Origin: Psammoneis japonica
Taxonomy: Eukaryota
NCBI GenBank assembly: GCA_008632985.1
Contig: QPGO01000030.1
Coordinates: 62,001 to 126,000 of the forward strand
DNA: 64,000 nucleotides
Direction: 5' to 3'
Shown: positions 1-64,000 of the stretch, piece after piece
How the letters are laid out: every line of letters begins with the position of its first letter
Position numbering within the stretch: the first letter of the stretch is position 1
The notes under the pieces: generated by a model
What the model was told of the DNA's origin: nothing
Database searches by the model: none
Seen by the model: the letters and a program-made list of their open reading frames with translations, nothing else
Program-made: the position numbers and the translations under genes

Positions 1-107
1 ATGGGAACTAGGCGGAAAAACTAAACTTTTTCTCTCATCTCGCTCAACGGACGGACGGAAGTGTCCATCCGTCGGTCGGTCAGTTTAGTGTCACCATCAG
101 TTCCCAT
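1..107. repeat. Fold-back / MITE-like or transposon-terminal inverted repeat
   Basis: ATGGGAACT (1-9) pairs with AGTTCCCAT (99-107), CTAAACT (21-27) pairs with AGTTTAG (82-88), and there is an inner GACGGACGGA-AGTG-TCCATCCGTC hairpin. May be cut by the window edge. Confidence 0.45.
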
Positions 108-307
108 GTGTTCTTTCTTGCAGGACTGCAACTGTCCTTAACAAAACCGTTGTATGACCTCAAAACTTTTGGCTTTCACCACACCTCACTCATGCATCTT
201 GCTCTTTGCTGTGAGGGCATTGAACACAGTGCAGCAGGCAGCCAGGCTGGCACCACCAAGAAAGCGCTGGCCAAAACAATGGAGCGAGCCTTTTGTGGCA
301 CACCACA

Positions 308-703
308 TGCACTGTGCTCGGAGAAGGAGTGCAGACAAAAGTGGAGCAAATCACAAAAAGCAAAAAGTGGAAAATCATGAGATGAGATTTGCTTTGGGAT
401 TTTGGGTTTCTCCAAATGAGCTCTCAATGCCCCAAGGCATTCTTTGCACTGCTTCCACAGACCAAAGGCCTTTCGGAGAATCCGGCAGTGATGCAGATTG
501 TCTGGATGCAATCAATTGACACCTTGCGTGTCAACATGGTCTGTTGATCAATTTGCACTTTTTGACATCCAACCAAGTCTGTGTGATTGACCTGCCCTTT
601 GTGCGCACACTTTCGGCTGTGGTGTGGTGTGCCGTTGACATGTGCGAGACAATGCACAGCTGCGAACGGGCATGTTTCTTTCCACTTGGCAGCACATGCT
701 GCA
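308..703 (-). mobile_element. Solo LTR, diverged relative of the LTRs at 3648/6576
   Basis: Starts TGCACTGTGCTCG like the LTRs at 3648 and 6576, shares internal blocks (AAAAGTGGAAA, AAAGGCCTTTCGGAGAA, CAGATTGTC) and ends GCTGCA. Flanked by CACA / CATG, a plausible mutated 4-bp TSD. Confidence 0.7.
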
Positions 704-1814
704 CATGTTCTTGTGTGCAAAGCTTGAGAGTCGAAAGGCAAGTCTGGCATTTTGCATGGAAAGATGGTCCTGAGCCCCCTGTTCCTCGTGCGTTCATCAT
801 CACCATCACAAAGGATGGTTTTTGTGCTTTTCCAGCGAGGGATGACTTTGGTTTTTTTTTGAACAAACGTGGCACCAGGTGCAAAAACCAGCACATGCTC
901 TCCCAGCATGCTGACAAACCACTTCCCTTCTGTCCCAGGGAGTGCTGCAGATCATTTCTTGTCATTCTGTGCAGCTTGGAGCATCACCATCATGCAGCGG
1001 CCATTCATGGAAAGGTCTTTGATGGTTTGTTTTGAGTCAAGTGAGCATGCTGCACACAGCCCTCTTTCCCCTTTGTGAGCTCAGATGGACAAGCAACAAC
1101 TTCCAAGAAAGCAGTGCTCGCTTCATGCCAGATGCAACTTTTGTGCGCTTTTGAGGTTCAACATGGAAGAGTCTGATGAGACAGTTGGTGTGAAGCAGAC
1201 ACCCCAACCAGATGGCCAGGTGTCAGAGTCTGTCTCTCAAGCCAAAAGAGTGGCGCAGGTGAGTCACACAACAAAGACAACACCCAAGTCAGCCAAGAGG
1301 GTCAAGAAGCTCTTGCAGCAGAGCAAGGTGCAGAAGGTTTGGATGACAGCTCCTGTGATGTGCAAGGTGGAGACATGCTTGCCCAGTTGCTGCAGAAGCA
1401 AAGTGGGGAATTTCTTGTTGAGAAAAGCCATCAGCAGCTGGGAGAAGATGGACTGGATGCCAAGGTGATGCGCGAGTGGGGCATCTTGGACTCTGACAAG
1501 CTGCTTTTTGAATCTTCTGACCATCACAAGAACATGATGCTCTTCATCTGGAGAAAGAGATGAGGCCAATGTGGCTCTGAGATGCCTTGGGAAGAAACAA
1601 TGAACAGGTCGTGCACATCAGCAACAGCTCATTGTTCTTGCAGCTCTCCTTGCAATGGCAAAAAACATGGTCTTTGATGAAGGAACCCAGGCACAGGCAC
1701 CCTCTAAAAGCGCGCTGACCACAACAAACTTGACTTTCTGCAGGCCATCCAGAGGGGACACTGGGATGGGCTTTTTCTGTGTGGCTTGAGTGCGGCAGTC
1801 ACAACAGCAGTGGC

Positions 1815-2114
1815 NNNNNNNNNNNNNNNNNNNNNNNNNNNNNNNNNNNNNNNNNNNNNNNNNNNNNNNNNNNNNNNNNNNNNNNNNNNNNNNNNNNNNN
1901 NNNNNNNNNNNNNNNNNNNNNNNNNNNNNNNNNNNNNNNNNNNNNNNNNNNNNNNNNNNNNNNNNNNNNNNNNNNNNNNNNNNNNNNNNNNNNNNNNNNN
2001 NNNNNNNNNNNNNNNNNNNNNNNNNNNNNNNNNNNNNNNNNNNNNNNNNNNNNNNNNNNNNNNNNNNNNNNNNNNNNNNNNNNNNNNNNNNNNNNNNNNN
2101 NNNNNNNNNNNNNN
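1815..2114. other. Assembly gap (300 N)
   Basis: Run of N. Confidence 1.
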
Positions 2115-3647
2115 GTGTGTCAAGTTGTCCACAGTTGAACAAGAAGGGCAATTGATCAGAAAAATGTTGGTCAAGAAATGTGCACGGAAGTGGCAAAACA
2201 ACTGCAAAACAATGACCAGCACAAGGGGCAGTGCACTGAAGTCTTGGCTGACAGCTGTGGCAATCAATGCAGCCAAGCGATGTCAGCACATCTTCATTCT
2301 TTGCAGAGCTGCTCTCGTTGGACCATTGGAATCTGCCCCACAGATGGAGGACAGGAAGAAGTGCACAATGCTGGCTGGCACCTGCAGGCAAAGGCGCTGT
2401 GGCTGCATGGGAGACAATGTGTGGGCGACTCGCAAACCTGCAGCCAAAGCTTTGCCAAAGCTCATTTCTCACTTTTCTGGCTGGCCTTCTTGGAGCATCA
2501 TGCGCACAATTCAACCAAGCTCTTGTTCCTCACAAGGCTGGCGGCAATGAGTGCCAGCAGCGGGGTGTGGGGCACCTGCAGGAGACAGCTTTCTGCCTCC
2601 ATTCACCGCCTCCCATCTCTTCTAAAAGTGGCAGATTTGTTGTTGATGACAAGAAATCAAAACAATGAGATGCAGCTGCGTTGACCACCGCTGCCTCTCA
2701 CATTTTGTTTTGCCACCACTTGGTGCTCTCATCTCATGACAGGCAGCCCTGGGCCTGTTCAGACCCACTGCTGTGAGTGTGCACAAACCAGCTTGAGCAA
2801 GAGGAGCAAACCACATGCGCCAGCATTCTGCACAACAAGTTTGTTGCTGTTCCTTTGTCAGAAAAGCTCTCAAAGCCACAGCCAAGGGTGCACATCAAGC
2901 AAATTTGTGGCGGCTCAGTGGGCACATCAGGAGACCAAGCATTGACTGGGGAGACTTGGAGCCCAGAGCTGGAGGAAACTTTTGGAGAAGGGGCTGCCCC
3001 ACGTGACACTCCAGAAGGCAAAGCTCAAGAGCAAGAAACTCTCAGCATCTCCTGGAGGTTGTCAGCTGCCAGTGTTCCCCTCCAATCCAGACTCACACAA
3101 CCTGCTGCCAACCGCAGTTGTGCTGATGACACAAATGATGCAGCACACCAGAGGTGCAGAGTTGGAGAGGAGCTGTGGCAGTGAACTCCTTCATGCCTTC
3201 AACAAGATCCTCAAGAAACCCAATCCTGCGCCAGCCAACATGCCAAGAGTGCGCTGGCTGGCTCTTCATGAGAGACAAAGCAGCGGGCAAAAGGGGGGCA
3301 CTTCTTGCTCTGCACTGTCAGATGAGAAAACCTCTTGGGCTTGAACTCAGAGCCAAGTGCACTGCCTTTCAATGGGGAGCAGCTGCAAAGCCAAAAGTGG
3401 ATCACCCAAATTTTGATTGGAGCTTCCAAAAAAGACCCCCAAAGCACTGCATGTCATCATGAAGGTGTGTGTCAGTCCCTCCCAGCAGGTCAACAAGATT
3501 GCAGCCAAAAAGCTGTGGCACGTGAGAGCAAGGAAGATGATTTTGGGACTGCAGCCAACTTGTGCCCCATGTTGCTCATCTCCTGCCATGATGTGTCACA
3601 CCCCAGATGATGTTTTGAAGGGTGTCAACAAGCTCACTCAGCACCAG

Positions 3648-4014
3648 TGCACTGTGCTCGAAGAACGAGTGCAAACGAAAGTAGAGCAGTGTGCGAAAAG
3701 TGGAAATTGTGAGGTTGAATTTTGCTCTGTGATTTTTGGTTTCTCCGAACGAGTTCTCAATGGCCTGAAGCTTCTGCACTGCTTCTGCAGACAAAAGGCC
3801 TTTCGGAGAACACATTCGTGACAACAGATTGTCCGGGTGCGATTGCCATTGACACATGAGATGTCAACATCGTCAATCGATCGCACTTGCAATTCTCGAC
3901 ATCCGATCAACTCTGTGTGATCGTTCTGTCCTTTGCACGCATCCACGACTGTGGCGCGATTGACACGCAAATGATGTGTGATCACAAATGTGTGTGCAAC
4001 AGTCGCGTGCTGCA
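3648..4014 (-). repeat. 3' LTR of the Gypsy element
   Basis: Direct repeat of 6576-6942, colinear with no indels and about 33 transitions by hand count. Confidence 0.95.
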
Positions 4015-4027
4015 TTCGCCTCCCCAA
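4015..4027 (-). promoter_or_regulatory. Polypurine tract (plus-strand primer)
   Basis: Minus strand reads TTGGGGAGGCGAA immediately before the TG of the 3' LTR. Confidence 0.8.
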
Positions 4028-6575
4028 TTGCACACCAGAGTCATTTGCAAGTGGACTGTTCGACGGACATCGACAGTGTCAACAATGTCTCCACTTTCAC
4101 TGTGTTGTGCCATTGGCAATGACTGTTGTTGTTTTGTGTGGGCAACGCAGGGCCGCTCCAATTTCCGAATGTCTTTTGAGAGTGACATTGTTTGTTTCTC
4201 ACTTGACATGTGCACACACAGCATTGCGTCGAGCACTCTCATTGACGTTCTTGTTGACATGAACACAAGGACCAATTGTCCTGGAGCAAGTGTTTTTCCT
4301 GACATCGATTGCACACAGCATCGTGCCCAGTGCTTAATGCACGCTCTTGGTCACGGCGTTCACTTGCTTGCTTGTGGATTTCATGCAGTTTGGCGGGCTT
4401 GCTTTGTGTGCCATGTTGCTCTGCTGCACTGCCACGTTTCACAAGCAATGACAAACGATGGTCAAAGATGTCATGACCATTTCGTCTTGACAATCAAATC
4501 CTGTGATGGTTGTGAATTCCATTGTGGATTTTTTTTTTTGCACTTCAACCATCTGTCAGTTGGATTTTAATCGTCATTTGGACGTTTCTTTCTGACATGC
4601 CGGCGCCATTTTGTCATTCCGAAGGCACTGGTTTCGTGCACCAAGTGGACAAATGTCCATTTTTCTTTTCTTTTTCTAGATCTTTGGCACATCTCGTGTG
4701 TCAACATGATGCACATTTTAATGTCTTGCCTCGTACATTGTACAATACAACCGTACGGGTGTTGTGAGATTGTCTTTTGCCAGTGTGAAGTGGATGCGTA
4801 TAATGTACACCAATCTGTCACTGTTTTTTCCTAAATCGTCCTTTAAAAAGGCGATTTTATCCTTGTGACATGAGCATTTTTCGATCTCGCTCGCCTCCAC
4901 GAAAAGTGTTCGTATGATATGTCGCGTCCGACAATTTGGAGGGAATGTCTTTATCCCGTTTTAACGGTAGGACATTGTCGTAGGATTCAATTTTCTATAG
5001 TAAGTCGGCTGATCGCGTCTATCGCGACGATGTTCGCCTTGCCCTCGTTGTATTCTAATTCGGGACTGAAGTTGTCAACGTATGACTTTGTCCGTTGTGT
5101 CTTATGATCCGTATATGTATAAATCTGTTGGCCAAACAGTATATTTCGGAATTTTATAAGTGTTTTCACTATGGACAGAAGTTCTTTTTTTCGTTGTAAC
5201 GTATAATATTGAAATCCGTGTATGATAACAATATAGTTTTTGATTTGATACGCTCCATATTTTCGGAGACTTTTCGTTCCGTACTTGTACTTTTGCCGTT
5301 TGACCTTTATTGAGGTGAATTTGGCTAGTATTGTACAGGAGATCGTTGAGACTACATGTCTCGATAATAGTAACGTATGACAACGAGATGTCGTAGTGTT
5401 CTTTACGTTTTTCTCGTGTTGCGATTGCTTGAATCGCCTCCATTTTCTTTGTAATCGATTGCATATCGTTACGTATGGAAGTCTTGATAGTTTATTTCAA
5501 GTTAAATAGTGAAGGACTTTTGTTGTTAACCTTCTAAGCGACTGTTCTAGTCGTTTGAATGCCGTATTAAGCTGTCACTTGTACAGGTGATATTTTGAAG
5601 TTACTTTTGTCAGGCACAAACGATCACACACAGTCGTTCTGACAACTTCAAACCTGTTATGAGTTCACTCAAGTGTTGTATAAAAATATCTGGGGCTCTA
5701 TAGATTCTCATTGGAAGTCCACAGCACTCATTTTCTCCCCACGGCATGATTTTCGTGTGAGCACGACGTGTGCTTTTTTTATTTGACATGGTGGCATTCC
5801 ATGTTTGAATCAAATAGATTACATTATGAAACGTTCTTGCTTCAATAGTGTTTCCTGAATATTGGGTAAAGGATACACCACCTGTATGAACCTTACACTA
5901 AGCTTCTGAGTGTCGGGTGCGGTCGAACTCGACCTGTTTTCTTTGGACAATGAGTCTCAGAGCGACTTGTTCAGAGTGATTTCATTCTTAAGACTTCAAT
6001 CTTTCATAATAGGTCAAACTCCTTTTGATTGGACGCCTCCAAAGACTATGATAGGAGAAGGTTCTCACGCGTCGTGGAATCGCGTCAGATTTTCCACGAT
6101 GAGATCCGCTGATGCTTCCCATGCATTCGTCTGAGGAACTTTTCAAAACGATTTCAACCTCTTAAGAAGAAGATTGAGTTGGTTGTGTTCATTTGGGTTA
6201 GATGCATCGCCGTAGTTGTCACTTGATTAAGATCGATGGCGTGACAATGTGAGTCGAGGACCATTGGTTCCGTCATTGACTCCATTCACGGCGTCACATT
6301 TTTCAATGTGATCGGTTTTCAGCTTGAAAACATCGGCATCGAAGAGTGTGTGAACATTCTTCATAAGGTAATTGCTTCTTCCCATTAGATTTCTGCATTT
6401 GCGTAGTCCAATGTGACTTGCAGGACTGGACATTAAGTCGCGTCCCATGATCACATCATTTGAACCTGAAGAAAATTTGGTGTTTTCAACATGTGCTGTT
6501 TGAATGTCAGTGTGCCTTAAATTTCGCATGGTGAGAACTGAATTTGGTGTTTACTGTCAGTCGTAAAGAGCTCAA

Positions 6576-6942
6576 TGCACTGTGCTCGAAGAACGAGTGT
6601 AAACGAAAGTAGAGCAGTGTACGAAAAGTGGAAATTATGAGATTAAATTTTGCTCTGTGATTTTTGGTTTCTCCGAACGAGTTCTCAATGGCCTGAAGCT
6701 TCTGTGCTGCTTCTGCAGACAAAAGGCCTTTCGGAGAATGTGTTCGTGACAACAGATTGTCCGGGTACGATTGCTGTTGACACATGAGATGTCAACATCG
6801 TCAATCGATCGTATTTGCAATTCTCGACATCCGATCAACTCTGTGTGATCGTTCTGTCCTTTGCACGCATCCACGACTGTGGCATGATTGACGTGCAAAT
6901 AACACACAATCACAAACATGCACACAACAGTCGCGTGCTGCA
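6576..6942 (-). repeat. 5' LTR of the Gypsy element
   Basis: Direct repeat of 3648-4014. Confidence 0.95.
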
Positions 6943-9900
6943 CCAGCGCTTCTTTTGCACTCAAGCCATTGGCCAAACAGAGCACAGCTTCAGCCCATCA
7001 GCCATTTCTGGCAAATGCCAGCATCAGACAGGAAGCAAAGAAAAAGTTGTTGCAAACTTTGCAAGAGTCATGAGGTGGGGTTTGTGATGAAATCAAGGGA
7101 AAAAACCACCTGCAGAGGCTTGTTGAAAAACTCTGACACAACCAGAGTGCTCAAAGATGACTCACTGCAGAGCATCCTGTTTGCAAGATGTGCGGACACC
7201 CTGGCCTTCCACCCAGTGCCAAACCAGGCCACTGCACAGCACCCACAGAGGCAGCACATGTGTGCTGCAAATTAAAGAAGAAAGACAAGGACCTGCAGCA
7301 AGATGACTTTAAAACAAGATCAGTGCAAAAGGTTGAAGCCAACGGCGCCATTTTGGAGCATGAAAAAAAGGCCATCACAAGATTGTGGGAAATGTCAAAT
7401 TGGTGTCCAGAGGAGGGAAACATCAGAACTGCTGGGGGAGCCTTGGTGCAGCAAAAGATCCTCTGAACACTGGCCTCATTTGTGTGGAAGAGTGGTTGTT
7501 GGCATTGTCAGCCTGTTGAAGAGATGCAAGGAGCTGTTTCCATCCCACACAACTGGGGGAGAGTTGGGTGGAGATTTGCCAACTGGAGATTGTCGAAGCT
7601 GGGAAACCCTGGGAGAGCATGTGTTGCTGTGCTGGCTGGGCAGACCACTGGATGTGCAAGTTGCAGCCACATCTAAAAGCTTGAGACAAGTGGGTGGGGG
7701 GGTCAAACAAGAAGCAGGCACCTGAGCCAAATGGAGGCATGGATCTCATTGATGGCTGGCATCATGTGGTCCATGGAGCACCCACTGGCCACAATTTCAC
7801 TTGCCAAGAAATGGTGTAAAGAGACAGAAAAGTCATTGCTCAAAGCAGCCCAGCCAAAGCTGGAACACCAAAGATCCTCTTCAAGAAAGGTGTCATGCCT
7901 GTCCCAGAAATTTAATGGCGTTGGTCCAATGAAGCTCTGCATTGCCTGGGACCTTTTGAAGCTGTGAGACTCTCATCAACAAGATGACTCTCCATCAATG
8001 GCAGGCTGCAAGAGACACGCTGGTCTTTAAACTCACTGTGTTTCAAAAGTTGGTGTGTCCAGACAGCTGTTTGCCACACACTTGTGCCAGTTTGGAGCAA
8101 CCTGAGCAAAAAAGTTGCTGACAAAGTTGCTGTGGAAATTCTGTTTCAAACATGGTGTTGATCTGCTCACCCTGGCCCGACCAGGCTCCCCCCATGCAGC
8201 ACCAACAACTCTCATTCCTGACAGAGCTGTTTGCCAACTTTGGCTGCAAAGGAGAAATGCTGTGCAAAACCATCATCTGCAGGGGATGGGGGCAAATGTG
8301 TGGTGTGCACGTGTCTGATGCAACAAATTGAAATGGGGCCAGAGCTGCACCAAAACATTGGTGGAGGTGACCCATGTGACTCCCACCACTGTGAACAGTC
8401 CAAAGCTGGACTCCTTCCAAATCTTGCTGAAGACTCTGACACAGGAAGCTCTCACCATGTGGCACTTGTCTGCAGGGTGGGATTCACATCTTAGATGGAG
8501 ACTCAGGAGCCAGCTCAGGAAACCAGTTTCTCCTTGGCTGTGCTCAGTGGCTGGTGAACAACAGAGTGCTCAAAGTGCCGCAATCCACAACAGAGCACTG
8601 CTCCAGACTCCTGGGGCAGTGCAACCAATGCAAGCAAGTGGTGTGTTGCTTCACCAGATGGATTTAAGAAGCACCAACAGATGCTCATCCTGCAGTGCTC
8701 AAATGCTCCAAAGTGGGGGGTCACCAAGAGCACACCAAGGGACACCAATTCAACCCAGCTGGAAGAGATGGAAGAACCAGAGATGAGTGGTCATGTGTTT
8801 CCCACAAGTCAAGTCCAGTTGAGGTGCCTCCCATTGAAAAAATCCTCACCAGTGGAGGAGGAGCCACCAGCATGACCCGTGGCTCCTTCAAAGAGGCTGT
8901 GGCAATGGCCACAATGACTTGTCTTGTCAAACTGGAAAATCTCATCTCACACAGGTGCTGAGGAGCCAAGCCAAACTCAACATCAACTCTCTGACCAAAA
9001 CACAGACAAAGGAGAACTTTGGGGCATCTGCAGCACTCTGCACAAGCTGATGCTCTTGTGCAAAGTGCACATTGTTGATGGAGGCAAGTTTGTCATGGGC
9101 TGCAACAACTGTGACTCTGCCCTCTGTGCATGCAACCACAAACAAATGCAATGCCCCCAGGCAAGCCAGCTGTGATTTGATGAACACAATGCCCCCAGGC
9201 CAGCCAACTGCAATTTGATGTGCCAGGTGAAGAGGATGCAAAAACTGCCAGCCATTGCAGCAGTGCTGGCACAAGAGCTGAAGGCAAGGACACTGAGGTG
9301 TCAAGAGCTGGACCCAAGCAAACTCCACACCTTGAAGCATCAAATGCAGAGACAGATCTCTTGACAAAAGCCTGCTGGCAGGTGCTGGCAGGCACTCCTG
9401 TGCCATTTGACGTGGGACAACAGATGTGCTGGGGGGTGCAAATCTTTGTGGCAGACAAAGCATGGTGGCTCACATGTGGAGCTTCACTTGGGGCACAGCA
9501 TGGTGGCATCACATGTGCGCCAACAAATCCAAAACTTCTGAGCATCTGAAAATTGTGACCACATTTTGGGCAGGTGTGCCAAGGGAAAACACAAGGCAGA
9601 GCTGCCACAGCTGCTGCGCCAGAGGTGCATGAATCGTCTGTTGTCGTTTGTGCACATGCATTTACGCACTCAGTGTGACGCATGGACAACAAGATGATTT
9701 GTGCACCTCTGTGCTGCACCTCTCAACCCTGTCCATCTCCAGATGGCTCACCTGGCTGGTGAAGTGTGCCCAAGCTGAAGAGCCAGGTGGGCTGCAAATT
9801 CTGTTGTGGGGCTGGATGAAGCATTGGCAGCAAAAAAGGCTGTTGCTTTGCTTGGCACAACACTGGCTAAAGCCCCTGGCAAAGAGCCTCAGCTCTGTGT

Positions 9901-10100
9901 GGCACATCTGCCCACAGCTGTGAATGTGGATTTGCGCATGCACTGCGGCGCAAACTGGCACTTCTTTTATGCTGTCCATGGCTGTGAGTTGAGTGTTGCA
10001 CAAGGCATGACTGAGCTTGTTGCAGAAAGCAGCTCTGACAAGATCTGCACAAACTTTGAGGCTGAATTGTTGGTTGACAAACTCTGGAGCTGTGAGAGAC
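6943..10100 (+). mobile_element. Decayed non-LTR (LINE) retrotransposon with RNase H domain (diatom Ambal-like); probably continues left of the Gypsy insertion
   Basis: Fragmentary motifs in order: post-RT region (PKLEHQRSSSRKV..FNGVG ~7860-7925; KLLWKFC ~8125), RNase H-like pieces (GSFKEA ~8880; KGELWGICS..LC..GCNN ~9010-9110; NAETDLLTKACW ~9340). Heavily frameshifted and TA/CG-depleted. Boundaries approximate. Confidence 0.6.
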
Positions 10101-10949
10101 TCAGGGTGACCACCACTTCAAACTGGTCCTTCGATGGGGTTGTTTTTTGACACACCAGGTCAAACGCAGCTTTCGCTGGGGAAGGAAGATGCATGTCCAC
10201 CAAAGTTGACTGACAATCAGCAAAAATCAGGCAGAAGTGGGCTGGCAGTTTGCTTGCACACACAAAGCACTGCAGCAAAAACACTGCACCACCCACTCAC
10301 TGATGATTTGTGTGCGCGCCAGCAGGACTTCTCAAGAAAAAGTGCTTGTCAAGAAGCTCGCTTGTGGCACAAACGCCACACAAGCAACATTGCTCAGCTC
10401 TGGCATGTCAAATGCTGGGTGCAGCACCAGAAACAAAACAAAGCAAAAGGTTGTGGGAGCTGGCTGGGAAGTGCTTCTCATTCTTTCACCTGTTGTTGGT
10501 GCGTGGCAGGCACTGTGTGGTGGCACACCAGTCAAGAGACATGACGGAAGCTCTTGAAGGAAAGCAGCAGGTGCTTTTTAACAGCCAGACAGCCTGCTTT
10601 GTGAGCACACCATGGCTGGCAGCATCGATGGGGCATGGGCTGGCACAGCCGCAAGCAACAAAAAGGGTGTTTGAAAAGCACCCGAAAAGACATGTTAAAA
10701 ATTGAACGGGGATTGAGGGACGGGAGACGACAGACGCACATGATTTGTCCGATTTTCCGAAAAAGAGGCCTTTTGACCTCTTCGGAGTTCTCGTTGCGCC
10801 GCGTTCGCAGAAAACAAAAACACCGACGTCCACAAGATCGCACACAAAACAAACCAGGAAGATCAAGAAGACCTCCTTAGCTACAGCAACGAGAAGAACG
10901 ATAACAGTTGCATCGCCTACGATCGAACAAGAGAAAAGAACAAGACATC

Positions 10950-12665
10950 ATGAAGATTGTCATTGTAGGAGGTGTTGCTGCAGGCGCCAGTGCGGCTGCA
11001 AGAGCGAGACGTTTGGATGAGCGAGCTGAGATCCTTTTGCTCCAGAGTGGACCCGACGTCTCCTTTGCGTCCTGTGGCATGCCTTACTACATTGGCGGCG
11101 AGATTAGGGACCGCGGAAAAATGGCTGTGCAAACTCCCAAGAGCTTGCATGCGAGACTAAACATTGATGTCAAGGTGAACGTGCGAGTCGAGAAAATTCT
11201 CGTTGACGAACAGAAAGTGTCAGTAAAAGACGAAACTACGGGTGACACGACGACGGTGGATTACGATGAACTCGTCTTGGCGGTTGGTGCAGAGCCATTC
11301 AAGCCTCCGATCCCTGGCATTGACCGCAAAGGTCTCATGTCTCTCCGAAACTTGGACGACATGGACAATATAAAGTTCTGGATCGATACCAAGAAGAAGA
11401 ACAGTCCAGGAATGGAAATGCACTGCGTTGTGGCAGGTGCCGGCTTTGTTGGTCTTGAAATGGTGGAGCAACTCGTGAATCGGGGTATCCATGTAACTGT
11501 CGTGGAAATGTTGCCGCAAATTCTCGGTCCTTTGGATGTTGAGATGGCTGCAATTCTTCAGAAAGATCTAGAAGCGCGAGGCGTCACGGTCTTGACAGGC
11601 GATAGCATTGCAGAGTTCAGGCCATCTGACAACGGTGATAGCGACGACACGGTCGTGGTTCTCAAGTCGGGTCGCGCTCTTCCTCCTGCTCAAGTGACAA
11701 TCCTGGGATTAGGAGTTCGTCCCGACACCGCAGTCGCAAAAGATGCTGGAATCGAATGCACCAAGCGAGGCCACATTGCCGTTGACGACTCTCTTCACAC
11801 CTCAGCTCCGCACGTATGGGCCGCTGGCGACGCTGTTGAAGTTCGCAACCCCATACTTGGAGGAGACGCAAAGTGGGCCGTTCCGCTAGCCGGACCAGCT
11901 AATCGTCAAGGAAGAATGGTGGCTGACAACATCTACGGCAAGGGACGCAAGTTCAAAGGCACATACGCTGCTAGCTGCGTGAGAGTTTTCAATTTGCTGG
12001 TTGCTTGCGTAGGCTTGAATGAGAAGTTCCTTGCCGCAAACAATATGCCGTATGAGAGCGTCCATGTTCACCCTGGTAGCCACGCAGGATACTTCCCAGG
12101 CGCTTGCTCTGTGAACTTGAAGCTCATCTTTAACCCCGAGAACGGACAAATCTACGGAGCTCAAGCCGTTGGTGAGGACGGCATTGCCAAGCGTATCGAC
12201 GTCATCTCCACTGCAATGCAGGGCAAATTGACCGTTGAAGATCTTGCCGAGATTGAACTCTGTTACGCCCCTCCCGTTGGCAGTGCAAAAGACCCTGTCA
12301 ACATGGCTGGCATGGCCGCCCAGAACGTCATGGAAGGATTCGTGACCCAGATAGATTGGAAGGATCTTCCCGCGGCAGCACAAGATCCAGACACTATCAT
12401 TCTTGACGTTCGCGGTCCCTCTGAAATACTGAACAATGGAACACTCATTGAGGGGGCCCTCAACATTCCGCTCAATGACCTGAGGGGACGACTCGATGAA
12501 CTCCCCAGGGACAAGCGAATCATTGTTTCTTGTGCCTCAGGGCAGCGGGCGTACTATGGGTGTAGAATCCTCAAGCAGAGTGGCTTTGAACGCGTTGACA
12601 ACTTGAGTGGTGCCTTCAAGACGTATAGCAAGTCGCCGGTCTACATTTCAGGTGTTCCGAATTAG
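10950..12665 (+). CDS. CoA-disulfide/persulfide reductase with C-terminal rhodanese domain (CoADR-RHD / Npsr-type flavoprotein)
   Basis: GGVAAG FAD motif, SFASC redox cysteine, GAGFVG NAD motif, WAAGD, CYAPP dimerisation motif, rhodanese CASGQR. Intronless, 571 aa. Confidence 0.93.
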   Translation: MKIVIVGGVAAGASAAARARRLDERAEILLLQSGPDVSFASCGMPYYIGGEIRDRGKMAVQTPKSLHARLNIDVKVNVRVEKILVDEQKVSVKDETTGDTTTVDYDELVLAVGAEPFKPPIPGIDRKGLMSLRNLDDMDNIKFWIDTKKKNSPGMEMHCVVAGAGFVGLEMVEQLVNRGIHVTVVEMLPQILGPLDVEMAAILQKDLEARGVTVLTGDSIAEFRPSDNGDSDDTVVVLKSGRALPPAQVTILGLGVRPDTAVAKDAGIECTKRGHIAVDDSLHTSAPHVWAAGDAVEVRNPILGGDAKWAVPLAGPANRQGRMVADNIYGKGRKFKGTYAASCVRVFNLLVACVGLNEKFLAANNMPYESVHVHPGSHAGYFPGACSVNLKLIFNPENGQIYGAQAVGEDGIAKRIDVISTAMQGKLTVEDLAEIELCYAPPVGSAKDPVNMAGMAAQNVMEGFVTQIDWKDLPAAAQDPDTIILDVRGPSEILNNGTLIEGALNIPLNDLRGRLDELPRDKRIIVSCASGQRAYYGCRILKQSGFERVDNLSGAFKTYSKSPVYISGVPN

Positions 12666-13001
12666 AATTGAGATCGTTGCGTATTTACTCTAGTGAAACA
12701 TTCCATCCGACTGAGAAGGGATTCTACTTTCGAGAAATGATCTACTCTAGAAAAATTATTGCACTAGACTCTAGTTAAGCTTGCTGGGTGCCTGCAAAAC
12801 CTACTTGCAGCAAGTCGCCGGGGTACGTAGCGACTGTTCTTCCAATTAGACTTATCATTGTGCATCAAATTCATACGAAAGAAAACACACCAGGGTTTCA
12901 ACTATCTTAACTCTACATACTAAAGCTTTATTTGTTTGAGAGAGTGGCTTTACAAAAGAGAAAGCCATCTAAAAAGTGGATCTAGTGGCGCGTCGGACAA
13001 T

Positions 13002-14792
13002 TTAGACATTATACTGAACCAGCTCACTAGCAGGTGATCGTTCGTCCGGATCAATCACCAACATGCGTCGAAGCAAGCGAAGAAAAGGACCATCGTCCTT
13101 GTGAATGATAGATTCTAGAGGCAATGCCTTTCTCACAAAGGACGTTGACTCGCTGCTGAGAACGTCACCGACCTGGTGCCTTCCAGACGAATCAAACGCC
13201 CGTTGAGCAATTGGAGAGTTCTTGGCTCGTCTCAGTATGCGCCGTGAGAAGGGGCCAATAATACGTTCCATCAACGCCAAGTGTTCAATGTTATCGTGTG
13301 TCGCAAACAAAAGCTCTCCCATGTAGAGTTCGGCAAGGATGCAGCCGGCACTCCAAAGGTCACTTGGCCTTCCCCATCCCATGGAGAGGATAACCTCGGG
13401 AGCGCGGTACTGGCGCGTATTGACGACGGATGATTTCTTCTCGTCGTCGTATGTGGCACCACCAAAGTCAATAATCTTAATGTCAGTCGATTCTGGAATC
13501 TGATAGACCCGTCCACGCCACTTGTAGGATCGTTCCCGGTAGTTCATCAAGAGTATGTTTTCTGGTCAACACGGACGTGATTCAGAAACAACAAAAGGAA
13601 ACCACTCAGTTGAAATCACCGAAGACCATCGTTCAGAAAAGCGGCAAAATGAAAAGCTGCGTTTGCGTACCTGGTTTCAAGTCGGTGTGGATAAGCCGAA
13701 AGCTATGAAGAAACTCCAAAGTTTCCAAAAGCTGTTTGCAAAAGGGACGGACGCACACCATTGGAAACGGTTGGTAGCTATGCTTTTTCAAAAAGTCATA
13801 GAGGAGGGCCCAAGGTTTTCAAAAACAAGACAAAAGTGTCCACTGAATGTAAAGGCATCATGCATAATGGCACAGTGCGTGATCCCTCTGCCTCCCCGTC
13901 GATTGACGTCTCGGATAATGTCCGCTTCAATCAGCGCCGAATCATAGTATCGCTTCACATTGCGAACAATTTTGATAGCAACCCTACTCTCCCGACGCTT
14001 CCTCCTGGCTCTCTTGTTGCCCCGACTACGTGATCTGCGCTTTTTGAGATCCACACAGTCCAAGACACGGCCAAACGTGCCGCACCCAACCTCCCTTACA
14101 ATTCGAAAACGTTCTGCAACTACCGTGCCTGGTCCTCCTTGGAAATGTCCAATCGTATCATCCTTGCTAGACGAGGCAGATTCTCCCTTTTGTTGTTTCT
14201 TCTTTGGTGTTTCCTTCCGTACAATTGGCTTTTCCTGCTGTTCATCGTCACTTACAACCCCAGCCCGACGACTACGTGGAGACGGTGGTGGCGCCGCTGC
14301 TGCTTCATCACGTCGGGAGCTCCTACTGCTACTACTGTACGAATAGGAACTTCTAGATGATGAAGGGCTTCGACTACGATGGCGTCGACGGTAACGATCG
14401 TCGTTCGATGATTCTTCACGACGGTAATCCGGAGAACGCCGTCTCCCACGATCTCGTGAATAAGAACGGCGATACGGCTCATCATCCAAGCGGTGGTGAT
14501 ACCGATCCGATCTCCTATAATTATCTCTTGAATGAGATCTACGACGGCGTTTATGAGGTGGAGAGTAAGGACTGACGCTCCTGCTTCGGCGACGATACGC
14601 TGGACTGTGCGGTCTGCGTCGTTCGCCAGAGTAACGACGCGACGGAGATTCGGAATAGCTGCGGCGGCGGTGATAGTGGCGATCGTCTCCTCGTCGAAAC
14701 GAAGGTGAGCGCTCATGTCGATGTCGCTCTTGGCGTCCACCGCCTTCTCTGCTCCAACCACGATCCTGCCGATGATGCTGGTATCGGTCCAT
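13002..14792 (-). CDS. LAMMER/CLK dual-specificity kinase with RS-rich N-terminus
   Basis: GCGTFG, VAIK, HTDLKPEN (split by a GT-AG intron 13670-13562), DFG, TRQYRAPE, EHLALMERIIG. One-base frameshift near 13805 (GPS-LYDFLK). Confidence 0.92.
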
Positions 14793-15544
14793 TTCTCTTG
14801 TTATGATAGACAACAGAGATTGCAAGACTTTCAGACTTTCACGTTGTTTTGTTGTGCTGCCGCGTGTTGCGTGTTAGTTCTGCGGTTCAAAGTTTTTAGG
14901 TTTCTGAGGTGTGGTCGCGCGACGCGCGATCGATCGTTGTGCGTGCATTCGAGCGTGAAGATCAGCAGTAGTCTCGCGTGCTCTCCAGAAGATTGAATGA
15001 AGTTTAGTTAGTTTTAGGGCCTCTCTAGTAGCTAGAGTAGCTAGTTAGTTAGTTTTTGTGACAGTATTGTACTTAATTTTGAAGTTGCTAACGACGGTTT
15101 CATTGTGAGGCTACCAAACCTGTTTTCTCCTCTTTTACCGAGCACTAACCTTGGAATACCATCATCTATGCATCGTGTGTGCGGGTGGGGGGCTCAACAG
15201 GTAAGCTCGTTACTTGGAGCCAAGTTACCAGCAGAGGGGATGTGGAGGGTACGTTCAAAGATTATACTGGTATCGCAACATGAGAGGTGGATTTGGGGGG
15301 GGGGGGGTGAGGTTGGCTCTTCAACCACGGGAGGAGCGCCATTTGAGCGCAACGATAGTTGGCAACCGCCTGACGAGTAGTACTATTACACGACAACGAG
15401 GTAGGATCGTCACTTTGAGCCAAAGAAGCGATATGGTGGTGGACGCGCTAAGGATATTACCACGGGATATCGATGCCATAATAAGGTGGCGCTGAAGTTC
15501 CGGATGGTTCTTGAAACATTGACGATACTTTTTCTCCTACCTAC

Positions 15545-16330
15545 CTACGCATCTGCACCTCGTCGTTTGTCGGTCCACCAAGCCGGGATGTCTTCCTCCA
15601 TGGAATAGGATTTGGGAATTGTCCCATCCGGCAAGACACGACTGGACAACCATTGAATGAATCGCATAAAAGGCGATCCGACACTCCCATCCATGTCGAT
15701 TCCAAAATGATGCATCATTCCAAAAACCGCGCCCATCCCACCGGTAGTATCTCCCGTGAATCGATCCGTGACATATCCTACCGTTTGATACTCAATTTTA
15801 CCATTCTCATCCCATCGAACAGATCTCGACTCCGGTGGCGCAATCATGGCTTTTCCTGTCGGTGCAATCTCTCCCATGGTGGGATGTTGATATGGTTTTG
15901 CAAAAACTCCACGAGGTCGGACCATGTACCAAACTCGATTCGGTTCGATCGGATCGACACTGAACCCAAAAGTATTCATTGTGAAATCTTCAAAGGCATC
16001 AGAAGGACCGACTGCTGTAAGCGTATTAATCAAATCCTTTTTGGCAAGAGGTCCAATCACTGGTCCCCGAAAGACAAAATCGTCAGACCAATAGTCCGGT
16101 GATGGATTCTCCAAATACTCCTTTGTCATTTGAATTAACCTCTCGTCCGAATAGCAGTTTTGTTCACAGGATTTTGAATTAGAAGGAGAAGAGGCAAACA
16201 GTTTCGTTGTGCGGTGGTGTGGTCTCGTAATTGAAAATGCTTTGACCAACGCACTATCCACCTCACCAAGAAATAACAATGAAAGCAGGGTGAACGCAAG
16301 AGCAGCAGAGAAAACTCTCGGGGTCAGCAT
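15545..16330 (-). CDS. Conserved algal hypothetical protein (SnoaL/NTF2-like), probably plastid-targeted
   Basis: Signal peptide, then VKA-FS and a Ser/Thr/basic transit-like segment. DDFVFRGPVIGPL and GYVTDRFTG..GG.GAVFG motifs. Confidence 0.7.
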   Translation of the reverse strand: MLTPRVFSAALAFTLLSLLFLGEVDSALVKAFSITRPHHRTTKLFASSPSNSKSCEQNCYSDERLIQMTKEYLENPSPDYWSDDFVFRGPVIGPLAKKDLINTLTAVGPSDAFEDFTMNTFGFSVDPIEPNRVWYMVRPRGVFAKPYQHPTMGEIAPTGKAMIAPPESRSVRWDENGKIEYQTVGYVTDRFTGDTTGGMGAVFGMMHHFGIDMDGSVGSPFMRFIQWLSSRVLPDGTIPKSYSMEEDIPAWWTDKRRGADA

Positions 16331-16551
16331 CGTGAATGAGAATAACTTGTTATCACAGATGAAAGAAAAAGAAGAACGACAGACTTGGAACAGAACTTGG
16401 AATGCAACAAAGCTACAAGTACGAAAGTCAAAAGTGGATGGCACCGGCGATCGTCATCATTGTCAGACCTTTATTCCATTTTCCACAACCCACCACGCAA
16501 CACGCAGTGCGCGTTGCGCCTGCGCGCGCGCTCGCTTCGTGGCTCGATCAT

Positions 16552-18252
16552 AGCATGGGTGACTAAAGTCGATACGCAAGACTACAGGAGCGAAAAAAAC
16601 GCGCCGCAAACGACCAACGCCAACACAACCATGATGTTGATGGTTTGAAACGTTTTGAAAAACGAATCGATACAGCACCCGTGCCATTGCCACATGATTA
16701 CAAAACTTGCTTTCACCACGGGAATGCCCCTTCTTCGAGGTTCGCACGGTACGTACTTTCTACGAGACTTTTGTACCAAAGACTGATGAGAGCGCACCGA
16801 ATCTCTTCCTCGGTCGAGTCGCCATAATTTTCAGAATCGCTTCTGGTTCACAGGTCAACCATGAAAGTTATTCATAGCACCCTCTTCTTCACGGCCGTTG
16901 TCTCTACCATGAGCACTGGTGCCGTCGCCAACCCTCTTCCTGCCTCGCTTGTCAACGCTGCAAAGCGCGGTGCAAGCTCGTTTGCGATCAAGGCGACCGA
17001 GACTATTGCAACGATCCGTAAAGACATCCAAGGCAAGTTTATGGCTGTGATCACTCCCGTGGATATCGAAAGCGTCTCCAACGATTACCACAATATCGTC
17101 AGCAATGCCGCTCCCAGCACTACGCCCTTTGAAGAAACTCTCGTCGACTCGAGCTTCTGCGTTTCGTTTGACGACGCCGGGTCGCCCAACAGCTGGGTCC
17201 AACAACTCCTTCGTAACACGACCCCCACTATTGTACCAGTGGAAGCTTCAAACACGTTTTGCGTCTATTTTGAGAATGACAATGGGGACTCCAACGCCGC
17301 CAGTCTCTCACGAATCCTCCACAACAACACTCCGCTTCGAGAACCAACCGCATCGTCACTCAAGACCAGCACTTTTTTGGAAATTGTTTGGGAAATCAAG
17401 TCGGAAATGGCATCAGACACGTTCAGCACGGCTCTTTTGGATATTAAGTCAGGAATGCATCGTATTTGGAACCTTGTAGACGACATGTCGACACGCTTTG
17501 TCACGGAATTGCAGACTCAAGCGACCGTTTTGCAATTGCGCAATACTACTACTACGCAACTTCAGAAGCCAACTTTGTGGAAGCCCGATGATATCGAGTT
17601 CGGGCCGAGCAATTGGTGGAAGAGAGTCGAAGAAGTGTCAAAGTGGGTTCAGACTAGCGTCTCGCAAGGATTCAGGACGACTGCTGCGTCGTTGGGACAG
17701 AAAACCATGTCGACGATCGACGACTTTGGGTTGAGGGAGCACAAGTGGTGGAAGAGAATCCAAGACTTGTCGGAGTTGCTTCAAACCAGCGTTTTGCAAG
17801 GAGGCAAGACGACTGCTATGTTGTTTCAGAAGCCCGACGAATTCGAGTCGACGCTTGACAATTGTTCGAAGAGAATCGACGACATTCAGGCTGCCGTCAT
17901 GAAAGACATCAAGACGTTTTCGCGGCTTTTAGAACCCATTTCTGTGAAAGAGGTCATTGACAATTTGTGGAAAAGAGTAGACGACGTGTCCGAGCGGATT
18001 GAATCTGTTTTGGGCTTTTTACGAATCTCAACCCTGCAAGTGGGACAGAATGCAACCGAAGCGGTTGGGAGTCTCGATTAGCATCTTGGGACGCATAGTA
18101 CTAGTTAGTCACGAGGGGAAAAGTATAGAGCAATATTAATCATGCACCGTCACTACTTTAGCTAGTTGAAATACACAGTGCAATACTTGGAATCGCAGAA
18201 CAGTCCCTCCTTTAGCGAGTTGAATTGAGCGAGTTCTGAGAACTAGAGATTT
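16552..18252 (+). repeat. Left arm of a ~1.7-kb inverted segmental duplication
   Basis: Reverse complement of about 22688-24391, including upstream and downstream flanks. Confidence 0.95.
16861..18081 (+). CDS. Hypothetical secreted/targeted protein with helical WKR[VI] repeats (copy 1)
   Basis: Intact 406-aa ORF with a hydrophobic N-terminus, kept open in both duplicates. Confidence 0.8.
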   Translation: MKVIHSTLFFTAVVSTMSTGAVANPLPASLVNAAKRGASSFAIKATETIATIRKDIQGKFMAVITPVDIESVSNDYHNIVSNAAPSTTPFEETLVDSSFCVSFDDAGSPNSWVQQLLRNTTPTIVPVEASNTFCVYFENDNGDSNAASLSRILHNNTPLREPTASSLKTSTFLEIVWEIKSEMASDTFSTALLDIKSGMHRIWNLVDDMSTRFVTELQTQATVLQLRNTTTTQLQKPTLWKPDDIEFGPSNWWKRVEEVSKWVQTSVSQGFRTTAASLGQKTMSTIDDFGLREHKWWKRIQDLSELLQTSVLQGGKTTAMLFQKPDEFESTLDNCSKRIDDIQAAVMKDIKTFSRLLEPISVKEVIDNLWKRVDDVSERIESVLGFLRISTLQVGQNATEAVGSLD

Positions 18253-20609
18253 ATTCTACAGAGTGTAGTGTACCCTGGGTAATTTTGATTGCTCAATTGG
18301 ATGAATGCTATCATCGCTGTAGGACTGAATCCCATACAGGACTCGATCATTGTCAACCTGGATACAAGCACTCCAAAAAATAAAGCAGAAAGCCCGAAGC
18401 GAAGAGACAGGCCCAGACGAATCAGCACAAAGGCGCTTCGAAAGCGGGAGTGTTGAATGAATCACAGTCGAGTACAGAGGTCCGTGCAGCTGAAGAAGGC
18501 GCTAGCAGTTTGCTCAGTAGACATCACAAGCCAAGTGCAAAGCCACGTATGGCTTCCGGGTTGTCGTTGGTGCTGACAATCTTAATGTACTTGTCAACGA
18601 CACGCATTTGCAAGTTTGCATAGAGAGAAATTTCACAATATAAGCTTGACGAGTCCACGAGTCCTTCCGAGGTTGATCACAGAATCAAGCTACACGAGTA
18701 CTCACTTGCTGTTTCACGGTCAAGGGAAGTTAAGCAAGACAAGTACAATCCATCAGTCTACAAACAGCAGAGCGCATGATTTCTCCTCTAAGTCTAGCTT
18801 TTTCGATTTTTGACTTCCAGCTGGCTTAATTCAGCCAACGTCCCTGTTGATCCCGTATCCTTTTGGTCCCTCTTCATTGTTCCAAGGGCCAACACAGCCT
18901 CCGCCAAACCCAGAACAGCGCTCCATGACGAGTCAGGAGATTCGTATCTGTGCAGCTAGGCAAAACAAATGGCACGACGGACATGACGAACTAGTAGGTA
19001 TCCAGCGGCACAAACCCGGCCAGGACCTGGGACTCAAGCTTCCAAATATCAGCGTCCCACAATAGAAGATCTTGACGGTACAGGTGGTGAATGGTTGGCC
19101 TTCGGTATTGTTCAGACTCAACGACCTGTTGTGCGACTGACGTGTAGGCGTCGTTTCGATTCCCCAGAGAGTAGTATTCTGCGCGGTGAGAATGAAACGC
19201 CGTGCTTGAAGTTCTGCAGATATGAAAGAGCAAGAAAAAGGGTCAACATGATGAGTGCAACTACCGCAAGTCATCCACAATGTCGCCACCCACACTACTT
19301 ACATCAGCACTCTGTCGTCCAATGCATTCTGAAAGGCCGCACTCGCCGCTCGGTGAAAATTGATTTCTCGATCAAACGAGCACGTTACAATTATGGATTC
19401 ACCGAGCTCCGCTACGTCTGGTTTCAAGTCAGAGGGAGCATAGGATAGGCTCGTGCAAACGCCCGGCATGCCGCATCTCTTGCGTGCGCTCCAACGCTGC
19501 TGTGGCCTCGACGGACATCCTACTGCACAACAAAGAAGAAAAGAAGGATAAGCTCTAGAGTGAATACTTGCGAGCACCTCCAAACCATCATGACTCAACA
19601 ACACGCTCTTCACCAATCTCACCTGTATCGCGTTTACGACGACCCACACCACATCTTGTAATCGATTGGGCAGGGAGCAAGACAATACGGTAGCCAGCCC
19701 CATCCTTTCTTGGATGTTCAAACTTTATCAACAAGGAGATAAGACATCGTCGGCACAAACCGAGGGTCATCTCTCTGTGATTCGCCCTATACCCTTGGCT
19801 TCCGACCATCGAATATCGGTAGCAGAGCATCCGTCAAGGACGCCATCGTCTTCGACGAGATCAACCACCTCCATTAACCAGGCTCCGCTTTCGTCGCAGT
19901 CTTGCGCCACGGAGGTTGACATGTCGTTGTGAACCGATTCTTCTGGTGGCGGCGCTGTCTTGGTAGCGCTAACGCTAGACTAGGTTTTCAGCAGCAACAA
20001 CCTTCCCACTCAGGGCAGCGAGTGAGCACATGCCATGCGAGCAAACCACTTTTGTTTGCATGAGCTCCATCATTAGAGATCAATTGGAGCATGTTTTGCA
20101 AATACCCACCATGCACTGCATGACTCCCATTTTAGAAGTATGAATCCGCATCCGGTTCTTGAAGAATGATGTCTTTGGAATAGCTTTAGAGTGCTTTGAG
20201 GTGAGATTGCAACTCCGGTCTCGACAACCAAGAAGCCAAACACCAGGCTGCCGTTTCACAAGGTAGGGCATGGTTGTTTGTTCAGAACAAACATTGTTTG
20301 TCCAACTTGATACAGATTTCCAACACATCCACAGATAAACAGATTCTCATTCCGCATCTTGTTGCTGCTGTAAAGACTTGTTGTGCTCCTCTGGCGTCAT
20401 TAGCATTGGTTCAACATCGCTCAACTCGTGTGATCAAGTCGAATTTTCTTGCGGCCTTGTTTTCGAGCTGACTGTTGTAGAAACCATTTTTCAACACATG
20501 GATCAAAAGTCATGACCATTTGTGTACAGTTCAGCGCAAACAGCAAGCACAAAAGAAAACACAAAAATGATGCTCGCATTTCTTCTGGTTCTTCTTGTAC
20601 CAAAATACA

Positions 20610-21979
20610 ATGGGGACGAGATTAAGTCGAAGTAATGCAAAATACGGTTAGACGGGACGGGCTGTAGCTAGCAGCATCGTCCATCATTCCATCATTGTCG
20701 TTTGCAGGTGAAGTGAAGACTGAAGAAGCATCATCCATCGTCAAGTCGTCCGTCGAATCTGGGCGGACGCGCTCTATGGATAGCGTCTTCGCATCGCTCC
20801 CATTTTCATTTCGTTCACCGTTCACCATGATGGCTGCATCTTCCGACGATAGCACCAACGCTTGCCGCAATTTGTCGATCAATCTAAAAGATGGGTCAGG
20901 TCAAGTAGTGTATACACTTCGCGGTTTAAGAAACGATGATGAAGTAAAATCATGGGTGAGTGTCTCTCTATGGTGGTGTTGTGCTTTTTTTCTGTCGCCA
21001 AAGACCAACGCATCGTTTTGCTCTACTCTTTGCAGGCGGCCTTTTGTGCGAATTGTTTTTCCTACAAACCCAATCCTCCTCCCGTAGAATACTTTGAACG
21101 TCATTTTTTCAATGATCCCAATCGCAAAGCCTCCTTTATTCGGGTGGCAATCGAAAACGAAACGAATCAAATTGTATCTTCTGTGCGTATTTTTGTACGT
21201 TGCATATCCACGGGCAACAAAAATTGCTTGGCGGGGGGTATTGGTGAGGTTTGTACGCTCCCCAATCATCGTCAGCGTGGATTGTCAAAGGCGCTGCTTC
21301 AAGATGCCATTGAAATCATGATGAATAAGCAAAATAACATGAGCTTGTCGCTGTTGCACGCGGCGCCAGCCTTTTTCCCCGTCTATCAAAAGGTGGGATA
21401 CTCGAATGTTACGTCACGATGGTCTATTGTGACTATAGATATGTCAAAATGTATCACTGAAACAAACGACTATGGTGTCCGTTTGGCGGACTTTTCGACG
21501 GATACTGGTCGATTGCAAGTGCTTCATCAACGCTACTCGGAGGAACGTTTTGTGGGTGCATAATTCGTTCTCGTCCGTATTGGAACGAATATCTACAGCA
21601 TGAATTAAAAGGAAGCTTGTGGGTTCTGGAGAATCGTGACTTGCAGATTGCGGCTTGGTTGTCTATTCGCGTCAAGGGTGGTCGTCACGTTGTTGCTGAA
21701 TTTGGTTGTGACGATTCTATTCCACTTCAATGGCCATGGCGTTGTTGTTGCCACGGGCAGTCAATGAGAAGCAAAAATGCATTGAATTGCGTATTCCGAC
21801 ACGTGTCCTGGACGAATTGAAGGACAAGCCAGAGACTGATTTTTTGGATGGGACGACAGAAACTAGTGATGACGATGACGGATGGATGTATCGATCTTTG
21901 CAACCAGAGGTCTTCGCTCAGCATGGCCGAGATTAGCAGTGCTTGTCCTCATTTGATTTGGCCATCTGATTCGTTCTAA
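20610..21979 (+). CDS. GNAT-family N-acetyltransferase
   Basis: GGIGEVCTLPNHRQRGLS acetyl-CoA motif and SLLHAAP..PVYQKVGY. Introns about 20647-20707 and 20957-21035. Ends HLIWPSDSF*. Three apparent frameshifts (~21557, ~21727, ~21910). Start uncertain. Confidence 0.8.
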
Positions 21980-22687
21980 CCACGACCGGCAAATAAGATA
22001 CGTATACCTTTCAGACTTTTAAGCTTTTTCATAAGGTTTGAGAATGTGTGTGAAGTCTCACACCAGCTCTGGAGATACATCTTCGCTCTCGCCTTGTCAA
22101 AGTTGCATGGTTTCGTTTTGGTCCACTCCCTCTCTAGGTTAGGAAGGTATAGGCATGTTGAGTGCTGCTCCTGTTGGTCATGGGTTGGTTAGATAGAAAG
22201 TTCAAACCTCAACGTCCTTTTTGGTGGACCAAGGCGAAAACGAGATTCAATCTGGATTTTCATACCCCGACTTTCCATGCCGCAGCATGTCGTGATGCCT
22301 TCTAGTACTCGCAGCAAGAAAATACACTCATCTTGGATATTAACTGCCCTCGTGACGAGTAAGGAGTAGAGCGGGATAGGACTGAACACACCTTGAACCT
22401 GAATGCAGGTATCGCAATTTCAAACTGCGCTCTACGGAAAATGTTGACTAAACGAATATTCCGCGCTGGCAGCAAGATAAGAGCGGAGAATCCTCTTCGC
22501 GATGGGTATCCATACCTTTGGACAACGTTTCCATGAGCCGCCGCAGCGTTCATACACCTACACAGCTAAACCCTCGTATCCCGTATTGCATGTCTTGATC
22601 GGCACTAAACTAGATATTTCAGTAGCATCATTCATTTCTTCCCATAGCAATCAAAACTGCCAGAGTACAGTACATCCTCTCTAAGAC

Positions 22688-24391
22688 AAATCTAGTTTTC
22701 AGCACTCGCTCAATTCAGTTCGCTAAGGGCGGGATCATTCTACGATTCCAAGTATTGTGCTGTGCATTCCAACTAGCTAAAGTAGTGACGGTGCATGATT
22801 AATATTGCTCTATACTTTCCCCTCGTGACTAACTAGTACTATGCGTCCAAGATGCTAATCGAGACTCCCAACCGCTTCGGTTGCATTCTCTCCCACTTGC
22901 AGGGTTGAGATTCGTAAAAAGCACAAAACAGTTTCAATCCGCTCGGACACGTCGTCTACTCTTTTCCAAAAATTGTCAATGACTTCTTTCACAGAAATGG
23001 GTTCTAAAAGCCGCGAAAACGTCTTGATGTCTTTCATGACGGCAGCCTGAATGTCGTCGATTCTCTTCGAACAATTGTCAAGCGTCGACTCGAATTCGTC
23101 GGGCTTCCGAAACAACATAGCAGTCGTCTTGCCTCCTTGCAAAACGCTGGTTTGAAGCAACTCCGACAAGTCTTGGATTCTCTTCCACCAATTGTGCTCC
23201 CTCAACCCTAAGTCGCCGATCGTCGACAAGGTCTTCTGTCCAAGCGACGCAGCAGTCGTCCTGAATCCTTGCGAGACGCTAGTCTGAACCCACTTTGACA
23301 CTTCTTCAACTCTCTTCCACCAATTGCTCGGCCCGAACTCGGTATCATCGGGCTTCCACAAAGTTGGTTTCTGAAGTTGCGTAGTAGTCGTATTGCGCAA
23401 TTGCAAAACGGTCGCTTGAGTCTGCAATTCCGTGACAAAGCGTGTCGACATGTCGTCTACAAGGTTCCAAATACGATGCATTCCTGACTTGATATCCAAA
23501 AGAGCCGTGTTGAACGTGTCTGATGCCATTTCCGACTTGATTTCCCAAACAGTTTCCAAAAAAGTGCTGGTCTTGAGTGACGATGCTGTTGGTTCTCGAA
23601 GCGGAGTGTTGTTGTGGAAGATTTGCGGGAGACTGGCGGCGTTGGAGTCCCCATTGTCATTCTCAAAATAGACGCAAAACGTGTTTGAAGCTTCCACTGG
23701 TACAATCGTGGGGGTCGTGTTACGAAGGAGTTGTTGGACCCAGCTGTTGGGCGACTCGGCGTCGTCAAACGAAACGCAGAAGCTCGAGTCGACGAGAGTG
23801 TCATCAAAGGGCGTAGTGCTGGGAGCGGCGTTGCTGACGATATTGTGGTAATTGTTGGAGACGCTTTCGATATCCACGGGAGTGATCGCTGCCATAAACT
23901 TGCCTTGGATGTCTTTACGAATCGTTGCAATAGTCTCGGTCGCCTTGATCGCAAACGAGCTTGCACCGCGCTTTGCAGCGTTGACAAGCGAGGCAGGAAG
24001 AGGGTTAGCGACGGCACCAGTGCTCATGGTAGAGACAACGGCCGTGAAGAAGAGGATGCTATGAATAACTTTCATGGTTGACCTGTGAACCAGAAGCGAT
24101 TCTGAAAATTATGACGACTTGACCGAGAAGAGAGATTCTTCGGTGCGCCTCTCATCAGTCTTTAGTACAAAAGTCTCGTAGAAAGTACGTACCGTGCGAA
24201 CCTCGAAGAAGGGGCATTCCCGTGGAAAAAGCAAGTTTTGTAATCATGTGGCAATGGCACGGTTGCTGTATCGATTCGTTTTTCAAAACGTTTCAAACCA
24301 TCAACATCATGGTTGTGTTGGGCGTTGGTCGTTTGCGGCGCGTTTTTTTTCGCTCCTGTAGTCTTGCGTATCGACTTTAGTCATCCATGCT
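22688..24391 (-). repeat. Right arm of the inverted segmental duplication
   Basis: Reverse complement of about 16552-18252. Confidence 0.95.
22855..24075 (-). CDS. Hypothetical secreted/targeted protein (copy 2)
   Basis: 406 aa, near-identical to 16861-18081. Confidence 0.8.
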   Translation of the reverse strand: MKVIHSILFFTAVVSTMSTGAVANPLPASLVNAAKRGASSFAIKATETIATIRKDIQGKFMAAITPVDIESVSNNYHNIVSNAAPSTTPFDDTLVDSSFCVSFDDAESPNSWVQQLLRNTTPTIVPVEASNTFCVYFENDNGDSNAASLPQIFHNNTPLREPTASSLKTSTFLETVWEIKSEMASDTFNTALLDIKSGMHRIWNLVDDMSTRFVTELQTQATVLQLRNTTTTQLQKPTLWKPDDTEFGPSNWWKRVEEVSKWVQTSVSQGFRTTAASLGQKTLSTIGDLGLREHNWWKRIQDLSELLQTSVLQGGKTTAMLFRKPDEFESTLDNCSKRIDDIQAAVMKDIKTFSRLLEPISVKEVIDNFWKRVDDVSERIETVLCFLRISTLQVGENATEAVGSLD

Positions 24392-24652
24392 GATCCTTCA
24401 GATCGCGCGCAGCGCATGCATGCATGCATGGCAGCGCATGCGGCCATGGCACGGCAGCGCATGTTGGATGTCGGCATGCCGCACTTCCAACATTGACCTC
24501 TAGGACCTAGTGTTCGGTGTGTTTCGTTACGGTACGTTGCGACGACTTACTCTATCAACGCTTGCTAAGTAGACTCCTCCGCTTGAATGGTGATGCCACA
24601 ACGAGGCCATAGCTGTTATTGACTGTAAATCGTTTGTCTTTTCTAGCTAGTC

Positions 24653-25144
24653 ATGAACCATGATGGAAGCAGCCAAGATGAAGCCGCCGTGAACCCGGCC
24701 GAACTTCGTACGAAGATGAAAGAGTACGGAGCTTTTATCGAAACTCTTCACACCGAACTGACCAAGGCGGTGAAAGCAAGAGAAGAGATAGAAAAGCAAA
24801 TCACAGAATATCAACAGCTCAGCAACAAGTTGGTCGCACTGGAGAAACGAAGAAGTCCGTCACTAGAATCGTTGGTGAGCCTTGGTCACGATCTGGCCTA
24901 CTGTCGTGCTGTGATTGACGACACGGCCATGGTTTGTGTTCATGTCGGAATGGGGTTTCACGCGGAATTTGCTCTAGACGAAGCTGTGGCATTCATTCAA
25001 CAGAGGCGTCTTCCTTTTCTAGAAGAAGTGCGCTTGAACCGAGCCGAAAAAGCCAGAACTGTGGCATCCCATCTCGAATCCGCGCTCGTCATTTTGGATG
25101 CACTGGCGAATGATCTCCGTGAAAGAGAAACTGACCAGCATTGA
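24653..25144 (+). CDS. Prefoldin alpha-type subunit (UXT-like)
   Basis: Coiled coil / beta hairpin (LVSLGHDLAYCRAVI..VCVHVGMGFHAEFALDEAVAFI) / coiled coil. Confidence 0.85.
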   Translation: MNHDGSSQDEAAVNPAELRTKMKEYGAFIETLHTELTKAVKAREEIEKQITEYQQLSNKLVALEKRRSPSLESLVSLGHDLAYCRAVIDDTAMVCVHVGMGFHAEFALDEAVAFIQQRRLPFLEEVRLNRAEKARTVASHLESALVILDALANDLRERETDQH

Positions 25145-25699
25145 TAACCTCGGATGTCCATGTGTGTGGCGAGGCTTCACATTGATGAAAACGTAGGTTG
25201 TCAACATTGGGAGGACGGCTGAAGAGAATTTGTTTGCTCGCAAGAAAATTGAAAGTCTGGGATTTTCCGACAGTCTACTTTAGAGTATGTTTTTAAGTAC
25301 AGTCGATGACAATCCAACCGCTCCAACGTTAGGATTACAATTCCTATAGTAATGTGTGACTCGTCTCAGTCGTTGGCATCCAGAAGCTGTTTTTGCTTTG
25401 ACTTCCGTACAAGCGTTCGAGCGGACTTTTTATATGTTTTGCGGGAAACCCATCGAGTAGGCATCTCTAACGTGGTTCGTATTTCTATGCAATCTTCGTC
25501 TTCGAAGCTTCCGGACGATGAGGAGTGGGCGAGCGTGTCGGTTAAAAACAACGGCAATGCCTTTCATTGTTTGGCAACAACAAAGAATGCAAGAAATCGC
25601 GAAAGTTATAAAGATCTGACATTGGGTTCGTAGGAAAAAACGCGTTGAGTGACCTTAGTTCCATTCCATTCCATTCGTCCTGTCGAAACTCGCACAATG

Positions 25700-28600
25700 A
25701 AGTCTTTGCAAGTCAACCCCGTGGACTGTCAGCTCTTGTTTTGTCCATTTGGTGGAGGCGAACTAAAGATCTGGTGCAGCTTGCCAACATCAACGCTTGG
25801 GAGAAATAAAAAATGAAAGCATGAGCTGCGGCTTGAAGAAAAGGCATCGAGAACCTGCGTGATCATGGTGTGTCGAAAGGTGGCATGGGTGCCAAAACAA
25901 TGTGACTCATCAATTTTGTGAAACATGTTGTGCCAGGGGGGGCATGAACCCAATCACTGCCAGAGCTCAGCATTCTTGAGTGGTTGTCATGACGTTTTGT
26001 GGCAAATCTGTCACTCTGATGAGATGAGTGGCACCTCTGCTTCTTTTGCGGATGGTGCCACCTGAAGAGATGGTGTGCTGTAGAAAAGTGTTTCAGTGCT
26101 GCTTCTGGGCCTCTTGAAGACAGAATTGCAAATGCCCACATCTCTCCAGTGGTCTCTGACTGATGAAGAATGCCAGCCTGCAAAGGGCCATCTAACAAGT
26201 GCTCATTGCAATGAGTGGCTTTGGCCACTGCAGCTTCCACTGGCAACAACAACAAAAAAGGTGCTTCATCCACTGCTTGCAACACTCAATGTGCCAAACC
26301 ACATTGAACACACCCTGTTTCAACACAAAACAGCCCTGTTGTGGTTCCTCATGATGTTGGTGGGGCATTGTGAACAACAAGTTGCTGAACACACAACAAC
26401 TCCCTCAAACAAAGATGCACTGCCACAGGGCTGGTGGGAACATTTCTTGTTTGGGAGAAGAGCCCTCTGGTTGTTCCTGGTTGGCTCAAGCCATCACAAT
26501 TTTTTCCTCATTTGGCATGAGAAAAAAATTAGTGTCTCACCTTCTTTGAGCACTGCATTTGTTCATCCCAAGGTGATTTGCTTTGCACTTTGCTCTCACC
26601 TGTTGCTGTTCCTCCAACTCACATGCTCAGGTGCACAAGGAGCACCATTTCTCCCTTGTTTGTAATGCTTTCAATGTCAAGGGTGGGGCAAATGCCAGAG
26701 GAGAGTGTGAGCATTCCATCTTGTCTCACAATCCTTTAAAAAAGTTTCTGTCTTGCCCCCTCATTGTCAGCAGTGGACTCTGCTCTCAATGATGACATCA
26801 TGCAGAGAGACATGTTGAGAAAAGCACTTGTGGGCTCAAACAACACTTGGATTTGCCAACCAGTCTTGGCTGCTGCTTCCTCAAAAGTCATCAATGCCAG
26901 TTGCTTTTTGTGCTCAAAATTGGCTGCTGGGCCAGTCCATGACTTCTCAACAAAGCTTTGACTCCAAAAAGTCAGCCACCCGCTCTTGGTCAACCCGGCT
27001 CTTGTGGCCATCACAGCCAACATTGTCATCTCCCTTGAGATCACTGTGCCATCACATGGAACAAAAATGTGTTCAGTTGGAGTTTTTGTGCCTCTGTTGA
27101 CAAAAATGTTGTTGCCAAAGAGCTTGCTCCATGCTGCAGAAGAGTCAAACTTAGAAAGCTTTGCTTGGCCCAGGGGGGCACTGTGGTGAGCCAATTGTCA
27201 AGAGCAACAGCAACATGACATGCTGGCAAGGCAGTGGCAAGCATGTTTGGTTTGGCACTCATGTGGGTGTTCAAACATGGCAATCAGATGCTGCATTGTG
27301 TGAGCCAGCTGAGCAGCTTCCCCGGGCATTTGCCATTTTCTTGTTTGGCACATGCACAGGGGAGCAACAACTCTGGCTGTGCAACAGTTGTGAAACTCAG
27401 CGTGATGCCAATGACTTTGGGCAAAAACGTTGCAAGTGCTCCCAAGAACCAGCTTCAGGGTTGAGTGCACTGTGGTTGAACAAACACAGTGGTGTGTGTG
27501 GAGCAGTGGAAAGCAGCCACGGGGCTCCACATCAACAACTTCTCACCAACAGACAGCTGTGTGGATCATCACAGCATGGGCTGCAGCAGACGTGGCAGGC
27601 AGCTGCAATGTTTTGCTTCACAACTCCTCCTTGTGGCAGTCCTTTGGGTTGGAGTTCCCAGTCATGGTGAGGCTTGTCTCTTTTTTGGGGCGCCCCTCAA
27701 GCAAATTTGTTGCACAGCCACTGGAACGGTGCATGGCTGACACAGTGCAAAAGGTGGGAACCTCGGTGGTGCACAACACTCCTGTGCCCTGCAAACAAAG
27801 GGTCGTGAAAGCCAAGATGCTTTTAAAATGGGCCAACAAAGTTGCTGTTGCAGCATGGCAAAATGGAAAGAGGGGCGCCAGAGACCAAAATGACCAAGCA
27901 GCGCAGTGTGACTTTTGGAGTGGTGGCCTGGGGGCCAGCAGTGCTGTGAAAAGTGGCCTTGTTGAGCAAAAACAAGATGCTCTTGAGGTGAGCCAGCATC
28001 ATCTCTCAGCACACAGCAGTCACACAGCTCTTTTGGTGGTGGACAAATGAGACATCACAGCTGAGTCTCTGACTCTGTTCAACCTGAAGGCGCGCAGTTT
28101 GTCCGGGGCAGAATTTGGCATCAGGATGAGGGCATGGAAGCTGATCAGATGCTGAGTCACCACCACACCTTGAGAACATCCCATCTGTGTTTGAGACCAC
28201 ATTTTTTGTCGCTGCTCACTCAGCGATGGAGAGGTGACATGTCTGAGGGGTGTTGCCAAGGGCAGCACACTCCCACTCATTCAATGCCGAGGAGGTTGCA
28301 TCATTGAAGAACTTGAGAGCCATGCTGCAGCAATTCAGAGTTGGTCAAATGTGATCACTTGGAGAAATCTGCTCCAACAGCAGCATGAGCAGTTCTCTTG
28401 GTGGTGTTTTTGAGAAGTGTGCGCCGGGAGACACACCCACTCTCCAGCACCGCTTGCAAAGAAAGCTCTGGGGAGTGTGCTGGTGTGGATCACAAGTGGC
28501 AGTTGTCAACAGACTAAGCTTGCAAATTGTGAGACTGCACGGAAGTGTCCTGAGAAGGTGCAAGTGTCCTGGAAAGACACTTCTCACCCCAATCAACAAA

Positions 28601-28750
28601 AGCGCAATTTTTTCACAGCTCGACAGCAACTCCCAAATGATCAGCACACCGCCAAACAAAGTCACAAATGGCATCTTCAATGGAAGGACACGGCGACAAT
28701 TAGAACAAACAGTTTTTCCCAGAACGGAAGAACAGACTAAAAGCAGCCAC
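25700..28750. other. TpA/CpG-depleted hypermutated block (unidentified repeat plus a gene-fragment remnant)
   Basis: Only about a dozen TA in 3 kb by eye; six-frame ORFs essentially lack Tyr. Confidence 0.85.
28165..28320 (-). pseudogene. Degenerate inverted copy of the 5' end of the gene at 28938
   Basis: Translates to LKFFNDATSSALNEWECAA...SPSLSEQRQK versus LMFFNDATSALNEWEYTA...PPSLSEHRQK in the intact gene; frameshifted. Confidence 0.85.
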
Positions 28751-28937
28751 ACATCCACATCCATCATGCATTCAACATTCGAATTCAAACGGAACTTTGC
28801 TCGTGACTGAAACGCAAACACGAATCACCGGCGGTGAGCGAGCGATAATGCCGCCGCCATGGCGTGTGATGGCGTGGTTATTCTCATTTTCCACTTCCCC
28901 CCTTTTTGAGTGTTGACCTTGAGTAGCTGCCACGGCC

Positions 28938-30107
28938 ATGACAATTCCAGATAATCTGATCCTCATGTTCTTTAACGATGCAACCTCAGCGTTAAACGAG
29001 TGGGAGTATACTGCCCCCGACGACGCCTCAGAGTTCGTGACACCTCCATCACTGAGTGAGCATCGACAGAAATTATTGGGTGTACAGCGTTCCTGCCTGC
29101 AACGAGTCGTGTCAGACTATTGTAAGGAAAATGATACAGCTATTTCAATGGAGGAAGCACAAAGCAGGTTGCGAGATTTAAGTGGTACTGACAATATCAA
29201 ACTGAAGGATGCAATGGACCGTATGAACGATTCCGCACGTCTTGCATTTTGTCGCGTCGTTTTGGATGCCGAATGTATCTATGAAGCTCTGAGTAGCACG
29301 AAGGAGCGACGATTGGCTTGCAAGAACAGCGATGATGGACCCATTGAGCGGTCTGCGATTCTCGAATTTTGTGGTCTTTGCAATGCGGCGGTACGACTGG
29401 AGCATGTACAAATTTACCTCCAGGGTGGAAATTCGTCTCCTCTATTGAATGACTGCACACTTGGCGTTGATAGGTCAGAAATAGGATCTTCAATAGACCT
29501 ATCTCAGAGACGACTCGAAAGAATCCAGCAGCTGCTCTTTCGAGCCATTGGTTATGATCCCGAACATGCAGCATCAGAGATTCGACGAATGGGCGCAGGC
29601 TATTACGAAAACGATATTGAGCTACACGAAGCAGTTGCAAAATGCCTTTCCAACATGACGGTAGCAGCTACAAATGCCTCGATTCAACAACCCGCAGAGA
29701 AGCTTTCTGATCATGACAGTGGGGGCGTTACCCGTGTTGTATCAGTCCAGTATTCTGAGCAGATTGTAGATTCGGCTGGTTCTGTCTCAATTGGTGCACC
29801 TCAATCAGAATCTATCCAAGAGCAAGTGGATGAGCAGCAACGACGAGATCTTTTACTTGCCCGCCAAGCAGCTTCCTTACAGCAAGAAATATTGGAAGAA
29901 ATCCTCACCATGAGCGAGCAAGAACGAGATGCGAACCTCCAAGTGGCGAGAGAAGCTCATGATGCGTTTCTGAAAGGAGCATTAGAGATACCCGCCGGTC
30001 CGCAACGGGTTGATTACCTTCGTTCGGTCAATTCTAAGACTCAGAGGCTACTTTTAATTCACAAGCTGTGGGGAAGTTTGGCAGAAAATGGGCAGGAGAA
30101 GCACTAA
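28938..30107 (+). CDS. Hypothetical helical protein (389 aa)
   Basis: Long intact ORF with normal composition. Confidence 0.8.
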   Translation: MTIPDNLILMFFNDATSALNEWEYTAPDDASEFVTPPSLSEHRQKLLGVQRSCLQRVVSDYCKENDTAISMEEAQSRLRDLSGTDNIKLKDAMDRMNDSARLAFCRVVLDAECIYEALSSTKERRLACKNSDDGPIERSAILEFCGLCNAAVRLEHVQIYLQGGNSSPLLNDCTLGVDRSEIGSSIDLSQRRLERIQQLLFRAIGYDPEHAASEIRRMGAGYYENDIELHEAVAKCLSNMTVAATNASIQQPAEKLSDHDSGGVTRVVSVQYSEQIVDSAGSVSIGAPQSESIQEQVDEQQRRDLLLARQAASLQQEILEEILTMSEQERDANLQVAREAHDAFLKGALEIPAGPQRVDYLRSVNSKTQRLLLIHKLWGSLAENGQEKH

Positions 30108-30482
30108 GTGTCTTAGTTTTTATGAATCATGTAAAAAAGGATATGCGGAAGCGTGATACTGAGCCTGTGTGATAAGCACAGAAGACGGGCTGGAGGCCCT
30201 TACAACGGAATGTGTGTAAATGACTGAAATGGTGTTCGCTGTCTTCGTCTGTCGCGCCTTCATCACCCAATTCTAGTCTATAGTACATAATTGTTTTCTC
30301 CCCTTCGAAGGAAATACGCTCTTAGTCGCGAGTGGCTTCGGGTTTGCTAATGTACTATTTCAACACGCGACGACTCTTTCTGGCTTCCCCTGCCTCCTCT
30401 TCAGATCTTTCCTTCGTCAAGTGGACGCTCTCTGTCAACGACATGGTGAGAGCTGAACAAGGATTCTTGCGCGAAAAGGGTA

Positions 30483-30712
30483 CATGCACTGTGAGCAGAG
30501 CAATTGGTGAGGATTGGAGTTCCAGAACGTTGGAGCTCAGCCGAATTCATGTGACATGAGAACACGCTCTCAATCATGCTCACACCGTCATCCTCGTGTT
30601 CCTTTCATGCACTGTGAGCAGAGAAATTGGTGAGGATTGCAGTTCCAGAACGTTGGAGCTCAGCCGAATTCATGTGATTTGAGATGATGTTCTCAATCAT
30701 CCTCACACCGCC
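30483..30712 (-). repeat. Tandem duplication, 123-bp period, at the 3' end of the DEP-ARM gene
   Basis: 30483-30589 matches 30606-30712 (HMNSAELQRSGT.ILTN.SAHSA twice). Confidence 0.9.
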
Positions 30713-33328
30713 ACTCTTCTCTATTTCAAACCAGCACTCAAAGTCTACAGAGAGTGCCTCCAGAGCTTGGAACCCACTGCTCAAGACCGCTATGTCATTG
30801 CTGTGATGTTGGATTGCATTGAGAATAGTGCAGCATCCACCGCAGCCAATGATCTCACTTCGAAACTCGACACTCTCCCCGTTACTTGCTATGGCACCAA
30901 TTGCAGCGCACCCGTGCTCTTGGACTTCGGAACTCTTTAAATGGCATTTCATCGCCCATACCACATTCAACAACAATGATCGCTTTTCACTGTTGCGCCT
31001 CTGCTGGGTCATATCCCGCAACGAACGAAGCGCACACGATATGCTTTTCTCGGATGAGCGACAGTCAGTCAGAATTTCCTTTGCTTGTTCAAGACTCATG
31101 CTCGGCAATGACGACGACGACGAAGAAGAAGCCGACGTTGTCGATTCTACAGTGACTCGTTCCATAAAAGATTGCTCCAAGGACTGTTGTTGCGCGCGCG
31201 ACATTTCAAGGTAATGTAATACAGTGTCCGCATTCCCTTGACATTCTTTGTTGGAAAAGCTATCCGCCGCCTTTGTCAACACCGCAACCACGCCACTGCA
31301 CTTTGCAAGCGTCTCCACATTCTTTTCCTCAAACATGTAATTCTTCAAAGCAAAGCACGCCGCCGAGACAACCAACTCGCTCGCCGGATGAGCAACCATG
31401 GCGCCGACAATAGCATCAATTTCTTCCCTTGACGCAATCGTCACGTATTGGTTCTCTATGTCCACTGCCGAGTTGGACAAAAAGGCAATACCGTCTCTTT
31501 GGATCGCCATTGCTTGCGCCACGGTAAGATTCCCATTCAATTCATGCACTGTACTGCGTACCTCTTGGAGCGAAGAAAACGTCCGAAGCGCTCCCACCGC
31601 GGCTTGTATCACTTTGGCATTCCCTGCGTGTTCCCTTGCAGCTCTCAGTATCAACTCCACTGCTCCAAGAGTTGAGATCTTTGCGCGATTGCTCTTGTCC
31701 AGTGACAGAGACCATAGCACCCTGCACGCTTCTTCTTGCACTCGTGACGAGCTCAGTAGAGTCTCCATGGCCTTGATGATGTCTTTTGGCGCACTGCAGG
31801 ACATTATGCTTGCAATGTATTCACTCTTCTTCTCGTTGTCAGATTTGCACACGTGAAAAAAGACGCCGAGACAATACACGACAACGGGTGCGGCACGAGA
31901 GTGCGTCGTCATGGCGCTCACCAAAACATCCACAACCACTGAACAATCCCCACACGTCATGACTTGCGGCACAAGAGACTTGAGGTCACGAATCGTGGCT
32001 TCCGTATTCTCCCCTCCGTTCCCTTGAGAACCTTCGAGAGACGATGCGTCGACACTACTGCTTCTTGATTGACAAGAGTGCTGCCGCGACAAGGGGCGAT
32101 ATTCCGTTTCTGGTGACTCGCCGTAGCGAAGAGAGGCAGCTGGGATTGAATTCGCTGCACTGGAAACCTCGCCGTATCGCCTTGTCGATCGAGGTCGTGC
32201 AGAAGAATGACCTCGTTTGGACGATGTCGATACTACTCTAATACCCATGCTGTCCGTAGTAGAATGGCTAGATACCGACTGATCCTCATGAATACTGGTG
32301 GAAGTAACTTGCGCAGCACATCCGCTTGCATCTTTTGAATGGTCTCTTTCCAAAAAGCTGTCCAGCTCAGAGCATGATGGATCAAACCGAGAGGACGAAC
32401 CATTTCCAGACTCACTCAAATCAGTGGACGCACGCAAGCTATCATCCTCCCTTGCAACATTTCTTCTTTTCTTTCTTCGACTCTTGCGAGCACCCACTTG
32501 TGGATGACACTGCAAACAACAGCCATGAAGGCTCTCACCCTCGACCGAAAGTGGGATAGAGGTGCGGCTCAGGGGATTGATTCTGCTTCGGCGCACGTCA
32601 TAAAGACGTACCGGATCGCCTGGGCACTCGGGACAATACCCCAGTCGAATGCGTTTTTCTCGAATTTCTTGTCGGGAGAGCACCGACCCGTCCCTGTCCA
32701 AGCACATGTCTCTGTAATTCAATCCAAGAGACGAGCTGCTGCTGCTCATGCCGTTGTGAGACGATGAGTTTTGAATTCGTTCGGATGAATGTCTCGACAG
32801 AAAGCGGTAAAAGTAGTACCCGTCTTCGAATGGGTGTTGTCGAGTCACGTGCTCAAATAGATCGTATTCCTCCGCCATGGCACGACCCAACCGGACCGCC
32901 TCTGTTCGACTAGAGGCCATGTTGTTGTGGAGCATAAAATCCACTGCTTCGCTGCCGACAAAACATGACTTGTAAGTTCTCGCGTGGTATCGACGGTCAC
33001 TCACGACAATACCATCTCGAAATTCGGCACATTCATCCCAGAGTGGTCGTCGTCGTTCCGTCTCGTGTGACGACGAAGTACGTAATGACGACCCACGACT
33101 CTTGGATGAGACGGGCACACACTCGGCTGTAATAATTTCATCATGCTCTGTATTGTTGTTGCTCCTCCTTTCAGATGATCTACGTCTATCGGAACCATTC
33201 GAAGAAGAGACGGGGGCACACTGAGCTGTAATCATGGTTGCACAATGGAAGCGTTGTACGGTATGTTGCTGCTTCTTGTGGAGCTGATGTTTGGGTGCCG
33301 CCATTCTATCCGCTTTCGCTTCATTCAT
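30605..33328 (-). CDS. DEP-domain + armadillo-repeat protein
   Basis: DRRYHARTYKSCFVGSEAVDFM...FEHV..HPFEDGYYFYRF (DEP domain); multiple VQEEAC/VQEHGC ARM-type repeats. Confidence 0.88.
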   Translation of the reverse strand: MNEAKADRMAAPKHQLHKKQQHTVQRFHCATMITAQCAPVSSSNGSDRRRSSERRSNNNTEHDEIITAECVPVSSKSRGSSLRTSSSHETERRRPLWDECAEFRDGIVVSDRRYHARTYKSCFVGSEAVDFMLHNNMASSRTEAVRLGRAMAEEYDLFEHVTRQHPFEDGYYFYRFLSRHSSERIQNSSSHNGMSSSSSSLGLNYRDMCLDRDGSVLSRQEIREKRIRLGYCPECPGDPVRLYDVRRSRINPLSRTSIPLSVEGESLHGCCLQCHPQVGARKSRRKKRRNVAREDDSLRASTDLSESGNGSSSRFDPSCSELDSFLERDHSKDASGCAAQVTSTSIHEDQSVSSHSTTDSMGIRVVSTSSKRGHSSARPRSTRRYGEVSSAANSIPAASLRYGESPETEYRPLSRQHSCQSRSSSVDASSLEGSQGNGGENTEATIRDLKSLVPQVMTCGDCSVVVDVLVSAMTTHSRAAPVVVYCLGVFFHVCKSDNEKKSEYIASIMSCSAPKDIIKAMETLLSSSRVQEEACRVLWSLSLDKSNRAKISTLGAVELILRAAREHAGNAKVIQAAVGALRTFSSLQEVRSTVHELNGNLTVAQAMAIQRDGIAFLSNSAVDIENQYVTIASREEIDAIVGAMVAHPASELVVSAACFALKNYMFEEKNVETLAKCSGVVAVLTKAADSFSNKECQGNADTVLHYLEMSRAQQQSLEQSFMERVTVESTTSASSSSSSSLPSMSLEQAKEILTDCRSSEKSISCALRSLRDMTQQRRNSEKRSLLLNVVWAMKCHLKSSEVQEHGCAAIGAIASNGESVEFRSEIIGCGGCCTILNAIQHHSNDIAVLSSGFQALEALSVDFECWFEIEKSGGVRMIENIISNHMNSAELQRSGTAILTNFSAHSA

Positions 33329-33687
33329 CACGCAAGTTCATGTCTCTTGACACATTTTTTGTCTGGAGGGTAAAACGACGTTAACATAATAATTACATGG
33401 ATACTTTGTATTTTCTTATTTAACACGTTGCAGCAGTACGACAAAAAATCCGTAATATTCGGGATTAAACCTATATATATTAATAACTAACTTCATTGAT
33501 TAATACTTCTCCCGAATTCGTCAGGTGGCAGCAGAACTTCGAAATTTCCGAGCAGGCAACTTCAACATAAATCGCCACAACCAAGAGCAGACCCAAGACG
33601 CACGCCTTTGTTGACAACAAGACACCACAAAGTCGGGGCAATGTATTATATAGGCTAACCGCATTAATGAACACGTAAGTCATCATC

Positions 33688-34515
33688 ATGGAAAGCAAAC
33701 CTCACCCCTCTCGTCGATCATTGCTTTCGAAACGACGTGATGGATCAGGGCTGTTGCGATCGTCGTTTGCACGCCTCGATAGTTTTTTCAATCTCGATCG
33801 CACGGGCGATCGAGGCATGTCCGAAGACGCGGAGAGCATTGCCACGGAGCTTCGGCATTTGCACCATGCCGAAGATGAATTACGGCGTGAGTTGGATGCA
33901 ATTGGGAGTTCAGACGTTTCGGAAAATAAAAAAAATGTGTCGGCAGATGTTTCAGAAAACAACAAAAACAAAAACGTTAAGCCACTCCCGCCTGCGTTGA
34001 AAAAACGACGAGACTCCTTTTCGAGTCTCAAACGACAAGTGTCAGACGACAGTTTTCGTAATCTTCAATTGAAGCTGAATGAAATGTTTCACTCGGATGA
34101 AGTGGGCACAGCCGTGACGGACATATCCAACTCACCCGGCAGGCAGAAGCGGCCGAATATGAACTTTCAAAGGAATGATGAAAAAGAATTGTATTCCCAC
34201 AATTTCATCGAGAAGCTTGCAAACGCCGTGTTTGGTAGGCGAGAATACACGGTCAAGCCCATGTTTGCCAAGAAGTCCGACGAGCCATGCACAAGAACAG
34301 TCCAAGGCGGAGTGGTGGTTACTCTGGCTAGCGCCATTTTGGTGTCACGCCTCCAAATTATCGAATCCACTGTTTTACCAATCTTGTTTGTTCCTCTGGC
34401 AGTAACATGGATTGAAATACATTCGTTTCACCGTTTGGAAGAAACCTCAATTGCTCTTGGAATTCTGGTGATGCACTTTGTCATTTCTCATTATGGGGCA
34501 CTTATTGCACCGTAA
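33688..34515 (+). CDS. Hypothetical protein with C-terminal transmembrane segments
   Basis: 275-aa ORF, hydrophobic C-terminus, short internal repeat DVSEN.K x2. Confidence 0.7.
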   Translation: MESKPHPSRRSLLSKRRDGSGLLRSSFARLDSFFNLDRTGDRGMSEDAESIATELRHLHHAEDELRRELDAIGSSDVSENKKNVSADVSENNKNKNVKPLPPALKKRRDSFSSLKRQVSDDSFRNLQLKLNEMFHSDEVGTAVTDISNSPGRQKRPNMNFQRNDEKELYSHNFIEKLANAVFGRREYTVKPMFAKKSDEPCTRTVQGGVVVTLASAILVSRLQIIESTVLPILFVPLAVTWIEIHSFHRLEETSIALGILVMHFVISHYGALIAP

Positions 34516-34577
34516 TAGCTACACATGATAGATACGGTAAGCTAGTAGATAAGCTATGCGTAATAAAGCTTTTGAAG

Positions 34578-36608
34578 CTATTCGTTCCAAAAGTCATTTT
34601 GTCTTTGTGGTTTGAATAAACATCGGTGTATGGGAGTGTCTTGCAATTGGCAGGCAACCTCCGTCTCGGTTGACGCACGCGATGGAAGCAGCGCGTCTCG
34701 ACTCCACAACGGTCCAATGGCACGTTCCGCTCCTCCTCCTTGTCGAAGCCATTCCTCGGTACGGAGTGGCATTCGGGTATTTTCACGTGATGCGGCAGTG
34801 ACGGGATGGGCAACCTCCACACACTCCAAACTACCCGACTGCAACGCCATGTCTTTCATGGCTACCGCGACATCTTCACAGTTGGACTGCACCAAGATTC
34901 GACCACCATGCGATTGCTCCACGAGTTGTGCTGCTCGTTGAAACAAGGCGGGTGTCACCATGAATTTGCCATCCAAGGCGTCGAGGGCAAGCTGGGAGTT
35001 TCCGCTGTCGGTTTTTAATCGAAAGGGCGACGGAAACTGAATCATGACTAGAGACGCTCGTCCTGGGTAATTTGCATGAACGTCATTCAAAAATTCTTGC
35101 GCGGATTGATGGACAAATTGTACACGATGGTGAAGACCCCATCGATGAGCAATACCCCGTGCATATCCAATGGAAAGCGCGCTCAAGTCACAGCCAACAA
35201 AGTTGCATTCAGTCCAATCTATACCCATCAATTCAGAATCCTTGCTGATTTCTTGTCTGGCAAGCGTGGATAACCCCAAAAGTGACACGCCCAAACCGCA
35301 ACCTACATCGACAACCAGTGGTCGATTTGCATCTGGAAAATTCATAATCCACGGCACACTAGACCGACTCGTTTGCTTCTTCACTCGACTTGTCGTCGTC
35401 GTCGTTACCTTTTGTTGTCGTGACGAGAATCGCCACAGCCACAAGAGTGAACGAGGTGAATGCAAATCAAATCCACTTTTGAGGCTATCGACAACATTAT
35501 TTGAATGAAATGTTTCGTTTCTGTCTTCGAGACACGACGCCGCAATACTATAAACATTGTCGCATGTAGAAGAGGAAGAATCCCTCACGGTAACCCCCGA
35601 CGCGGCCAACTTTTCCACCATTTGTAACATAAACTTGGATTTAAAAGATGGTCTAGATGCAACGCGGCATAATTCCATTTGACAAACACACGTCAAGATT
35701 TGATACAAGTCTGGATCCTGAATGCCCGACAGAGCAAAATTAAAGGACGCATCTGCCGATGTTCGACCACGAATGTCGGTTCCCAGCGTTATCATCAAGC
35801 GCTGTTTGGCTCGCAATGCAAAAGACTCTTGCGTCTTATCAGTCAACACGCTATTGTCCCCGCTATTCGATGCTTCCACCGCCAATACGAGTGCTTCTTG
35901 TGAAATGTCGAGCACGCTTTCCGACGCCTTGTTTGACACAACAACCAATCTATCCGACAACAGAGGTGCCAAATCACTAGAAGACACCACGTTCCAAACT
36001 TCCATTGCCTCATCGTTACAGGCGTTTGTGTCAATAACAAAATTACATCCAGGTTTCAGTAAATAAGACAAACTCTCCAACACATCGTTCAATGATTGCG
36101 CTGCCATGTTGTTATCCAGCAACACATTTCGCACAGCCCGATGAATGACAAAATAGGATTGTGGCGCTGGACTACACAGCTTCTGCAAAATCCCATCAAC
36201 CCACATTTTCTTTTCTGGAGGAGTGACCGTCCAAGCCGTGGCGTTCCAACAATGTTCAATATCCTGAAACAGCGGCTTGAGGGAGTCGTCATCATCGTCA
36301 TGTATTCTTTCGTTGCAAGATTCTCTAAACGCTGTACTGGAAGGCAATTCATGGAACGATTTCACTCCATATATCCGTCCTCTTGTTTTATTATATGCCC
36401 TTAACGATCTTTCGTGCGAATGTATCGAAAAATACCGTCGCCAACATGATGCTTCCAACAAGCGCGATCTGTGTTGCGACATTCCTCGAAACGACAACAG
36501 CGGTCGGCAAGTCGCAATCATTAGAGACACAACAATCAGAATCCTAGACGATATATCATGACGCCATTTCATTCTCAACGAATAGAGCAAGGTCGCATTA
36601 TCGGCCAC
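34578..36608 (-). CDS. SAM-dependent methyltransferase, C-terminal TrmB (tRNA m7G46)-like domain
   Basis: PLVVDVGCGLG motif I, NFVGCD, IQFPSP, QSNCEDVA. Start uncertain. Confidence 0.75.
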   Translation of the reverse strand: MADNATLLYSLRMKWRHDISSRILIVVSLMIATCRPLLSFRGMSQHRSRLLEASCWRRYFSIHSHERSLRAYNKTRGRIYGVKSFHELPSSTAFRESCNERIHDDDDDSLKPLFQDIEHCWNATAWTVTPPEKKMWVDGILQKLCSPAPQSYFVIHRAVRNVLLDNNMAAQSLNDVLESLSYLLKPGCNFVIDTNACNDEAMEVWNVVSSSDLAPLLSDRLVVVSNKASESVLDISQEALVLAVEASNSGDNSVLTDKTQESFALRAKQRLMITLGTDIRGRTSADASFNFALSGIQDPDLYQILTCVCQMELCRVASRPSFKSKFMLQMVEKLAASGVTVRDSSSSTCDNVYSIAASCLEDRNETFHSNNVVDSLKSGFDLHSPRSLLWLWRFSSRQQKVTTTTTSRVKKQTSRSSVPWIMNFPDANRPLVVDVGCGLGVSLLGLSTLARQEISKDSELMGIDWTECNFVGCDLSALSIGYARGIAHRWGLHHRVQFVHQSAQEFLNDVHANYPGRASLVMIQFPSPFRLKTDSGNSQLALDALDGKFMVTPALFQRAAQLVEQSHGGRILVQSNCEDVAVAMKDMALQSGSLECVEVAHPVTAASRENTRMPLRTEEWLRQGGGAERAIGPLWSRDALLPSRASTETEVACQLQDTPIHRCLFKPQRQNDFWNE

Positions 36609-36891
36609 GACCGCATACCGCCATCATGGTCAACATCATCTGTATCTTTCATGTTTTTTGTGAAAACATGGTGAAAACGGAAAATTCCAAAATTGCAAAA
36701 TATTAGATGGGTTTTTGATTTTCTTATTTCTCGTTGTCGCTGTTGCTTCCCTCAATATTTCAACTTTGCTCCCTCACTTTGCTGTTTGCTGTTGTTGGTT
36801 GTTGCCGTTCCACACTTGCAACGATTATATCCACCTCTTTGCTTCTAGACACTCTGTTCCTCATTAGCTCTTACGTTTTGTGAATTGAATC

Positions 36892-37760
36892 ATGGACGAC
36901 GTGACGTTGTTGTCAATCGAAGATGCCATGGCACAACGCCGCGCCGTGTTGGAACCGCTCTTGGAAATGGCCCGAAGCAACGACAACTTGTCCACGATTC
37001 GAACCTTGGTTCTCAAGGCACTTTCTCACCCGCAACTCTTTTGTGGCTTTGATCAAATCAAGCGCGAGATTCAGCCCCTGGAAGGCGGTGAAGTGCTGTT
37101 GAGGACTTGGATCTGTTTTCGTATGGACTGTACCGTGATTATGCCGAGGCTCCGGCCTCTCAGTTTCTGCCTCTAACCGAAGGTCAGGTGCAAAAGCTAC
37201 GACAATTGACGGTTGTATCCATGATTCAGCAATCATGTTTGAACAATACAAAAGGAATTGTTTCGTACGACCAGTTGGCAAACGATTTGGGGTTTGCTAA
37301 CGACAATAGCAATGACGTGTACCGCAACGTGGAACAAGTGCTCATTTCGTGCGTCTACGCTCGCATCATTTCGGGTCGCTTATGTCAACGCTCCAAATGC
37401 TTTGTCATTTCATGCCTCGACGGTCCGCCCTGTCAAGCGCGGGATGTGCAGTCTGTGTCGCAGCTCTTGTCCATCATGACGAGTTTGGATAACAAGCTCG
37501 AACGGACCATTTTGTCTCTGAGCCAAGACAAGACGCGGACGCAGCTGGAACAGGAGCGAAATGCCGAATTTTGGAAACGCGTCGAGGATGACACTACGAG
37601 ACTTTCGGCTGGGCAGCCAACATCGTGGCAACAGCCAGAGACGACTTCAGGCAACAATAATGGCACGTCACGAGGACGCCAAGCTGCCGCCGGTGGAAGG
37701 CCGTCCTCGAAACGCAGCCGTGGCGGTGGAACGAGCATTTCGTTCCAAACTGGAGAGTAA
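36892..37760 (+). CDS. CSN7: COP9 signalosome subunit 7-like PCI protein
   Basis: KALSHPQLFCGF, LDLFSYGLYRDY, QKLRQLTVVS, VEQVLISCVY..IISGRL.Q, RDV. One-base frameshift near 37105. Confidence 0.8.
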
Positions 37761-37933
37761 ATAAACTGGTGTTGGAGGGTTTGAGTAGGTGATTGTGCAG
37801 CGTTTTCGAAACGTAACAAGAACAAGAGAAAAGGGCTATTTTTTGTAGATTGCTCGAATCATACAGTAACTAGATTTTCGACGCCAATCGGTGGTTGCTA
37901 CTTGTTTTAATGCTTGTACCGGTAGGTCGTAGA

Positions 37934-39083
37934 CTAGTCATTTCTGTTTTTTGCAGACGCCTTTTGTCTGGATATGGTTGGATGAGCCTTGACAAAGGGT
38001 ATGCCAATGTAACTTTTCGTTGCATACGCCAGATATTCGTTTGGAAAATGCTCCAGGAGGGATTCCTCTTCATAAGGAATTCGTCTCTGAAAGAATAGAC
38101 AAGAAGCAATCGCAAATAGCACTGTGTTGATTGGATTTCCCAGCAACAACTGAGTCCCGACGGAGTAATAAAAGAAACCGACATAGCTTGGATGTCGGAA
38201 AAACCGATAACTTAGCACAAAAACAACAAGAACAATAGTCTCATGAGCAACTCCGATGACAAACAAGACACAGTATACATCATCAGTATACATACATTCC
38301 ATGAGTTACCAAAACGTGATTGGTTTTCTTTTCCTTTTGAATCAAGTGGTTGAAACTTTCTCCACAAGTCATCATGGCTATCGATCGAATGATTTGTGCC
38401 AAAACAACAAGAACCAAGCCGAAAACTGATATGTAGGGATAGTGAATGGATGGGAAAAGGAGAAACCGTAACCAAAACTCAACCCAAGATGCCTAAGGTC
38501 GTCGAATTGAAAACAAAAAACAACAAAGTCAGAGCCGGGCTTTTTGAATCGTTGAAGACGAGTGTATTTAAGTCGATTATGTATTCCTTACCAACGCCGC
38601 AGTCGTGTACATTATGGAATGATTCACGAGATAGGAGTCAGCAGTCAAGACCGATGGATTATAAAGAGCTGTGACAAAGAATTCTGCCAAGTGAAATGTG
38701 CATACAAGCACAAAATAGGTGCACCATTGCCAAAGCAGCCAAAAGCGATCCGTCGAAAAGTGTGAATAGTCTTGTATTATTTTTGCCCCTCCCAACTGTA
38801 GAGTCAATACGAGAGCAAGCAATAAATGCACTCCCAGTAGTATCCCGAGTATACATCCCACAAGTGCAACACGTCCAAGCCCCTGGGAATTAAACGGCGT
38901 GTCAGTGTTGGTCGAGAGAGAAAAAGGTCGAGAGCACACACACACGTCCCATCTTTTTCTTACAAGTTTTGTTTCAAACTGAGGATACCCTATCCACCTG
39001 TCAAAGTTAAGCATGCATTGCAATCTCGCTAGCCAATGTCGGAAGCGTTGTGTCGCAGAATTTGTCAACGACGCCGCCGCCAT
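37934..39083 (-). CDS. ICMT: Isoprenylcysteine carboxyl methyltransferase (multi-exon)
   Basis: FHLAEFFVTA, DSYLVNHS, RHPSYVGFFYYSVGTQLLLGNP, RIPYEEESL..F..EY..Y, GIPF. Several short introns. Confidence 0.9.
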
Positions 39084-39375
39084 GGTGCAGAAGTGAAAAA
39101 ATATTTTTGAGACGATTTATGCACCTTGGGCCGGCGGGGGCGCCGACAAGAGACGATTTATGCACACAAGTACTCACGCAACGCACGCACCCAAGGGTTT
39201 GGGGACATACCAAAAATATCGAAATTGGTATCCCCCCTGAGCGTATGTCCATCCGTCCGGAAGACGAGCGACCGCGTGCATCAACGCGCGCACGTTCCAG
39301 ACGCGCGTCTGGCCGTCCGTCTCGCGCAAATGAAGAGTTCAGAGTCCAGTGTACTCCATCATCAATCAATCAACC

Positions 39376-42230
39376 ATGGCGTCGCCGTCCACAACAACGA
39401 CGTTCCCTTTGCAGTTGGGCATATGCCGTCGGGTAATAGCGTCAATGAACCACGAAAGTCAGCGGGAGAATCAACGACGACGACGACGACGACGACCTCG
39501 CACAGGAACAGACAATGCTGCACCACAAATCAATCCTTTCTCGTTGACGTCGCGAACCGTGTTGATCTACGATGTTGCTACTTCTAGCAATGAAGTGGGC
39601 ATTATTTTGTGCAAATGGGAACCGTCAGGAGGTTTTGATACCGAGTCGAAAGAAGATATCTTTTGTGTTGACGATTCGGTGCGAGTGATTGTGCGACCTA
39701 CCGAATTGGGAAATCGCCTGCCTAAGCTCTTGGACCCTAATCAAAACGACAATATAATTCCTTGGAAGCACATTTCGAAAATCACAAAAGATGGCCAGGA
39801 TTGTAGTGATGGATCCCATTTGCACATGACGGTAACTCCAATCTCAAATCACGAGGACACGGTTGGTCCACACGGTTTGCTTGCATTCATTGCGAATCTT
39901 CCGTCTCCGCTTCTTTCCATCACTCTTTTACGACGGCAAAACTCATGCAGTAACAACAATGACTTCACCAAGAAGAATACCATCTTGCAACAGGCATGCC
40001 ATAAGCGACAATTAGTCGGCAGTGTTTTGATATACGACGACAACAGCGACGTATCCTGCATGCTGACTACGGAATTCAGAATACCTACTACATTGGATGG
40101 CGACACACTCTTCTACAAAGTCAAATCAGTGACGCCAGTTCAAAAGCTTTCAGATGAGGTAAGTCGCAAGAAAATAGACCAGAAATTGGAAATCACATGT
40201 CAACTCTAACCACACCGTCCATTGGTTGAAAGTCCTCAGGAGTCTTTATCATTCTTCCAAGCACGCAAATCACCATCTTGGAAGACGAGAAAAAAGATGA
40301 TGCAAAAATTGGTGGGAAGGACCAATTACCAATAACGGAATCGCCAATGGTCGATGCCGATTCGACGTCTCCCGCCGCAGAACTCTTGATCAACACAATT
40401 CATTGTGTACTTAAATTCGATGCCAATATACCTCGATCGTTTCTCTTTACCGGCCCTCCTGGCGTGGGCAAGACATTTGCGGTTCGCACGGCACTGGCCA
40501 GGATCGAAAAGGACTACCCAAAGTCGACACGGCTCATTTCTATACAGGGAGGGGAACTGCTTGGTGCGGGTGGTTCGAACGAAGCGGGTGCATCCCGTTT
40601 GTTGGAGCAGCACTTTACAAGTGCAGCTCAGTTTTGTCGCAATCAGAATGCATCAGATCGCGTTGCTTTGATATTTTTGGATGAGTGTGAAGCTCTACTG
40701 TCATCTGAAACAGTGGCCGCCATGTTGGGGAACCTTCTTGATCGAGTTTCGTCTCGTATTGCATCCACGTCGAATGCTGGTTGGAGACGCATGCTGGTTG
40801 TTGGTGCCACGAACCGCATTGATGCTGTGCCGGCTTGGTTGCGACGTCCCGGGAGATTTGATCGTGAAGTGGTAATGACACCACCCGACGCGAAGGACCG
40901 CGTCGTCATTCTCGAATCCCTATTGAATCGACATTTACAGTCCTTATCGTTACAGGAAGAACCTTCAACTCTCTCGCGGCAAGATCTTGAATCAGTGGCA
41001 GAAGCCTGCGTTGGCTATGTTGCGGCAGATCTTGCCGCTCTAGTTCGTAGAGCCTTTCTTTTGAGTATTCAAGAGTCGTCACACCATGAGATGATCATTG
41101 ATTTGTTGAGGCGTTCCATGGAGGACGTTGGTGCATCGGTAAGCAGGCATTCTTAGTTTTATGCCTCAAATGTATGCTGGTTCAACTCATATGTCTTGTT
41201 TCTTTACCATCTTTTAAAAGGCACTTCGAGATGCCGCGCTGTCGGCACCGCCGACAACAACGTGGGGCGACATTGTTGGCGATGCTGGTGGAGCGAAGAC
41301 AGCTCTTCGGCGCGCTGTTGAATGGCCACGAACGAAGCAAAAGGATTTTGCAAGCCTCGGTCTCATCCCTCCTCGTGGTAGGTCTAAGCAGTTGTGCTTT
41401 TACCATGTGAATGAATCGACCCATCCCACTTTTATGCTGTATTATGTGTACTCTACCCAGGTATTCTGCTTCATGGCCCCCCTGGTTGCGCCAAAACCAC
41501 TCTAGCTCGTGCTGCAGCCGGAGCCGCTGGCATTGCTTTCTTCTCATTGTCCCCTGCAGATGTGTACGCTTCGTCCTATGTTGGAGAAGCGGAGGCAATT
41601 GTACGACGGGCTTTCACACTTGCGCGGTCAGCCGCACCTTGCATTTTGTTTTTCGACGAAATCGATTCCATTCTCGGTTCTTCGGCCTCCACGGACGGTG
41701 GCAGCATGCAAGGCCGTGGTTCTTCCGCAGAGGCCCGGGTTTTATCGACTTTTTTAAATGAAATGGATGGCGTAGACGGGTCGCGCACCGATGGTGTCCT
41801 TGTACTGGGTGCAACCAACCGGCCATGTACTTTGGATGCAGCACTCTTGCGTCCTGGTCGATTCGACAAGGTAATCTATGTTCCACCTCCGGATGAGGAA
41901 GGCAGAAAGTCGATATTGTCCATGCAATTTCAAAAATGGGCTAAATCGAATGATGCGGTGAATTCAATCAATGTCGACCTGCTGGCAAATGAAACTATAT
42001 CGGGGAAAATGACTGGGGCCGAAATTGTTGGTGCGTGTCGTGAGGCGGCTATGAAGTCCCTGAGAGAGGCCTTGTCTCAGAGCGAGAGAGATAAAGAACA
42101 TACCGCAACGCCCGTTGTCACACATGCTTGTCTGGAGGAATCATTAAAAGAGATCAAGCCACTACTTTCTGACGAATCGATCATGGAGGAATACGCGCGC
42201 TTCGAACAGAGCCGTCAGTATAAAGCGTAG
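39376..42230 (+). CDS. Double AAA+ ATPase, CDC48/AFG2(SPATA5)-like
   Basis: GPPGVGKT, IFLDECE, RRPGRFDRE; then HGPPGCAKT, FFDEID, FLNEMDG, LRPGRFD. Introns near 40159-40240, 41139-41220, 41378-41460. Confidence 0.88.
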
Positions 42231-42314
42231 GCCCTAACTGATTCTATTGTATATTTGCGATAGTCTAGCAGTCCCTCTCGAAGAGAGTATTCATGCATGC
42301 AGTGCACGATATAT

Positions 42315-43121
42315 TCATTTCCTGCTGTTTGGTTGCAACATTAATGACGCAAAGGTCTTTTGTTTGTTGCCTTTTATCTTTCCTCCGTCAACGCCAGCAT
42401 CTCCAATTCTAGTTCTAATCCGCCCCATTGTATTGGAAACAGCATCGGGGTCTCTTCGTAGCGCTTGTCCGTTGGCGGAAACAAATATTTGACACGAATG
42501 GCCTTTCTTGAGATATTTGATGAGATTATTAACCTTTCGTTCCATATCGTTGTCAGCAATAGCAGCCTGGTGCGGCGCAAGCAAACGTGAGAACGCACCT
42601 GGAACACAGAAAGCACATAAGGACCCCCGCAAAAAACTTACTCTAAACTTGAATTCCTTGAGAGACTTCACACCATTCGATGAGTTTCCTCCTTTTTTCT
42701 TTTGTATCTTATATTCAAATTTTGAGAAATCAACTGCCTTGATTACAGGCGGATCTTGTTTTACGTTCACAGCGACAAGGTCCACGCCCAACTCTGTGGA
42801 CTTTTCGACTGCTTGTGTCAAGGTTACAATTTCTGGGGTTTCTCTGTTTTCACTTTGAAGTATACCTTCATCAACAATAAGTCGTACCTTGACGGACTCG
42901 CCAGAGGAATGTGACTTATTTTGATTCATCAAGACTTTAATCAAGCGTTCGTTTGTGAGCGTCTGGTGTCTTTGGTTTTGTCGTCGAGCCTTCGCTGAAC
43001 TACTGAACCATTCTAATCGATTATCCGTCTTGCCATAGCTAACAAGATGACTGGTGGTGAGGACGCTTGCAGTTCGAAGAGGCAAATTCCTTGAAGCTCG
43101 ACAGCACATCGAAGACAGCAT
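42315..43121 (-). CDS. Organellar (probably mitochondrial) translation initiation factor IF-3
   Basis: NERLI, VDLVAV...DPPVIKAVDFSKFEY, KEFKFR / AAIADNDMERKV...LKKGH. Intron about 42641-42567; basic/Ser-rich presequence. Confidence 0.85.
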   Translation of the reverse strand: MLSSMCCRASRNLPLRTASVLTTSHLVSYGKTDNRLEWFSSSAKARRQNQRHQTLTNERLIKVLMNQNKSHSSGESVKVRLIVDEGILQSENRETPEIVTLTQAVEKSTELGVDLVAVNVKQDPPVIKAVDFSKFEYKIQKKKGGNSSNGVKSLKEFKFRVSFLRGSLCAFCVPGAFSRLLAPHQAAIADNDMERKVNNLIKYLKKGHSCQIFVSANGQALRRDPDAVSNTMGRIRTRIGDAGVDGGKIKGNKQKTFASLMLQPNSRK

Positions 43122-43302
43122 CGTCACCGCTCACTTTGAACTTGCTTTTGGCTTCTTGTTGACTTTGTCTTGTGCGTGTGGATGCGCTGCGCTGGAAGCT
43201 TCTCCGCTTTTTTTCGCGAGACGCGAGAGCGCGCCGCAAGTAAAACACCCATCCCCGCCCCGTCCCTGACCTCGAATGGTCCGCAATCAGTGATTCCGAA
43301 TT

Positions 43303-43320
43303 CTCTCTCTCTCTCTCTCT
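43303..43320. repeat. (CT)n microsatellite at the edge of a TA-depleted block
   Basis: About 9 CT units. Confidence 0.85.
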
Positions 43321-43329
43321 GAAAGTGCT

Positions 43330-44350
43330 GGAGAACACTTCTTGCTTCTTGCATCAGAGCAAACAAATGACCTGGTCATCGGAATTGTGCTTCTTCTCAT
43401 TGTTCTGAAGAGCAACAAGAATGAGTCATTTCCTCACATGGCCAAACCCCAGTGTGCATTTGGACAGGCTGTTGCTGCTTCAGCAAGAAAGCTGGCAAAT
43501 TGGGCCATCCCGGGCGGCGCCAGCACAGCACACACTCTGGATTCTCCACAGTGGCTGCTGGCTGTTGTCCTTCACTGCAAAGACTCCTCCACCACTTGCT
43601 GCATCACAGCCACAGATGGGGCAAGAACTCAACACTCTCACGTGCCGTGCCGCGCACACCACCATCATCAACGTCGTCATCTGGCTTGCACCAGGGCACT
43701 CCAGAGCTGCAAATGCCAAGGGGCATGCACCCGCAATTGCATGGGTGCTGCATGGAGCACACCAAAGAACTCAATGCCAGCACCAAGAAGAGCCCACATT
43801 TCAAGTTTCCGCCAAAGGCATGGCTGGCTGTCTCGCCAACAATCCTGCCACAAAGTCGCCTGCTGTTGCTTGGTTTTTGCCCCCCTCTCTGGGTCAGCTT
43901 TCCAGGGGTGCTTTTTCAACCACCCTCATCTCCAAAGGATGGTGCTTGCAAGTCTGGCTGAAAAGGGGGCACAGCTTTGTGTTCTTTGATCACAGCTGGA
44001 TGCCTGACAGCTTTTGGAGCATTGCATCTCCTCTCACGCCAAGTGCTGGCAGCTGCTGTGCTCCCCAGCTTCGCTGACTGTGGGATGGATGAGTTCCCCA
44101 GTTTTGGCACTGCTGCAGAGAGACCAGCACCAACCTTTCCACGCTGCTTTTGGAAGGACATTCGTGGTTCGGGGCCCCAGCAGCCAGCTCCTCTCCCTCC
44201 CCTTTGGCTGCTTCCAGCCATCACTCCTGACTCCACACTTGCTGCACCACCGCCTGCAACACCTGGTCTACACTGGAAGAAACACACCATCGCCATCGTC
44301 ACCTGTGCAGTCGACAACACAACACGTTTGTCGGTCATGTCAGTGACATG
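43330..44350. other. TpA-depleted block between divergent genes
   Basis: About 1 kb with almost no TA; long Tyr-poor ORFs in all frames. Confidence 0.8.
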
Positions 44351-44745
44351 CATGTCAGCGATGACCACACCTGCTTCAACAGATAATGTTATTCAGAGTT
44401 TAATAAACGTATTTTGATCATAATGGCGGTTCGCGAACGTTATTTGGGCGGGAAAAGTCAGCGACGTGCGACGTGCATGTTGCATGTGCGATGTATGCAC
44501 TTCCAATTTGGCAATGGCTGCTTACTACTCGTACCGCTACACCAGCAGCGCTCCTACTCCGACAGCAGACGCAGACTACAATACGTAATACGTAGAGTCT
44601 ACAAACGACAAACTCGAAGATAGCGAGAGGAGCTAACTGCCGTGAATCTAGTGCAAACAACATCAACGCGCAAGAACACAGACTGGAGACCTACCACCAC
44701 CCCCAACGAATTGAACAACAGCGGCGCAGACAGTTTCAGAGAAGC

Positions 44746-45303
44746 ATGATATCAATCAATATGAAGCCACGCAAAACAAAGGGAATCGACACCGAGGCTT
44801 CGGATAACAAAGTTACTGTCGAGCCAGTCATGATATCAGTTGACTTGCAACCTGATATGCTTTTTCTTGCCGATGCCTTTCGTCTAGATACGAAGTCCAG
44901 GCTCTTGCTCACCGCCTTCGACGCAAGGACCATGGAGGATTTCGTCATGATGAGTAATGACGATTTCGAGCTGATGGTAATAACGGCCACAAGAGCTGGA
45001 TACGACCTTGCCCCGCTTCAACAGCGCAAGATTTTTATTCTCTTGGACTGGGTTAGGAATCTCGTCAAAGAAGAATCGGTGTTGGTGAGGAACAGATTTA
45101 GCAGAAGGTCGACCGTGACCGAAAAGGACATTGAAGAATGCTATGGTGATGTGTCATTGATACCACTTAATTGGAAGAATCGATTCCAAGCTGATCTGCC
45201 AGAGTTAAAGAATCGTCTTTTGGAATTGGGAGAAACCAACAGAACGAGTGGACTCATGCTTCTATTTAAGAACCTGAGGTGGGTCTTCTGCTACAGTACC
45301 TAA
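44746..45303 (+). CDS. Hypothetical protein (185 aa)
   Basis: Intact ORF with normal composition and protein-like sequence. Confidence 0.7.
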   Translation: MISINMKPRKTKGIDTEASDNKVTVEPVMISVDLQPDMLFLADAFRLDTKSRLLLTAFDARTMEDFVMMSNDDFELMVITATRAGYDLAPLQQRKIFILLDWVRNLVKEESVLVRNRFSRRSTVTEKDIEECYGDVSLIPLNWKNRFQADLPELKNRLLELGETNRTSGLMLLFKNLRWVFCYST

Positions 45304-45500
45304 GGCACTGTTCAGAAAATGCTGTTTGTACCGGTGTGTATGATAAACATTAAGGGTGGTACACTACTACATGTTAACGCCCTTGGCTCATCACTTCAAA
45401 TCGTGTCTCTAGGTTATTAACGATATTTTTTCACATGAAGTTGTATGAACTGGCGCATTCCTTATCTCATTGCCCATTAAAATGTAACAGAAAGAAGGAA

Positions 45501-48500
45501 TCACTGCGTATGAGTAGCTTGCTGGACTTGTTGATGACGATGCCCTAAAGGCTGCGAGTCATCAATATCGTCGAACTCCTCGTCTGGGTTATAATCACTC
45601 CCATCCGAGTAGTCCATCGCATCCATAAGCTTGGCAAGAGCGATGATGCTACCGGTCTCCTGCAAGTACATGACAAAGTCGACAGGGGGCTTCCGTTGGC
45701 GTTTAACATTGCCATCAGATGCGCTGGCCTCTTCCGAAACCACCCCACCTTTGCCGCTTTTGTCATTCTTAATCTTCGTTTTGGGCTGAGCGCCCTTTTC
45801 CTGGTTTTCGCCCTCTTTACCAGAAGTGGCAGATCTCGAAGAGAGGGACTCGCTTCCACCGACGTCTATAGATTTTTCCTGCTTGTCAAGGGCGGCCTCT
45901 TTCGAATCCTTCGAGTGAACGGTAGTTGGCGAAGACGGCTGAGGTTGGTTTTGCTGCTTCGCCTTTTTCTGCCGTTGTTTCTCTTTCTTCTTTTGCTTCT
46001 TACTCTTTTTCGAGCTCTTCTTTACTTCCACTTCTTCATCGGCCCACAACTCTTCCTGGTACGACAAGTGGTACTTGCGGCAGTCACAGCTGGAGCACAC
46101 ATAACATTTGCATTCCTCGCAAAAGGTGGCGTCGCTGGTGCGGTGCTTCGAGAATGACTTGTTACATAAGGCGCAATAAACAAAGTGCTGCTTCCAGATG
46201 CGACTCGCACGTTTCGTCACCGCGCTGCTGTTTTGCTTTTCCAGTGCCTTTTCAATCAGTGAGGCACTCACGACTGACGGCCGATTCTCCTCTCCGTCCG
46301 TGGCTTTTGCTTCACCGTTTAGCAGTCGCTCTCTGCGGTCGTCCTCCCGTGTCTCTTCTACCTGAAGCACACGTTCAAGGCCTTCGAGCGCCATCATAAC
46401 CATACTCGGTTCTCCGAGAAGAACGCCTAACACGGAAACACAACCCTCTTCAACGAGAACCTCAATCTGTGAATCACTACCGCAGCTGGTAGCGTTAAGC
46501 ACAACCCAACAGGCCTCGCTTCGCACTTCCTGATCCGTGCTTTTGTTACTCACAAGCTTTACCAGTGGTGGAATCGCACCCGAATTGATAACGGATTGAA
46601 TTTGGTCAACTGTTCCAGCTGCAATGTTGGAGAGAGTCCAGCAAGCTTCCTTCTGAATTTCACGGTTGCTGTGTGTGATGAGATCCTTTAGACGCGGCAC
46701 GGCACTGCAATCAAGAATCACCTCTGTATAGTCCGTTGGACCACTGGATGCTGAACCATGGTTGTTGTCGTCGCTGCACTCGGCACAAACAATATTCCCA
46801 ATGGTGCGTAAAGCGGGTTTTGTGACCCGCCAGCTTGGGTGGACCAAAAGCTCCACGAGTCGCGGAACCAAACCCCCCTTTGGAGCCTTATTTCCTTTGG
46901 TGGTAACTACAGCCGATATATGCGATGATGGGCCATCACACAAATGAGACAAAGTCCAACATGTGTAGCTGAGAACCTCCGCATCGCCCATGAGAAGCAG
47001 CCTTCGAAGCACTGGGATCAGTGTTTCTACGTCAACATCGAAACTACTGGCATTGTTTTTGCTCCCAGATTTTCCATGACTTGACTGCTGAAACAGTCCA
47101 TCCACAATGTTTGAAAGTGTCCAGCTGCCAATCCGTTGGAGCGATAAATTCTGCGGATGGTCCACGAGACACTTCAACAAATTATTCATTATTCCAGCTT
47201 CCAAAAGGACATAGCGTGCCGCAACCGATTTGTCTCGCCCACCATCTCCTGATCCACTTGAAGAAGAACCACCACTGGATCCAGAAGAATCTCCGGCTGC
47301 GATACTCCCAAGAATCCACATTGCTTGCTCGTAAACTTCTCGGTTTGGACTCGACAAAAGAGAAATCAAGGTTGGTATTGCATCCTTATGTCGCAAAAGC
47401 AAATGCTGTGACGATGCAGATAACTGTTGGGGGTAACCAGTGTTGCCACTGACGCCGCCGCCGGAGCTTGACACAGGCGTCGGTGGTGGCAAAAAAGGTG
47501 AGCTACTCGAGCCTGATGCAGACGACAGCAGCGATGATAATTGCTGACCGCTTCCCTTGGAAGCAAAGGTTGAACTCAAGGAAGTCAAAGGGGGAAGGGG
47601 CGCCATGGGAGCTGAGCTAGATGTGCTTTTCCTGTGAGATGCATTCCGATCAGAGGCATCATTAGCAGGTGTCGTCGATGTGGCTTTTGTCTGTTGAATC
47701 GTATTTGTGAGCGTCGCATCCAGCGCCGCTAAAGCCTCTGGAGTCATTTTCTGCGAAAACGATAAAGGAGGGAAAGGAACCTGCCCTTGCGGAGTACTTG
47801 AATAGCTAGAAGACAGGGATTCACTGTCACCAGCCTTCGTACCACTCGTGTAAGAACCGGAGTACAGTAACGGAGACAGAAATGACGCTGAATTGCTCGA
47901 TACCGACTTTGCCGCTGCTGCCGAAGCGGCCTGAGCGGCAGCAGCTGTAACGGCCGCTGATGGCTGCGATTGCGAGTTTTGGTTGTAAGAATGGTTGGCA
48001 CAAAGTTCAGCAATGTTAGTCAGTGCCAACAACGCTTCCATTTGAACAGCCGGTCGATCATGCAAATTCAACCATCCAAGCAACAAGGGGATCCAATTCC
48101 TTTCCTGGACTAAATGCAACAGCTCTCGATTTGTCGGAAGAAGCTGCAAGAGGACGTTTGGGCGAGGTTGACGGAAGTAGGAAGGAGGAAAAGGACAGTT
48201 AGTGATCGCGAAACTATTTTTGAAATTTTGATGACGCCAGAGCGAGAGAAGGTGCGACTCCGGATGACGTCAAACATATAACAGCGAATACTTGGAATAT
48301 TTCTGATTGGCGAGCTGTATCCGGCTGTTTATGGAGAATCTCTGAATAACATAAACAGACGTGTAGATCATAAAAAATTGCACTTTCTCGTCTTCCCTCC
48401 GCCGCCTCGCGAAAATGAACATGGGGAGCTTACCTGCCGTAATTTTCTTGCGGTTTGAAGCTGTAGCTCAGCAATGGCGTCGTCGGAGGGTAGTTCAAGG

Positions 48501-48673
48501 TTCCCCTCTTCCGCAGTTGTTGTATCACTTAAGCCTTTGGAGACAAATTCATCGAGTTCTTTCGCCAATCGGTGTGTTCCGGCAGTAATATCTATCGGTT
48601 GGTTCTCATTGCTACCGTCGCTCACTGATCCTTCCGGATCTTCCGACTTGTTTAGTTTTGAGGATGATGGCAT
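45501..48673 (-). CDS. Importin-alpha-like ARM protein with C-terminal Cys-rich motif
   Basis: EQAMWILGSIA, CWTLSHL, PALRTIGNIV, IQKEACWTLSNIAAG..DQIQ.VI, EACW. Short 5' exons (first donor near 48433). Start inferred. Confidence 0.85.
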
Positions 48674-49159
48674 GATATCATTCAGAGATGAGTGTTCTGG
48701 CCAATCTTTCTTCGTTGTCGAGGCTTCTTGGTCTCGTTCTTCCGAGTCAGTCTGGTGCGTAGCGCGCTTTTTGTGCCTGTTGAATTTGGACCAAGATTGC
48801 TTTCCTAACCGTTCGCGAGCACCAAACACGAGGGTCTGTTTTTATTGTGTTGTCTCTCTCGAATCTGCTGTATCTCGTTATCGTTGTAGAACTTGTTGGA
48901 CGTTGCAGGGTTGTGAATGAATCGATTTCTTGGAATTCGATTTTCCACTCCAGCCAACTCGAATTCGCACGTGGAGCGATTTCGTGGTATTGAATCTAAG
49001 ATAGAACTCATGTATGTACAAATTTACGTAAACTTCATGGTATCAGTTATGCGCGCGGCGCGCACACGCATCTCACACACGGTCTGGTGGGTGTCGCCAC
49101 ATACACGGAGGCGACACCCCCCGCCCGACCCATTGTGGTGCCGTTGCGTCCTTCCATGA

Positions 49160-50480
49160 CTCAGTCGCAGCAGTCACTGACCACCCTGGGCAAGTGTTTT
49201 TGGTGAATGAACAAGTGTGCATGTGTTTGTGTGTGCATGTGTGTGTGTGTGTGTTTGTGAGCAGCTCTGTGGTGTTTGGTCGCAGGGGGTGGCTGTGAGA
49301 GCTCCTGGTGCTTGGTGACACTCGGGCCCCAGCCGGAAGCTCATGCATGATGTGGTGTGGCAGCGGCTCCAACGATGACTTGTTCAAAAGCTCTGATGGG
49401 CTTGGGAACTCATGCAATGGCTCTTCCTCCACAAAAAGGATTCACAACTTTTTGTGCTGTTGTCAGCTGTGAGGTGTTCCAGCCCTGGGCGCCAGTGCTT
49501 CTTGCAATGTTGCTGGGCCCACAGCATTCTGCATTTGAGCTCAGCAGCAAAAATCATCAGGTGATGTGTTCTGGCCCCAGGCAGGGCTGCTTGTGACACA
49601 TTGGGCCCATTGAAAAACTTCCAGTGTAAGCTCTGCAGCAAAGTCATTCTTCAGCAACTGGAGTGTGATGGTGAGTGACTGCCAACAGGAAAAAGAGGCA
49701 ATTTTGTAAATGTGCAAACTCCTCCACACTTGAAACTTGAAGCACATTGTTTCCAGTTTGCCTGGGTGCACCCTCCAGACATTAAAGAACATGCCCAACC
49801 CATTTTTGTTCTCACCAATGAGAGCGCAACAGAAAGCCTTTGGCTCCACAAAACAGGGGCAAGAAAAAAATGCAAAAGCGCAGCACCCAGAAATGTGCAG
49901 GCTTGATGAACAGCATGACAAAAAAACTTTGATGTCACAGTGCAGCATTGCAAGGTTCCACCTGGAGCTGGAATGCATCAGCTGTTGAGCATGTGAGCGA
50001 TTGCCAACCAAAAAAGAGGCAATTCTGTGGGTGCACCAACTCCTCCACACTTGAAGCACATCATTTTTGGTTTGCCCTGAGCTCACTTCTGTTCTCACAA
50101 GCAGGCAAAATGAAAAGCATTTGGCTTTGCAAAACAGGGAGCATGAGACAATTTTGCAGATGACGCACACGGCACATGACCAAAAAACTCTCCATGTGCC
50201 ACAGAGAGCAGCAGCAGTGCTGGGTTCCACCTGGAACTGGAGCACCTTGTGCATGCCTGTTCGCTGTGCAGTGGTCAGTGCCCTCCCTCCCCTCCCAAAG
50301 CCTGAAGGGCTTGTTCTTTCTGTGAGTGGAGTGTGCAAGTGAGTCAGTGGCTCTGAGTTTGGCTGTGTGGGGCATGTGAAGTCCGGACTGGGCCGACCCG
50401 TGCAACGACCATTCCTGTGAAAACGATGGAACTTTGCACTGTCAGTCATGATGTCGCACCATGTCATGTTTGGTTTGTTC
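49160..50480. other. TpA/CpG-depleted block with internal direct repeats and a (TG)n tract; probable non-autonomous repeat
   Basis: TGCCAAC..AAAAAGAGGCAATT....AACTCCTCCACACTTGAA at ~49680 and ~50002; GGTTCCACCTGGA.CTGGA at ~49954 and ~50223; TG-rich tract 49215-49258. Confidence 0.75.
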
Positions 50481-50691
50481 ACAGAGGGCCCTGGCGTCAC
50501 CGTGAGTGGTCAGTCCCCCCTCAAAGGGCTAGTTTTAGTGAGTTTGGACTCTGGAGTTGCTCCAAGAGGCTCTCTACTAGAGTGGTAGACACTACAGTTC
50601 CCCTGTCATTGAATGGGGTATTGATGCTCTGTGCAATGCTGTTTTGTTCACTAACGGGGAGGACATTTTGATCAGATTCTGGTCAGATTGC

Positions 50692-53600
50692 TCATTTTGG
50701 TGACCACATTCCAAGCCTGAATGGGAGGTGACCCGGCCACATGATTGTCAGTTCCAGATTTACAATAGAGTGAAAAGTCAACAGATATGCATGTCACCAG
50801 AATTGTCGTACCTTGTTTCAAACTGTAGTCGACGCAGCGTTACCGCTCGCTTCTCGTGTTTGTCATCGTATGCTTTAACGGCCTCAGCACAAACAACACA
50901 CAGAAATGGCATTACAACCGCCAAAAAGAAGAAGTACCACGGCAATGCAGCGAATGTTCCATCTTCGAGACTTAACAATAGATATATTGCCACCAGCATT
51001 ATTGTAGCTACCACGGAGTATATCCACGCATGATTCTTTCTCCATGGTTGCTCACGCCAAATTGGTATTGATCGATATACGAAAGACGATGATGTCAGGG
51101 CAACACAAAGAACCAACTCTGCAAGTATCAGTGACCCAGCTGAAGTTCTGGCTCCTCCGGAATATTCCCTTAGCCCACCACACCGAACAAGTGAGACCCA
51201 GCCCAAATCCTCAATCTCGCCATCAGCAGCGCATAGAGAGAGAACTAGTTCTGGCTCAAACTCTATCATGAGTTCGCCAAAAGCAATATAGTACAGCAAC
51301 TGAGGCAAAACAGAAGGAGCAAGTGCTTTGAGGAAAGCATTCGTGTACAATCGCTTGCCCTCGTCACGCGAAAAAACAACAGACTGATCGTTCTTTGGAG
51401 GGACCCTGTTCATCGAGTGCTTGTCCGGATCAGTCATTGCCAGAGCGAGGCCAATCAATGGCAGGGTGAGTTGCAGGTACAGCACCGAGCCCAGAGTTGG
51501 CGCGTAATGTATTGTTGTCGAAAACGAGCAGGTACAAAAGAGAATGTAGAGAGAAAAGGAGAAACAACCAAAAACCAGAAACATGGCTGATGAGGTTGTC
51601 GCGTCTTGCAAAGAGACAAAGCAGGGTAGAGGTTGAGCGCCACAATGGAGAATGAAGGGCAAATGATTTGACCAAAGTTTTTGACACACCTAGTGCAGCA
51701 CGTGCACGTTGTATAATGTACGGCATCAGAGACGTGGTCGAGGCTCCAAGAAGAGTAAAAACACAAGAGTGTGCCGCAATGGCAGACACGAACGTGATCT
51801 CACAAGGGAGAACAGAGTGAAATGAGTGGACCCCACGTATTCTCGACGGCAAAGGATCCCGGTCAGCTACCTCTGTCAGGGTGTCGACGCCCACCGCCAA
51901 GTCTGAGGCCGCAAAAATGCTAGCGTTGCGTGGCAGGTGAGATAGTCCCATTGTAACTACTGTGTCGCTGTAGTCTTGGAAGGTCTTCACCTGGGAAATT
52001 CACGTCGAAAGTCAAATATATTGGAAATGCGCGGATCAAACAAATATGCAAGAAAGACAGTGCTGGAACCTTACCATTTCCGTTGTTGTCGCCTTCGTGA
52101 CATCGGTAAAGAGGCTAACTAATAAAGGCACGTTGTCTACCTCTTTCAAGTGACGCCGAACAGCTAAAATCCCGTGTGGTAACTTTGCGTTTACATCCCA
52201 GTCCGCGTAGGTCGATGTCATGCGATATTTATCTTCTTCTCCTTCGTCTAATGGCCTCAGTGAAATTGCGCAATTCCATGCAACATCAATGCCCACACCA
52301 CTTGCCAGTTCTTTTGTACGTCTCATGTTGCGTGGAGAGAAATAGACAAACCGAACACCAGCGTCGTTGAATGCTTCGATCAACGGTTCTATCTCTCTCC
52401 TCGGCACTACGGATGAACCGAGTACCCCAAGGAATATTTGATTCTTAATGAGAACCCAGTCTTCGGACGCACCACCAATCGACTCTTTGGGTGAGGAGTT
52501 ATCAACCAAATACAGCTGCAGAGCAACAAAACTCCGAATAAGTGAATGCGTGCAGTGTGTGGGGGGTTCAACACGTTGGAACATCACGGCACTTACTGTT
52601 TTTCCATTTGCATGGCGCTTCGAAAGCTTCCCAACCCTTTGATCTAGAGTATGAGGAATTGGTGAGTAGCAAAACGCAGCAACATCTAAATCGGCGAGAC
52701 TCCAGTTGGAACTCGTGTCTAAGATGCTAGATTTGTCCTTCGAACTCAGAGGGAAAATCGTAGAATTCTCGCCTTGCCACGCTTCTTGGCACAGTTCAGT
52801 AACAACCCTGGGATCTCCGACTGTTAGAAGCTGATAGCCTCTCGACCGACGATCCTGTATAATGACTGAAGTGGAATCTGCTCGAAGATCTCCCCAGCTT
52901 CGAGATTCTTCCAGACCCAGCGCGTGGGCGTCCGTTTCCAACCGTTCATTTAGCAGTCGAGTCGCAATAACATGTAGCCGCATCAACTCTCGAAATGGAC
53001 TCAAATCTCCCCGATGACCAAAAGTATTTCCTTCTGTGGAAAATCCAATGCAGCGCGCAAGCGATTGAAGTTGACTACGGCTTCTCTCTGAGCAAATATG
53101 CGCCGAGAGAGACTGTTCAATCTCCCCTATCGCTTGATCAAACAAGATCGATCCATCTTTAGAATTCGTGCCTGCGGCAAACGTCGCCAAGGGCTTCTTC
53201 GAAGCAGTTGAAGACGCCTCTGATATTCCCCTCAAAGATTGTGCACCTTGACTCTCTAGAACGGGAAGTGGCTTGCCTTTAGAACTCCCAAGCGAATGAA
53301 AGGATCCACCTCGTGTCAATGATTTACCACTTCTCGATTTATGAGGATCATCAACGAGTAGACAAGCCAACCCAATACACTTCAGAGATGGCAGGTGTTG
53401 CCACCATTGCGGATCCTCAAACTGCACGTCATTGTCGTCTGACGGCTTAAATTCGTTTTGGCTTGAAGACGATATATCTGAAAGGATTCTACTGGCCTTC
53501 ATTATGTTGCCAAGCCTCAAGGCTTTCAGTTTCTTCCTTGGTAACGTAGTGTGCTGGTACTGCTGTTCTTCGTCCGAATCTGAATCACCTTGTGCCGGAC

Positions 53601-55373
53601 TTTTATCTACGTCGCTTTCGTCCTCGAAGTCGTCTTCGGAGAATCGACACAAATCAAGTAGTTTGAGTCCTTTTCCAGACGGTATTAGTAGCTGCTGAGG
53701 GGATGAATGTGGTTCGCAGACCAATTCATCGTCCACCAAAGAAAACGCTGTGGCAACACCCAACTTCTCTAATAGACATACTGAGGCAGGCGGAACATGC
53801 ATAATAAGTCCTGATGAGGCCATTCCATGCTCGTCGTGTGCACTACCGTTGTTGGATAAGTTCCCGGAACTTCCTCTCGAAAGTCTTCCAAGCACTTCTC
53901 TATGTTGATGTTCTGGCGCGCGAAATGAGAGACGAGATGAAGCCGTAGCCAAACAATACCGAAGAAATAACATCTTTTCGGACTGTTCATTACCGATAGA
54001 TTCATCTCGAAAATTGCTACGCATTGATGCGTGCGGGTGAACTGCCACAAGGATCCGACTGGTTCCAAATACTTCCAAGAAGAAGGCACAGGTTGGTGTC
54101 ATGACTGGAAGAAGCCCCAGCGCTGCTAGAAATGGAAGTGGCAGGATGATCGAGAGGTCTCTTTCCAAAACATGGGGCCGAACGAAAATTATAACAAAAG
54201 TAAGAACAAAGAAAGCGGTAGCCATAAGAAAAAGTGCCCTTCGGATGTCTTTAATTTGCCTGTGTAATTGAGGAGGCCTATGATCCACTGCAAAAACGAG
54301 ACATCGGCATTTTAAGTGGGAGAAGATGAGATAACTCGACTCATTCCCGACAGAGAGGTGATGCGGCAGAAGCTTTCTTGCGGCGCGTATTTGGTGAACT
54401 CACCTGGACGAGGGCTCAAAAAATCTTTCAGTGGCGTTTCTTGCACGATGAATATTCTCTTATGGTTGCACAATGATAGCAAATCACGCTCACTAGATAG
54501 CGTACTCTTTCCTCGAGGAAGCGCCGACAATGCACTTTTTACTTCGTTGCCGAGAGACTCAAGTGTCAAGCGTTCACCAGCAGCAACCGTAATGGGCGTG
54601 ATTATACTTCCACCTCTTCCAGTTTTCATCATTATACATGTTGCCGGGGCGATGTCGCCTATCTGCAATGCAATGTAGTCCCCTTTGGCCAAAAGGAGAG
54701 TTGGAACACAGTGCCAAGCCCCTTCCACCGAAGCATCAGATGTTGATTTGCGATACGTAGGGTAAATGTCTGTGAGTGACGTCCCTGACAGTGGAATCGA
54801 ATCTACTTCGGAACTCTGTCCTCGCGGAGATCCAAAATCGGAATGAAGGCTGCCGTCAACATAATCTTCATTAGATTTTTCCATGGCCACCAAGAACTTG
54901 GCTATCGTGTGTCGCTTTGCGACGTCGCTATCTTTCTTACACGTCGCGTTTCGTCGGTACATTAAGATTATACTTAGGAGCGCCCCTGAGACAAAGATGG
55001 CTGACCCGGCAATTTGGGCCTTGTACACGTCGATATCAGCACGCACGTTCAATGCGGAATCGGATCCTTCTTTCGCTGCGTTGTAAGATATGCACGATAA
55101 AACCAACAGCGCCAATGAAACCGGAAGAGCAGCCGCGTAAAAATCGGCATTATAACGAAGCCACCACGACAATCGTGAAGACTTCTCGCCATGGTCACAG
55201 CGATTGCCTTGTGATACGGGAAGATCCGACCTGATATATTCCTCAAGTTCGCGTCGGACGCAACGCCGAGCTTGGTCCCAGGACAGCGGCCCCTCATCAA
55301 CACATAATGAGCTTCTTTTTTCCTTCCCGGTTTCTATACTGGAATCTAGTGCCTTGGTGGCATCTGAATTCAT
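50692..55373 (-). CDS. TMEM94: TMEM94-like P-type-ATPase-related membrane protein (multi-exon)
   Basis: RFVYFS, WNCAISL, AKLPHGI..VRRHL..VDNVPLLVSLFTD, and C-terminal LQFETR|LGMWSPK* joined across an intron (last exon 50692-50716). Confidence 0.88.
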
Positions 55374-55530
55374 TGCAAGATGGAGTTATCTACACACGAA
55401 GTAGTCTCAAATGAGGTTGAGTAACAGCAGCACCCTCAGCTCCTGCTCATGGCGTCAAACCGCAAAAAAGTGAAAAGTACATAGATGTAAATCATCAGAT
55501 ACGGTACGGTCTCCCGTGCTTTTCGAATTG

Positions 55531-55540
55531 ATGACGTCAC
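55531..55540. promoter_or_regulatory. CRE-like TGACGTCA palindrome upstream of TMEM94-like gene
   Basis: ATGACGTCAC about 160 bp upstream of the ATG. Confidence 0.35.
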
Positions 55541-55579
55541 GTGCCTGTTGGTCTACCGTACTGGATCTAACTGCGCTGA

Positions 55580-56650
55580 CTAAAACTGCTGTCTGTTTGC
55601 CTTGTGCTGGCACCAACTTCCAGGCAGTTGAGAGCCCCAAACACATCCTCTCCACAGACGAGTTCATGGTGTGGCCGCGGTTCTTCTTGGACCTTGTGGC
55701 TGTCTTCTTTTGCCAGACGTGAGCATTTTTCACCTTTGCAGCACCTGCATGCTCTCTTTGCTCTGCTTGATCTTTCAGATTTTTTTGGTGAAGACAGCAC
55801 TCACAAAAACCAAGTTGAGTTTGAGCCTCGCTTTCAACTGCTGCCTGCTGCATCTTGTGAAGGGATCGGTTGGGGGCGGTTGGGTTCTGGGTGGTCTGGC
55901 ACAGCCACTTGCCTTCAGAAGAAGAAAATCAAACAGGCACAAGTGCTCCCACTTGCTCACATTAGGAGATGTCTTCAGGTGATCATGCGTGTGCGCAAGA
56001 CTCTGAAAAGTCAGGTGTGCCTTTGTGTGCATCTCGCTTGTGTGTGCAGTCAATGAGAGAGGTGCAGCCAGTGCATGTTGGCAGCAATGCTGCACAGAAG
56101 AGGCCAGATGGCCAGGGTGCAACTTCTTTTTGTGAACATTTGTGAGAAGCTTGTGCTTTGTGCTGAGGGTGGCTTGCAGCCCCTGCCGAGAAACTTGTGC
56201 ACCTTGCAAGCTCCCAATGCAATGGGGGTTGTTGCTGCCAAACAAGAGGGCAAATCAGCAGACAAATCTCCCTGCACCTTGCTTCTCTCACCCACTCCAA
56301 ATGGATTTGGGTGAGCTCAAGTGCTTGTTGATGGTCAAAATGACAGTGGGGGGTGACAGGGGGGGGATCATCATCCACAAAGCATCAGTTTTTCAACGCA
56401 TTGAAGAAAAAATGTGGCAAAAAGGTTGTGCTGTGTTCTTCACTGAAAACGAGACACCCCAGCTGGAGCTCAAGTGCAAACACCAAATGCGCCAAAAGGA
56501 TGCCCCCGCATGCAGGATTGGGTGCTTTACATGGTTCATTCCAATTAGAATTGGTCATTGTTGTGGCTTTGCTTGCGGTTCACATTGCTCAATTTCTCAT
56601 GCATGTGCGATGAAACGCGTGTTTGTTGTTATTTGCCTGTGTCCATGCCA
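55580..56650. other. TpA/CpG-depleted block
   Basis: Very few TA; Cys/His-rich, Tyr-free ORFs. Confidence 0.8.
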
Positions 56651-56847
56651 TGAATGACATCGCCCTTTTCGACAAGTTTTGTATTCTTTTACATTTGAGA
56701 TTGCGATGAGCTTTGGGCACTAGAGTAGAATGACATGAGGCAACCACTTCTGCCATCGCTACCTATGACATGCAACACAATACTCAGAATTAAAGCCCCA
56801 TAGGACCATGCCTCATTCCTATGGCGAGTAAGAACGGGATTCAATCT

Positions 56848-58883
56848 TTACCCGCTAAGTCCAACCTCGCGTTCTGGCACTGTGAGAGTTTGAAAGTCAC
56901 CTGCAAAATCATCATTAGGAATCCTTCCTCCAAAGACTAGCACCTTCCCGTTGACGAGCACACTCTTGTGGCCAACACGTTTGTCGCCCCCATTTGCAGC
57001 AACACACTCGTCACCTGAGAAAACAGGCCATGGACCAACACTCCAAGTCCAGGTTTCTGTATCCAAGATGAAACTGTCACTAAATATCGTGTCCTCCTCC
57101 TCTTCATCATCGTCCCCATCTGCGGTCGGATCCCATCCACCATAAATGAGAATCGACTTGTTGTCGTCCAACAGGGTCGCACAGTGTCCGGTGCGTGGCG
57201 ACGGAAGCGCGCCCGTGGCCTTTGGGTGCGACCACATCCATTTCTTCCCGTCTGTTTCCAATACGTGGATCGTGTTGAAGCTTGACGTGCTGCCGTTTCC
57301 GCCAAAAATGACAAGCCTATTGGCTTGTCCGCCGCTGACAGCCGTGGCTGAATGGTAGGACCTTGGACGCGGAGCGTCACCACAAATCTTGGGGCTGCTC
57401 CATTTCCAGCGAGCAATGTCCAGCACGGCGACAGAATTCTGCCATTTAGATCCCTTCACTCCACCAAACACAACCAGTTCATTTGAGTTGGGAAGTAAAG
57501 TGGCAGAGTGTCCGCTCCTACCGCTCGGGATGGTCCCAGAAACGCTCGGAGGATACCACAGCATGATTTCGGTATCGAGAACCATAACTTGATCGGTTGT
57601 CGAAATCTTGCCCGTCTTTGGATTGGGGGACTCGCCTCCAAAGGAAATCAATAAATTACGATCGGGAAGGTACGTAGCTGAATGCCACTGACGAGCAACT
57701 CCTTCGCAGTTGACCGGCTGGTACCACGTGCCCTTTGCCACGTCATAAACATGAAGGTCAGACAAGGTCTTGGTCTTTTGCGCCTTTCGATCAATGGACT
57801 GTCCTCCATAGACCAGGATACGATTTCCGTTAATCGCCGTCATAGTGTGACCCCAACGCGGGGACGGTGGAGGAGGCCCTTTAGGGGCAGAAGGTGTCGC
57901 GATCAGTGGAGCCGATAGAGCGAGCCCTCCAGCATCCACGCTTTCTTCTTGCGTCGCCACGATGGTGTCTTCTTCGTCCAGGCTTGCCGAATCTTCCTTA
58001 TCAAGAACACTCGAAGACGCAGCCGAAACATCATCCTGAAGCAAACTCGTGGATGCGTTGTTCATGGACGAAGAAAGCGGAGCCGTGTCCATAATGTCGA
58101 TGCCATCAATATCTACACTACTCTGAGACGGGCAAGATAACTGCGAAATCTGGCCCAAGGGGATCGGCTCATCTGGAAGAGACTCAGCCGAAGTATTCCG
58201 TTTGCTTTTCTTGTTTGGCATCGGTGACGGCTGAGGGTTTGGATCGATATCAGGGACGCTTCTCTTTTGCTGACGTGCGTCTCCGTCTTTCTTGGATGGT
58301 TTCAATGGCAGTCCCCTGGAATGAGACGTGATTGGGGTGGCCGCAGTCTAGAAATTGAAACAAAAAGAACTCACACAAATCAGCTATGTTCATGAAACTT
58401 ACGAATCAGGTATGCTCATGCGTATAAGAAAGAAGACAACATCAACTCTCACTCAGTACGTACCGCTGACGATTGTGCATTCGCTCTCCGGTTGGAAGAG
58501 TCGCCCTTGTTTGAGACAAATGGGAGCAACTGTTGCCTTGGCGATACCTTGGTGGAAGCGGCTGCAAAGTTTGTCGTGACGGGTGACTCAGGCTCTTCCT
58601 CGACAGTAGCTGACATGGCACTGCCATCCATAGTCACGCAAAGAGTACCTGTAAAGGATGCAAGATTCAAGACCATGCCATTCGCCGCTCCAGGCATTAC
58701 GGAAATGAGTGGCGCGCTGTTGCTTCTAGCTTTCTCTAAATTGCCTGAATCGGGAGTGAGCTGAAAGTTTACGCCTCCAAATGACAGCGTGAATGCTGTG
58801 TTCGACGTTGGAGGAGACTGCTGCGCTTCTTCGCTGATAGACGAAGCGCTCAATAGACTCGTTTCGCATAACTTTGACACCAT
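56848..58883 (-). CDS. Kelch-repeat beta-propeller protein with disordered N-terminus
   Basis: PRWGHT..YGG, RQWHSA..FGG, RSGHSA..FGG, PRSYHSA..FGG, PRTGHCA..YGG, RVGH..FGG. Intron about 58461-58348. Confidence 0.9.
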
Positions 58884-59058
58884 GATGGCTTCTGAACAGA
58901 GGAAGGAATTGCAACCTTATTCGATGCTTCTTCTCTGTTTGCTGCTTTCTGCTTCGAGCTTGCTACTTCTATATTATGTTCGTTTGTGTTTGTGTCGGTG
59001 TGAAAGTTGGTGGAAGTTGGAAGTTCGAGCAGAGAAATCAATCGATGCGACTGCAGTG

Positions 59059-59070
59059 GATGACGTCATC
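59059..59070. promoter_or_regulatory. 12-bp palindrome GATGACGTCATC (bZIP/CRE-like)
   Basis: Perfect palindrome about 180 bp upstream of the kelch gene ATG. Confidence 0.4.
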
Positions 59071-59349
59071 TGGATGGAGTCTACGTAGAAATGTACGAGA
59101 ATGCTACGTAAAAATTTTTTGGCGCGAGAGTTGACCGACTCGATTGGTTTTGAGATGACTGTACAGTGGAGAAGAGGGCTTGAGACCACAACTTGTAGCG
59201 CCGCTCTCTCAAGAGAGTAACCAGGAATCATCTCAATATACCGTGTAGTAATTGAATAAACCCTTACCCTCTAAACTACGGATGACTGTACTGCCACCGT
59301 GCGGTGTCTCCACCTCTACCTCACAGTCGTGGGGCCGTCAGTTTTGTGA

Positions 59350-62300
59350 TCATTGCACACTTGCTCGTGACGCATGCGCCGCCGAAGTGTTGACACCATA
59401 AGAGTCTTTCGCGGACTCGAATCTTTGGCATCCACGTCTCGTAACACCGCCTTCTTCCGACAAATAACTGGGAACATGTAAAAACGAATGAATCCGTGCC
59501 ATTTCCTCCACCTTTTTCGTCGCACCAAATGTGTAATAAAGCTCTGAGGCCCTCTGAATATAGTCCTGTGCACACTCTGCATCGCCAAATCTTGTCATCT
59601 GTTCCGCAGCCCTTTCGTTCGCAATGGCACCAAAATGAGTCATTCCTGTTTTTAGAAACTGCGATATAACCGCATCGAATTGAGGTTTGACCTGATCCAC
59701 GCGAGTGGATGATAAGGATTTATCTTCGGCTTGCAATAAGGCCAGCATTGAGACACAGTCTACCGACCCGTTCTTGACGTGCGTCTTGAGCTTGTTTCTG
59801 GCCTTTGACGCGATTCGATGATATCGCTTACGTCCTAGACTACGGTATAGCTGAAAGGCTGCTAAGCCATCAAGCAACGTCGAGAAAAAATTGAAGAAAT
59901 GTGCCCCGTCGTACCGTTTCTTGCTCAGCCCTTGTATTTCATCGAACACTTGTTCAATAGGTGCGTTTAGAATGTAACGAACAAACAATTCCTTGTACAG
60001 AGCGGCAAGCTTTGCTTGAGGCGACGGAGTCTGGGAAACCGTTCCGCCGAGTAGGTCTCCGGTTCTATCAAGAGAGATATCGAGATAATTTGCTTGGCCG
60101 GTAAGAATCAGTGCTAGCTGCAAAGACGTAGAGACGTAATTGGTCAACTCGAATTGCCGACAAGCCAGAATGCTCCGACCAAAACGATACATGTCGGCAG
60201 CAAACGGCTTCAACGGAAGGCCACTCAGAGAAACGTACAAGTCGGCATATATTGCAATGCAAATCGATCCACGGTACACGTCTCCGGTTTCCAATCCTGC
60301 TCTATATCCTTGCAACAGCAGGTCCAAGTTTATCACAGATGGCTTCTTAAACATGGTGGAGAAGCATGCTGTGGCATAGGTGCTGGCCATTTCGTTCTTG
60401 CTCTTGATTTGAGCAATGGCAAAATCTCCAAATCGGCAGGCATCCGCCAGATCTCCGGAACATGCCAACATGTATCCCCAGCCTGCAAAGGCGCTGGGTG
60501 TGACCTCCGAGTACCCATACTTTATGGAAAGTTGGACCGCTCGAACAATGGACATCATGGACAATATCGGGTCTGAATTCCACCCATAAAAGAATAAAAG
60601 TTGAAATATTCTTAATGACCAAAGCGCACGGTCATCTTGAATGAGATCTTTTCTACTCAGCTCTTCCAGTGACTTTCTCTTTAGCATGCGCTTTGTTTTC
60701 ATAATCTCGTGTATAAGGAAGGGTGTAATGGACGGAGGAACACTGTGGCCTAGCTGCTTTAACAGGGATCGTGCTTCGGCGATGGCTTGGGTCACCTGAC
60801 TGTTGGCGAGTAGCTTCAACCTAACCACACGCGCCCGCATGGTGTCTTCCAGAGATATCGAATGCTTCAAAACCGTTTCGACATGACGTTCACTGTCTTG
60901 TGCTCGACCAAGAGACCATTCGGTCTCTGCAGCAAAAGTTTCGAGTTCCATAGCAGTGTCATAAGCTATATCCCAGTGCTTTGGACGTATTAGCTTCAGG
61001 GCCTCCCTCGTATATTGATTGGCAAGCTCAATGGCGGATTTTTCTTTTACGGCTTTGGCTGCCTGTAGATTGAGCTTTATCAACAAAAGAATCTCTTGCT
61101 CGTTCCGCACCTGAGATATTCCATAATTAAGTTGATTCACGGTCAGGAGCAAGAAGCGGTCATCTTGATCCAGTAAAAAGCTTTCATATACCAGGCGACC
61201 AATCCGATAATGCACCGCATTGCGATCTTCGCCAGGCGGTAACAGCTCGTACGCACACTGACGTATTCTGTCATGGGAAAACTTGTAAAGCTGGTTCGCT
61301 TTTTCAATCAGACCTTCCATGATGGCTAGTTCTAATGCGTCTTCAAAGGAGACTTCCTCTGATCCATTGAACAACACGTTCTCTGGAATACCGTTTTCAT
61401 GTGGGGGCTTATCAACAAGAGGCAACGCGATACCACCCTCCAGAAGCGATTGTATGATTTCCACATTGAAGAAAAAACCCAGACACGAGGCCAGCATCAA
61501 CAGTCGCTGTACTTTGCCTGGTAGACTCTGCACTTGTCGAGCAAGTACATCCACCACGTTGTCAGATACCTCCGTCTCCGCGATAACTTCATCCATATTC
61601 CATTTCCATCCCACAAAATTGCGCTTCAAGAGATCTCTGCGGTCAAGCATCTCCAAGAACCGCAGAACAAAGAATGGATTTCCATGCGTCCGTCGTAGCA
61701 CCAATGAAGCCAAATCTTGTGACTCGTCTTCTTCCACGAACAAAGTGTCGGCAATCAACGCATTGACGCTCTTGATATCGAGATTTCCCAGCTGAATATT
61801 GATTGCTTCTGGGAGAGTACTAACTAACGATTCTAATGGTTCCAATTCTGCAGCTCCCTCTCCTCCATCTCGATATCCCAGCAATAGAATTAGGTGATGT
61901 ATCTCAGGATTTTTTGCCAGATTCATAATAATTGTTAGTGAGTTGCGATCGCTCCATTGAATATCGTCAAAAAATAACACCAACGGTCTATCGGGAGAAC
62001 AGAATTCCTTAAAGAAAGCCTCAAGAGCTACCGAAATACGTTCAGAAGCAAAGGACATGGATTCCGATGTCATTTCGCCACGCGGATTTATGTCTTGGTT
62101 TGTGCCTGCTCCTTGATCAAGCTCCGGGACAATACCGACCAAGATGCCGCACTCATCTTTCATGCAGCGTTCTAGTACGTCATGCTGCGATTGATTCTGC
62201 AACTCACGGGCCAAGTCACCAAGTGCCTTGCTGATTCCGCTGTACGGCTCTCCACTACTTGCATATTGATCGAACTTTCCTGAAGCCATGTAGCCGTCCT

Positions 62301-62487
62301 TTCTTTTGGCAAAACCGTGCTGGCACAAGGTTGTTTTACCTGAACCCGAAACGCCGTGTACAGTTATGACTCGACACCCAGCTCCTGCTAGATGGCAATC
62401 GTTCCACGCATTTCGTAATGTATTCAGCTCGTCGTCTCGCCCCTGAATTGAGTGGCTCTGAGAAAGCTTCAATCGATTCTTCGACAT
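59350..62487 (-). CDS. STAND-class AAA_16 ATPase with TPR-like helical region (COG3899-like)
   Basis: GRDDEL, GVSGSGKT, GKFDQ..EPY, PLVLFFDDIQWSD, THGNPFF, YKFSHDRIRQCAY, QLNYG, LNLQAA. Intronless. Confidence 0.88.
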   Translation of the reverse strand: MSKNRLKLSQSHSIQGRDDELNTLRNAWNDCHLAGAGCRVITVHGVSGSGKTTLCQHGFAKRKDGYMASGKFDQYASSGEPYSGISKALGDLARELQNQSQHDVLERCMKDECGILVGIVPELDQGAGTNQDINPRGEMTSESMSFASERISVALEAFFKEFCSPDRPLVLFFDDIQWSDRNSLTIIMNLAKNPEIHHLILLLGYRDGGEGAAELEPLESLVSTLPEAINIQLGNLDIKSVNALIADTLFVEEDESQDLASLVLRRTHGNPFFVLRFLEMLDRRDLLKRNFVGWKWNMDEVIAETEVSDNVVDVLARQVQSLPGKVQRLLMLASCLGFFFNVEIIQSLLEGGIALPLVDKPPHENGIPENVLFNGSEEVSFEDALELAIMEGLIEKANQLYKFSHDRIRQCAYELLPPGEDRNAVHYRIGRLVYESFLLDQDDRFLLLTVNQLNYGISQVRNEQEILLLIKLNLQAAKAVKEKSAIELANQYTREALKLIRPKHWDIAYDTAMELETFAAETEWSLGRAQDSERHVETVLKHSISLEDTMRARVVRLKLLANSQVTQAIAEARSLLKQLGHSVPPSITPFLIHEIMKTKRMLKRKSLEELSRKDLIQDDRALWSLRIFQLLFFYGWNSDPILSMMSIVRAVQLSIKYGYSEVTPSAFAGWGYMLACSGDLADACRFGDFAIAQIKSKNEMASTYATACFSTMFKKPSVINLDLLLQGYRAGLETGDVYRGSICIAIYADLYVSLSGLPLKPFAADMYRFGRSILACRQFELTNYVSTSLQLALILTGQANYLDISLDRTGDLLGGTVSQTPSPQAKLAALYKELFVRYILNAPIEQVFDEIQGLSKKRYDGAHFFNFFSTLLDGLAAFQLYRSLGRKRYHRIASKARNKLKTHVKNGSVDCVSMLALLQAEDKSLSSTRVDQVKPQFDAVISQFLKTGMTHFGAIANERAAEQMTRFGDAECAQDYIQRASELYYTFGATKKVEEMARIHSFLHVPSYLSEEGGVTRRGCQRFESAKDSYGVNTSAAHASRASVQ

Positions 62488-62809
62488 GGCTTTTGCGTAG
62501 AGCACATTTAGAGTTCAGCAAGTGTTAGAGTGCTGTCTACTGTCTACAGCAGGTAAAAGCGGTTTACATTTTTTACAAAAAAGAGTTTTTTTGTTTGTCA
62601 CTGTTTGCACTTTGCACCCACCGGCAGTGCGATTATTCCAGGTTGCACGCGCGCGCGCGTTGCACGTTGCACGCAGATCAAAGATCAAGGTGTCAACTGC
62701 ATGTTGAAGTTGGTTGAAGGTGCCTTCACTTACGTAGGTACTCGAGCAATCAGATGTGGTGGGTGTCACGTGCTGCCGAACATAATTTTTAAGTCCGCCC
62801 TTTTCAGTG

Positions 62810-64000
62810 GGCCCCATCCACATCTTCTGTCAGCCACAGTCGAATGTGCAAAGAACTTGACCAGCGGTCTGACATCTCCCACCCGTGCTGTCTGCTCTGA
62901 TGCACATGTTGAACCAGCCCGCCACAGCAGCAGAAGTTCCACCAACAGCTGGAGCGGGCAGCTGGCTGCTCTGGTGCTGGGGGCTTCACTGAGAGTGCAA
63001 AAAAACTCTTTTGGCAACAAGCAAGCAGCTGGCTGGGGGCTCCCTCCTGGTGGCTCCACAAGAAAAGCAAGCTGACCAAGTCTTTCAGACAACACTTCAG
63101 TCTTTGTAAAGTTCTCTGTTTTGGCCTCCAGGCAGTGCCAAGTCCTTGATCCCCAAACACTTGAGATGGCAGAGCTGACCATCACAAATGCATTGTGTTT
63201 GACAGATGACAACTGGGTTTTCTTGCCTGCCACACAAAGTTTCAGACTTTGATTTCTGTCTCAGGCTGTTTGCCTCTTCCCCTTCCCCTCAGATCATGCT
63301 TTCTGACCACTTTGCTGTGCACAGCTTGCAGCAGGGTTGTCCAAAACTGCAGCAAGACTCTGTCATTCCACCCCACAGACATGGAAACTGCTGTTGGCAC
63401 CTTTTGTGGTGGATGGAGGCCATGATGTGATGCTCAGAAAAGTCAGTTCTCAAAGAGCACTGCTGCTGCCACGACAATGACAATGATCACCAGGATGAAA
63501 ACAAAAATGCACCATGCCTGCACTGTCCACTGTGCATGCATCTGAGCAGCACCCACAGCACAAGGAATGCTGGTGACGCATGCTCTGAACATGCCTGCAT
63601 CTGTCCATTGTGTGCCACTGCCTCAAGAGTGCAGCTGCTCCAGCTTTCTGCTGGAGCATGCCGTGCCACAACAAATCAACAAAACTTTTGACTTTGAGAC
63701 ATCATGATGTTGTGTGCTTTTCATGTGCCAAAAGATCAATCACTTGCAAGGGGCTGGGGCATGAGCATCATCTGAGCAGTGTCATGGACAGACAGCTGTG
63801 GGATTGTGGCAGTTTGTGCTGCAGAGAGCAAAGTGGCAAAGCAGACAATCAAGCAGTGTGCGGGTTTGCCAAGCTGCTCTGCATTGTGAAAACAAAAAAA
63901 CTGCACCACTTGACAACCAACAACCAAAGAAAAAAAAACGAAAAGTGGATTGTCTTTGTGCCAGAACCAATTTGGACAAACATGGCACAAAACCTTTTGT
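62810..64000. other. TpA/CpG-depleted block running off the window end
   Basis: About 1.2 kb with almost no TA. Confidence 0.8.

Follow-up and report, generated by a model that had tools for sequence, protein, structure and literature searches.

In Neurospora and other ascomycetes, RIP turns CA into TA before meiosis and requires a RID-type methyltransferase. TadA-type enzymes deaminate adenine in DNA in engineered adenine base editors, and the substrate of TadA is UACG. The closest known system to the process described here has been published for Bigelowiella natans: in the part of the preprint available to us, Mettrop et al. (bioRxiv 10.64898/2026.01.13.699255) report heritable A/T>G/C mutation of integrated viral DNA, at TpA only, ~1000-fold over the background rate and arising in some vegetative lines but not in others, with patchy activity and with ADAT2 proposed as the enzyme. 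DNA adenine deamination is also described for amphioxus BjADAT2/3, of which BjADAT2 prefers TCG and GAA and hairpin loops, not TA (PMC10354150, accessible portion). Diatoms encode DNMT4, a possible RID relative, and Phaeodactylum shows DNMT5-dependent CG methylation (PMC9998398, accessible portion). Within the accessible parts of the open-access and bioRxiv literature, we found no comparable process reported for diatoms.

Could such a process operate in a diatom? We analyzed a 64-kb window of contig QPGO01000030.1 of Psammoneis japonica, in which a preliminary description had proposed seven blocks that nearly lack TA. A two-state Markov HMM (TA-depleted versus normal), applied to the whole window, called seven depleted segments totaling 14.4 kb and thereby recovered all seven blocks (Table 1). 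The observed/expected ratio (o/e) of TA is 0.03 in these segments and 0.54 outside, that of CG 0.18 versus 1.05, and CA and TG reach 1.77 and 1.86 inside. Between 6943 and 10700, where about 13 TA had been estimated, exactly 13 were counted; base composition predicts 223, and the rate of the normal compartment 138 (Poisson P ~1e-42). The distribution of TA o/e is bimodal: 25 of 128 windows of 500 bp lie below 0.1, the main mode is found at 0.4–0.7, and 4–6 windows per bin occupy the trough at 0.1–0.3. Segmentation is clear, and the HMM segments together with the profile along the contig confirm that sequence alone suffices to map the domains; of the 184 kb profiled, roughly one third is TA-erased DNA. 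The block limits required refinement, since 3659–4720 keeps its CG and 6580–6942 is a partly converted LTR outside the old block.

Table 1. Features of the 64-kb window (window coordinates)
Feature	Position	Strand	Basis and remarks
Block 1, old TA-less/CG-less block, left half	156..3647		HMM; includes 300 N at ~1815-2114
Old relic of the same LTR family	304..635	+	73-75% identical
Target-site duplication CCAG, 4 bp	3644..3647, repeated 6943-6946	+	sequence; 4-bp duplications flank other copies too
LTR retrotransposon, young, internally deleted, partly converted	3648..6942	-	family ~4.73 kb
Left LTR	3648..4014		1 TA remaining
Hot tract of element	3648..4720		comparison with natural copy L039
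Spared middle of element	4721..6230		comparison with natural copy L039
Right LTR, partly converted	6576..6942		8 TA remaining versus ~30 in least changed copies
Block 2, old block, right half	6943..10700		HMM segment 6902-10683; 13 TA
Normal gene, pyridine nucleotide-disulphide reductase with rhodanese domain	10950..12665	+	domain search; flanks block
Block 3	25877..28690		HMM
Multi-copy family fragment in block 3	26794-27092		copies elsewhere
Inverted relic of neighbouring gene's 5' end, in block 3	28203-28317		sequence comparison
Normal gene, family unassigned	28938..30107	+	flanks block; spliced-run contig covers from 28858
Block 4, between two divergent genes	43320..44266		HMM
Block 5	49168..50381		HMM
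Block 6	55583..56526		HMM
Block 7	62798..64000		HMM; degenerate internal repeats

What are the blocks made of? The segment 156–3658 holds 2 TA where 192 are expected and 47 CG where 207 are expected, and not a single TA occurs from 43242 to 44268 in block 4. In block 5, 49443–50258 contains 1.5 copies of a high-copy repeat, which is TA-poor at its other locations too; block 7 extends ~5 kb beyond the window, to window coordinate ~69000. The gene relic in block 3 has all four of its TA and five of eight CG replaced by CA or TG. The sole match of 6943–10700 to other loci is a ~110-bp piece at 9614–9729. Among the matches listed, no terminal inverted repeats above the null were seen at block ends, except for the LTR relic. 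A Pfam scan of the 70 listed block ORFs of at least 100 aa gave weak matches in three proteins, none reaching the cut-off and none to a transposon family. Because no block ORF matches a transposon family and block 6 has no relatives elsewhere in the genome (a similarity search returned one match, itself), mobile origin is established for part of the block DNA only; not every block is a recognizable repeat.

The retrotransposon between blocks 1 and 2 belongs to a family with 492 LTR candidates in the genome and gives a weak RT_RNaseH match at 4990–5496 (E 5.8e-5, under the curated cut-off). Its CCAG duplication indicates that the two blocks were one old block before the LTR element inserted. 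Compared with L039, the hot tract has 85 of 90 TA changed (43 to CA, 39 to TG, 3 to CG) and 42 of 44 CG kept, while the spared middle retains 98 of 112 TA and 75 of 75 CG. In the old relic, TG or CA replaces 10 of 17 TA and 10 of 18 CG of the young LTR; changes thus grow with age.

Could the composition simply be passive, the product of a genome-wide avoidance of TA, of GC-biased gene conversion or of elements already poor in TA when they inserted? TA is indeed mildly low everywhere (o/e 0.54), yet the least changed copies of the LTR family are TA-rich with ~38% GC, change is restricted to A:T pairs in TA context, and 0 of 970 windows from related metagenome loci fall below a TA o/e of 0.15. 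The copy comparisons refute this explanation, to which we give practically no credence. A TA-low window accompanies 7 of 12 copia RT loci of this genome but none of 78 copia loci from metagenomes, and at many of the latter only CG is lost, with TA normal; the metagenome control consists of loci with intact RT on short contigs from unnamed hosts and so does not demonstrate absence in other diatoms. Scanning a viral contig set for copia RT gave no match.

We then scored 302 TA sites across 20 element copies (5627 cells; 14 sites dropped as apparently inherited). TA persists in 3291 cells, and the remainder read CA (1232), TG (1063), CG (21) or other (20), so that CA, TG and CG account for 2316 of the 2336 changed cells. 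In 17 within-element LTR pairs, 333 of 336 differences are transitions, including all 33 between the two LTRs of the element in the window, and one LTR carries 30 TA where its twin carries 5. These differences place the TA changes after insertion. Over 159 copy pairs, direction sharing averages a z of 0.21 (sd 1.04), and at 231 of 316 sites there are copies with TG as well as copies with CA. The TA changes arise post-insertion, independently in each copy, on either strand and in tracts of ~1–3 kb or more. Unconverted parts of copies L034 and L032 adjoin TA-less flanks; the tracts are therefore not simply spreading from the flanks.

The LTR pairs bear directly on editing during retrotransposition, by ADAR on RNA or by an editor on cDNA, as in APOBEC-edited retroelements. 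Clustered transitions in young LTR copies and an ADAR-type domain encoded in the genome would fit such editing. Its signature, one strand affected and both LTRs alike, differs from what is seen: a single copy is changed on both strands to about the same extent, as many as 33 transitions separate the two LTRs of an element, and the host-gene relic carries the same change. This explanation is largely refuted by the LTR pairs, and we regard it as exceedingly improbable.

Within hot cells 74% of TA are converted versus 1.7% in cold cells, the classes themselves being defined on conversion. Cold non-TA cells, 16190 in number, contain 17 private changes, and relative to these a calculation by hand puts the TA figure of hot cells at ~700-fold, a ratio of accumulated changes and not of rates. 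Per-strand rates depend on the following base (TAC 1.13, TAT 1.15, TAG 0.50, TAA 0.43), TpA being lost ~2.5x faster when its A precedes C or T (TAY). The TA surviving in old blocks reflect this rule: 25 of 27 have a TAA/TAG-type setting on one strand or both, chiefly TTAA, CTAA/TTAG and GTAA. We saw no nucleosome-scale periodicity of site susceptibility, no clear effect on it of local GC or of distance to the nearest CpG, and no hairpin-loop or TACG preference at converted sites. Strand coordination is weak, both within 6 nt (431 of 735 versus 376±12) and within 300 nt (1266 of 2459 versus 1224±20), which points to many rounds of mutation.

Since TA is self-complementary, TAY as an adenine target equals 5'-RTA as a thymine target, and the attacked base is not readable from sequence. 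A modified base might accordingly be the intermediate: the thymine of 5'-RTA would be oxidised to 5hmU or 5fU and mispair with G, or the adenine of TAY would be methylated and then deaminated. The motif can be read just as well with T as the target. An enzyme-written mark might also account for the sharp domains. The genome has no Tet_JBP match at E 0.1, an absence from a search and not a proof, and we consider such an intermediate quite unlikely.

How does CpG loss relate to the loss of TA? Private changes, counted with three divergent copies omitted, include CpG>TpG at 52 of 3543 hot versus 3 of 1959 cold cells (P 2e-7), ~10-fold higher in hot tracts. AA>AG is raised as well (33 of 7818 versus 2 of 3686, P 4e-4); C>T at CC and CT is not (6 of 7026 versus 6 of 3014). 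The CpG excess over these other C>T changes in hot cells is that expected of 5mC decay. In hot tracts of young copies, 1.5% of CpG are changed versus 74% of TA, making CpG changes ~50-fold rarer, and among 264 sampled 1-kb windows 22 are TA-low with mid or normal CG and one is CG-low with normal TA. Because CpG>TpG is raised in the same tracts yet far rarer than TA loss, both mutators exist and act on the same DNA, and TA is lost first. The preliminary description had two mutators funnelling DNA towards TG/CA; both conversions are found, in the same tracts, but they are very unequal.

These counts also weigh on error-prone repair in heterochromatin, by which a T:G mismatch derived from 5mC, or another lesion, would recruit a Pol-eta-like polymerase that places G opposite T at WA, TA loss being a by-product. 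The joint rise of CpG decay and AA>AG in hot tracts and the slight strand coordination within 6 nt speak for it. Pol eta, however, mutates AA at a level that differs from TA by a few-fold at most and produces many transversions, and this signature is not what the element copies show: AA>AG stands at ~0.4% versus 74% at TA sites, 99% of TA-site changes are transitions, and transversion-type states fill 20 of 5627 cells. TA changes also exceed CpG changes ~50-fold per site, without clustering near CpG. We judge error-prone repair unlikely.

Might the blocks be a sequencing or assembly artefact, for instance because long reads are miscalled where repeats carry modified bases? Contigs of DNA run X1 cover 24600–26857, 27045–28461, 28463–30547 and 36731–44500 and differ from the assembly by 1, 1, 0 and 7 letters, the listed differences including TA>TG at 25610 and CG>TG at 44251; one 13.4-kb X1 contig spans block 4. 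This check covers old blocks 3 and 4, not young copies, and X1 may be the assembly's own sample, which leaves the suspicion some ground. Against it, X1 matches the blocks with 0–1 differences per 1.4–2.3 kb piece, the load of changes rises with age, being lighter in the young LTR than in the old relic, and the same spectrum was measured de novo by short reads in Bigelowiella (10.64898/2026.01.13.699255, available part). An artefact is very unlikely. A second run, X2, labelled 'DNA?', skips seven GT..AG or CT..AC intervals and thus behaves as RNA. Its contigs cover genes, and bins over most of blocks 3 and 4 have no depth; a single contig run cannot demonstrate silence.

Transitions had been placed within 100–200 bp, just short of promoters. 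Over 28 edges, TA falls sharply from 40–58 per kb outside to 0–5 per kb inside, a sharpness partly built in because the edges are defined on TA. CG, in contrast, fades over ~200–300 bp inside the TA edge, from 36–49 to 15 per kb; this halo rests on the pooled profile only, the paired offset being positive in 15 of 21 cases (P 0.08). Of 11 gene-facing edges, eight lie ~70–500 bp upstream of putative start codons picked by eye, as the promoter claim would have it, but three face 3' ends, and the bias is not beyond chance (P ~0.11, by hand).

We propose, with a probability of roughly 60%, that a DNA-level mutator acting on integrated transposon and relic DNA by targeted adenine deamination, together with 5mC decay, has produced the blocks as its end state. 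That a real targeted TpA mutator is involved is very probable; that it is tied to methylated or silent chromatin is probable; towards deaminase chemistry behind TA loss we lean slightly. A single A:T>G:C transition on either strand converts TpA to TpG or CpA, and every such change abolishes its own target, so that TA becomes exhausted. CpG>TpG/CpA, raised in the same tracts, proceeds far more slowly, so that old blocks lose CG too and fill with TG/CA. The tracts may represent silent, CpG-methylated chromatin, where CG loss would be ordinary 5mC deamination and TA loss the enzymatic deamination of adenine to hypoxanthine, read as G. An enzyme of TadA/ADAT or ADAR type would be brought to this chromatin and act at a low rate across many cell divisions, not in one sweep, leaving permanent damage to mobile DNA.

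Which enzymes could serve? The genome encodes ADAT2-like, TadA-like and two ADAT1/ADAR-type deaminases and several C5 methyltransferases (27 matches to PF00145), all of them candidates only. The ADAT2-like gene sits at ~119.8 kb of G000:C26, the TadA-like gene at ~7.4 kb of C38, and the ADAR-type genes at ~344.5 kb of C79 and ~112.7 kb of C40. The candidate ADAT2, L056, carries HAE, EPCIM and, in the next exon, GCRNDRFGG, which puts Asn at the TadA D108 position (assigned by eye). HxE-PCxxC with this Asn also marks the candidate ADAT2 of Bigelowiella, a weak pointer because the asparagine is widely conserved in ADAT2. The second ADAR-type protein is found across diatoms, and the deaminase set of the genome looks ordinary. 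A search of the ESM atlas returned the A_deamin family only. At L068 a chromodomain ORF adjoins a C5-methylase ORF, which fits the DNMT4 architecture in the accessible portion of PMC9998398.

It is a tentative and rather doubtful extension that genome defence in some diatoms relies on a natural DNA adenine editor guided by chromatin, in which methylated mobile DNA would recruit an ADAT/TadA- or ADAR-type deaminase and TpA would be erased within a few hundred thousand generations, before CpG decay, stopping ~1–2 nucleosomes short of genes. If true, this would, together with Bigelowiella, suggest that mutational immunity with a polarity opposite to RIP extends across SAR, and a natural TA-specific DNA adenine deaminase would be of interest to base-editing work. 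So far a single preprint describes natural A:T to G:C editing at a defined motif in chromosomal DNA. This genome offers a saturated, mappable record: informative sites number in the thousands, susceptibility follows a flanking-base rule, and the tracts are common to CpG decay. Enzyme and targeting signal thereby become testable in algae that can be cultured. In Psammoneis japonica, the ages of LTR elements and the divergence of repeats are inflated many-fold, and TA o/e could stand in as a repeat-domain map once checked against the methylome.

The process looks like the mutation-based genome defence reported so far in one unrelated alga. As far as the available part of the Bigelowiella preprint goes, the two hosts have in common that A/T>G/C transitions hit TpA on either strand, that they stay within local stretches of mobile or foreign DNA, and that TA-poor, CA/TG-rich windows form clusters. 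The near-exclusive spectrum recurs in our 2316 of 2336 changed cells, and so does the confinement, with the LTR family, repeats and copia loci affected and genes normal. The hosts differ, a diatom here and a chlorarachniophyte of a different supergroup there, as do the targets: LTR elements, repeats and gene relics versus integrated viral DNA. Erasure reaches an o/e of 0.03 versus a Rho of 0.45 in the Bigelowiella viral region. CpG decay and the 3' pyrimidine preference of the diatom tracts are not reported in the available part of that preprint, whose supplementary mutation table may bear on them. Deamination of 5mC in methylated transposons accounts for the CG>TG/CA half of the pattern but cannot remove TA. 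With DNA deamination by TadA/ADAT2 the diatom process would share pure A>G chemistry, and its sequence context, T on the 5' side and a pyrimidine on the 3' side, is similar to the TadA substrate, yet it lacks the TACG or hairpin preference. RIP, like the diatom process, leaves permanent dinucleotide-specific transitions in mobile DNA and two compositional compartments. We reject it here for its opposite polarity and for an inverted duplicate (16552–18305/22636–24391; 1.75 kb, 95% identical) that, in this one case, keeps 52 of 59 TA despite close duplication, the trigger of RIP. RIP acts by C:G>T:A and raises TA; the diatom process removes it.

Does the contig fall into two compartments? A two-state HMM recovered the seven blocks of the preliminary description as depleted segments at nearly the same positions, with observed/expected (o/e) ratios of 0.03 for TA and 0.18 for CG, compared to 0.54 and 1.05 in the normal state; CA and TG are near 1.8 in the depleted segments. 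The exact TA count in 6943-10700 is 13, in line with the earlier estimate. The longest runs without TA in the window reach 900-1550 bp (P ~5e-15 for 900 bp at the normal-compartment rate). The proposed bimodality of TA o/e is present within the window and likewise in a wider sample of 1-kb windows, drawn from 184 kb of the window's contig and eight arbitrarily chosen 10-kb pieces of other contigs, where 74 of 264 windows are TA-low. Segmentation on TA only assigns 60.6 of the 184 kb to the low state. The depletion of TA in the window is real, strong and not ordinary.

Contigs of the DNA sequencing run X1 cover 30/30 bins of 24600-44500, and in the pieces that span blocks 3 and 4 the mismatches to the window number 1, 1, 0 and 7 letters. 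With 5 differences from another locus excluded, sequence context was inspected for 35 of the listed X1 differences, 23 more being outside this set; two of the 35 lie at block margins (TA>TG at 25610, CG>TG at 44251). A small risk of artefact remains for young repeat copies, as the check spans 24600-44500 and X1 is possibly the source sample. Loose X1 contig ends, joined by other sequence, occur at 25587 and 42705, the latter inside the IF3 gene, where the joining sequence is TA-free in the 30 letters shown. These joins may be insertion alleles or captured fragments that lie elsewhere.

Genes of the normal compartment are of ordinary kinds. Pfam matches were obtained for 15 of 29 scanned ORFs, including a disulphide reductase, an AAA ATPase, IF3, and armadillo and kelch proteins. 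Genes in 28858-42600 are covered by contigs of the spliced run X2, which, though listed 'DNA?', is an RNA data set, since it skips introns. An inverted duplicate carries an internally repetitive ORF of 417 aa that has no Pfam match; both copies keep TA and CG, the exceptions being a few TA changed to TG/CA at the 3' edge. The window corresponds to G000:C30:62001-126000 (G000, the 91.4-Mb assembly). The assembly contains 24 silicon-transporter matches (best E 2e-208), which identify the organism as a diatom, and one 1511-aa open frame at G000:C38:226311-230342 comprises three silicon-transporter units.

Coordinates of features in the window
Feature	Position	Placement	Remark
Depleted blocks 1 to 7	156-3658, 6902-10683, 25877-28690, 43320-44266, 49168-50381, 55583-56526, 62798-64000		
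Putative start ATGs	-323, 10950, 28938, 43036, 44746, 48673, 55373, 62487	facing block edges	
Young LTR element	3648-6942	between blocks 1 and 2	flanked by CCAG duplication
Older relic of the same LTR	304-635	inside block 1	
Inverted relic of neighbouring gene's 5' end	28203-28317 vs 28962-29072	inverted, in block 3	76% identical; TA, most CG erased
Tandem 123-bp duplication	30483-30728	3' end of DEP/ARM gene	both copies nearly TA-free
Inverted duplicate	16552-18305 / 22636-24391		95% identical

At block edges TA density falls abruptly, and CG declines over 200-300 bp on the inner side; a paired edge test of this CG halo gave 15/21, which is not significant. The suggestion that blocks stop just short of promoters describes 8 of 11 gene-facing edges, which lie upstream of a putative start, and fails for the 3 that face 3' ends. 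On a plain reading, the blocks occupy intergenic space up to DNA in use, through either protection or selection.

The young LTR element divides what was a single old block into blocks 1 and 2. Its family (492 LTR candidates in the genome) is ~4.73 kb long, with 4-bp target duplications and a weak RNase H match. Block 3 contains a piece of a multi-copy family besides the relic of the next gene, and block 5 a high-copy repeat; block 4 sits on a single unbranched X1 contig. No relatives elsewhere in the genome were detected for block 6 or for the greater part of block 2, and no block ORF reached the Pfam cut-off. A mobile or duplicated origin is thus established for part of the block DNA, and we infer it for the rest.

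We compared 20 natural copies of the LTR family, 19 fetched around LTR matches plus the window's own. TA occurs in at least one copy at 381 alignment columns; a filter for clean columns retained 316 of these, and 302 remained after removal of 14 that looked inherited. At these sites the cells read TA (3291), CA (1232), TG (1063), CG (21) or other (20). Transitions make up 333 of 336 differences across 17 LTR pairs; TA change therefore comes after insertion. Its direction, to TG or CA, is independent among copies. Most converted tracts are 1-3 kb long, the shortest being a few hundred bases and the longest the entire element, and they often include one LTR; their ends recur near alignment columns 1100, 1900-2200, 2500-2600 and 4100-4400, and an adjoining tract does not always carry on the state of the flank. 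The region around the RNase H remnant (columns ~1100-1900, window ~4720-5500) is spared in many copies. In the window's copy, TA is changed at 85/90 sites at the left end, 13/112 in the spared middle and 14/22 in the partly converted right. Conversion depends on context (0.89 with TAY on both strands, 0.75 on one, 0.34 on none). Strand coordination is weak and short-range, which favours many separate hits.

How does the loss of CG relate to that of TA? In the young family, CA or TG occupies only 118 of ~4050 cells at CG-majority sites. With three divergent copies excluded, private CpG>TpG changes number 52 in 3543 cells of strongly TA-converted (hot) tracts versus 3 in 1959 of hardly converted (cold) ones, with no rise of other C>T in hot cells. 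The old LTR relic has lost 10 of 18 CG. The 74 TA-low windows are CG-low (52), mid (19) or normal (3), and only 1 window of 264 is CG-low with normal TA; of the 52.3 kb that is CG-low along the 184 kb, 51.2 kb falls within TA-low DNA. Among the copia RT loci, the best 12 include 7 with TA-low windows, with CG o/e of 0.77-1.0 in their RT. Together these results indicate that TA is lost first and CG later in the same DNA. Of the two mutators proposed earlier, joint action on the same DNA stands, corrected to an ordered course. Among related metagenome loci, 0/78 are TA-low and many are CG-low.

An adenine deaminase would best fit the TA loss as read from these alignments, because the change is purely A:T>G:C at one dinucleotide, follows a flank rule and spills over slightly to A>G at AA within converted tracts. 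A preference for hairpins was not found. Error-prone synthesis as the source is unlikely, and a route through a modified base as intermediate somewhat less likely still; Tet/JBP, which would bear on the latter, was not found in the genome. The deaminase genes of the genome include some that we take to be ADAT2-like, TadA-like, dCMP-, RibD- and guanine-deaminase-like, naming them beyond Pfam from motifs, and two of ADAT1/ADAR type; none stands out. The second ADAT1/ADAR-type gene (L168/L169, G000:C79:344558-345390) has relatives in Skeletonema, Thalassiosira, Seminavis, Nitzschia, Fistulifera and Pseudo-nitzschia, and the listed diatom homologues carry PF02137 alone, without a dsRNA-binding domain. 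A single ORF (L055:313-1785, G000:C79) fuses a TadA-like deaminase domain to a 2OG-Fe(II) dioxygenase and probably serves base salvage. Activity on DNA is reported for amphioxus ADAT2 (PMC10354150).

C5-methylase matches number 27 in the genome. Methyltransferase copies L065-L067, L071 and L074 (G000 C301, C297, C28) lie within TA-less DNA (o/e 0.03-0.11), some with stops, and are possibly mobile or viral cargo struck by the mutator. At L068 (G000:C34:42155-45664) a chromodomain ORF is followed by a C5-methylase ORF, an arrangement resembling the chromo-DNMT4 proteins of diatoms in PMC9998398, which also provides the background on diatom DNMT5 and DNMT4.

Compared to known systems, the process resembles RIP in its mode of working but differs from it in polarity, which is opposite. 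Spectrum and locality match the TpA process of Bigelowiella (10.64898/2026.01.13.699255). We found no report of such TA erasure in diatoms in the open-access literature and bioRxiv; the diatom case extends a process described once to a new lineage, in a more extreme form. The present analysis adds that CpG decay is coupled in cis to TA-hot tracts and that TA loss precedes CG loss, along with maps of independence and tracts across 20 copies and the metagenome control.

Follow-up and report, generated by a model that had tools for sequence, protein, structure and literature searches.

Organization of the locus

The window, i.e. the entire stretch of 64,000 nucleotides analysed here, carries a degenerate retrotransposon of Ty3/gypsy-like type, which lies on the minus strand and, with its target-site duplication included, occupies 3644-6946. 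Two LTRs of 367 bp each, L (3648-4014) and R (6576-6942), align without gaps and are framed by copies of a 4-bp target-site duplication, CCAG, at 3644-3647 and 6943-6946, as seen on comparison of the LTR layout. A polypurine-tract-like run, GGGGAGGCGAA in minus-strand letters, adjoins the L LTR at 4015-4025 (minus strand) and, jointly with the Pol remnants, sets the orientation: L is the element's own 3′ LTR and R its 5′ LTR, both on the minus strand.

The Pol remnants, all on the minus strand, are collinear with Ty3/gypsy-type Pol. The end of a putative integrase core and the Pol C-terminus are found at 4000-4423 (weak matches in a local search, E 0.001-0.05), followed by a remnant of the integrase zinc finger (H2C2) at 4650-4958 (E 8.6e-4 against P0246, local search). 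An RNase H remnant at 4990-5190 scores 21-23.6 bits with PF17917, under the cut-off of 24.8; in tblastn, Pol proteins that include RVT_1, RNase H and rve domains match it at E values of ~1e-13 to 1e-16. Comparison with Pol proteins further places a reverse-transcriptase (RT) remnant, with frameshifts and stops, at 5208-5953. As only ~620 bp are left between this remnant and the 5′ LTR, gag and protease are missing. The Ty3/gypsy assignment thus draws on direct LTRs with TG...CA ends, a short target-site duplication, the polypurine-tract-like run and the Pol order RT, RNase H, integrase, with proteins containing RVT_1, RT_RNaseH, Integrase_H2C2 and rve domains as references. A search of the element for a primer-binding site gave no convincing candidate.

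The LTR family is abundant, amounting to hundreds of copy-equivalents in read-derived contigs, and an exact degenerate-pattern scan for the LTR in metagenome contigs returned 0 matches. Sequence comparison also recovers an older LTR copy of the family in the window (307-607, plus strand, 74% identity), located inside a tract almost free of TA and CG that forms the left flank of the element.

Differences between the LTRs

The two LTRs of one insertion are copied from a single template and are identical at insertion. L and R now differ, with 0 indels, at 33 positions, all of them transitions (P ~4e-7, taking the transition share of 50/78 from a gene duplicate in the window). Seven sites, at LTR positions 25, 46, 62, 70, 192, 237 and 326, have TA in R and TG or CA in L, and ten further dinucleotides (130-131, 164-165, 166-167, 200-201, 328-329, 330-331, 332-333, 342-343, 346-347 and 348-349) read CA in one LTR and TG in the other. 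L retains 1 TA and R 8, while CpGs number 23 and 21, respectively, with 20 common to both. An initial annotation of this DNA had described the pair in the same terms, namely two gap-free 367-bp LTRs with a CCAG duplication, about 33 differences that are all transitions, seven sites of the first and ten of the second type, one TA against eight, and some 20 shared CpGs; our recomputation reproduces each of these observations.

In total, 27 of the 33 differences are consistent with a conversion of TA to TG or CA. Of the other six, two are at positions 67 and 239, and the remaining four make up a CGCG/CATG pair (309, 310, 318 and 319); the TA specificity is strong, not absolute. The differences also cluster as adjacent pairs, of which there are 16, whereas 100,000 random placements never gave more than 11. 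Moreover, 31 fall on the 200 positions that belong to pyrimidine-purine (YR) steps and two on the other 167, so that the LTRs diverge by 9.0% overall and by 1.2% outside YR steps, whereas 56-94% of the visible TA sites are converted. This indirectly places the conversion rate at TA far above the background.

Direction of the change

Other members of the family allow the polarity to be assessed. A contig of run X3, compared to the L LTR over 3751-4043, displays C>T 13 times, G>A 16 times, A>G once and T>C 0 times, i.e. 29 changes where the contig holds A/T and L holds G/C, against a single change the opposite way. With A at 3976, 3980, 3990 and 3996 and T at 3811 and 3813, the contig reads TA at at least five of the ten dinucleotides at which L and R show TG versus CA. 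TA is the preferred ancestral state at such discordant sites, because the three states per site then need the fewest steps. Together with the 33 of 33 transitions, the ratio of 29 to 1 indicates nearly exclusive A>G and T>C change.

Composition agrees with this polarity. The part of the element that still bears TA (4621-6575) has rho values of 0.64 for TA, 1.26 for CA and 1.16 for TG, while the purged part (3648-4620) has 3 TA in 973 bp (rho 0.05), elevated CA (1.89) and TG (1.67), and retained CpG (0.86). The abnormal composition hence belongs to the TA-free copy, and no RIP-like TA excess was found in any region of the window examined by composition. At individual sites the picture may differ: only 11% of the summed X1 depth at 3839 is A, and the TA of R there may accordingly be derived. 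Overall, the comparison of family sequences supports the direction TA to TG/CA in the LTR pair. The earlier proposal that the TG/CA discordant sites had been TA is congruent with these data, and its TA-specific A:T to G:C change, explained neither by RIP nor by 5mC deamination, is upheld as a change at the DNA level that would follow insertion.

A separate, protein-based comparison with conserved Pol residues yielded 7 W>S to 5 S>W changes in the purged part, and a ratio of 10 to 20 where the element is unpurged; this trend agrees with expectation and is not significant (Fisher P 0.17).

The family forms a series of increasing conversion, from the contig-type copy via R (10 of 18 visible TA sites) and L (17 of 18) to the old copy at 307-607, where each of the seven alignable sites with TA in the young LTRs has become TG or CA. 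Within the element conversion is likewise uneven: the 3′ LTR and ~600 bp next to it are saturated, the 5′ LTR is about half converted and the RT region is little touched, which is suggestive of episodic action. Since the RT region has been largely spared despite its position inside a purged domain, targeting is not simply by domain.

TA-free tracts across the window

Outside the element, seven intergenic tracts lack almost all TA. T1 (154-3647), the left flank of the element, has 2 TA in 3194 called bases, with an N gap at 1815-2114, and T2 (6947-10600), the right flank, has 12 TA in 3654 bp; both count as TA/CG-free, as does T3 (25807-28515). The remaining TA-free tracts are T4 (43241-44269), where CpG loss is only partial (25 CG in 1028 bp), T5 (49102-50530), T6 (55581-56528) and T7 (62790-64000), the last extending past the end of the window. 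All seven lie on the 5′ side of a gene. Pooled, they cover 14,174 bp, or 22% of the window, with rho values of 0.04 for TA (genes: 0.51), 0.20 for CG, 1.75 for CA and 1.85 for TG, thus TpA-poor and rich in CpA and TpG. At the density of genes they would hold 465 TA and 890 CG; the observed counts are 31 and 183, respectively, while total YR steps are unchanged (239 per kb in tracts, 241 per kb in genes). The TA that survive reside mostly within TAAA or TTTA.

Across the tracts TG and CA are about equally frequent, i.e. both strands have been hit equally. A runs test for strand-coherent TG/CA patches in the old tracts was negative (z ~0). The only hint of strand coherence is the order of four TG followed by six CA in the R LTR (P ~0.01).

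The purging is local, as gene regions are ordinary and so is an inverted gene duplicate of 1.75 kb and 95% identity, with 50 transitions and 28 transversions. The longest TA-free gap in the tracts measures 1552 bp, compared to at most 197 bp in 19 eukaryote-like metagenome loci that contain the orthologous AAA gene. In six-frame translations of T1-T3, with stops as X, no credible Pfam family was detected, and a transition-blind comparison, in purine/pyrimidine code, of the element and all tracts against the window recovered nothing beyond the LTR pair, the old LTR and an unrelated gene duplicate. Old LTR aside, the tracts thus show no homology to the element, nor do T1-T3 to Pfam families. That the process is repeat-targeted, as originally suggested, is therefore not borne out: the 95%-identical duplicate has an ordinary spectrum, and kilobases of TA-free DNA have no detectable repeat in the window. 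A foreign origin is evident for the retrotransposon and the old LTR and is assumed for the remaining tracts. Tract G+C (0.51) is above the level that would result if every TA and CG of the element interior (0.40) were converted. The k-mer comparison of tracts and genes is confounded by codon usage, and conclusions from it are tentative.

Reads reproduce this composition. A Logan contig of run X1, 6297 bp long, matches T2 and spans 6948-10800, from which it departs by 15 other letters and by 10 gaps. The support at a word depth of ~58 applies to the unique flanks, and the 33 LTR letters lie in a highly repeated family. On the point of raw reads raised in the initial annotation, support is thus partial: the unique flanks are reproduced, and X1 contains only 0.63 of the words sampled from 3000-7600. 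Base-calling artefact was rejected as the main explanation, as the tracts recur in contigs built from reads and even in word depth.

Loss of CpG

The older tracts show CpG depletion (rho 0.20), and where window and contig differ in the flanks, 13 of the 22 listed differences exchange CG with TG/CA and three exchange TA with TG/CA. Similarly, of the 20 CpGs shared by the young LTRs, 12 are now TG or CA in the old copy and three are still CG. The earlier emphasis on intact CpG consequently holds for the young element, with its 20 common CpGs, and fails in the older tracts. Because the latter are largely without CpG while the young element keeps it, a second and slower decay of CpG to TpG/CpA is implied alongside the TA process. 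Most simply, this loss reflects deamination of methylated CpG in silenced DNA. In the diatom Phaeodactylum, LTR elements are described as cytosine-methylated (PMC2806351).

Proposed explanation and alternatives

Our overall explanation, which we consider probable, is that a retrotransposon entered TA-free non-coding DNA of a diatom-like alga and that its TpA was subsequently converted in place to TpG/CpA, with slower CpG decay in addition. In this scheme, a Ty3/gypsy-like element would insert into non-coding DNA already devoid of TA, whereupon a process at the DNA level would turn its TpA into TpG or CpA by A>G on either strand. Conversion would be very fast relative to background substitution and would work in patches; if prolonged, it would leave kilobase tracts with almost no TA. 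The slower decay of CpG to TpG/CpA would then strip CpG, producing the TA/CG-free, TG/CA-rich tracts of about one fifth of the window. What the window data show is the direction of the change, its specificity for TA and its locality, together with the large excess over background. The process is probably of the same kind as the TpA-only hypermutation of Bigelowiella natans, and would represent a defence against foreign or silenced DNA. As agent we envisage a TadA/ADAT2-type adenosine deaminase acting on DNA, the weakest step of the explanation.

Of the alternatives, import of the differences survives best, although we regard it as unlikely. The L LTR and the adjoining 600 bp could have been overwritten by gene conversion from a hypermutated copy, in which case the mutational process itself would still be real. 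The hundreds of copy-equivalents of the family are in very different states, and the inner edge of the purged segment near 4620 is fairly sharp, both congruent with such an event. However, some letters common to L and R are seldom seen in other family copies, namely G at 3837 and its counterpart in R (88% of the summed depth is A) and G at 6614 and its counterpart in L (97% A), and the two LTRs differ by 0 indels and at only two non-YR positions, pointing towards change in place.

CpG ancestry, according to which the ten CA/TG dinucleotides were CpG with the methyl-cytosine deaminated on the top strand in one LTR and on the bottom strand in the other, appears very unlikely. The changes required, CG to TG and CG to CA, are ordinary ones, CpG decay is active in the tracts, and the differences at 309, 310, 318 and 319 can be read as CpG changes. 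Furthermore, the old copy has CG, neither TG nor CA, at two of the ten dinucleotides, where a CG ancestor fits as well as TA. Yet 20 CpGs are intact in both LTRs, some at most 3 bp from discordant sites, and only about four sites are singly changed, so that ten doubly hit CpG sites are incompatible with one per-site rate. Other copies of the family have TA at at least five of the ten sites, and the seven TA-versus-TG/CA sites and the TA-free tracts would be left unexplained.

Selection for TA/CG-free sequence in intergenic regions, or base-calling errors at modified bases, is in our estimate highly improbable. The location of all seven tracts on the 5′ side of a gene would suit a constraint, and among YR steps it is TA and CG that are self-complementary and presumably open to symmetric base modification. 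Against this, the tracts recur in read-derived contigs at a word depth of ~58, which argues against noisy-read artefacts; one of them contains a decaying LTR of a known repeat family; and the differences between window and contig cluster at remaining CG and TA, as in ongoing decay rather than conservation.

A reverse direction is scarcely credible. Here a RIP-like C>T change at CpA/TpG (and CpG) would have created TA in R and most copies, leaving the TA-free L pristine. The comparison of the X3-type contig with L, consisting almost only of C>T and G>A with at least 12 of the 16 listed changes creating TA, can be read in this manner, but no copy or region combines a TA excess with a CA/TG deficit, the TA-bearing parts having rho TA of at most 0.64 and CA/TG above 1.1. 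Sites that show CA, TG and TA cannot descend from one ancestral CA or TG via C>T alone, and it is freedom from TA, rather than richness in it, that marks the oldest material, namely the tracts and the old LTR. Finally, ADAR-like A-to-I editing of double-stranded element RNA, fixed through reverse transcription, would fit the preference of ADAR for a 5′ U (discussed in the available text of bioRxiv 10.64898/2026.01.13.699255) and is hardly plausible, as the LTRs of one insertion share a template and are hence identical at insertion, unique flanks are purged too, and TG and CA are balanced in the tracts.

Implications

Returning to in-place conversion of TpA, the locus offers a natural substrate series of a young copy, a half-converted LTR, a saturated LTR and an old relic, usable for deriving rates and context rules. 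It would also point to a natural DNA adenine editor with a TA preference, of relevance for base-editing tools. In such genomes, insertion ages estimated from the divergence of LTRs would come out several-fold too high.

A broader reading, which we regard as quite possible if not the probable one, is that diatom-like algae and chlorarachniophytes have in common an old, dedicated DNA-editing defence that deaminates adenine at TpA, patch by patch, in silenced or foreign DNA until it is TA-free; here it would be saturated, with about one fifth of the window being scar DNA upstream of genes. In its boldest form, a single deaminase would strip both self-complementary YR steps, TA and CG. Deamination of A as well as C in DNA has been reported for enzymes of the ADAT2 type (cited in bioRxiv 10.64898/2026.01.13.699255).

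Comparison with known systems

Fungal RIP shares with our case the transition-only, in-place hypermutation of mobile-element DNA and the ruin of its coding capacity. However, RIP proceeds in the opposite direction, from CpA/TpG to TpA with a TA-rich product, whereas TA is depleted and CA/TG enriched in the LTRs and tracts; the initial description as the reverse of RIP is apt. A dependence on duplication, as in RIP, is not apparent here, the spectrum of the 95%-identical gene duplicate being ordinary. Deamination of methyl-CpG, as in silenced transposons, accounts for the CpG loss of the old tracts and the 13 of 22 listed flank differences, and explains at most four of the 33 LTR differences, with 20 CpGs intact while L is nearly TA-free.

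APOBEC3 deaminates cytosine in minus-strand cDNA prior to integration; it acts asymmetrically on the strands and without specificity for TA, and cannot produce differences between the two LTRs of one insertion. Its G>A hypermutation is analogous as a deaminase attack on retroelements, but targets cytosine, in contrast to the all-transition, TA-type spectrum observed here. TadA/ADAT2-type enzymes have U before the edited A in their natural tRNA substrate, and engineered TadA base editors are adenosine deaminases acting on DNA. Such A-to-I conversion in DNA is read as A>G, the same change as in the window, to which we infer the link. In amphioxus, ADAT2 is reported to act on DNA as an adenosine deaminase (PMC10354150).

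The closest relative is found in B. natans, for which the available text of a 2026 preprint describes A:T>G:C hypermutation of integrated viral DNA at TpA only (Mettrop et al., bioRxiv 10.64898/2026.01.13.699255), the single report retrieved in our literature search for TpA-directed hypermutation. A term search of two papers on diatom transposons gave nothing on TpA or hypermutation. Two integrated viral regions acquired 231 de novo mutations in mutation-accumulation lines, and 230 of these were A>G or T>C changes at TpA; all hypermutations were on TpA, and the rate was ~1000x baseline (bioRxiv 10.64898/2026.01.13.699255). The same source reports an enrichment of RT and DDE domains in TpA-poor, CpA+TpG-rich clusters, and suggests an ADAT2/TadA-type deaminase as agent. 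The initial annotation, unable to match a described pathway, had named this very type of enzyme as its first candidate; the preprint, as far as its available text goes, now provides such a precedent.

As presented in that text, the two systems coincide in almost exclusive A>G/T>C change at TpA giving TpG or CpA, in confinement to certain regions with genes and the remaining genome normal, in a rate orders of magnitude over background, in a long-term TpA-poor, CpA+TpG-rich footprint that includes RT-bearing sequences, and in apparently patchy or episodic action. They differ in host, a rhizarian there and a diatom-like stramenopile here, and in target, giant-virus and virophage inserts as opposed to an LTR retrotransposon family and unannotated intergenic DNA. 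De novo mutations were scored in B. natans, while the window holds a historical footprint only. CpG is lost as well in our case, a term absent from the available preprint text, and the residual TAAA/TTTA context sets the window apart. Saturation is far higher here, with a rho for TA of 0.04 over 14 kb compared to a cluster cut-off of <=0.43 and a value of 0.45 for the NCLDV region in that text. The window thus adds a second, diatom-like lineage for TpA hypermutation, in which the target is new and the footprint far more saturated. Such a second independent case, in a stramenopile, with an LTR retrotransposon as target and a near-complete footprint, would suggest that the process is widespread and able to shape a sizeable share of a genome.

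A TpA-directed pattern in the LTR pair and across the window

The left (L, 3648-4014) and right (R, 6576-6942) LTRs of the retrotransposon at 3648-6942, each 367 bp with TG...CA ends, align without gaps, and CCAG flanks the element on either side. They differ at 33 positions, every one a transition: seven sites have TG or CA in L and TA in R, and ten dinucleotides, the discordant sites, are CA in one LTR and TG in the other, just as the initial annotation had described. Its estimate of some 20 CpGs intact in both copies also held on counting (23 in L, 21 in R, 20 common), while TA occurs once in L and eight times in R. The pattern is remote from chance, with 31/33 differences on positions of pyrimidine-purine (YR) steps (n=200) and 16 adjacent pairs of differences, where 100,000 random placements never gave more than 11. 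A TpA change fits 27/33; the six differences of non-TA type are at LTR positions 67 and 239 and, for four of them, at a CGCG/CATG pair. As only 2/167 non-YR positions differ while 56-94% of TA sites are converted, TA mutation lies orders of magnitude above background.

The LTRs are part of a larger, window-wide pattern, in which two kinds of sequence alternate. Gene regions contain long ORFs and have observed/expected ratios (rho) of about 0.5 for TA and about 1 for CG, and seven intergenic tracts are nearly without TA and mostly without CG too. Pooled, the tracts span 14,174 bp (22% of called bases) and hold 31 TA against 465 predicted from gene density and 183 CG against 890, with enrichment of CA (rho 1.75) and TG (rho 1.85). 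Total YR steps are unchanged (239 per kb, 241 in genes), as expected if the changes were transitions within YR steps. TG and CA are equally frequent and follow each other in random order, without long strand-coherent patches; both strands were hit. The element itself is located within the largest tract (154-10600); from 3648 to about 4620 its TA is gone and its CpG kept, and its RT region retains 55 TA per kb.

Tracts 6947-10600, 25807-28515, 43241-44269, 49102-50530, 55581-56528 and 62790-64000 each lie 5' of at least one neighbouring ORF, the third having divergently oriented ORFs on its two sides; some upstream regions in the window are tracts, not all. A run of exactly 300 N at 1815-2114 marks a scaffold gap within one of the tracts flanking the element. 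The minus-strand ORF 50778-51689, adjoining tract 49102-50530, matches PF00689 only, the cation-transporting P-type ATPase C-terminal domain; an N-terminal portion could not be recognised upstream, and the ORF is possibly the remnant of a longer gene.

Direction of change

Other copies, composition and a decay trajectory support TA as the starting state, and with it the core reading of the initial annotation, that the discordant sites were formerly TA and moved to TG or CA. Contigs assembled from two sequencing runs, X2 and X3, show 0-4 other letters per 122-303 bp against the element interior (4621-6575) and the first third of R; these runs are tiny, so their contigs probably represent only the most abundant family form. 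Their comparison with L gives 29-31 differences over 242-293 bp, and an X3 contig read from L yields C>T 13, G>A 16, A>G 1 and T>C 0. Among the places listed, contigs read TA at 3975-6, 3979-80, 3989-90 and 3995-6, and at 3811-2 and/or 3813-4, where L and R oppose TG and CA. With all three states seen at one site, the fewest changes are needed if TA came first.

Congruent with this, TA-bearing parts are ordinary in composition and TA-free parts abnormal; the RIP-like direction, in which TA is created, was set aside as no part shows a TA excess in its dinucleotide composition. At 307-607, inside the largest tract, lies a more ancient LTR copy from this family (74% identity). Where the young LTRs have TA, it reads TG or CA at all 7 positions that can be aligned, and at the 20 common CpGs it has TG or CA at 12 and CG at 3. 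Visible TA sites are converted at 10/18 in R and 17/18 in L, and the copies form a single decay trajectory from contig-type copy through R and L to the old LTR and the tracts. Two observations run counter to a TA origin: the old LTR has CG at 2/10 discordant sites, and A at 3839 makes up only 11% of the depth in a third run, X1. A polarity test on conserved Pol residues gave a non-significant trend only (W>S to S>W changes 7 to 5 for 3648-4620, the purged part, and 10 to 20 for the unpurged; P 0.17).

Sequence context and CpG decay

Residual TA in the tracts (for example at 1705, 2623, 7310, 7674, 26737, 27824, 43241 and 55581) sits in TAAA/TTTA in 21/31 cases, compared with 18/108 in the element interior (P 1e-7) and 76/571 in genes (P 4e-11). 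Either this context resists the process or the motif is under selection, as the bias suggests. Among non-TpA A>G changes, polarised or suspected (LTR positions 67, 239, 309, 310 and 318; window positions 3837 and 6614), T follows A on the changed strand in all. Furthermore, AT is low (rho 0.72, 0.97 in genes) and the dinucleotide GC high (1.29, 1.04 in genes) in the tracts, tentatively hinting at ApT as a minor second target, k-mer contrasts with genes being confounded by coding.

Loss of CpG is a separate and slower process: absent in the young element, where TA mutates at least ten-fold faster, it is advanced in the old LTR and near complete in several tracts. In the unique flanks, 13/22 listed differences between window and read-derived contigs are CG<->TG/CA and 3/22 TA<->TG/CA; as these are mostly at CG or TA, both decays seem still active on the remaining sites. 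LTR elements of the model diatom Phaeodactylum are described as cytosine-methylated (PMC2806351), and methyl-CpG deamination would be the simplest cause of CpG loss in the tracts.

The retrotransposon family and control sequences

The one decent ORF of the element has as relatives, by protein search, Pol proteins with RVT_1, RNase H, Integrase_H2C2 and rve domains, identifying it by homology as Ty3/gypsy-like. Local tblastn recovered minus-strand remnants of RT (5953-5208), RNase H (5190-4990), the integrase zinc finger (4958-4650), the integrase core end (4402-4301) and the Pol C-terminus (4141-4000), collinear and each with stops and frameshifts. Together with a minus-strand polypurine-like run adjoining L, this order makes L the 3' and R the 5' LTR. 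The element lacks gag and protease, and a search for the primer-binding site found none convincing. The family is abundant, with X1 contigs on the element summing to word depths of 6,500-38,000 versus about 58 on unique flanks; places differing among them comprise 388 transitions and 33 transversions. When the unpurged remnant of RT and RNase H (4985-5960, minus) is set against residues that related Pol proteins conserve, the replacements explained by one transition number 17 for G>A on the coding strand but only 3 for C>T (E>K and R>Q being examples). Possible causes are an A-rich composition, decay of CpG, and deamination of cytosine at the cDNA stage.

An inverted gene duplicate (16552-18305 versus 24391-22636; 1.75 kb, 95% identity) served as control. 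Substitutions in its coding part, 50 transitions and 28 transversions, fall in ordinary contexts, and its short non-coding tail has TA/TG, TG/CA and CA/TA differences. Each arm encodes a 417-aa ORF without a Pfam match. Tandem duplications within ORFs were also seen at 17571-17825 (123-nt units, 71% identity) and 30483-30713 (108-nt units, 91% identity). At 19 eukaryote-like loci from metagenomes, each with the AAA ATPase orthologue, the longest TA-free gap is at most 197 bp. A base-calling artefact is argued against by read-derived contigs that reproduce the tracts at even word depth. Two window proteins have diatoms as best named relatives (AAA domain, 57-64% identity), best relatives of any kind reaching 67%; this points to a diatom-like source.

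Comparison with Bigelowiella natans

The initial annotation could match the process to no described pathway, a view overtaken by the sole relevant report found in a literature search for a TpA hypermutation signature (bioRxiv 10.64898/2026.01.13.699255). According to the text of this preprint, two integrated viral regions in B. natans mutation-accumulation lines mutate at about 1000x the rate of the rest of the genome; the changes are exclusively A>G and T>C, always on TpA, and confined to a subset of the lines. It also describes 124 genomic clusters of windows poor in TpA and rich in CpA and TpG, the clusters being enriched in RT and DDE domains, and an ADAT2-type deaminase acting on DNA is proposed by its authors. 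The terms diatom, LTR and CpG are absent from that text. The process described here would best be filed as a second, independent case of B. natans-type TpA hypermutation, differing in being much more saturated, in having a stramenopile host, and in acting on a retrotransposon family, followed by CpG decay.

Follow-up and report, generated by a model that had tools for sequence, protein, structure and literature searches.

Copies of two Gypsy retrotransposon families in the diatom Psammoneis japonica have lost their TpA dinucleotides in an all-or-none manner, in tracts of about a kilobase, and the conversion of TA to CA or TG took place after insertion, on both strands and independently in each copy. 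We consider it probable that a host mutator acting after insertion turns TpA into TpG or CpA on both strands, within kilobase domains that are on or off copy by copy in silenced parts of the element, and that adenine deamination is its likeliest chemistry. The analysis covers one element, hereafter the window copy, in a 64,000-nucleotide stretch of contig QPGO01000030.1 (the window), together with its relatives elsewhere in the genome.

The window copy occupies 3648–6942 on the minus strand and is flanked by a CCAG target-site duplication (Table 1). Paired LTRs with TG...CA ends and the target-site duplication agree with Ty3/Gypsy, as does the order RT-RNase H-integrase, seen in a colinear tblastn match to Pol frames carrying PF17917 in which the integrase region comes last. 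Aligned to the Pol of another family in the genome, the remnant reads protease-RT-RNase H-integrase, the domain names being in part those that we take its motifs to indicate. No autonomous coding capacity was found in any of the 40 copies described below, whose longest sense-strand stop-free run is at most 258 aa. Full-length relatives measure ~4.72 kb; the window copy lacks element positions 2923–4350, a deletion unique to it among the copies compared. It is best described as a young member, with an internal deletion, of a non-autonomous Gypsy family. Cysteine and histidine had been noted in its integrase motif where tyrosine was expected. The variant KLERPCVAH is indeed present, and the tyrosine form KLERPYIAY is the commonest among motif-matching copies of the family (13 of 32 matches); the second Gypsy family carries KLEQPYVGPYVI at this motif (9 of 28 matches).

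Table 1. Coordinates of the window copy, its TA tracts and a neighboring remnant (positions in the window).
Feature	Position	Strand	Remarks
Older related LTR remnant	308..607	-	74% identical; within TA- and CpG-poor left flank
Left target-site duplication CCAG	3644..3647	+	matching 4-bp duplication in 40/40 aligned copies
3' LTR	3648..4014	-	TGCA...TGCA ends; nearly all TA erased (1 TA left)
TA-erased tract 1	3648..4728		92–96% of TA sites converted; 3'-terminal ~1.1 kb unit
Degenerate Gypsy pol remnant	4015..6575	-	all frames broken, non-autonomous; aligned to another family's Pol in the genome
Integrase C-terminal GPY/F-like remnant KLERPCVAHTK	4132..4164	-	Cys and His in place of Tyr codons
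Recurrent seam	4680..4940		15/56 family tract boundaries in this element interval
TA-retaining tract	4730..6200		4/92 TA and 0/70 CpG sites changed; 99% identity to other copies over 4740–5600; conversion climbing from near 5950
Stop-free stretch, weak RT_RNaseH match	4987..5496	-	PF17917, E=5.8e-5, 23.6 bits (<24.8 cut-off)
TA-erased tract 2	6200..6942		about 70–76% converted
Junction of ~1.43 kb internal deletion	6573..6576		loss includes 5' leader adjoining 5' LTR
5' LTR	6576..6942	-	8 TA left; vs 3' LTR, 18 TA-class differences and 5 others
Right target-site duplication CCAG	6943..6946	+

The counts that first drew attention to this element hold: there are 5 TA in 3648–4730 and 106 in 4730–6570, where GTATATGTATAAAT begins at 5111. 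The TA-rich interior is nevertheless shorter than the earlier note had drawn it, being unconverted only to about 5950–6200. Its left transition is a step within ~250 bp (conversion of 96, 96 and 92% up to 4680, then 13, 0 and 0%), and its right transition is gradual (13, 31, 70 and 76%). The erased tracts of the window copy have lost 113 of 130 TA and 5 of 79 CpG, against the few changes of the retained tract (Table 1), a contrast in TA far beyond chance. As had also been noticed, CpG persists through the element (observed/expected 0.84–1.29) and is depleted in the flanks (0.12–0.27), where TA is lost as well (0.01–0.05). The left flank includes a 300-base N gap (window 1815–2114). The TA- and CpG-poor flank at 6960–7600 was the only match to itself in a genome search, which means that anciently erased DNA may have no detectable repeat copies now.

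Relatives of the window copy (family 1) were collected by three genome DNA searches, in each of which the best 40 of 228, 167 and 207 candidates were scored. These yielded 48 further loci, 39 of which had both LTRs aligned and, with the window copy, make up 40 copies; nine (L031, L045, L049, L059, L064, L067, L070, L074 and L076) were dropped for want of a usable LTR pair in range. Rates and singletons were counted on 32 of the 40, excluding divergent or poorly aligned copies (L050, L051, L053, L054, L055, L060, L073 and L077). The three match lists overlap heavily and each contains copies of opposite state; the young subfamily is probably mostly covered, although match numbers are not copy numbers. 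For family 2, the second Gypsy family, one query gave 42 matches, from which 31 loci were fetched and 27 aligned. Five family-1 loci (L045, L056, L058, L064 and L077) have a related LTR family (80–85% LTR identity) within ~1.5 kb or abutting.

At 350 TA-class sites across the 40 copies, TA is found in 6695 cells, CA in 3657, TG in 3206 and CG in 98. Both CA and TG occur at 293 of these sites, and such a star of CA and TG states around TA requires a TA ancestor. All copies are broken, and polarity was taken from comparison with outgroup Pol rather than from intact frames. Opposite outgroup tyrosines, Tyr is kept in 255 of 497 cells in retained tracts vs 37 of 383 in erased tracts, where 74 cells read Cys and 86 His (best query; the direction is the same with all 11 queries). 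The intermixing of CA and TG means that both strands were affected. Copies agree in their choice of CA or TG no more often than expected (0.596 vs 0.605 over 768 pairs in family 1; 0.593 vs 0.604 in family 2), and the two LTRs of a copy differ in 475 TA-class cells vs 136 others. Since the copies are independent and sister LTRs differ, the conversions arose on DNA that was already inserted. Earlier editing, of RNA or cDNA, is ruled out by the intermixed strands and the differing sister LTRs. The one case of inherited conversions is L038 (G000:C196:63529-73469), which carries the same 22 conversions in the same part of both LTRs (22/22) with a mostly intact interior; an erased template was apparently passed on, by retrotransposition or by LTR conversion, which would mean that erased copies can still be copied. 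One practical consequence is that dating by LTR divergence is badly inflated in this genome, because 475 of 611 LTR-pair differences lie at TA-class sites.

The mutation spectrum is narrow. A>G was counted in 36.9% of T[A] cells (3763/10193) vs 0.4–1.0% at other adenines, and by context in 49% of TAC, 46% of TAT, 24% of TAG and 20% of TAA. Off target, N[A]T shows a slight excess, and the restriction to TpA is accordingly not absolute. At TATA sites, the two changes of a double hit share a strand at a frequency above expectation in both families (0.75 vs 0.53 and 0.68 vs 0.52; in family 1, CACA 219 and TGTG 151 vs CATG 69 and TGCA 58). These same-strand double hits occur at a spacing of 2 bp only, and no strand-processive runs were found beyond it.

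These features fit a host mutator that would act on chromosomal DNA after insertion, converting TpA to TpG or CpA at single sites on both strands. Because the spectrum consists of transitions and the motif is so specific, the likeliest chemistry would be deamination of A in 5'-T[A]Y by an enzyme of the TadA/ADAT type; the T[A]Y preference is reminiscent of TadA-type deaminases. Modification of T in RTA would leave an identical sequence outcome. It is a less likely though serious reading that another chemistry writes the same domains: thymine might be modified, or an error-prone, polymerase eta-like enzyme might favor WA/TA sites. In double-stranded sequence, A>G in TAY looks just like T>C in RTA, and the paired TATA changes could mark a very short synthesis patch, but strand coordination is gone beyond 2 bp. 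Moreover, polymerase eta hits AA and yields transversions, whereas A[A]>G stands at 0.9% here against the value for T[A], and transversions at 0.18% (18 cells).

The genome has nine PF00383 matches, ordinary-looking dCMP, TadA/ADAT2-like, RibD-like and salvage deaminases as we presume from their motifs; TadA-like and ADAT2-like genes are present, as in any eukaryote. No fusion of a chromatin domain to a deaminase was found in the four open frames scanned. One open frame (L101:313-1785, minus strand, on G000:C79) joins a dCMP/TadA-type deaminase domain to DIOX_N and 2OG-Fe(II) oxygenase domains; it probably serves nucleobase salvage and may be two exons or genes. An identical dCMP-deaminase frame lies on G000:C41:506240 and C317:55748, a possible redundant haplotig in the assembly.

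Loss of TA far outruns loss of CpG, as the earlier note proposed. In the erased tracts of the 32 copies, survival is 0.263 for TA vs 0.939 for CpG, with hazards of 1.33 vs 0.063; 74% of TA and 4–5% of CpG have gone, so that TA loss there is about 20–30 times faster than CpG decay. The companion claim, that the TA process is not merely downstream of CpG decay, stands insofar as no CpG intermediate appears: CG was not found as an ancestral state of TA-class sites (the 98 CG cells are out of ~13,700), and true CpG sites are 94–96% intact. The two processes are not separate in space, however. Counting CG>TG/CA only, 177 of 4033 CpG are lost in erased tracts vs 35 of 2398 in retained tracts (4.4 vs 1.5%), the loss being higher in the erased tracts of 21 of 24 family-1 copies; in family 2 the figures are 331 of 4102 (8.1%) vs 26 of 1233 (2.1%). 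CpG loss that is about three times higher in erased tracts implies that the TA and CpG processes share targeting, and methylation may lie upstream of the TA mutator despite the faster loss of TA. The mutator would be confined to chromatin domains of kilobase size, and these would correspond to whichever parts of a copy are silenced and CpG-methylated, a suggestion that comes from the 3–4-fold higher CpG decay in the same tracts. Retained tracts show CpG decay too, at the 1.5–2.1% given above.

Conversion by segment is bimodal, mostly below 10% or at 60–90%, and the boundaries between states have a preferred position. In family 1 they cluster 1030–1290 bp from the 3' end (15 of 56 in 260 bp; p=1e-4 under a uniform model, 0.016 when weighted by TA sites), and in family 2 at 843–1255 bp (17 of 44 in 420 bp; p=1e-4 uniform, 0.006 weighted, and 0.04 weighted with a narrower window). 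The weighted values are modest, and family 2 rests on one query. In both families, the state of the 3'-terminal kilobase is independent of that of its neighbor. The states of the terminal zone (0–1030) and the next (1290–1900) are uncorrelated in family 1, where copies scored by eye are erased/intact in 11 cases, erased/erased in 8, intact/erased in 7, intact/intact in 13 and mixed in 1. The corresponding counts in family 2 are 10, 8, 6 and 3 (rho -0.13). At an offset of 1200 bp, the correlation of states is -0.01 and -0.31 from the 3' end vs 0.68 and 0.51 from the 5' end. Both interior queries overlap the zone beyond the seam, and their placement could select for copies intact there, but such selection leaves boundaries in both directions unexplained. 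The window copy is an erased/intact/erased member of its family.

The seam lies at a similar distance from the 3' end in the two families yet at a non-homologous base (family-2 position 1178 corresponds to family-1 position 964). A purine-rich run at 4658–4676, considered as a central polypurine tract or nucleosome barrier, is not supported as its cause, since the family-2 seam is not at the homologous base. We found no published account of independent 3'-terminal switching. The terminal ~1 kb behaves as a unit switched on its own, and erasure can take in the two ends of a copy (as in the window copy), only the middle, the whole element or no part of it. Going further, it is possible, though we hold it tentatively, that diatom Gypsy elements comprise at least two independently switchable silencing compartments whose boundary lies ~1 kb inside the 3' end, set for example by antisense transcription from the 3' LTR, and that a DNA adenine deaminase writes their states permanently. 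Were this so, aligned copies would preserve a fossil record of chromatin states within the element and would help to find both guide and enzyme.

A mosaic origin of the retained tracts, in which intact cDNA or gene conversion from unmutated copies overwrote them at a recombination hotspot ~1 kb from the 3' end, appears improbable. It would account for the ~99% identity of retained tracts between copies and for the clustering of boundaries, and L038 suggests that erased templates are copiable. Against it, private changes outside TA and CpG are equally frequent in the two classes (21/34453 retained vs 47/64509 erased, p=0.53, mostly transitions). Nine copies pair an erased LTR with an intact one, and by eye their sub-lineage letters are compatible between the LTRs; no erased pattern is common to two copies. 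Both results also count against overwriting. A nested insertion, named in the earlier note as a possible source of the TA-rich interior, is ruled out: the interior is colinear with full-length copies and up to 99–100% identical to them.

The earlier note had raised mis-assembly in the same connection, and as far as this could be checked none was found. An artefact could arise if a majority vote over random CA and TG copies rebuilt TA, or if erased and intact alleles were collapsed with phase switches, and we judge this very improbable. The logic is sound, in that the majority letters of random CA/TG copies do spell TA; some tracts are intermediate (L033, L046, L050), gaps and duplicated contigs occur in the assembly, and a DNA run departs from the window at two flank positions, does not show its letter at 6108, and has no contig, among the short ones listed, that crosses a tract boundary. 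TA-rich contigs of 75–126 bp are nonetheless present in that same DNA run, at depths of 17.9, 16.4, 26.1, 25.9, 5.2 and 11.6 times single-copy, which track the 18.1, 17.5, 20.1, 21.4, 7.5 and 11.3 assembly copies sharing the same 31-mers (a seventh, variant contig, at 1.8 vs 16.1, is not comparable, and the run may be the assembly's own sample). Retained tracts also carry private changes, and the seam is tied to the 3' end of the element regardless of contig orientation. No allelic pairs, the material for a test of haplotype collapse, occur among the copies. DNA runs X2, X3 and X5 covered 10, 5 and 3 of 30 bins and were left out as evidence.

Least credible of all is an erasure that creeps inward from flanking chromatin or begins at high-copy ends, leaving a gradient from edge to center. 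The earlier note had read the window copy in this way, and its conversion is indeed higher at the edges (0.90) than inside (0.29). In addition, LTRs of the same copy tend to share their state (18/2/7/13, p=0.0008), which favors an effect of the ends. Across the family, though, the outer 700 bp exceed the interior by more than 0.1 in 14 of 40 copies and the reverse holds in 9 (Wilcoxon p=0.32), with intact ends and an erased core in L063, L068, L069, L071, L075 and L078, for example. Family 2 has 10 edge-high copies vs 9 reversed among 27 (p=0.88). This lack of a positional trend in other copies, which the earlier note had set in advance as grounds for giving the idea up, is thus seen in both families, and an edge-inward gradient is largely refuted as a general rule. 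The right boundary of the window copy, although 1.4 kb nearer the end, has the very element coordinate that it has in three full-length copies.

Neither proposed driver of such a gradient fares better. The TA state of the distal flank does not predict that of the LTR (16/13 vs 27/21, p=1.0, 77 ends; rho -0.10, 80 ends), which speaks against spread from flanking chromatin. Beside erased ends in TA-normal DNA there is a margin of ~600 bp that is TA-poor and CpG-normal (TA o/e 0.22–0.27 at 16 ends vs 0.43–0.61 at 13 ends, p=0.09), which hints, weakly, at leakage outward rather than spread inward. Guidance by the highest-copy part of the element finds no support in a coarse test: the LTR is the most repeated part (490 candidates vs 167–228; summed depth 42–51k vs 3–13k) and not the most erased. 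Erasure peaks at element 2750–3500 (0.58–0.63 to 3500), above the LTR columns (0.35–0.53).

The surviving TAs of the right LTR (6600, 6610, 6620, 6636, 6644, 6766, 6812 and 6900) had been taken as a further sign of an edge effect, five of the eight lying in its inner ~70 bp. The count is right for the first 70 bp, but the same columns survive where they are outermost. These 72 columns hold 69 of 127 surviving TA (54%) in 19 converted left LTRs, of which they form the outer edge, and 72 of 183 (39%) in 23 converted right LTRs, vs 22% of the TA in unconverted LTRs. Retention in erased tracts varies with context (TTAA 77%, GTAG 54%, ATAT 3%), and the clustering of survivors is position-specific and partly a matter of sequence context.

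The nearest known system is TpA hypermutation in Bigelowiella natans, described for integrated NCLDV and virophage DNA (Mettrop et al., bioRxiv 10.64898/2026.01.13.699255). According to the available text of that preprint, the spectrum was measured by a mutation-accumulation experiment, the mutations run at ~1000-fold the background, an ADAT2-like deaminase has been put forward without proof, and TpA-depleted coding sequences are enriched in RT and DDE domains (10.64898/2026.01.13.699255). Setting the TA hazard against the 0.6–0.7 private changes per kb found here gives an indirect ratio of similar magnitude. Both systems show TpA>TpG and TpA>CpA on both strands within foreign DNA, and almost only A>G and T>C transitions. 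The settings differ: in the rhizarian, as the preprint's available text has it, the targets are single-copy viral regions of 25–186 kb, with the process measured live and active in some lines only, whereas in the diatom they are 5-kb multicopy LTR retrotransposons and the process is deduced from copies. Sub-element on/off tracts, the seam, the TAY preference, same-strand TATA pairs and co-localized CpG decay are not described for B. natans in that text. TA erasure here is a real feature whose signature matches B. natans hypermutation and whose setting, tracts and seam differ. The open-access literature yielded no report of TpA loss in diatom transposons, the B. natans preprint being the only related account found.

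CpG decay under methylation, involving DNMT5a, has been described for diatom transposons (Hoguin et al., PMC9998398), and the genome studied here has 27 PF00145 matches. As far as that source goes, the two phenomena share TG/CA products and LTR element targets, and the same tracts are enriched for both in our data; the term TpA is absent from its main text. The TA process is unlike CpG decay in going straight from TA to CA or TG and in its speed.

Fungal RIP converts C to T at CpA, creating TpA; it acts after insertion, on both strands and with dinucleotide specificity, and it wrecks transposon coding sequence. The diatom process resembles it in its dinucleotide-specific transitions on both strands after insertion and in the weak sign of leakage into flanks. 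Its direction is opposite, TA>CA/TG as against CpA to TpA. RIP is also set off by duplication alone, and the one inverted duplication available here, described below, is not converted.

Host genes in the window are spared: TA o/e is 0.55 in the gene block at 10700–25700 vs 0.01–0.11 in depleted blocks. Mobile-DNA status is established for the window element and the second Gypsy family only. The genes of the window are eukaryotic. For one of them, the best named relatives are mostly diatoms and one xanthophyte (65–71% identity), and an exact protein look-up gave no match. Within the gene block, an inverted duplication (16552–18278 and 22660–24391) is untouched, with 58 vs 57 TA and 3 TA-type changes among 68 differences, so in this one case duplication alone is no trigger. 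The duplication is recent and 1.7 kb long (longest arm 1281 bp, 97% identical) and holds a 417-aa open frame without a Pfam match.

The B. natans preprint, in its available text, leaves open how the TpA mutator is aimed, and the diatom families narrow the answer. Duplication alone, neighborhood and distance from the edge are disfavored, and kilobase on/off domains within the element, marked by faster CpG decay, are favored. The seam offers a precise site at which to seek guides, be they small RNA, antisense transcripts or 5mC. Elsewhere in the window, further intergenic blocks with TA o/e of 0.00–0.11 and CpG o/e of 0.11–0.28 lie at 25900–28600, 43300–44100, 49300–50600, 55700–56600 and 62900–64000.

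Follow-up and report, generated by a model that had tools for sequence, protein, structure and literature searches.

The minus strand at 28326–28161 is a genuine, disabled copy of a fragment of the adjacent host gene, lying in one of eight blocks of the window (the whole 64-kb stretch of DNA analyzed) in which TA, and less completely CG, has given way to TG and CA. We establish the homology of the copy, its substitution pattern, the anatomy of the blocks and, from the two LTRs of a retrotransposon, the direction of the change. TA loss acts after integration, independently of duplication and uncoupled from CG loss, and it outstrips CG loss in speed, in completeness and in the sharpness of its boundaries. 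The features are listed in Table 1.

Table 1. Features of the window discussed in the text, in order of position.
Feature	Positions	Strand	Content or evidence
TA/CG-erased block	141..1810	.	TA 2 (106 expected)
TA-erased block, including left part of LTR element	2121..4670	.	TA 4 (160 expected)
3′ LTR of young LTR retrotransposon	3648..4014	-	TA 1, CG 23; TA almost fully converted, CG kept
Internal part of LTR element	4015..6575	-	weak RNase H match; purine tract adjoining 4014
5′ LTR, same element as 3648–4014	6576..6942	-	TA 8, CG 21; partly converted
TA/CG-erased block	6821..10870	.	TA 14 (242 expected), CG 56 (260)
Non-hypermutated control, arm of 1.75-kb inverted duplication	16552..18293	+	partner 22646–24391, 95% identical
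TA/CG-erased block holding copy	25771..28730	.	TA 10 (190 expected), CG 36 (180), TG+CA 667 (370)
Disabled inverted copy of codons 6–58 of gene 28938–30107	28161..28326	-	blastn and tblastn
Intact parent gene, single 389-aa ORF, conserved in diatoms	28938..30107	+	ORF, homologues, alignment
TA-erased block, only half its CG lost	43041..44380	.	TA 2 (70 expected), CG 48 (97)
TA/CG-erased block	49051..50530	.	dinucleotide counts
TA/CG-erased block	55571..56540	.	dinucleotide counts
TA/CG-erased block running off window end	62791..64000	.	dinucleotide counts

Searching the window by blastn with the gene region returned a single non-self match (E = 1.4e-14), in which gene positions 28962–29072 pair with minus strand 28317–28203 at an identity of 85/115 columns; the runner-up matches had E-values of at least 0.73. 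With tblastn the match lengthens to residues 6–26 (28326–28261) and residues 34–58 (28238–28161), the two pieces being in different frames. Transition-tolerant scoring did not extend the homology any further. The lesions of the copy are a TGA stop in its first frame, an insertion of 3 nt and, from one matched piece to the other, a net displacement of 1 nt. Significant homology to a parent is thus combined with disabling lesions, the two marks of a pseudogene fragment. The copy contains no TA and three CG. As the copy and the host gene have a lineage-specific NEWE insertion in common, the duplication happened within this lineage. The copy is old and its alignment is partly uncertain, 36 of the 48 mismatches not being of the TA or CG type, with 24 transversions.

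The preliminary description had paired minus-strand 28317–28261 with 28962–29015 of the gene, and both strings are present in the window exactly as quoted. Its count of seven TA or CG changes among the nine substitutions of this 54-nt core was reproduced: all four gene TAs and all three gene CGs have TG or CA as their counterpart, and the remaining two substitutions are a T>A and an A>G, the latter giving the copy a CG. The full match comprises 158 aligned columns with 48 mismatches. In it each of the six gene TAs reads TG (four) or CA (two) and none is changed in the reverse direction, so that the claim that every TA was erased holds. The parallel claim for CG is true of the core and fails over the full match, where, of the 11 gene CGs, four are replaced by TG/CA, one survived and six are otherwise different or fall at uncertain columns. 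Pooled TA and CG changes run 10:2 from gene to copy against the reverse. A sign test on the 6:0 TA asymmetry gives P = 0.031 (two-sided), and the chance of exactly one transition in each of six TAs at the background transition rate is ∼3e-4. The TA asymmetry of the pair is therefore confirmed as real and more than chance, and the pair by itself weakly polarizes the direction from TA to TG/CA.

The parent gene has a normal TA and CG content. A Pfam search of its ORF returned no family, and 31 homologues were found, among them one from Seminavis robusta, mostly covering 96–99% of the length of the protein. The assumption that the gene approximates the ancestor is upheld by the conserved protein columns: in residues 6–58 the gene keeps 7/7 invariant or near-invariant columns and the copy 5/7, conserved leucines being lost in the copy (L47>W, L54>S). 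At the diagnostic Tyr24 the assumption finds no such backing, the alignment of 20 orthologues, as we read it, having Cys in nine, Tyr in six and another residue in five. Since these residues are mixed and every orthologue is ≤50% identical, the orthologues cannot settle the ancestral state of Tyr24/Cys. At two sites the copy has CG where the gene has CA; thus, the gene is not ancestral at every position.

The eight blocks make up 16,230 nt of the window and hold 40 TA (985 expected) and 298 CG (1036 expected). TG+CA amount to 3599 against 2024 expected, an excess of 1575 that approximately balances the combined TA and CG deficits of 1683. The TA observed/expected ratio is 0.04 in the blocks, a ∼25-fold depletion, versus 0.56 outside. 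The block-confined loss of CG to TG/CA resembles the CpG decay of methylated transposons, which accounts for the CG half only; the TA loss falls outside it. Both strands are equally affected (TG 1789, CA 1810). When only the TA and CG conversions were applied to non-block DNA in a simulation, the ratios for CA and TG came to 1.80 and 1.82, as compared with 1.74 and 1.81 observed, and the rms distance over the 16 dinucleotides fell from 0.34 to 0.12. On the two strands together, the surviving block TAs are preceded by T on their 5′ side in 47/80 cases versus 22% outside (P = 1e-12).

Block edges could be resolved to within ∼100 nt, and the DNA alongside is of normal composition. The block holding the copy has a sharp TA boundary ∼210 nt upstream of the ATG of the parent gene; within it CG is almost absent from 25901–27300 (4) and partly kept in 27301–28700 (26). 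This block is at single-copy depth except for 26828–27092, which is multi-copy by depth. Contigs assembled from exact 31-letter words at a depth of ∼60 match 27045–28461 with one difference and 28463–30547 with none, and the block and the gene have the same depth in them; these contigs stem from runs of a single sample, from which the window itself probably derives, and are not independent. No transposon Pfam domains were found in the old blocks, that of the copy included, in a scan covering 149 block ORFs out of the 157 listed. The blocks may represent heterochromatin derived from old transposons. The proposal that the process also hits non-transposon sequence is borne out by the host-gene fragment, recognizable by the shared NEWE insertion, inside a TA-free block; the silencing that the same proposal ascribes to this block is putative. 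Strand-wise clustering of TG and CA was not found in the old blocks, and long single-strand editing tracts are thus unsupported.

The direction of the change is given by the LTR retrotransposon. The element has TG..CA termini and is flanked by a 4-nt target duplication, CCAG, at 3644–3647 and 6943–6946. It contains the only domain match among the scanned block ORFs, a weak Pfam RT_RNaseH match at 4990–5496 (E = 5.8e-5) whose 23.6 bits are under the curated cutoff of 24.8. The two LTRs differ by 33 mismatches in 367 columns, with no transversions. They fall into 10 double sites at which CA faces TG, 7 single sites that pair TA with TG/CA, 4 with CG versus TG/CA and 2 other A/T>G/C changes. A:T>G:C changes account for 29 of the 33 (20 in the doubles, 7 single TAs and the 2 others), 27 of them at TA. 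Mismatches of these TA and CG types are 18 of 71 in a duplicate outside the blocks (Fisher P = 1e-11 against the LTR pair). A double site, with CA facing TG, requires TA in the ancestor. Thus, the direction from TA to TG/CA that had been proposed for the gene pair is borne out, mainly by evidence from outside that pair, namely these doubles and the mutation-accumulation lines described below. Moreover, LTRs are identical at insertion, yet these differ at 17 TA-derived sites, and the changes therefore post-date integration.

Erasure of TA is uneven along the element and has outpaced CG loss. Counted per 100 nt, TA is ∼0 up to 4700, 5–11 in 4700–5900 and 1–5 beyond, and in the left kilobase of the element, where TA is ∼0, CG stands at 0.72–0.75 of expectation. 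Among sites converted in both LTRs 14/20 are A-flanked, versus 3/16 of the survivors (P = 0.003).

The duplicate outside the blocks serves as a control. Its two arms, which lie 4.3 kb apart, hold 59 and 57 TA, and its 71 mismatches show no asymmetry (TA<>TG/CA 3:3, CG<>TG/CA 4:4). As this 95% identical inverted duplicate is unaffected, TA erasure is not triggered by repeats.

The same change has been seen arising directly in Bigelowiella natans, a chlorarachniophyte. A>G or T>C made up 230 of the 231 mutations that mutation-accumulation lines acquired in two viral regions; all of these lay at TpA, and they arose ∼1000-fold faster than the background (Mettrop et al., bioRxiv 10.64898/2026.01.13.699255). 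The authors proposed a chromatin-guided deaminase, and described TpA-poor, CpA+TpG-rich clusters enriched in reverse-transcriptase and transposase domains (bioRxiv 10.64898/2026.01.13.699255). As there, we see near-pure A:T>G:C transitions from TpA to TpG/CpA on either strand, limited to particular regions beside normal DNA, the rate in B. natans being orders of magnitude above background. The targets in B. natans are integrated viral and transposon-like DNA, and here one LTR retrotransposon is partly erased. The host belongs to a different branch, a stramenopile and probably a diatom as opposed to a rhizarian, and the TA observed/expected ratio in the blocks, near-complete erasure, compares with 0.45 in the B. 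natans viral region. CpG loss accompanies TA loss here, whereas the main text of the preprint makes no mention of CpG. A flanking-base preference and a host-gene fragment among the victims are features of the present case, which is known from sequence comparison, while that of B. natans is known from direct new mutations.

We consider the following regional account of the copy, with two processes, to be probable. A piece of ∼170 nt from the 5′ coding end of the gene would have been duplicated and inverted 0.6 kb upstream, ending up inside a 3-kb block subject to two mutation processes acting on DNA. The first would be a fast, near-saturating conversion of TpA to TpG/CpA by A:T>G:C transitions on either strand, with ATA/TAT converted most readily and TTA/TAA least. 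The second would be a slower decay of CpG to TpG/CpA in DNA that is presumably methylated; in the diatom Phaeodactylum, CpG methylation of transposons depends on DNMT5a (PMC9998398). Together they would have removed 6/6 TAs and at least 4/11 CGs, with indels and other substitutions disabling the copy. The target would be a place, and not a sequence or repeats as such, which would leave the parent untouched beyond the block edge ahead of its start codon.

By analogy with B. natans, the TpA step may be the work of an enzyme, a chromatin-guided deaminase that turns adenine in DNA into inosine (A>I), which is then read as G; we make this suggestion tentatively and hold it to be somewhat doubtful. 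With slightly more confidence, but still short of an even chance, we suspect that ochrophytes (this one probably a diatom) possess a DNA-editing defence guided by chromatin domains and shared with B. natans as an old, widespread SAR system. Such a defence would turn essentially every TpA in a marked domain into TpG/CpA, faster than CpG decays and blind to sequence. A stray host-gene fragment would be destroyed alongside the transposons, in a mirror image of fungal RIP.

Both TA and CG end as TG/CA and do so in the same blocks, which could point to a single enzyme or process with two specificities, for instance a deaminase acting on A at TpA and on C or methyl-C at CpG. The B. natans preprint, whose main text describes the hypermutable regions as having no C>T component, cites ADAT2 enzymes able to deaminate A as well as C in DNA (bioRxiv 10.64898/2026.01.13.699255). 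The single process is nevertheless unlikely in light of the uncoupled losses: the LTR at 3648–4014 has 1 TA but 23 CG, and both the left kilobase of the element and the block at 43041–44380 have practically no TA, yet kept half or more of their CG.

Fungal RIP converts C to T mostly at CpA, thereby creating TpA, and is triggered by duplication with both copies being mutated. Our blocks resemble its products in that regional transitions ruin transposons, can spill into neighboring or duplicated host sequence and leave a strong dinucleotide signature. A RIP-like defence triggered by homology, for which the duplication of the 5′ end of the gene would be the trigger, agrees with the mutated sequence being a duplicate and with the presence in diatoms of DNMT4 enzymes related to fungal RID (PMC9998398). 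However, the parent copy is unmutated, and so is the 1.75-kb inverted duplicate. The chemistry is the reverse, TpA being destroyed and CpA/TpG enriched. Erasure also reaches kilobases past the 170-nt homology, into a block that is mostly single-copy by depth. We therefore regard such a trigger as very unlikely.

Animal ADAR and APOBEC3 enzymes edit RNA or reverse-transcription intermediates, before integration; in terms of DNA, the 5′ U favored by ADAR amounts to TpA. The clustered transitions that they leave in mobile elements by enzymatic deamination are similar to those seen here. If transcripts of retrotransposons or retro-copied genes were edited from A to I by an ADAR-like enzyme and fixed by reverse transcription, A>G after a 5′ T would be expected, given the preference that the preprint cites for ADAR (bioRxiv 10.64898/2026.01.13.699255), and one LTR indeed shows a strand-wise series of changes (TG four times, then CA six times; P = 0.02). 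We find this scarcely probable, because the 17 TA-derived differences between the LTRs of one integrated element contradict RNA editing and place the changes after integration. Furthermore, the copy has no retro-copy features, the strands are equally hit, and erasure extends to non-element DNA, spanning whole sharp-edged blocks with the gene fragment and its flanks included.

It is highly improbable that no directed process acted on the pair, that is, that an old fragment diverged in the ordinary way or that the gene gained TA and CG. The alignment is short, three quarters of its mismatches are neither of the TA nor of the CG type, Cys often occupies the position orthologous to Tyr24, and the two sites at which a CG of the copy faces CA in the gene would fit as well. 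Chance at background rates would, however, rarely give the 6:0 asymmetry, the surrounding 3 kb are depleted of TA while the gene has normal genome content, the CA|TG doubles of the LTRs need a TA ancestor, and the conserved columns are kept better in the gene (7/7) than in the copy (5/7). On some sequencing platforms modified bases can give systematic base-call errors, but an artefact of sequencing or assembly, such as miscalls at modified bases in heterochromatin, is barely credible, as the 31-letter-word contigs, though probably of the same sample, agree with the window across copy and gene (≤1 difference), and neither CA versus TG at the same ancestral LTR site nor the indels and transversions of the copy can be produced by miscalls.

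A literature search found no report of TpA-aimed hypermutation in diatoms or other stramenopiles. TpA hypermutation has otherwise been described once, in the 2026 B. natans preprint (bioRxiv 10.64898/2026.01.13.699255), and the same signature is found here in an ochrophyte, near completion. New relative to the main text of that preprint are that the process acts on integrated DNA, as the differing LTRs of one element show; that TA loss is separable from CpG decay and faster; that ATA/TAT are preferred over TTA/TAA; and that it is governed by location and not by sequence or repetition, as the host-gene fragment shows. By the same criterion, TA-free blocks were absent from 40 related diatom metagenome loci (259,317 nt), contigs of a kind that under-samples repeats, and the TA-erasing process may be confined to this lineage. 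If it is general, the dinucleotide signatures of algal genomes need reinterpretation, and the blocks offer a manageable setting in which to look for a natural editor of adenine in DNA. Since TAA and TAG stops are erased along with TA, long false ORFs fill the blocks, which in that case would also mislead gene prediction.

The disabled inverted fragment of the 389-aa gene (hereafter the copy) was compared with its intact parent in a blastn search of the whole window, with the gene region as query. The search returned one non-self match, in which gene positions 28962-29072 align with minus-strand 28317-28203 (85 of 115 columns identical, E = 1.4e-14); no other match had an E value better than 0.73. 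At the protein level the match comprises residues 6-26 (28326-28261) and 34-58 (28238-28161) in different frames, and relative to the gene the copy has an insertion of 3 nt, a net shift of 1 nt and a TGA stop. It is a fragment of ~170 nt, lying head to head with the parent at a distance of 0.6 kb. No further homology was found upstream, using a palindrome test, or downstream of codon 58; in both directions transition-tolerant scores fell within the shuffle range. A second putative gene fragment (28661-28684 vs. 29474-29497, with two TA→TG differences) was not significant, as shuffles matched its score in 12 of 200 cases.

The copy and gene strings quoted in the preliminary description are correct in the window, and the pattern reported there is real. 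In the 54-nt core, the nine substitutions are four TA→TG/CA, three CG→TG/CA and two others, as had been counted. The whole match has 158 columns and 48 mismatches. All six gene TAs are changed in the copy (four to TG, two to CA), with no change in the reverse direction (6:0, P = 0.03, two-sided); the chance of all six carrying exactly one transition at the background transition rate is ~3e-4. Of 11 gene CGs, four are TG/CA in the copy, one is kept and six are otherwise different or at uncertain columns, and at two sites a copy CG stands opposite a gene CA. Among the 36 other mismatches, transversions outnumber transitions by 24 to 12. Thus, the claim that every TA and CG had been erased holds for TA, and for CG within the core but not over the whole match. 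By itself the copy/gene pair carries little weight and cannot fix the direction of change.

Features of the window central to the analysis
Feature	Position	Strand	Description
Parent gene	28938-30107	+	single ORF, 389 aa, no Pfam family
Copy	28326-28161	-	disabled inverted fragment of gene codons 6-58
Block holding the copy	25771-28730		TA 10 vs. 190 expected
Young, internally shortened LTR retrotransposon	3644-6946	-	367-nt LTRs, CCAG target duplication
Inverted duplication	16552-18293 and 22646-24391	inverted	1.75 kb, 95% identical, outside blocks

The window is eukaryotic in kind, with long ORFs free of interrupting stops. A conserved oxidoreductase (10950-12665) has named relatives at 65–71% identity in nine diatom genera and the xanthophyte Tribonema, which places the organism among the ochrophytes, most likely as a diatom, at some distance from every named genome. 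The parent gene has 31 homologues, most spanning 96–99% of its length at no more than 50% identity; the diatom Seminavis robusta is the sole organism name among them. In an alignment of the gene with 20 orthologues, the two-residue NEWE insertion common to copy and gene was absent from all 20, and the duplication is therefore lineage-specific. The same alignment was used to check the ancestral state. At the position of Tyr24, nine orthologues read by eye have Cys, six have Tyr and five have another residue, and MAFFT itself places Trp22 in this column, so the site gives no polarity. Most of the remaining TA and CG differences between copy and gene are synonymous, and the orthologues from 40 related diatom metagenome loci, all at most 39% identical, are too distant to be of use for polarising DNA sites. 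In residues 6-58 the gene has the conserved residue at 7/7 invariant or near-invariant columns, whereas the copy has it at 5/7 (L47→W, L54→S). Judged by protein alignment, the gene does look ancestral at these conserved columns; the proposal that it approximates the ancestor is borne out there and not at Tyr24.

The direction of change was mainly borne out by an LTR retrotransposon elsewhere in the window, inserted into one of the old erased blocks. Its LTRs (3648-4014 and 6576-6942) have TG..CA ends and the 4-nt target duplication on each side, a purine tract adjoins the inner end of one LTR, and between them lies a weak minus-strand RNase H match (E = 5.8e-5, 23.6 bits vs. a curated cutoff of 24.8). 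The two LTRs of one element are identical when inserted. The pair now has 33 differences in 367 ungapped columns, none of them transversions: 10 sites with CA in one LTR and TG in the other, seven with TA vs. TG/CA, four with CG vs. TG/CA, and two further A/T→G/C changes. A CA/TG site implies one change in each copy of an ancestral TA or CG. As nearly all CGs are retained (21 in one LTR and 23 in the other) and CG differences number only four, these double sites must derive from TA. By this sequence comparison, the LTR pair fixes the direction as TA→TG/CA and shows that integrated DNA is acted on. Across the element, TA erasure is complete over the left kilobase, partial towards the right and not seen in between, as though it had been caught while still under way.

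The loss of TA can be separated from that of CG and proceeds faster. A single TA and 23 CGs are left in one LTR, and over the left kilobase of the element TA is down to ~0 per 100 nt while CG stands at 0.72–0.75 of expectation; in the middle (4700-5900) there are still 5–11 TA per 100 nt.

As a control we chose the inverted duplication because its composition is normal; each arm holds a 406-aa ORF with no Pfam family. Of its 71 mismatches, 18 are of the TA- or CG-conversion types and these are symmetric (3:3 and 4:4). The share of conversion-type mismatches differs strongly from that in the LTR pair (Fisher P = 1e-11). Duplication is not the trigger, since neither the control duplicate nor the parent gene has been hit. 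What is targeted depends on location and not on sequence identity or repetition.

To define the affected places we called blocks of at least 500 nt with at most one TA per 200 nt. In 500-nt steps TA is nearly absent and CG low in the blocks, and elsewhere TA is ~0.5–0.6 and CG ~1 of expectation. The eight blocks (16,230 nt) contain 40 TA vs. 985 expected, 298 CG vs. 1036 expected and 3599 TG+CA vs. 2024 expected, so that the TG+CA excess of 1575 roughly balances the combined deficits of 1683. When TA→TG/CA (96%) and CG→TG/CA (72%) alone were imposed on the non-block DNA of the window, the simulated CA and TG ratios were 1.80 and 1.82 vs. 1.74 and 1.81 observed in blocks, and the rms distance over 16 dinucleotides shrank from 0.34 to 0.12. 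By the identical criterion none of the 40 related diatom metagenome loci (259,317 nt) contains a TA-free block; the criterion is thus silent on ordinary diatom DNA. The TA edge of the block holding the copy is sharp and lies ~210 nt upstream of the parent ATG. Exact-word contigs at a depth of ~60 differ from the window at no more than one position across copy and gene; the runs behind these contigs belong to a single sample, which is probably the source of the window itself.

An ORF-wise Pfam scan covering 149 of 157 listed block ORFs found no transposon domain in the old blocks; it returned only the weak RNase H match, which lies in the young element, and three weak matches to families unrelated to transposons. 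Rfam gave no match within the window. The assumed transposon make-up of the block around the copy is not seen, only 26828-27092 being multi-copy by depth. Word depth there is 2–3 times that of the surroundings and the contigs branch on either side, indicating a genomic repeat; a paralogous contig has five differences, including a TG→CA double at 26867-26868. A tblastn search of 41 non-block ORFs against the eight blocks returned only the gene/copy pair, a block-edge self-overlap and one weak match. This weak match, of the N-terminus of the IF3-domain gene with 554-706, was taken as chance (DNA identity 24/35). The preliminary description, which takes the block to be silenced, inferred that non-transposon sequence lying in it is struck too; this is supported, a host gene fragment being among the victims. 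The preliminary description was right in direction and main point, and part of its wording overreaches.

We consider it probable that the copy arose in this lineage by inverted duplication of the 5′ coding end of the gene and was altered by two regional mutation processes. The first would be a fast TpA→TpG/CpA hypermutation of the region holding the copy, and the second a slower CpG decay in the same region.

The process has a flanking-base preference, with ATA/TAT favoured and TTA/TAA spared. Among the 80 base positions 5′ of surviving block TAs, counted on both strands, T occurs 47 times vs. 22% outside (P = 1e-12) and A five times vs. 28% outside. Block survivors could partly be new TAs arisen in A/T runs, a weakness from which the LTR comparison is free: sites converted in both LTRs are A-flanked in 14/20 cases vs. 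3/16 for survivors (P = 0.003). Changes in the LTR pair occur in strand-wise series (P = 0.02); in the old blocks, clustering of TG vs. CA by strand does not exceed that in non-block DNA.

There is a very recent precedent for the underlying phenomenon. According to a 2026 preprint, the only report of TpA-aimed hypermutation in the literature searched, two integrated viral regions of Bigelowiella natans gained 231 new mutations, of which 230 were A>G or T>C; these 230 were all at TpA, and the rate was ~6e-7 vs. 3.5e-10 per site per generation. Transposon domains were over-represented in TpA-poor clusters, and an ADAT2-like deaminase was proposed (10.64898/2026.01.13.699255). The mutational signature is the same as in the window. 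Here, however, the host lineage is different, erasure is nearly complete and co-occurs with CpG loss, a flanking preference is seen and the victims include a host gene fragment. CpG decay of methylated diatom transposons, as described in PMC9998398, accounts for the CG half only. Fungal RIP is similar in spirit but has the opposite chemistry and needs duplication, and neither of these defining traits is seen in the window. ADAR/APOBEC-type editing before integration is ruled out by the differences between the LTRs.

Long false ORFs fill the blocks because TAA and TAG stops have been erased, which makes them a trap for gene prediction. There are 157 stop-to-stop frames of at least 70 aa (one of 322 aa) in eight listed regions, including the still TA-rich 4500-7000, and the proteins they would encode are unusually high in Cys, Trp, His and Gln and low in Tyr. 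A 308-aa ORF (49541-50467, minus strand) with a Cys/Trp/His-rich translation and no Pfam family was judged spurious. A 300-N assembly gap (1815-2114) lies inside erased sequence, and blocks 141-1810 and 2121-4670 probably form a single block. In block 43041-44380 the TA-free zone extends across codons 1-27 of the IF3-domain gene (42315-43121, minus strand) and the sequence upstream of it, and 43041-43240 keeps a high CG content (6 and 13 per 100 nt); the TA-free 5′ end may reflect chance over 80 coding bases or erasure reaching a live gene. The 3′ end of a DEP/armadillo gene holds a tandem duplication of 1.9 copies (30483-30713; period 123 nt, 91% identity); the gene is on the minus strand (30605-33328).
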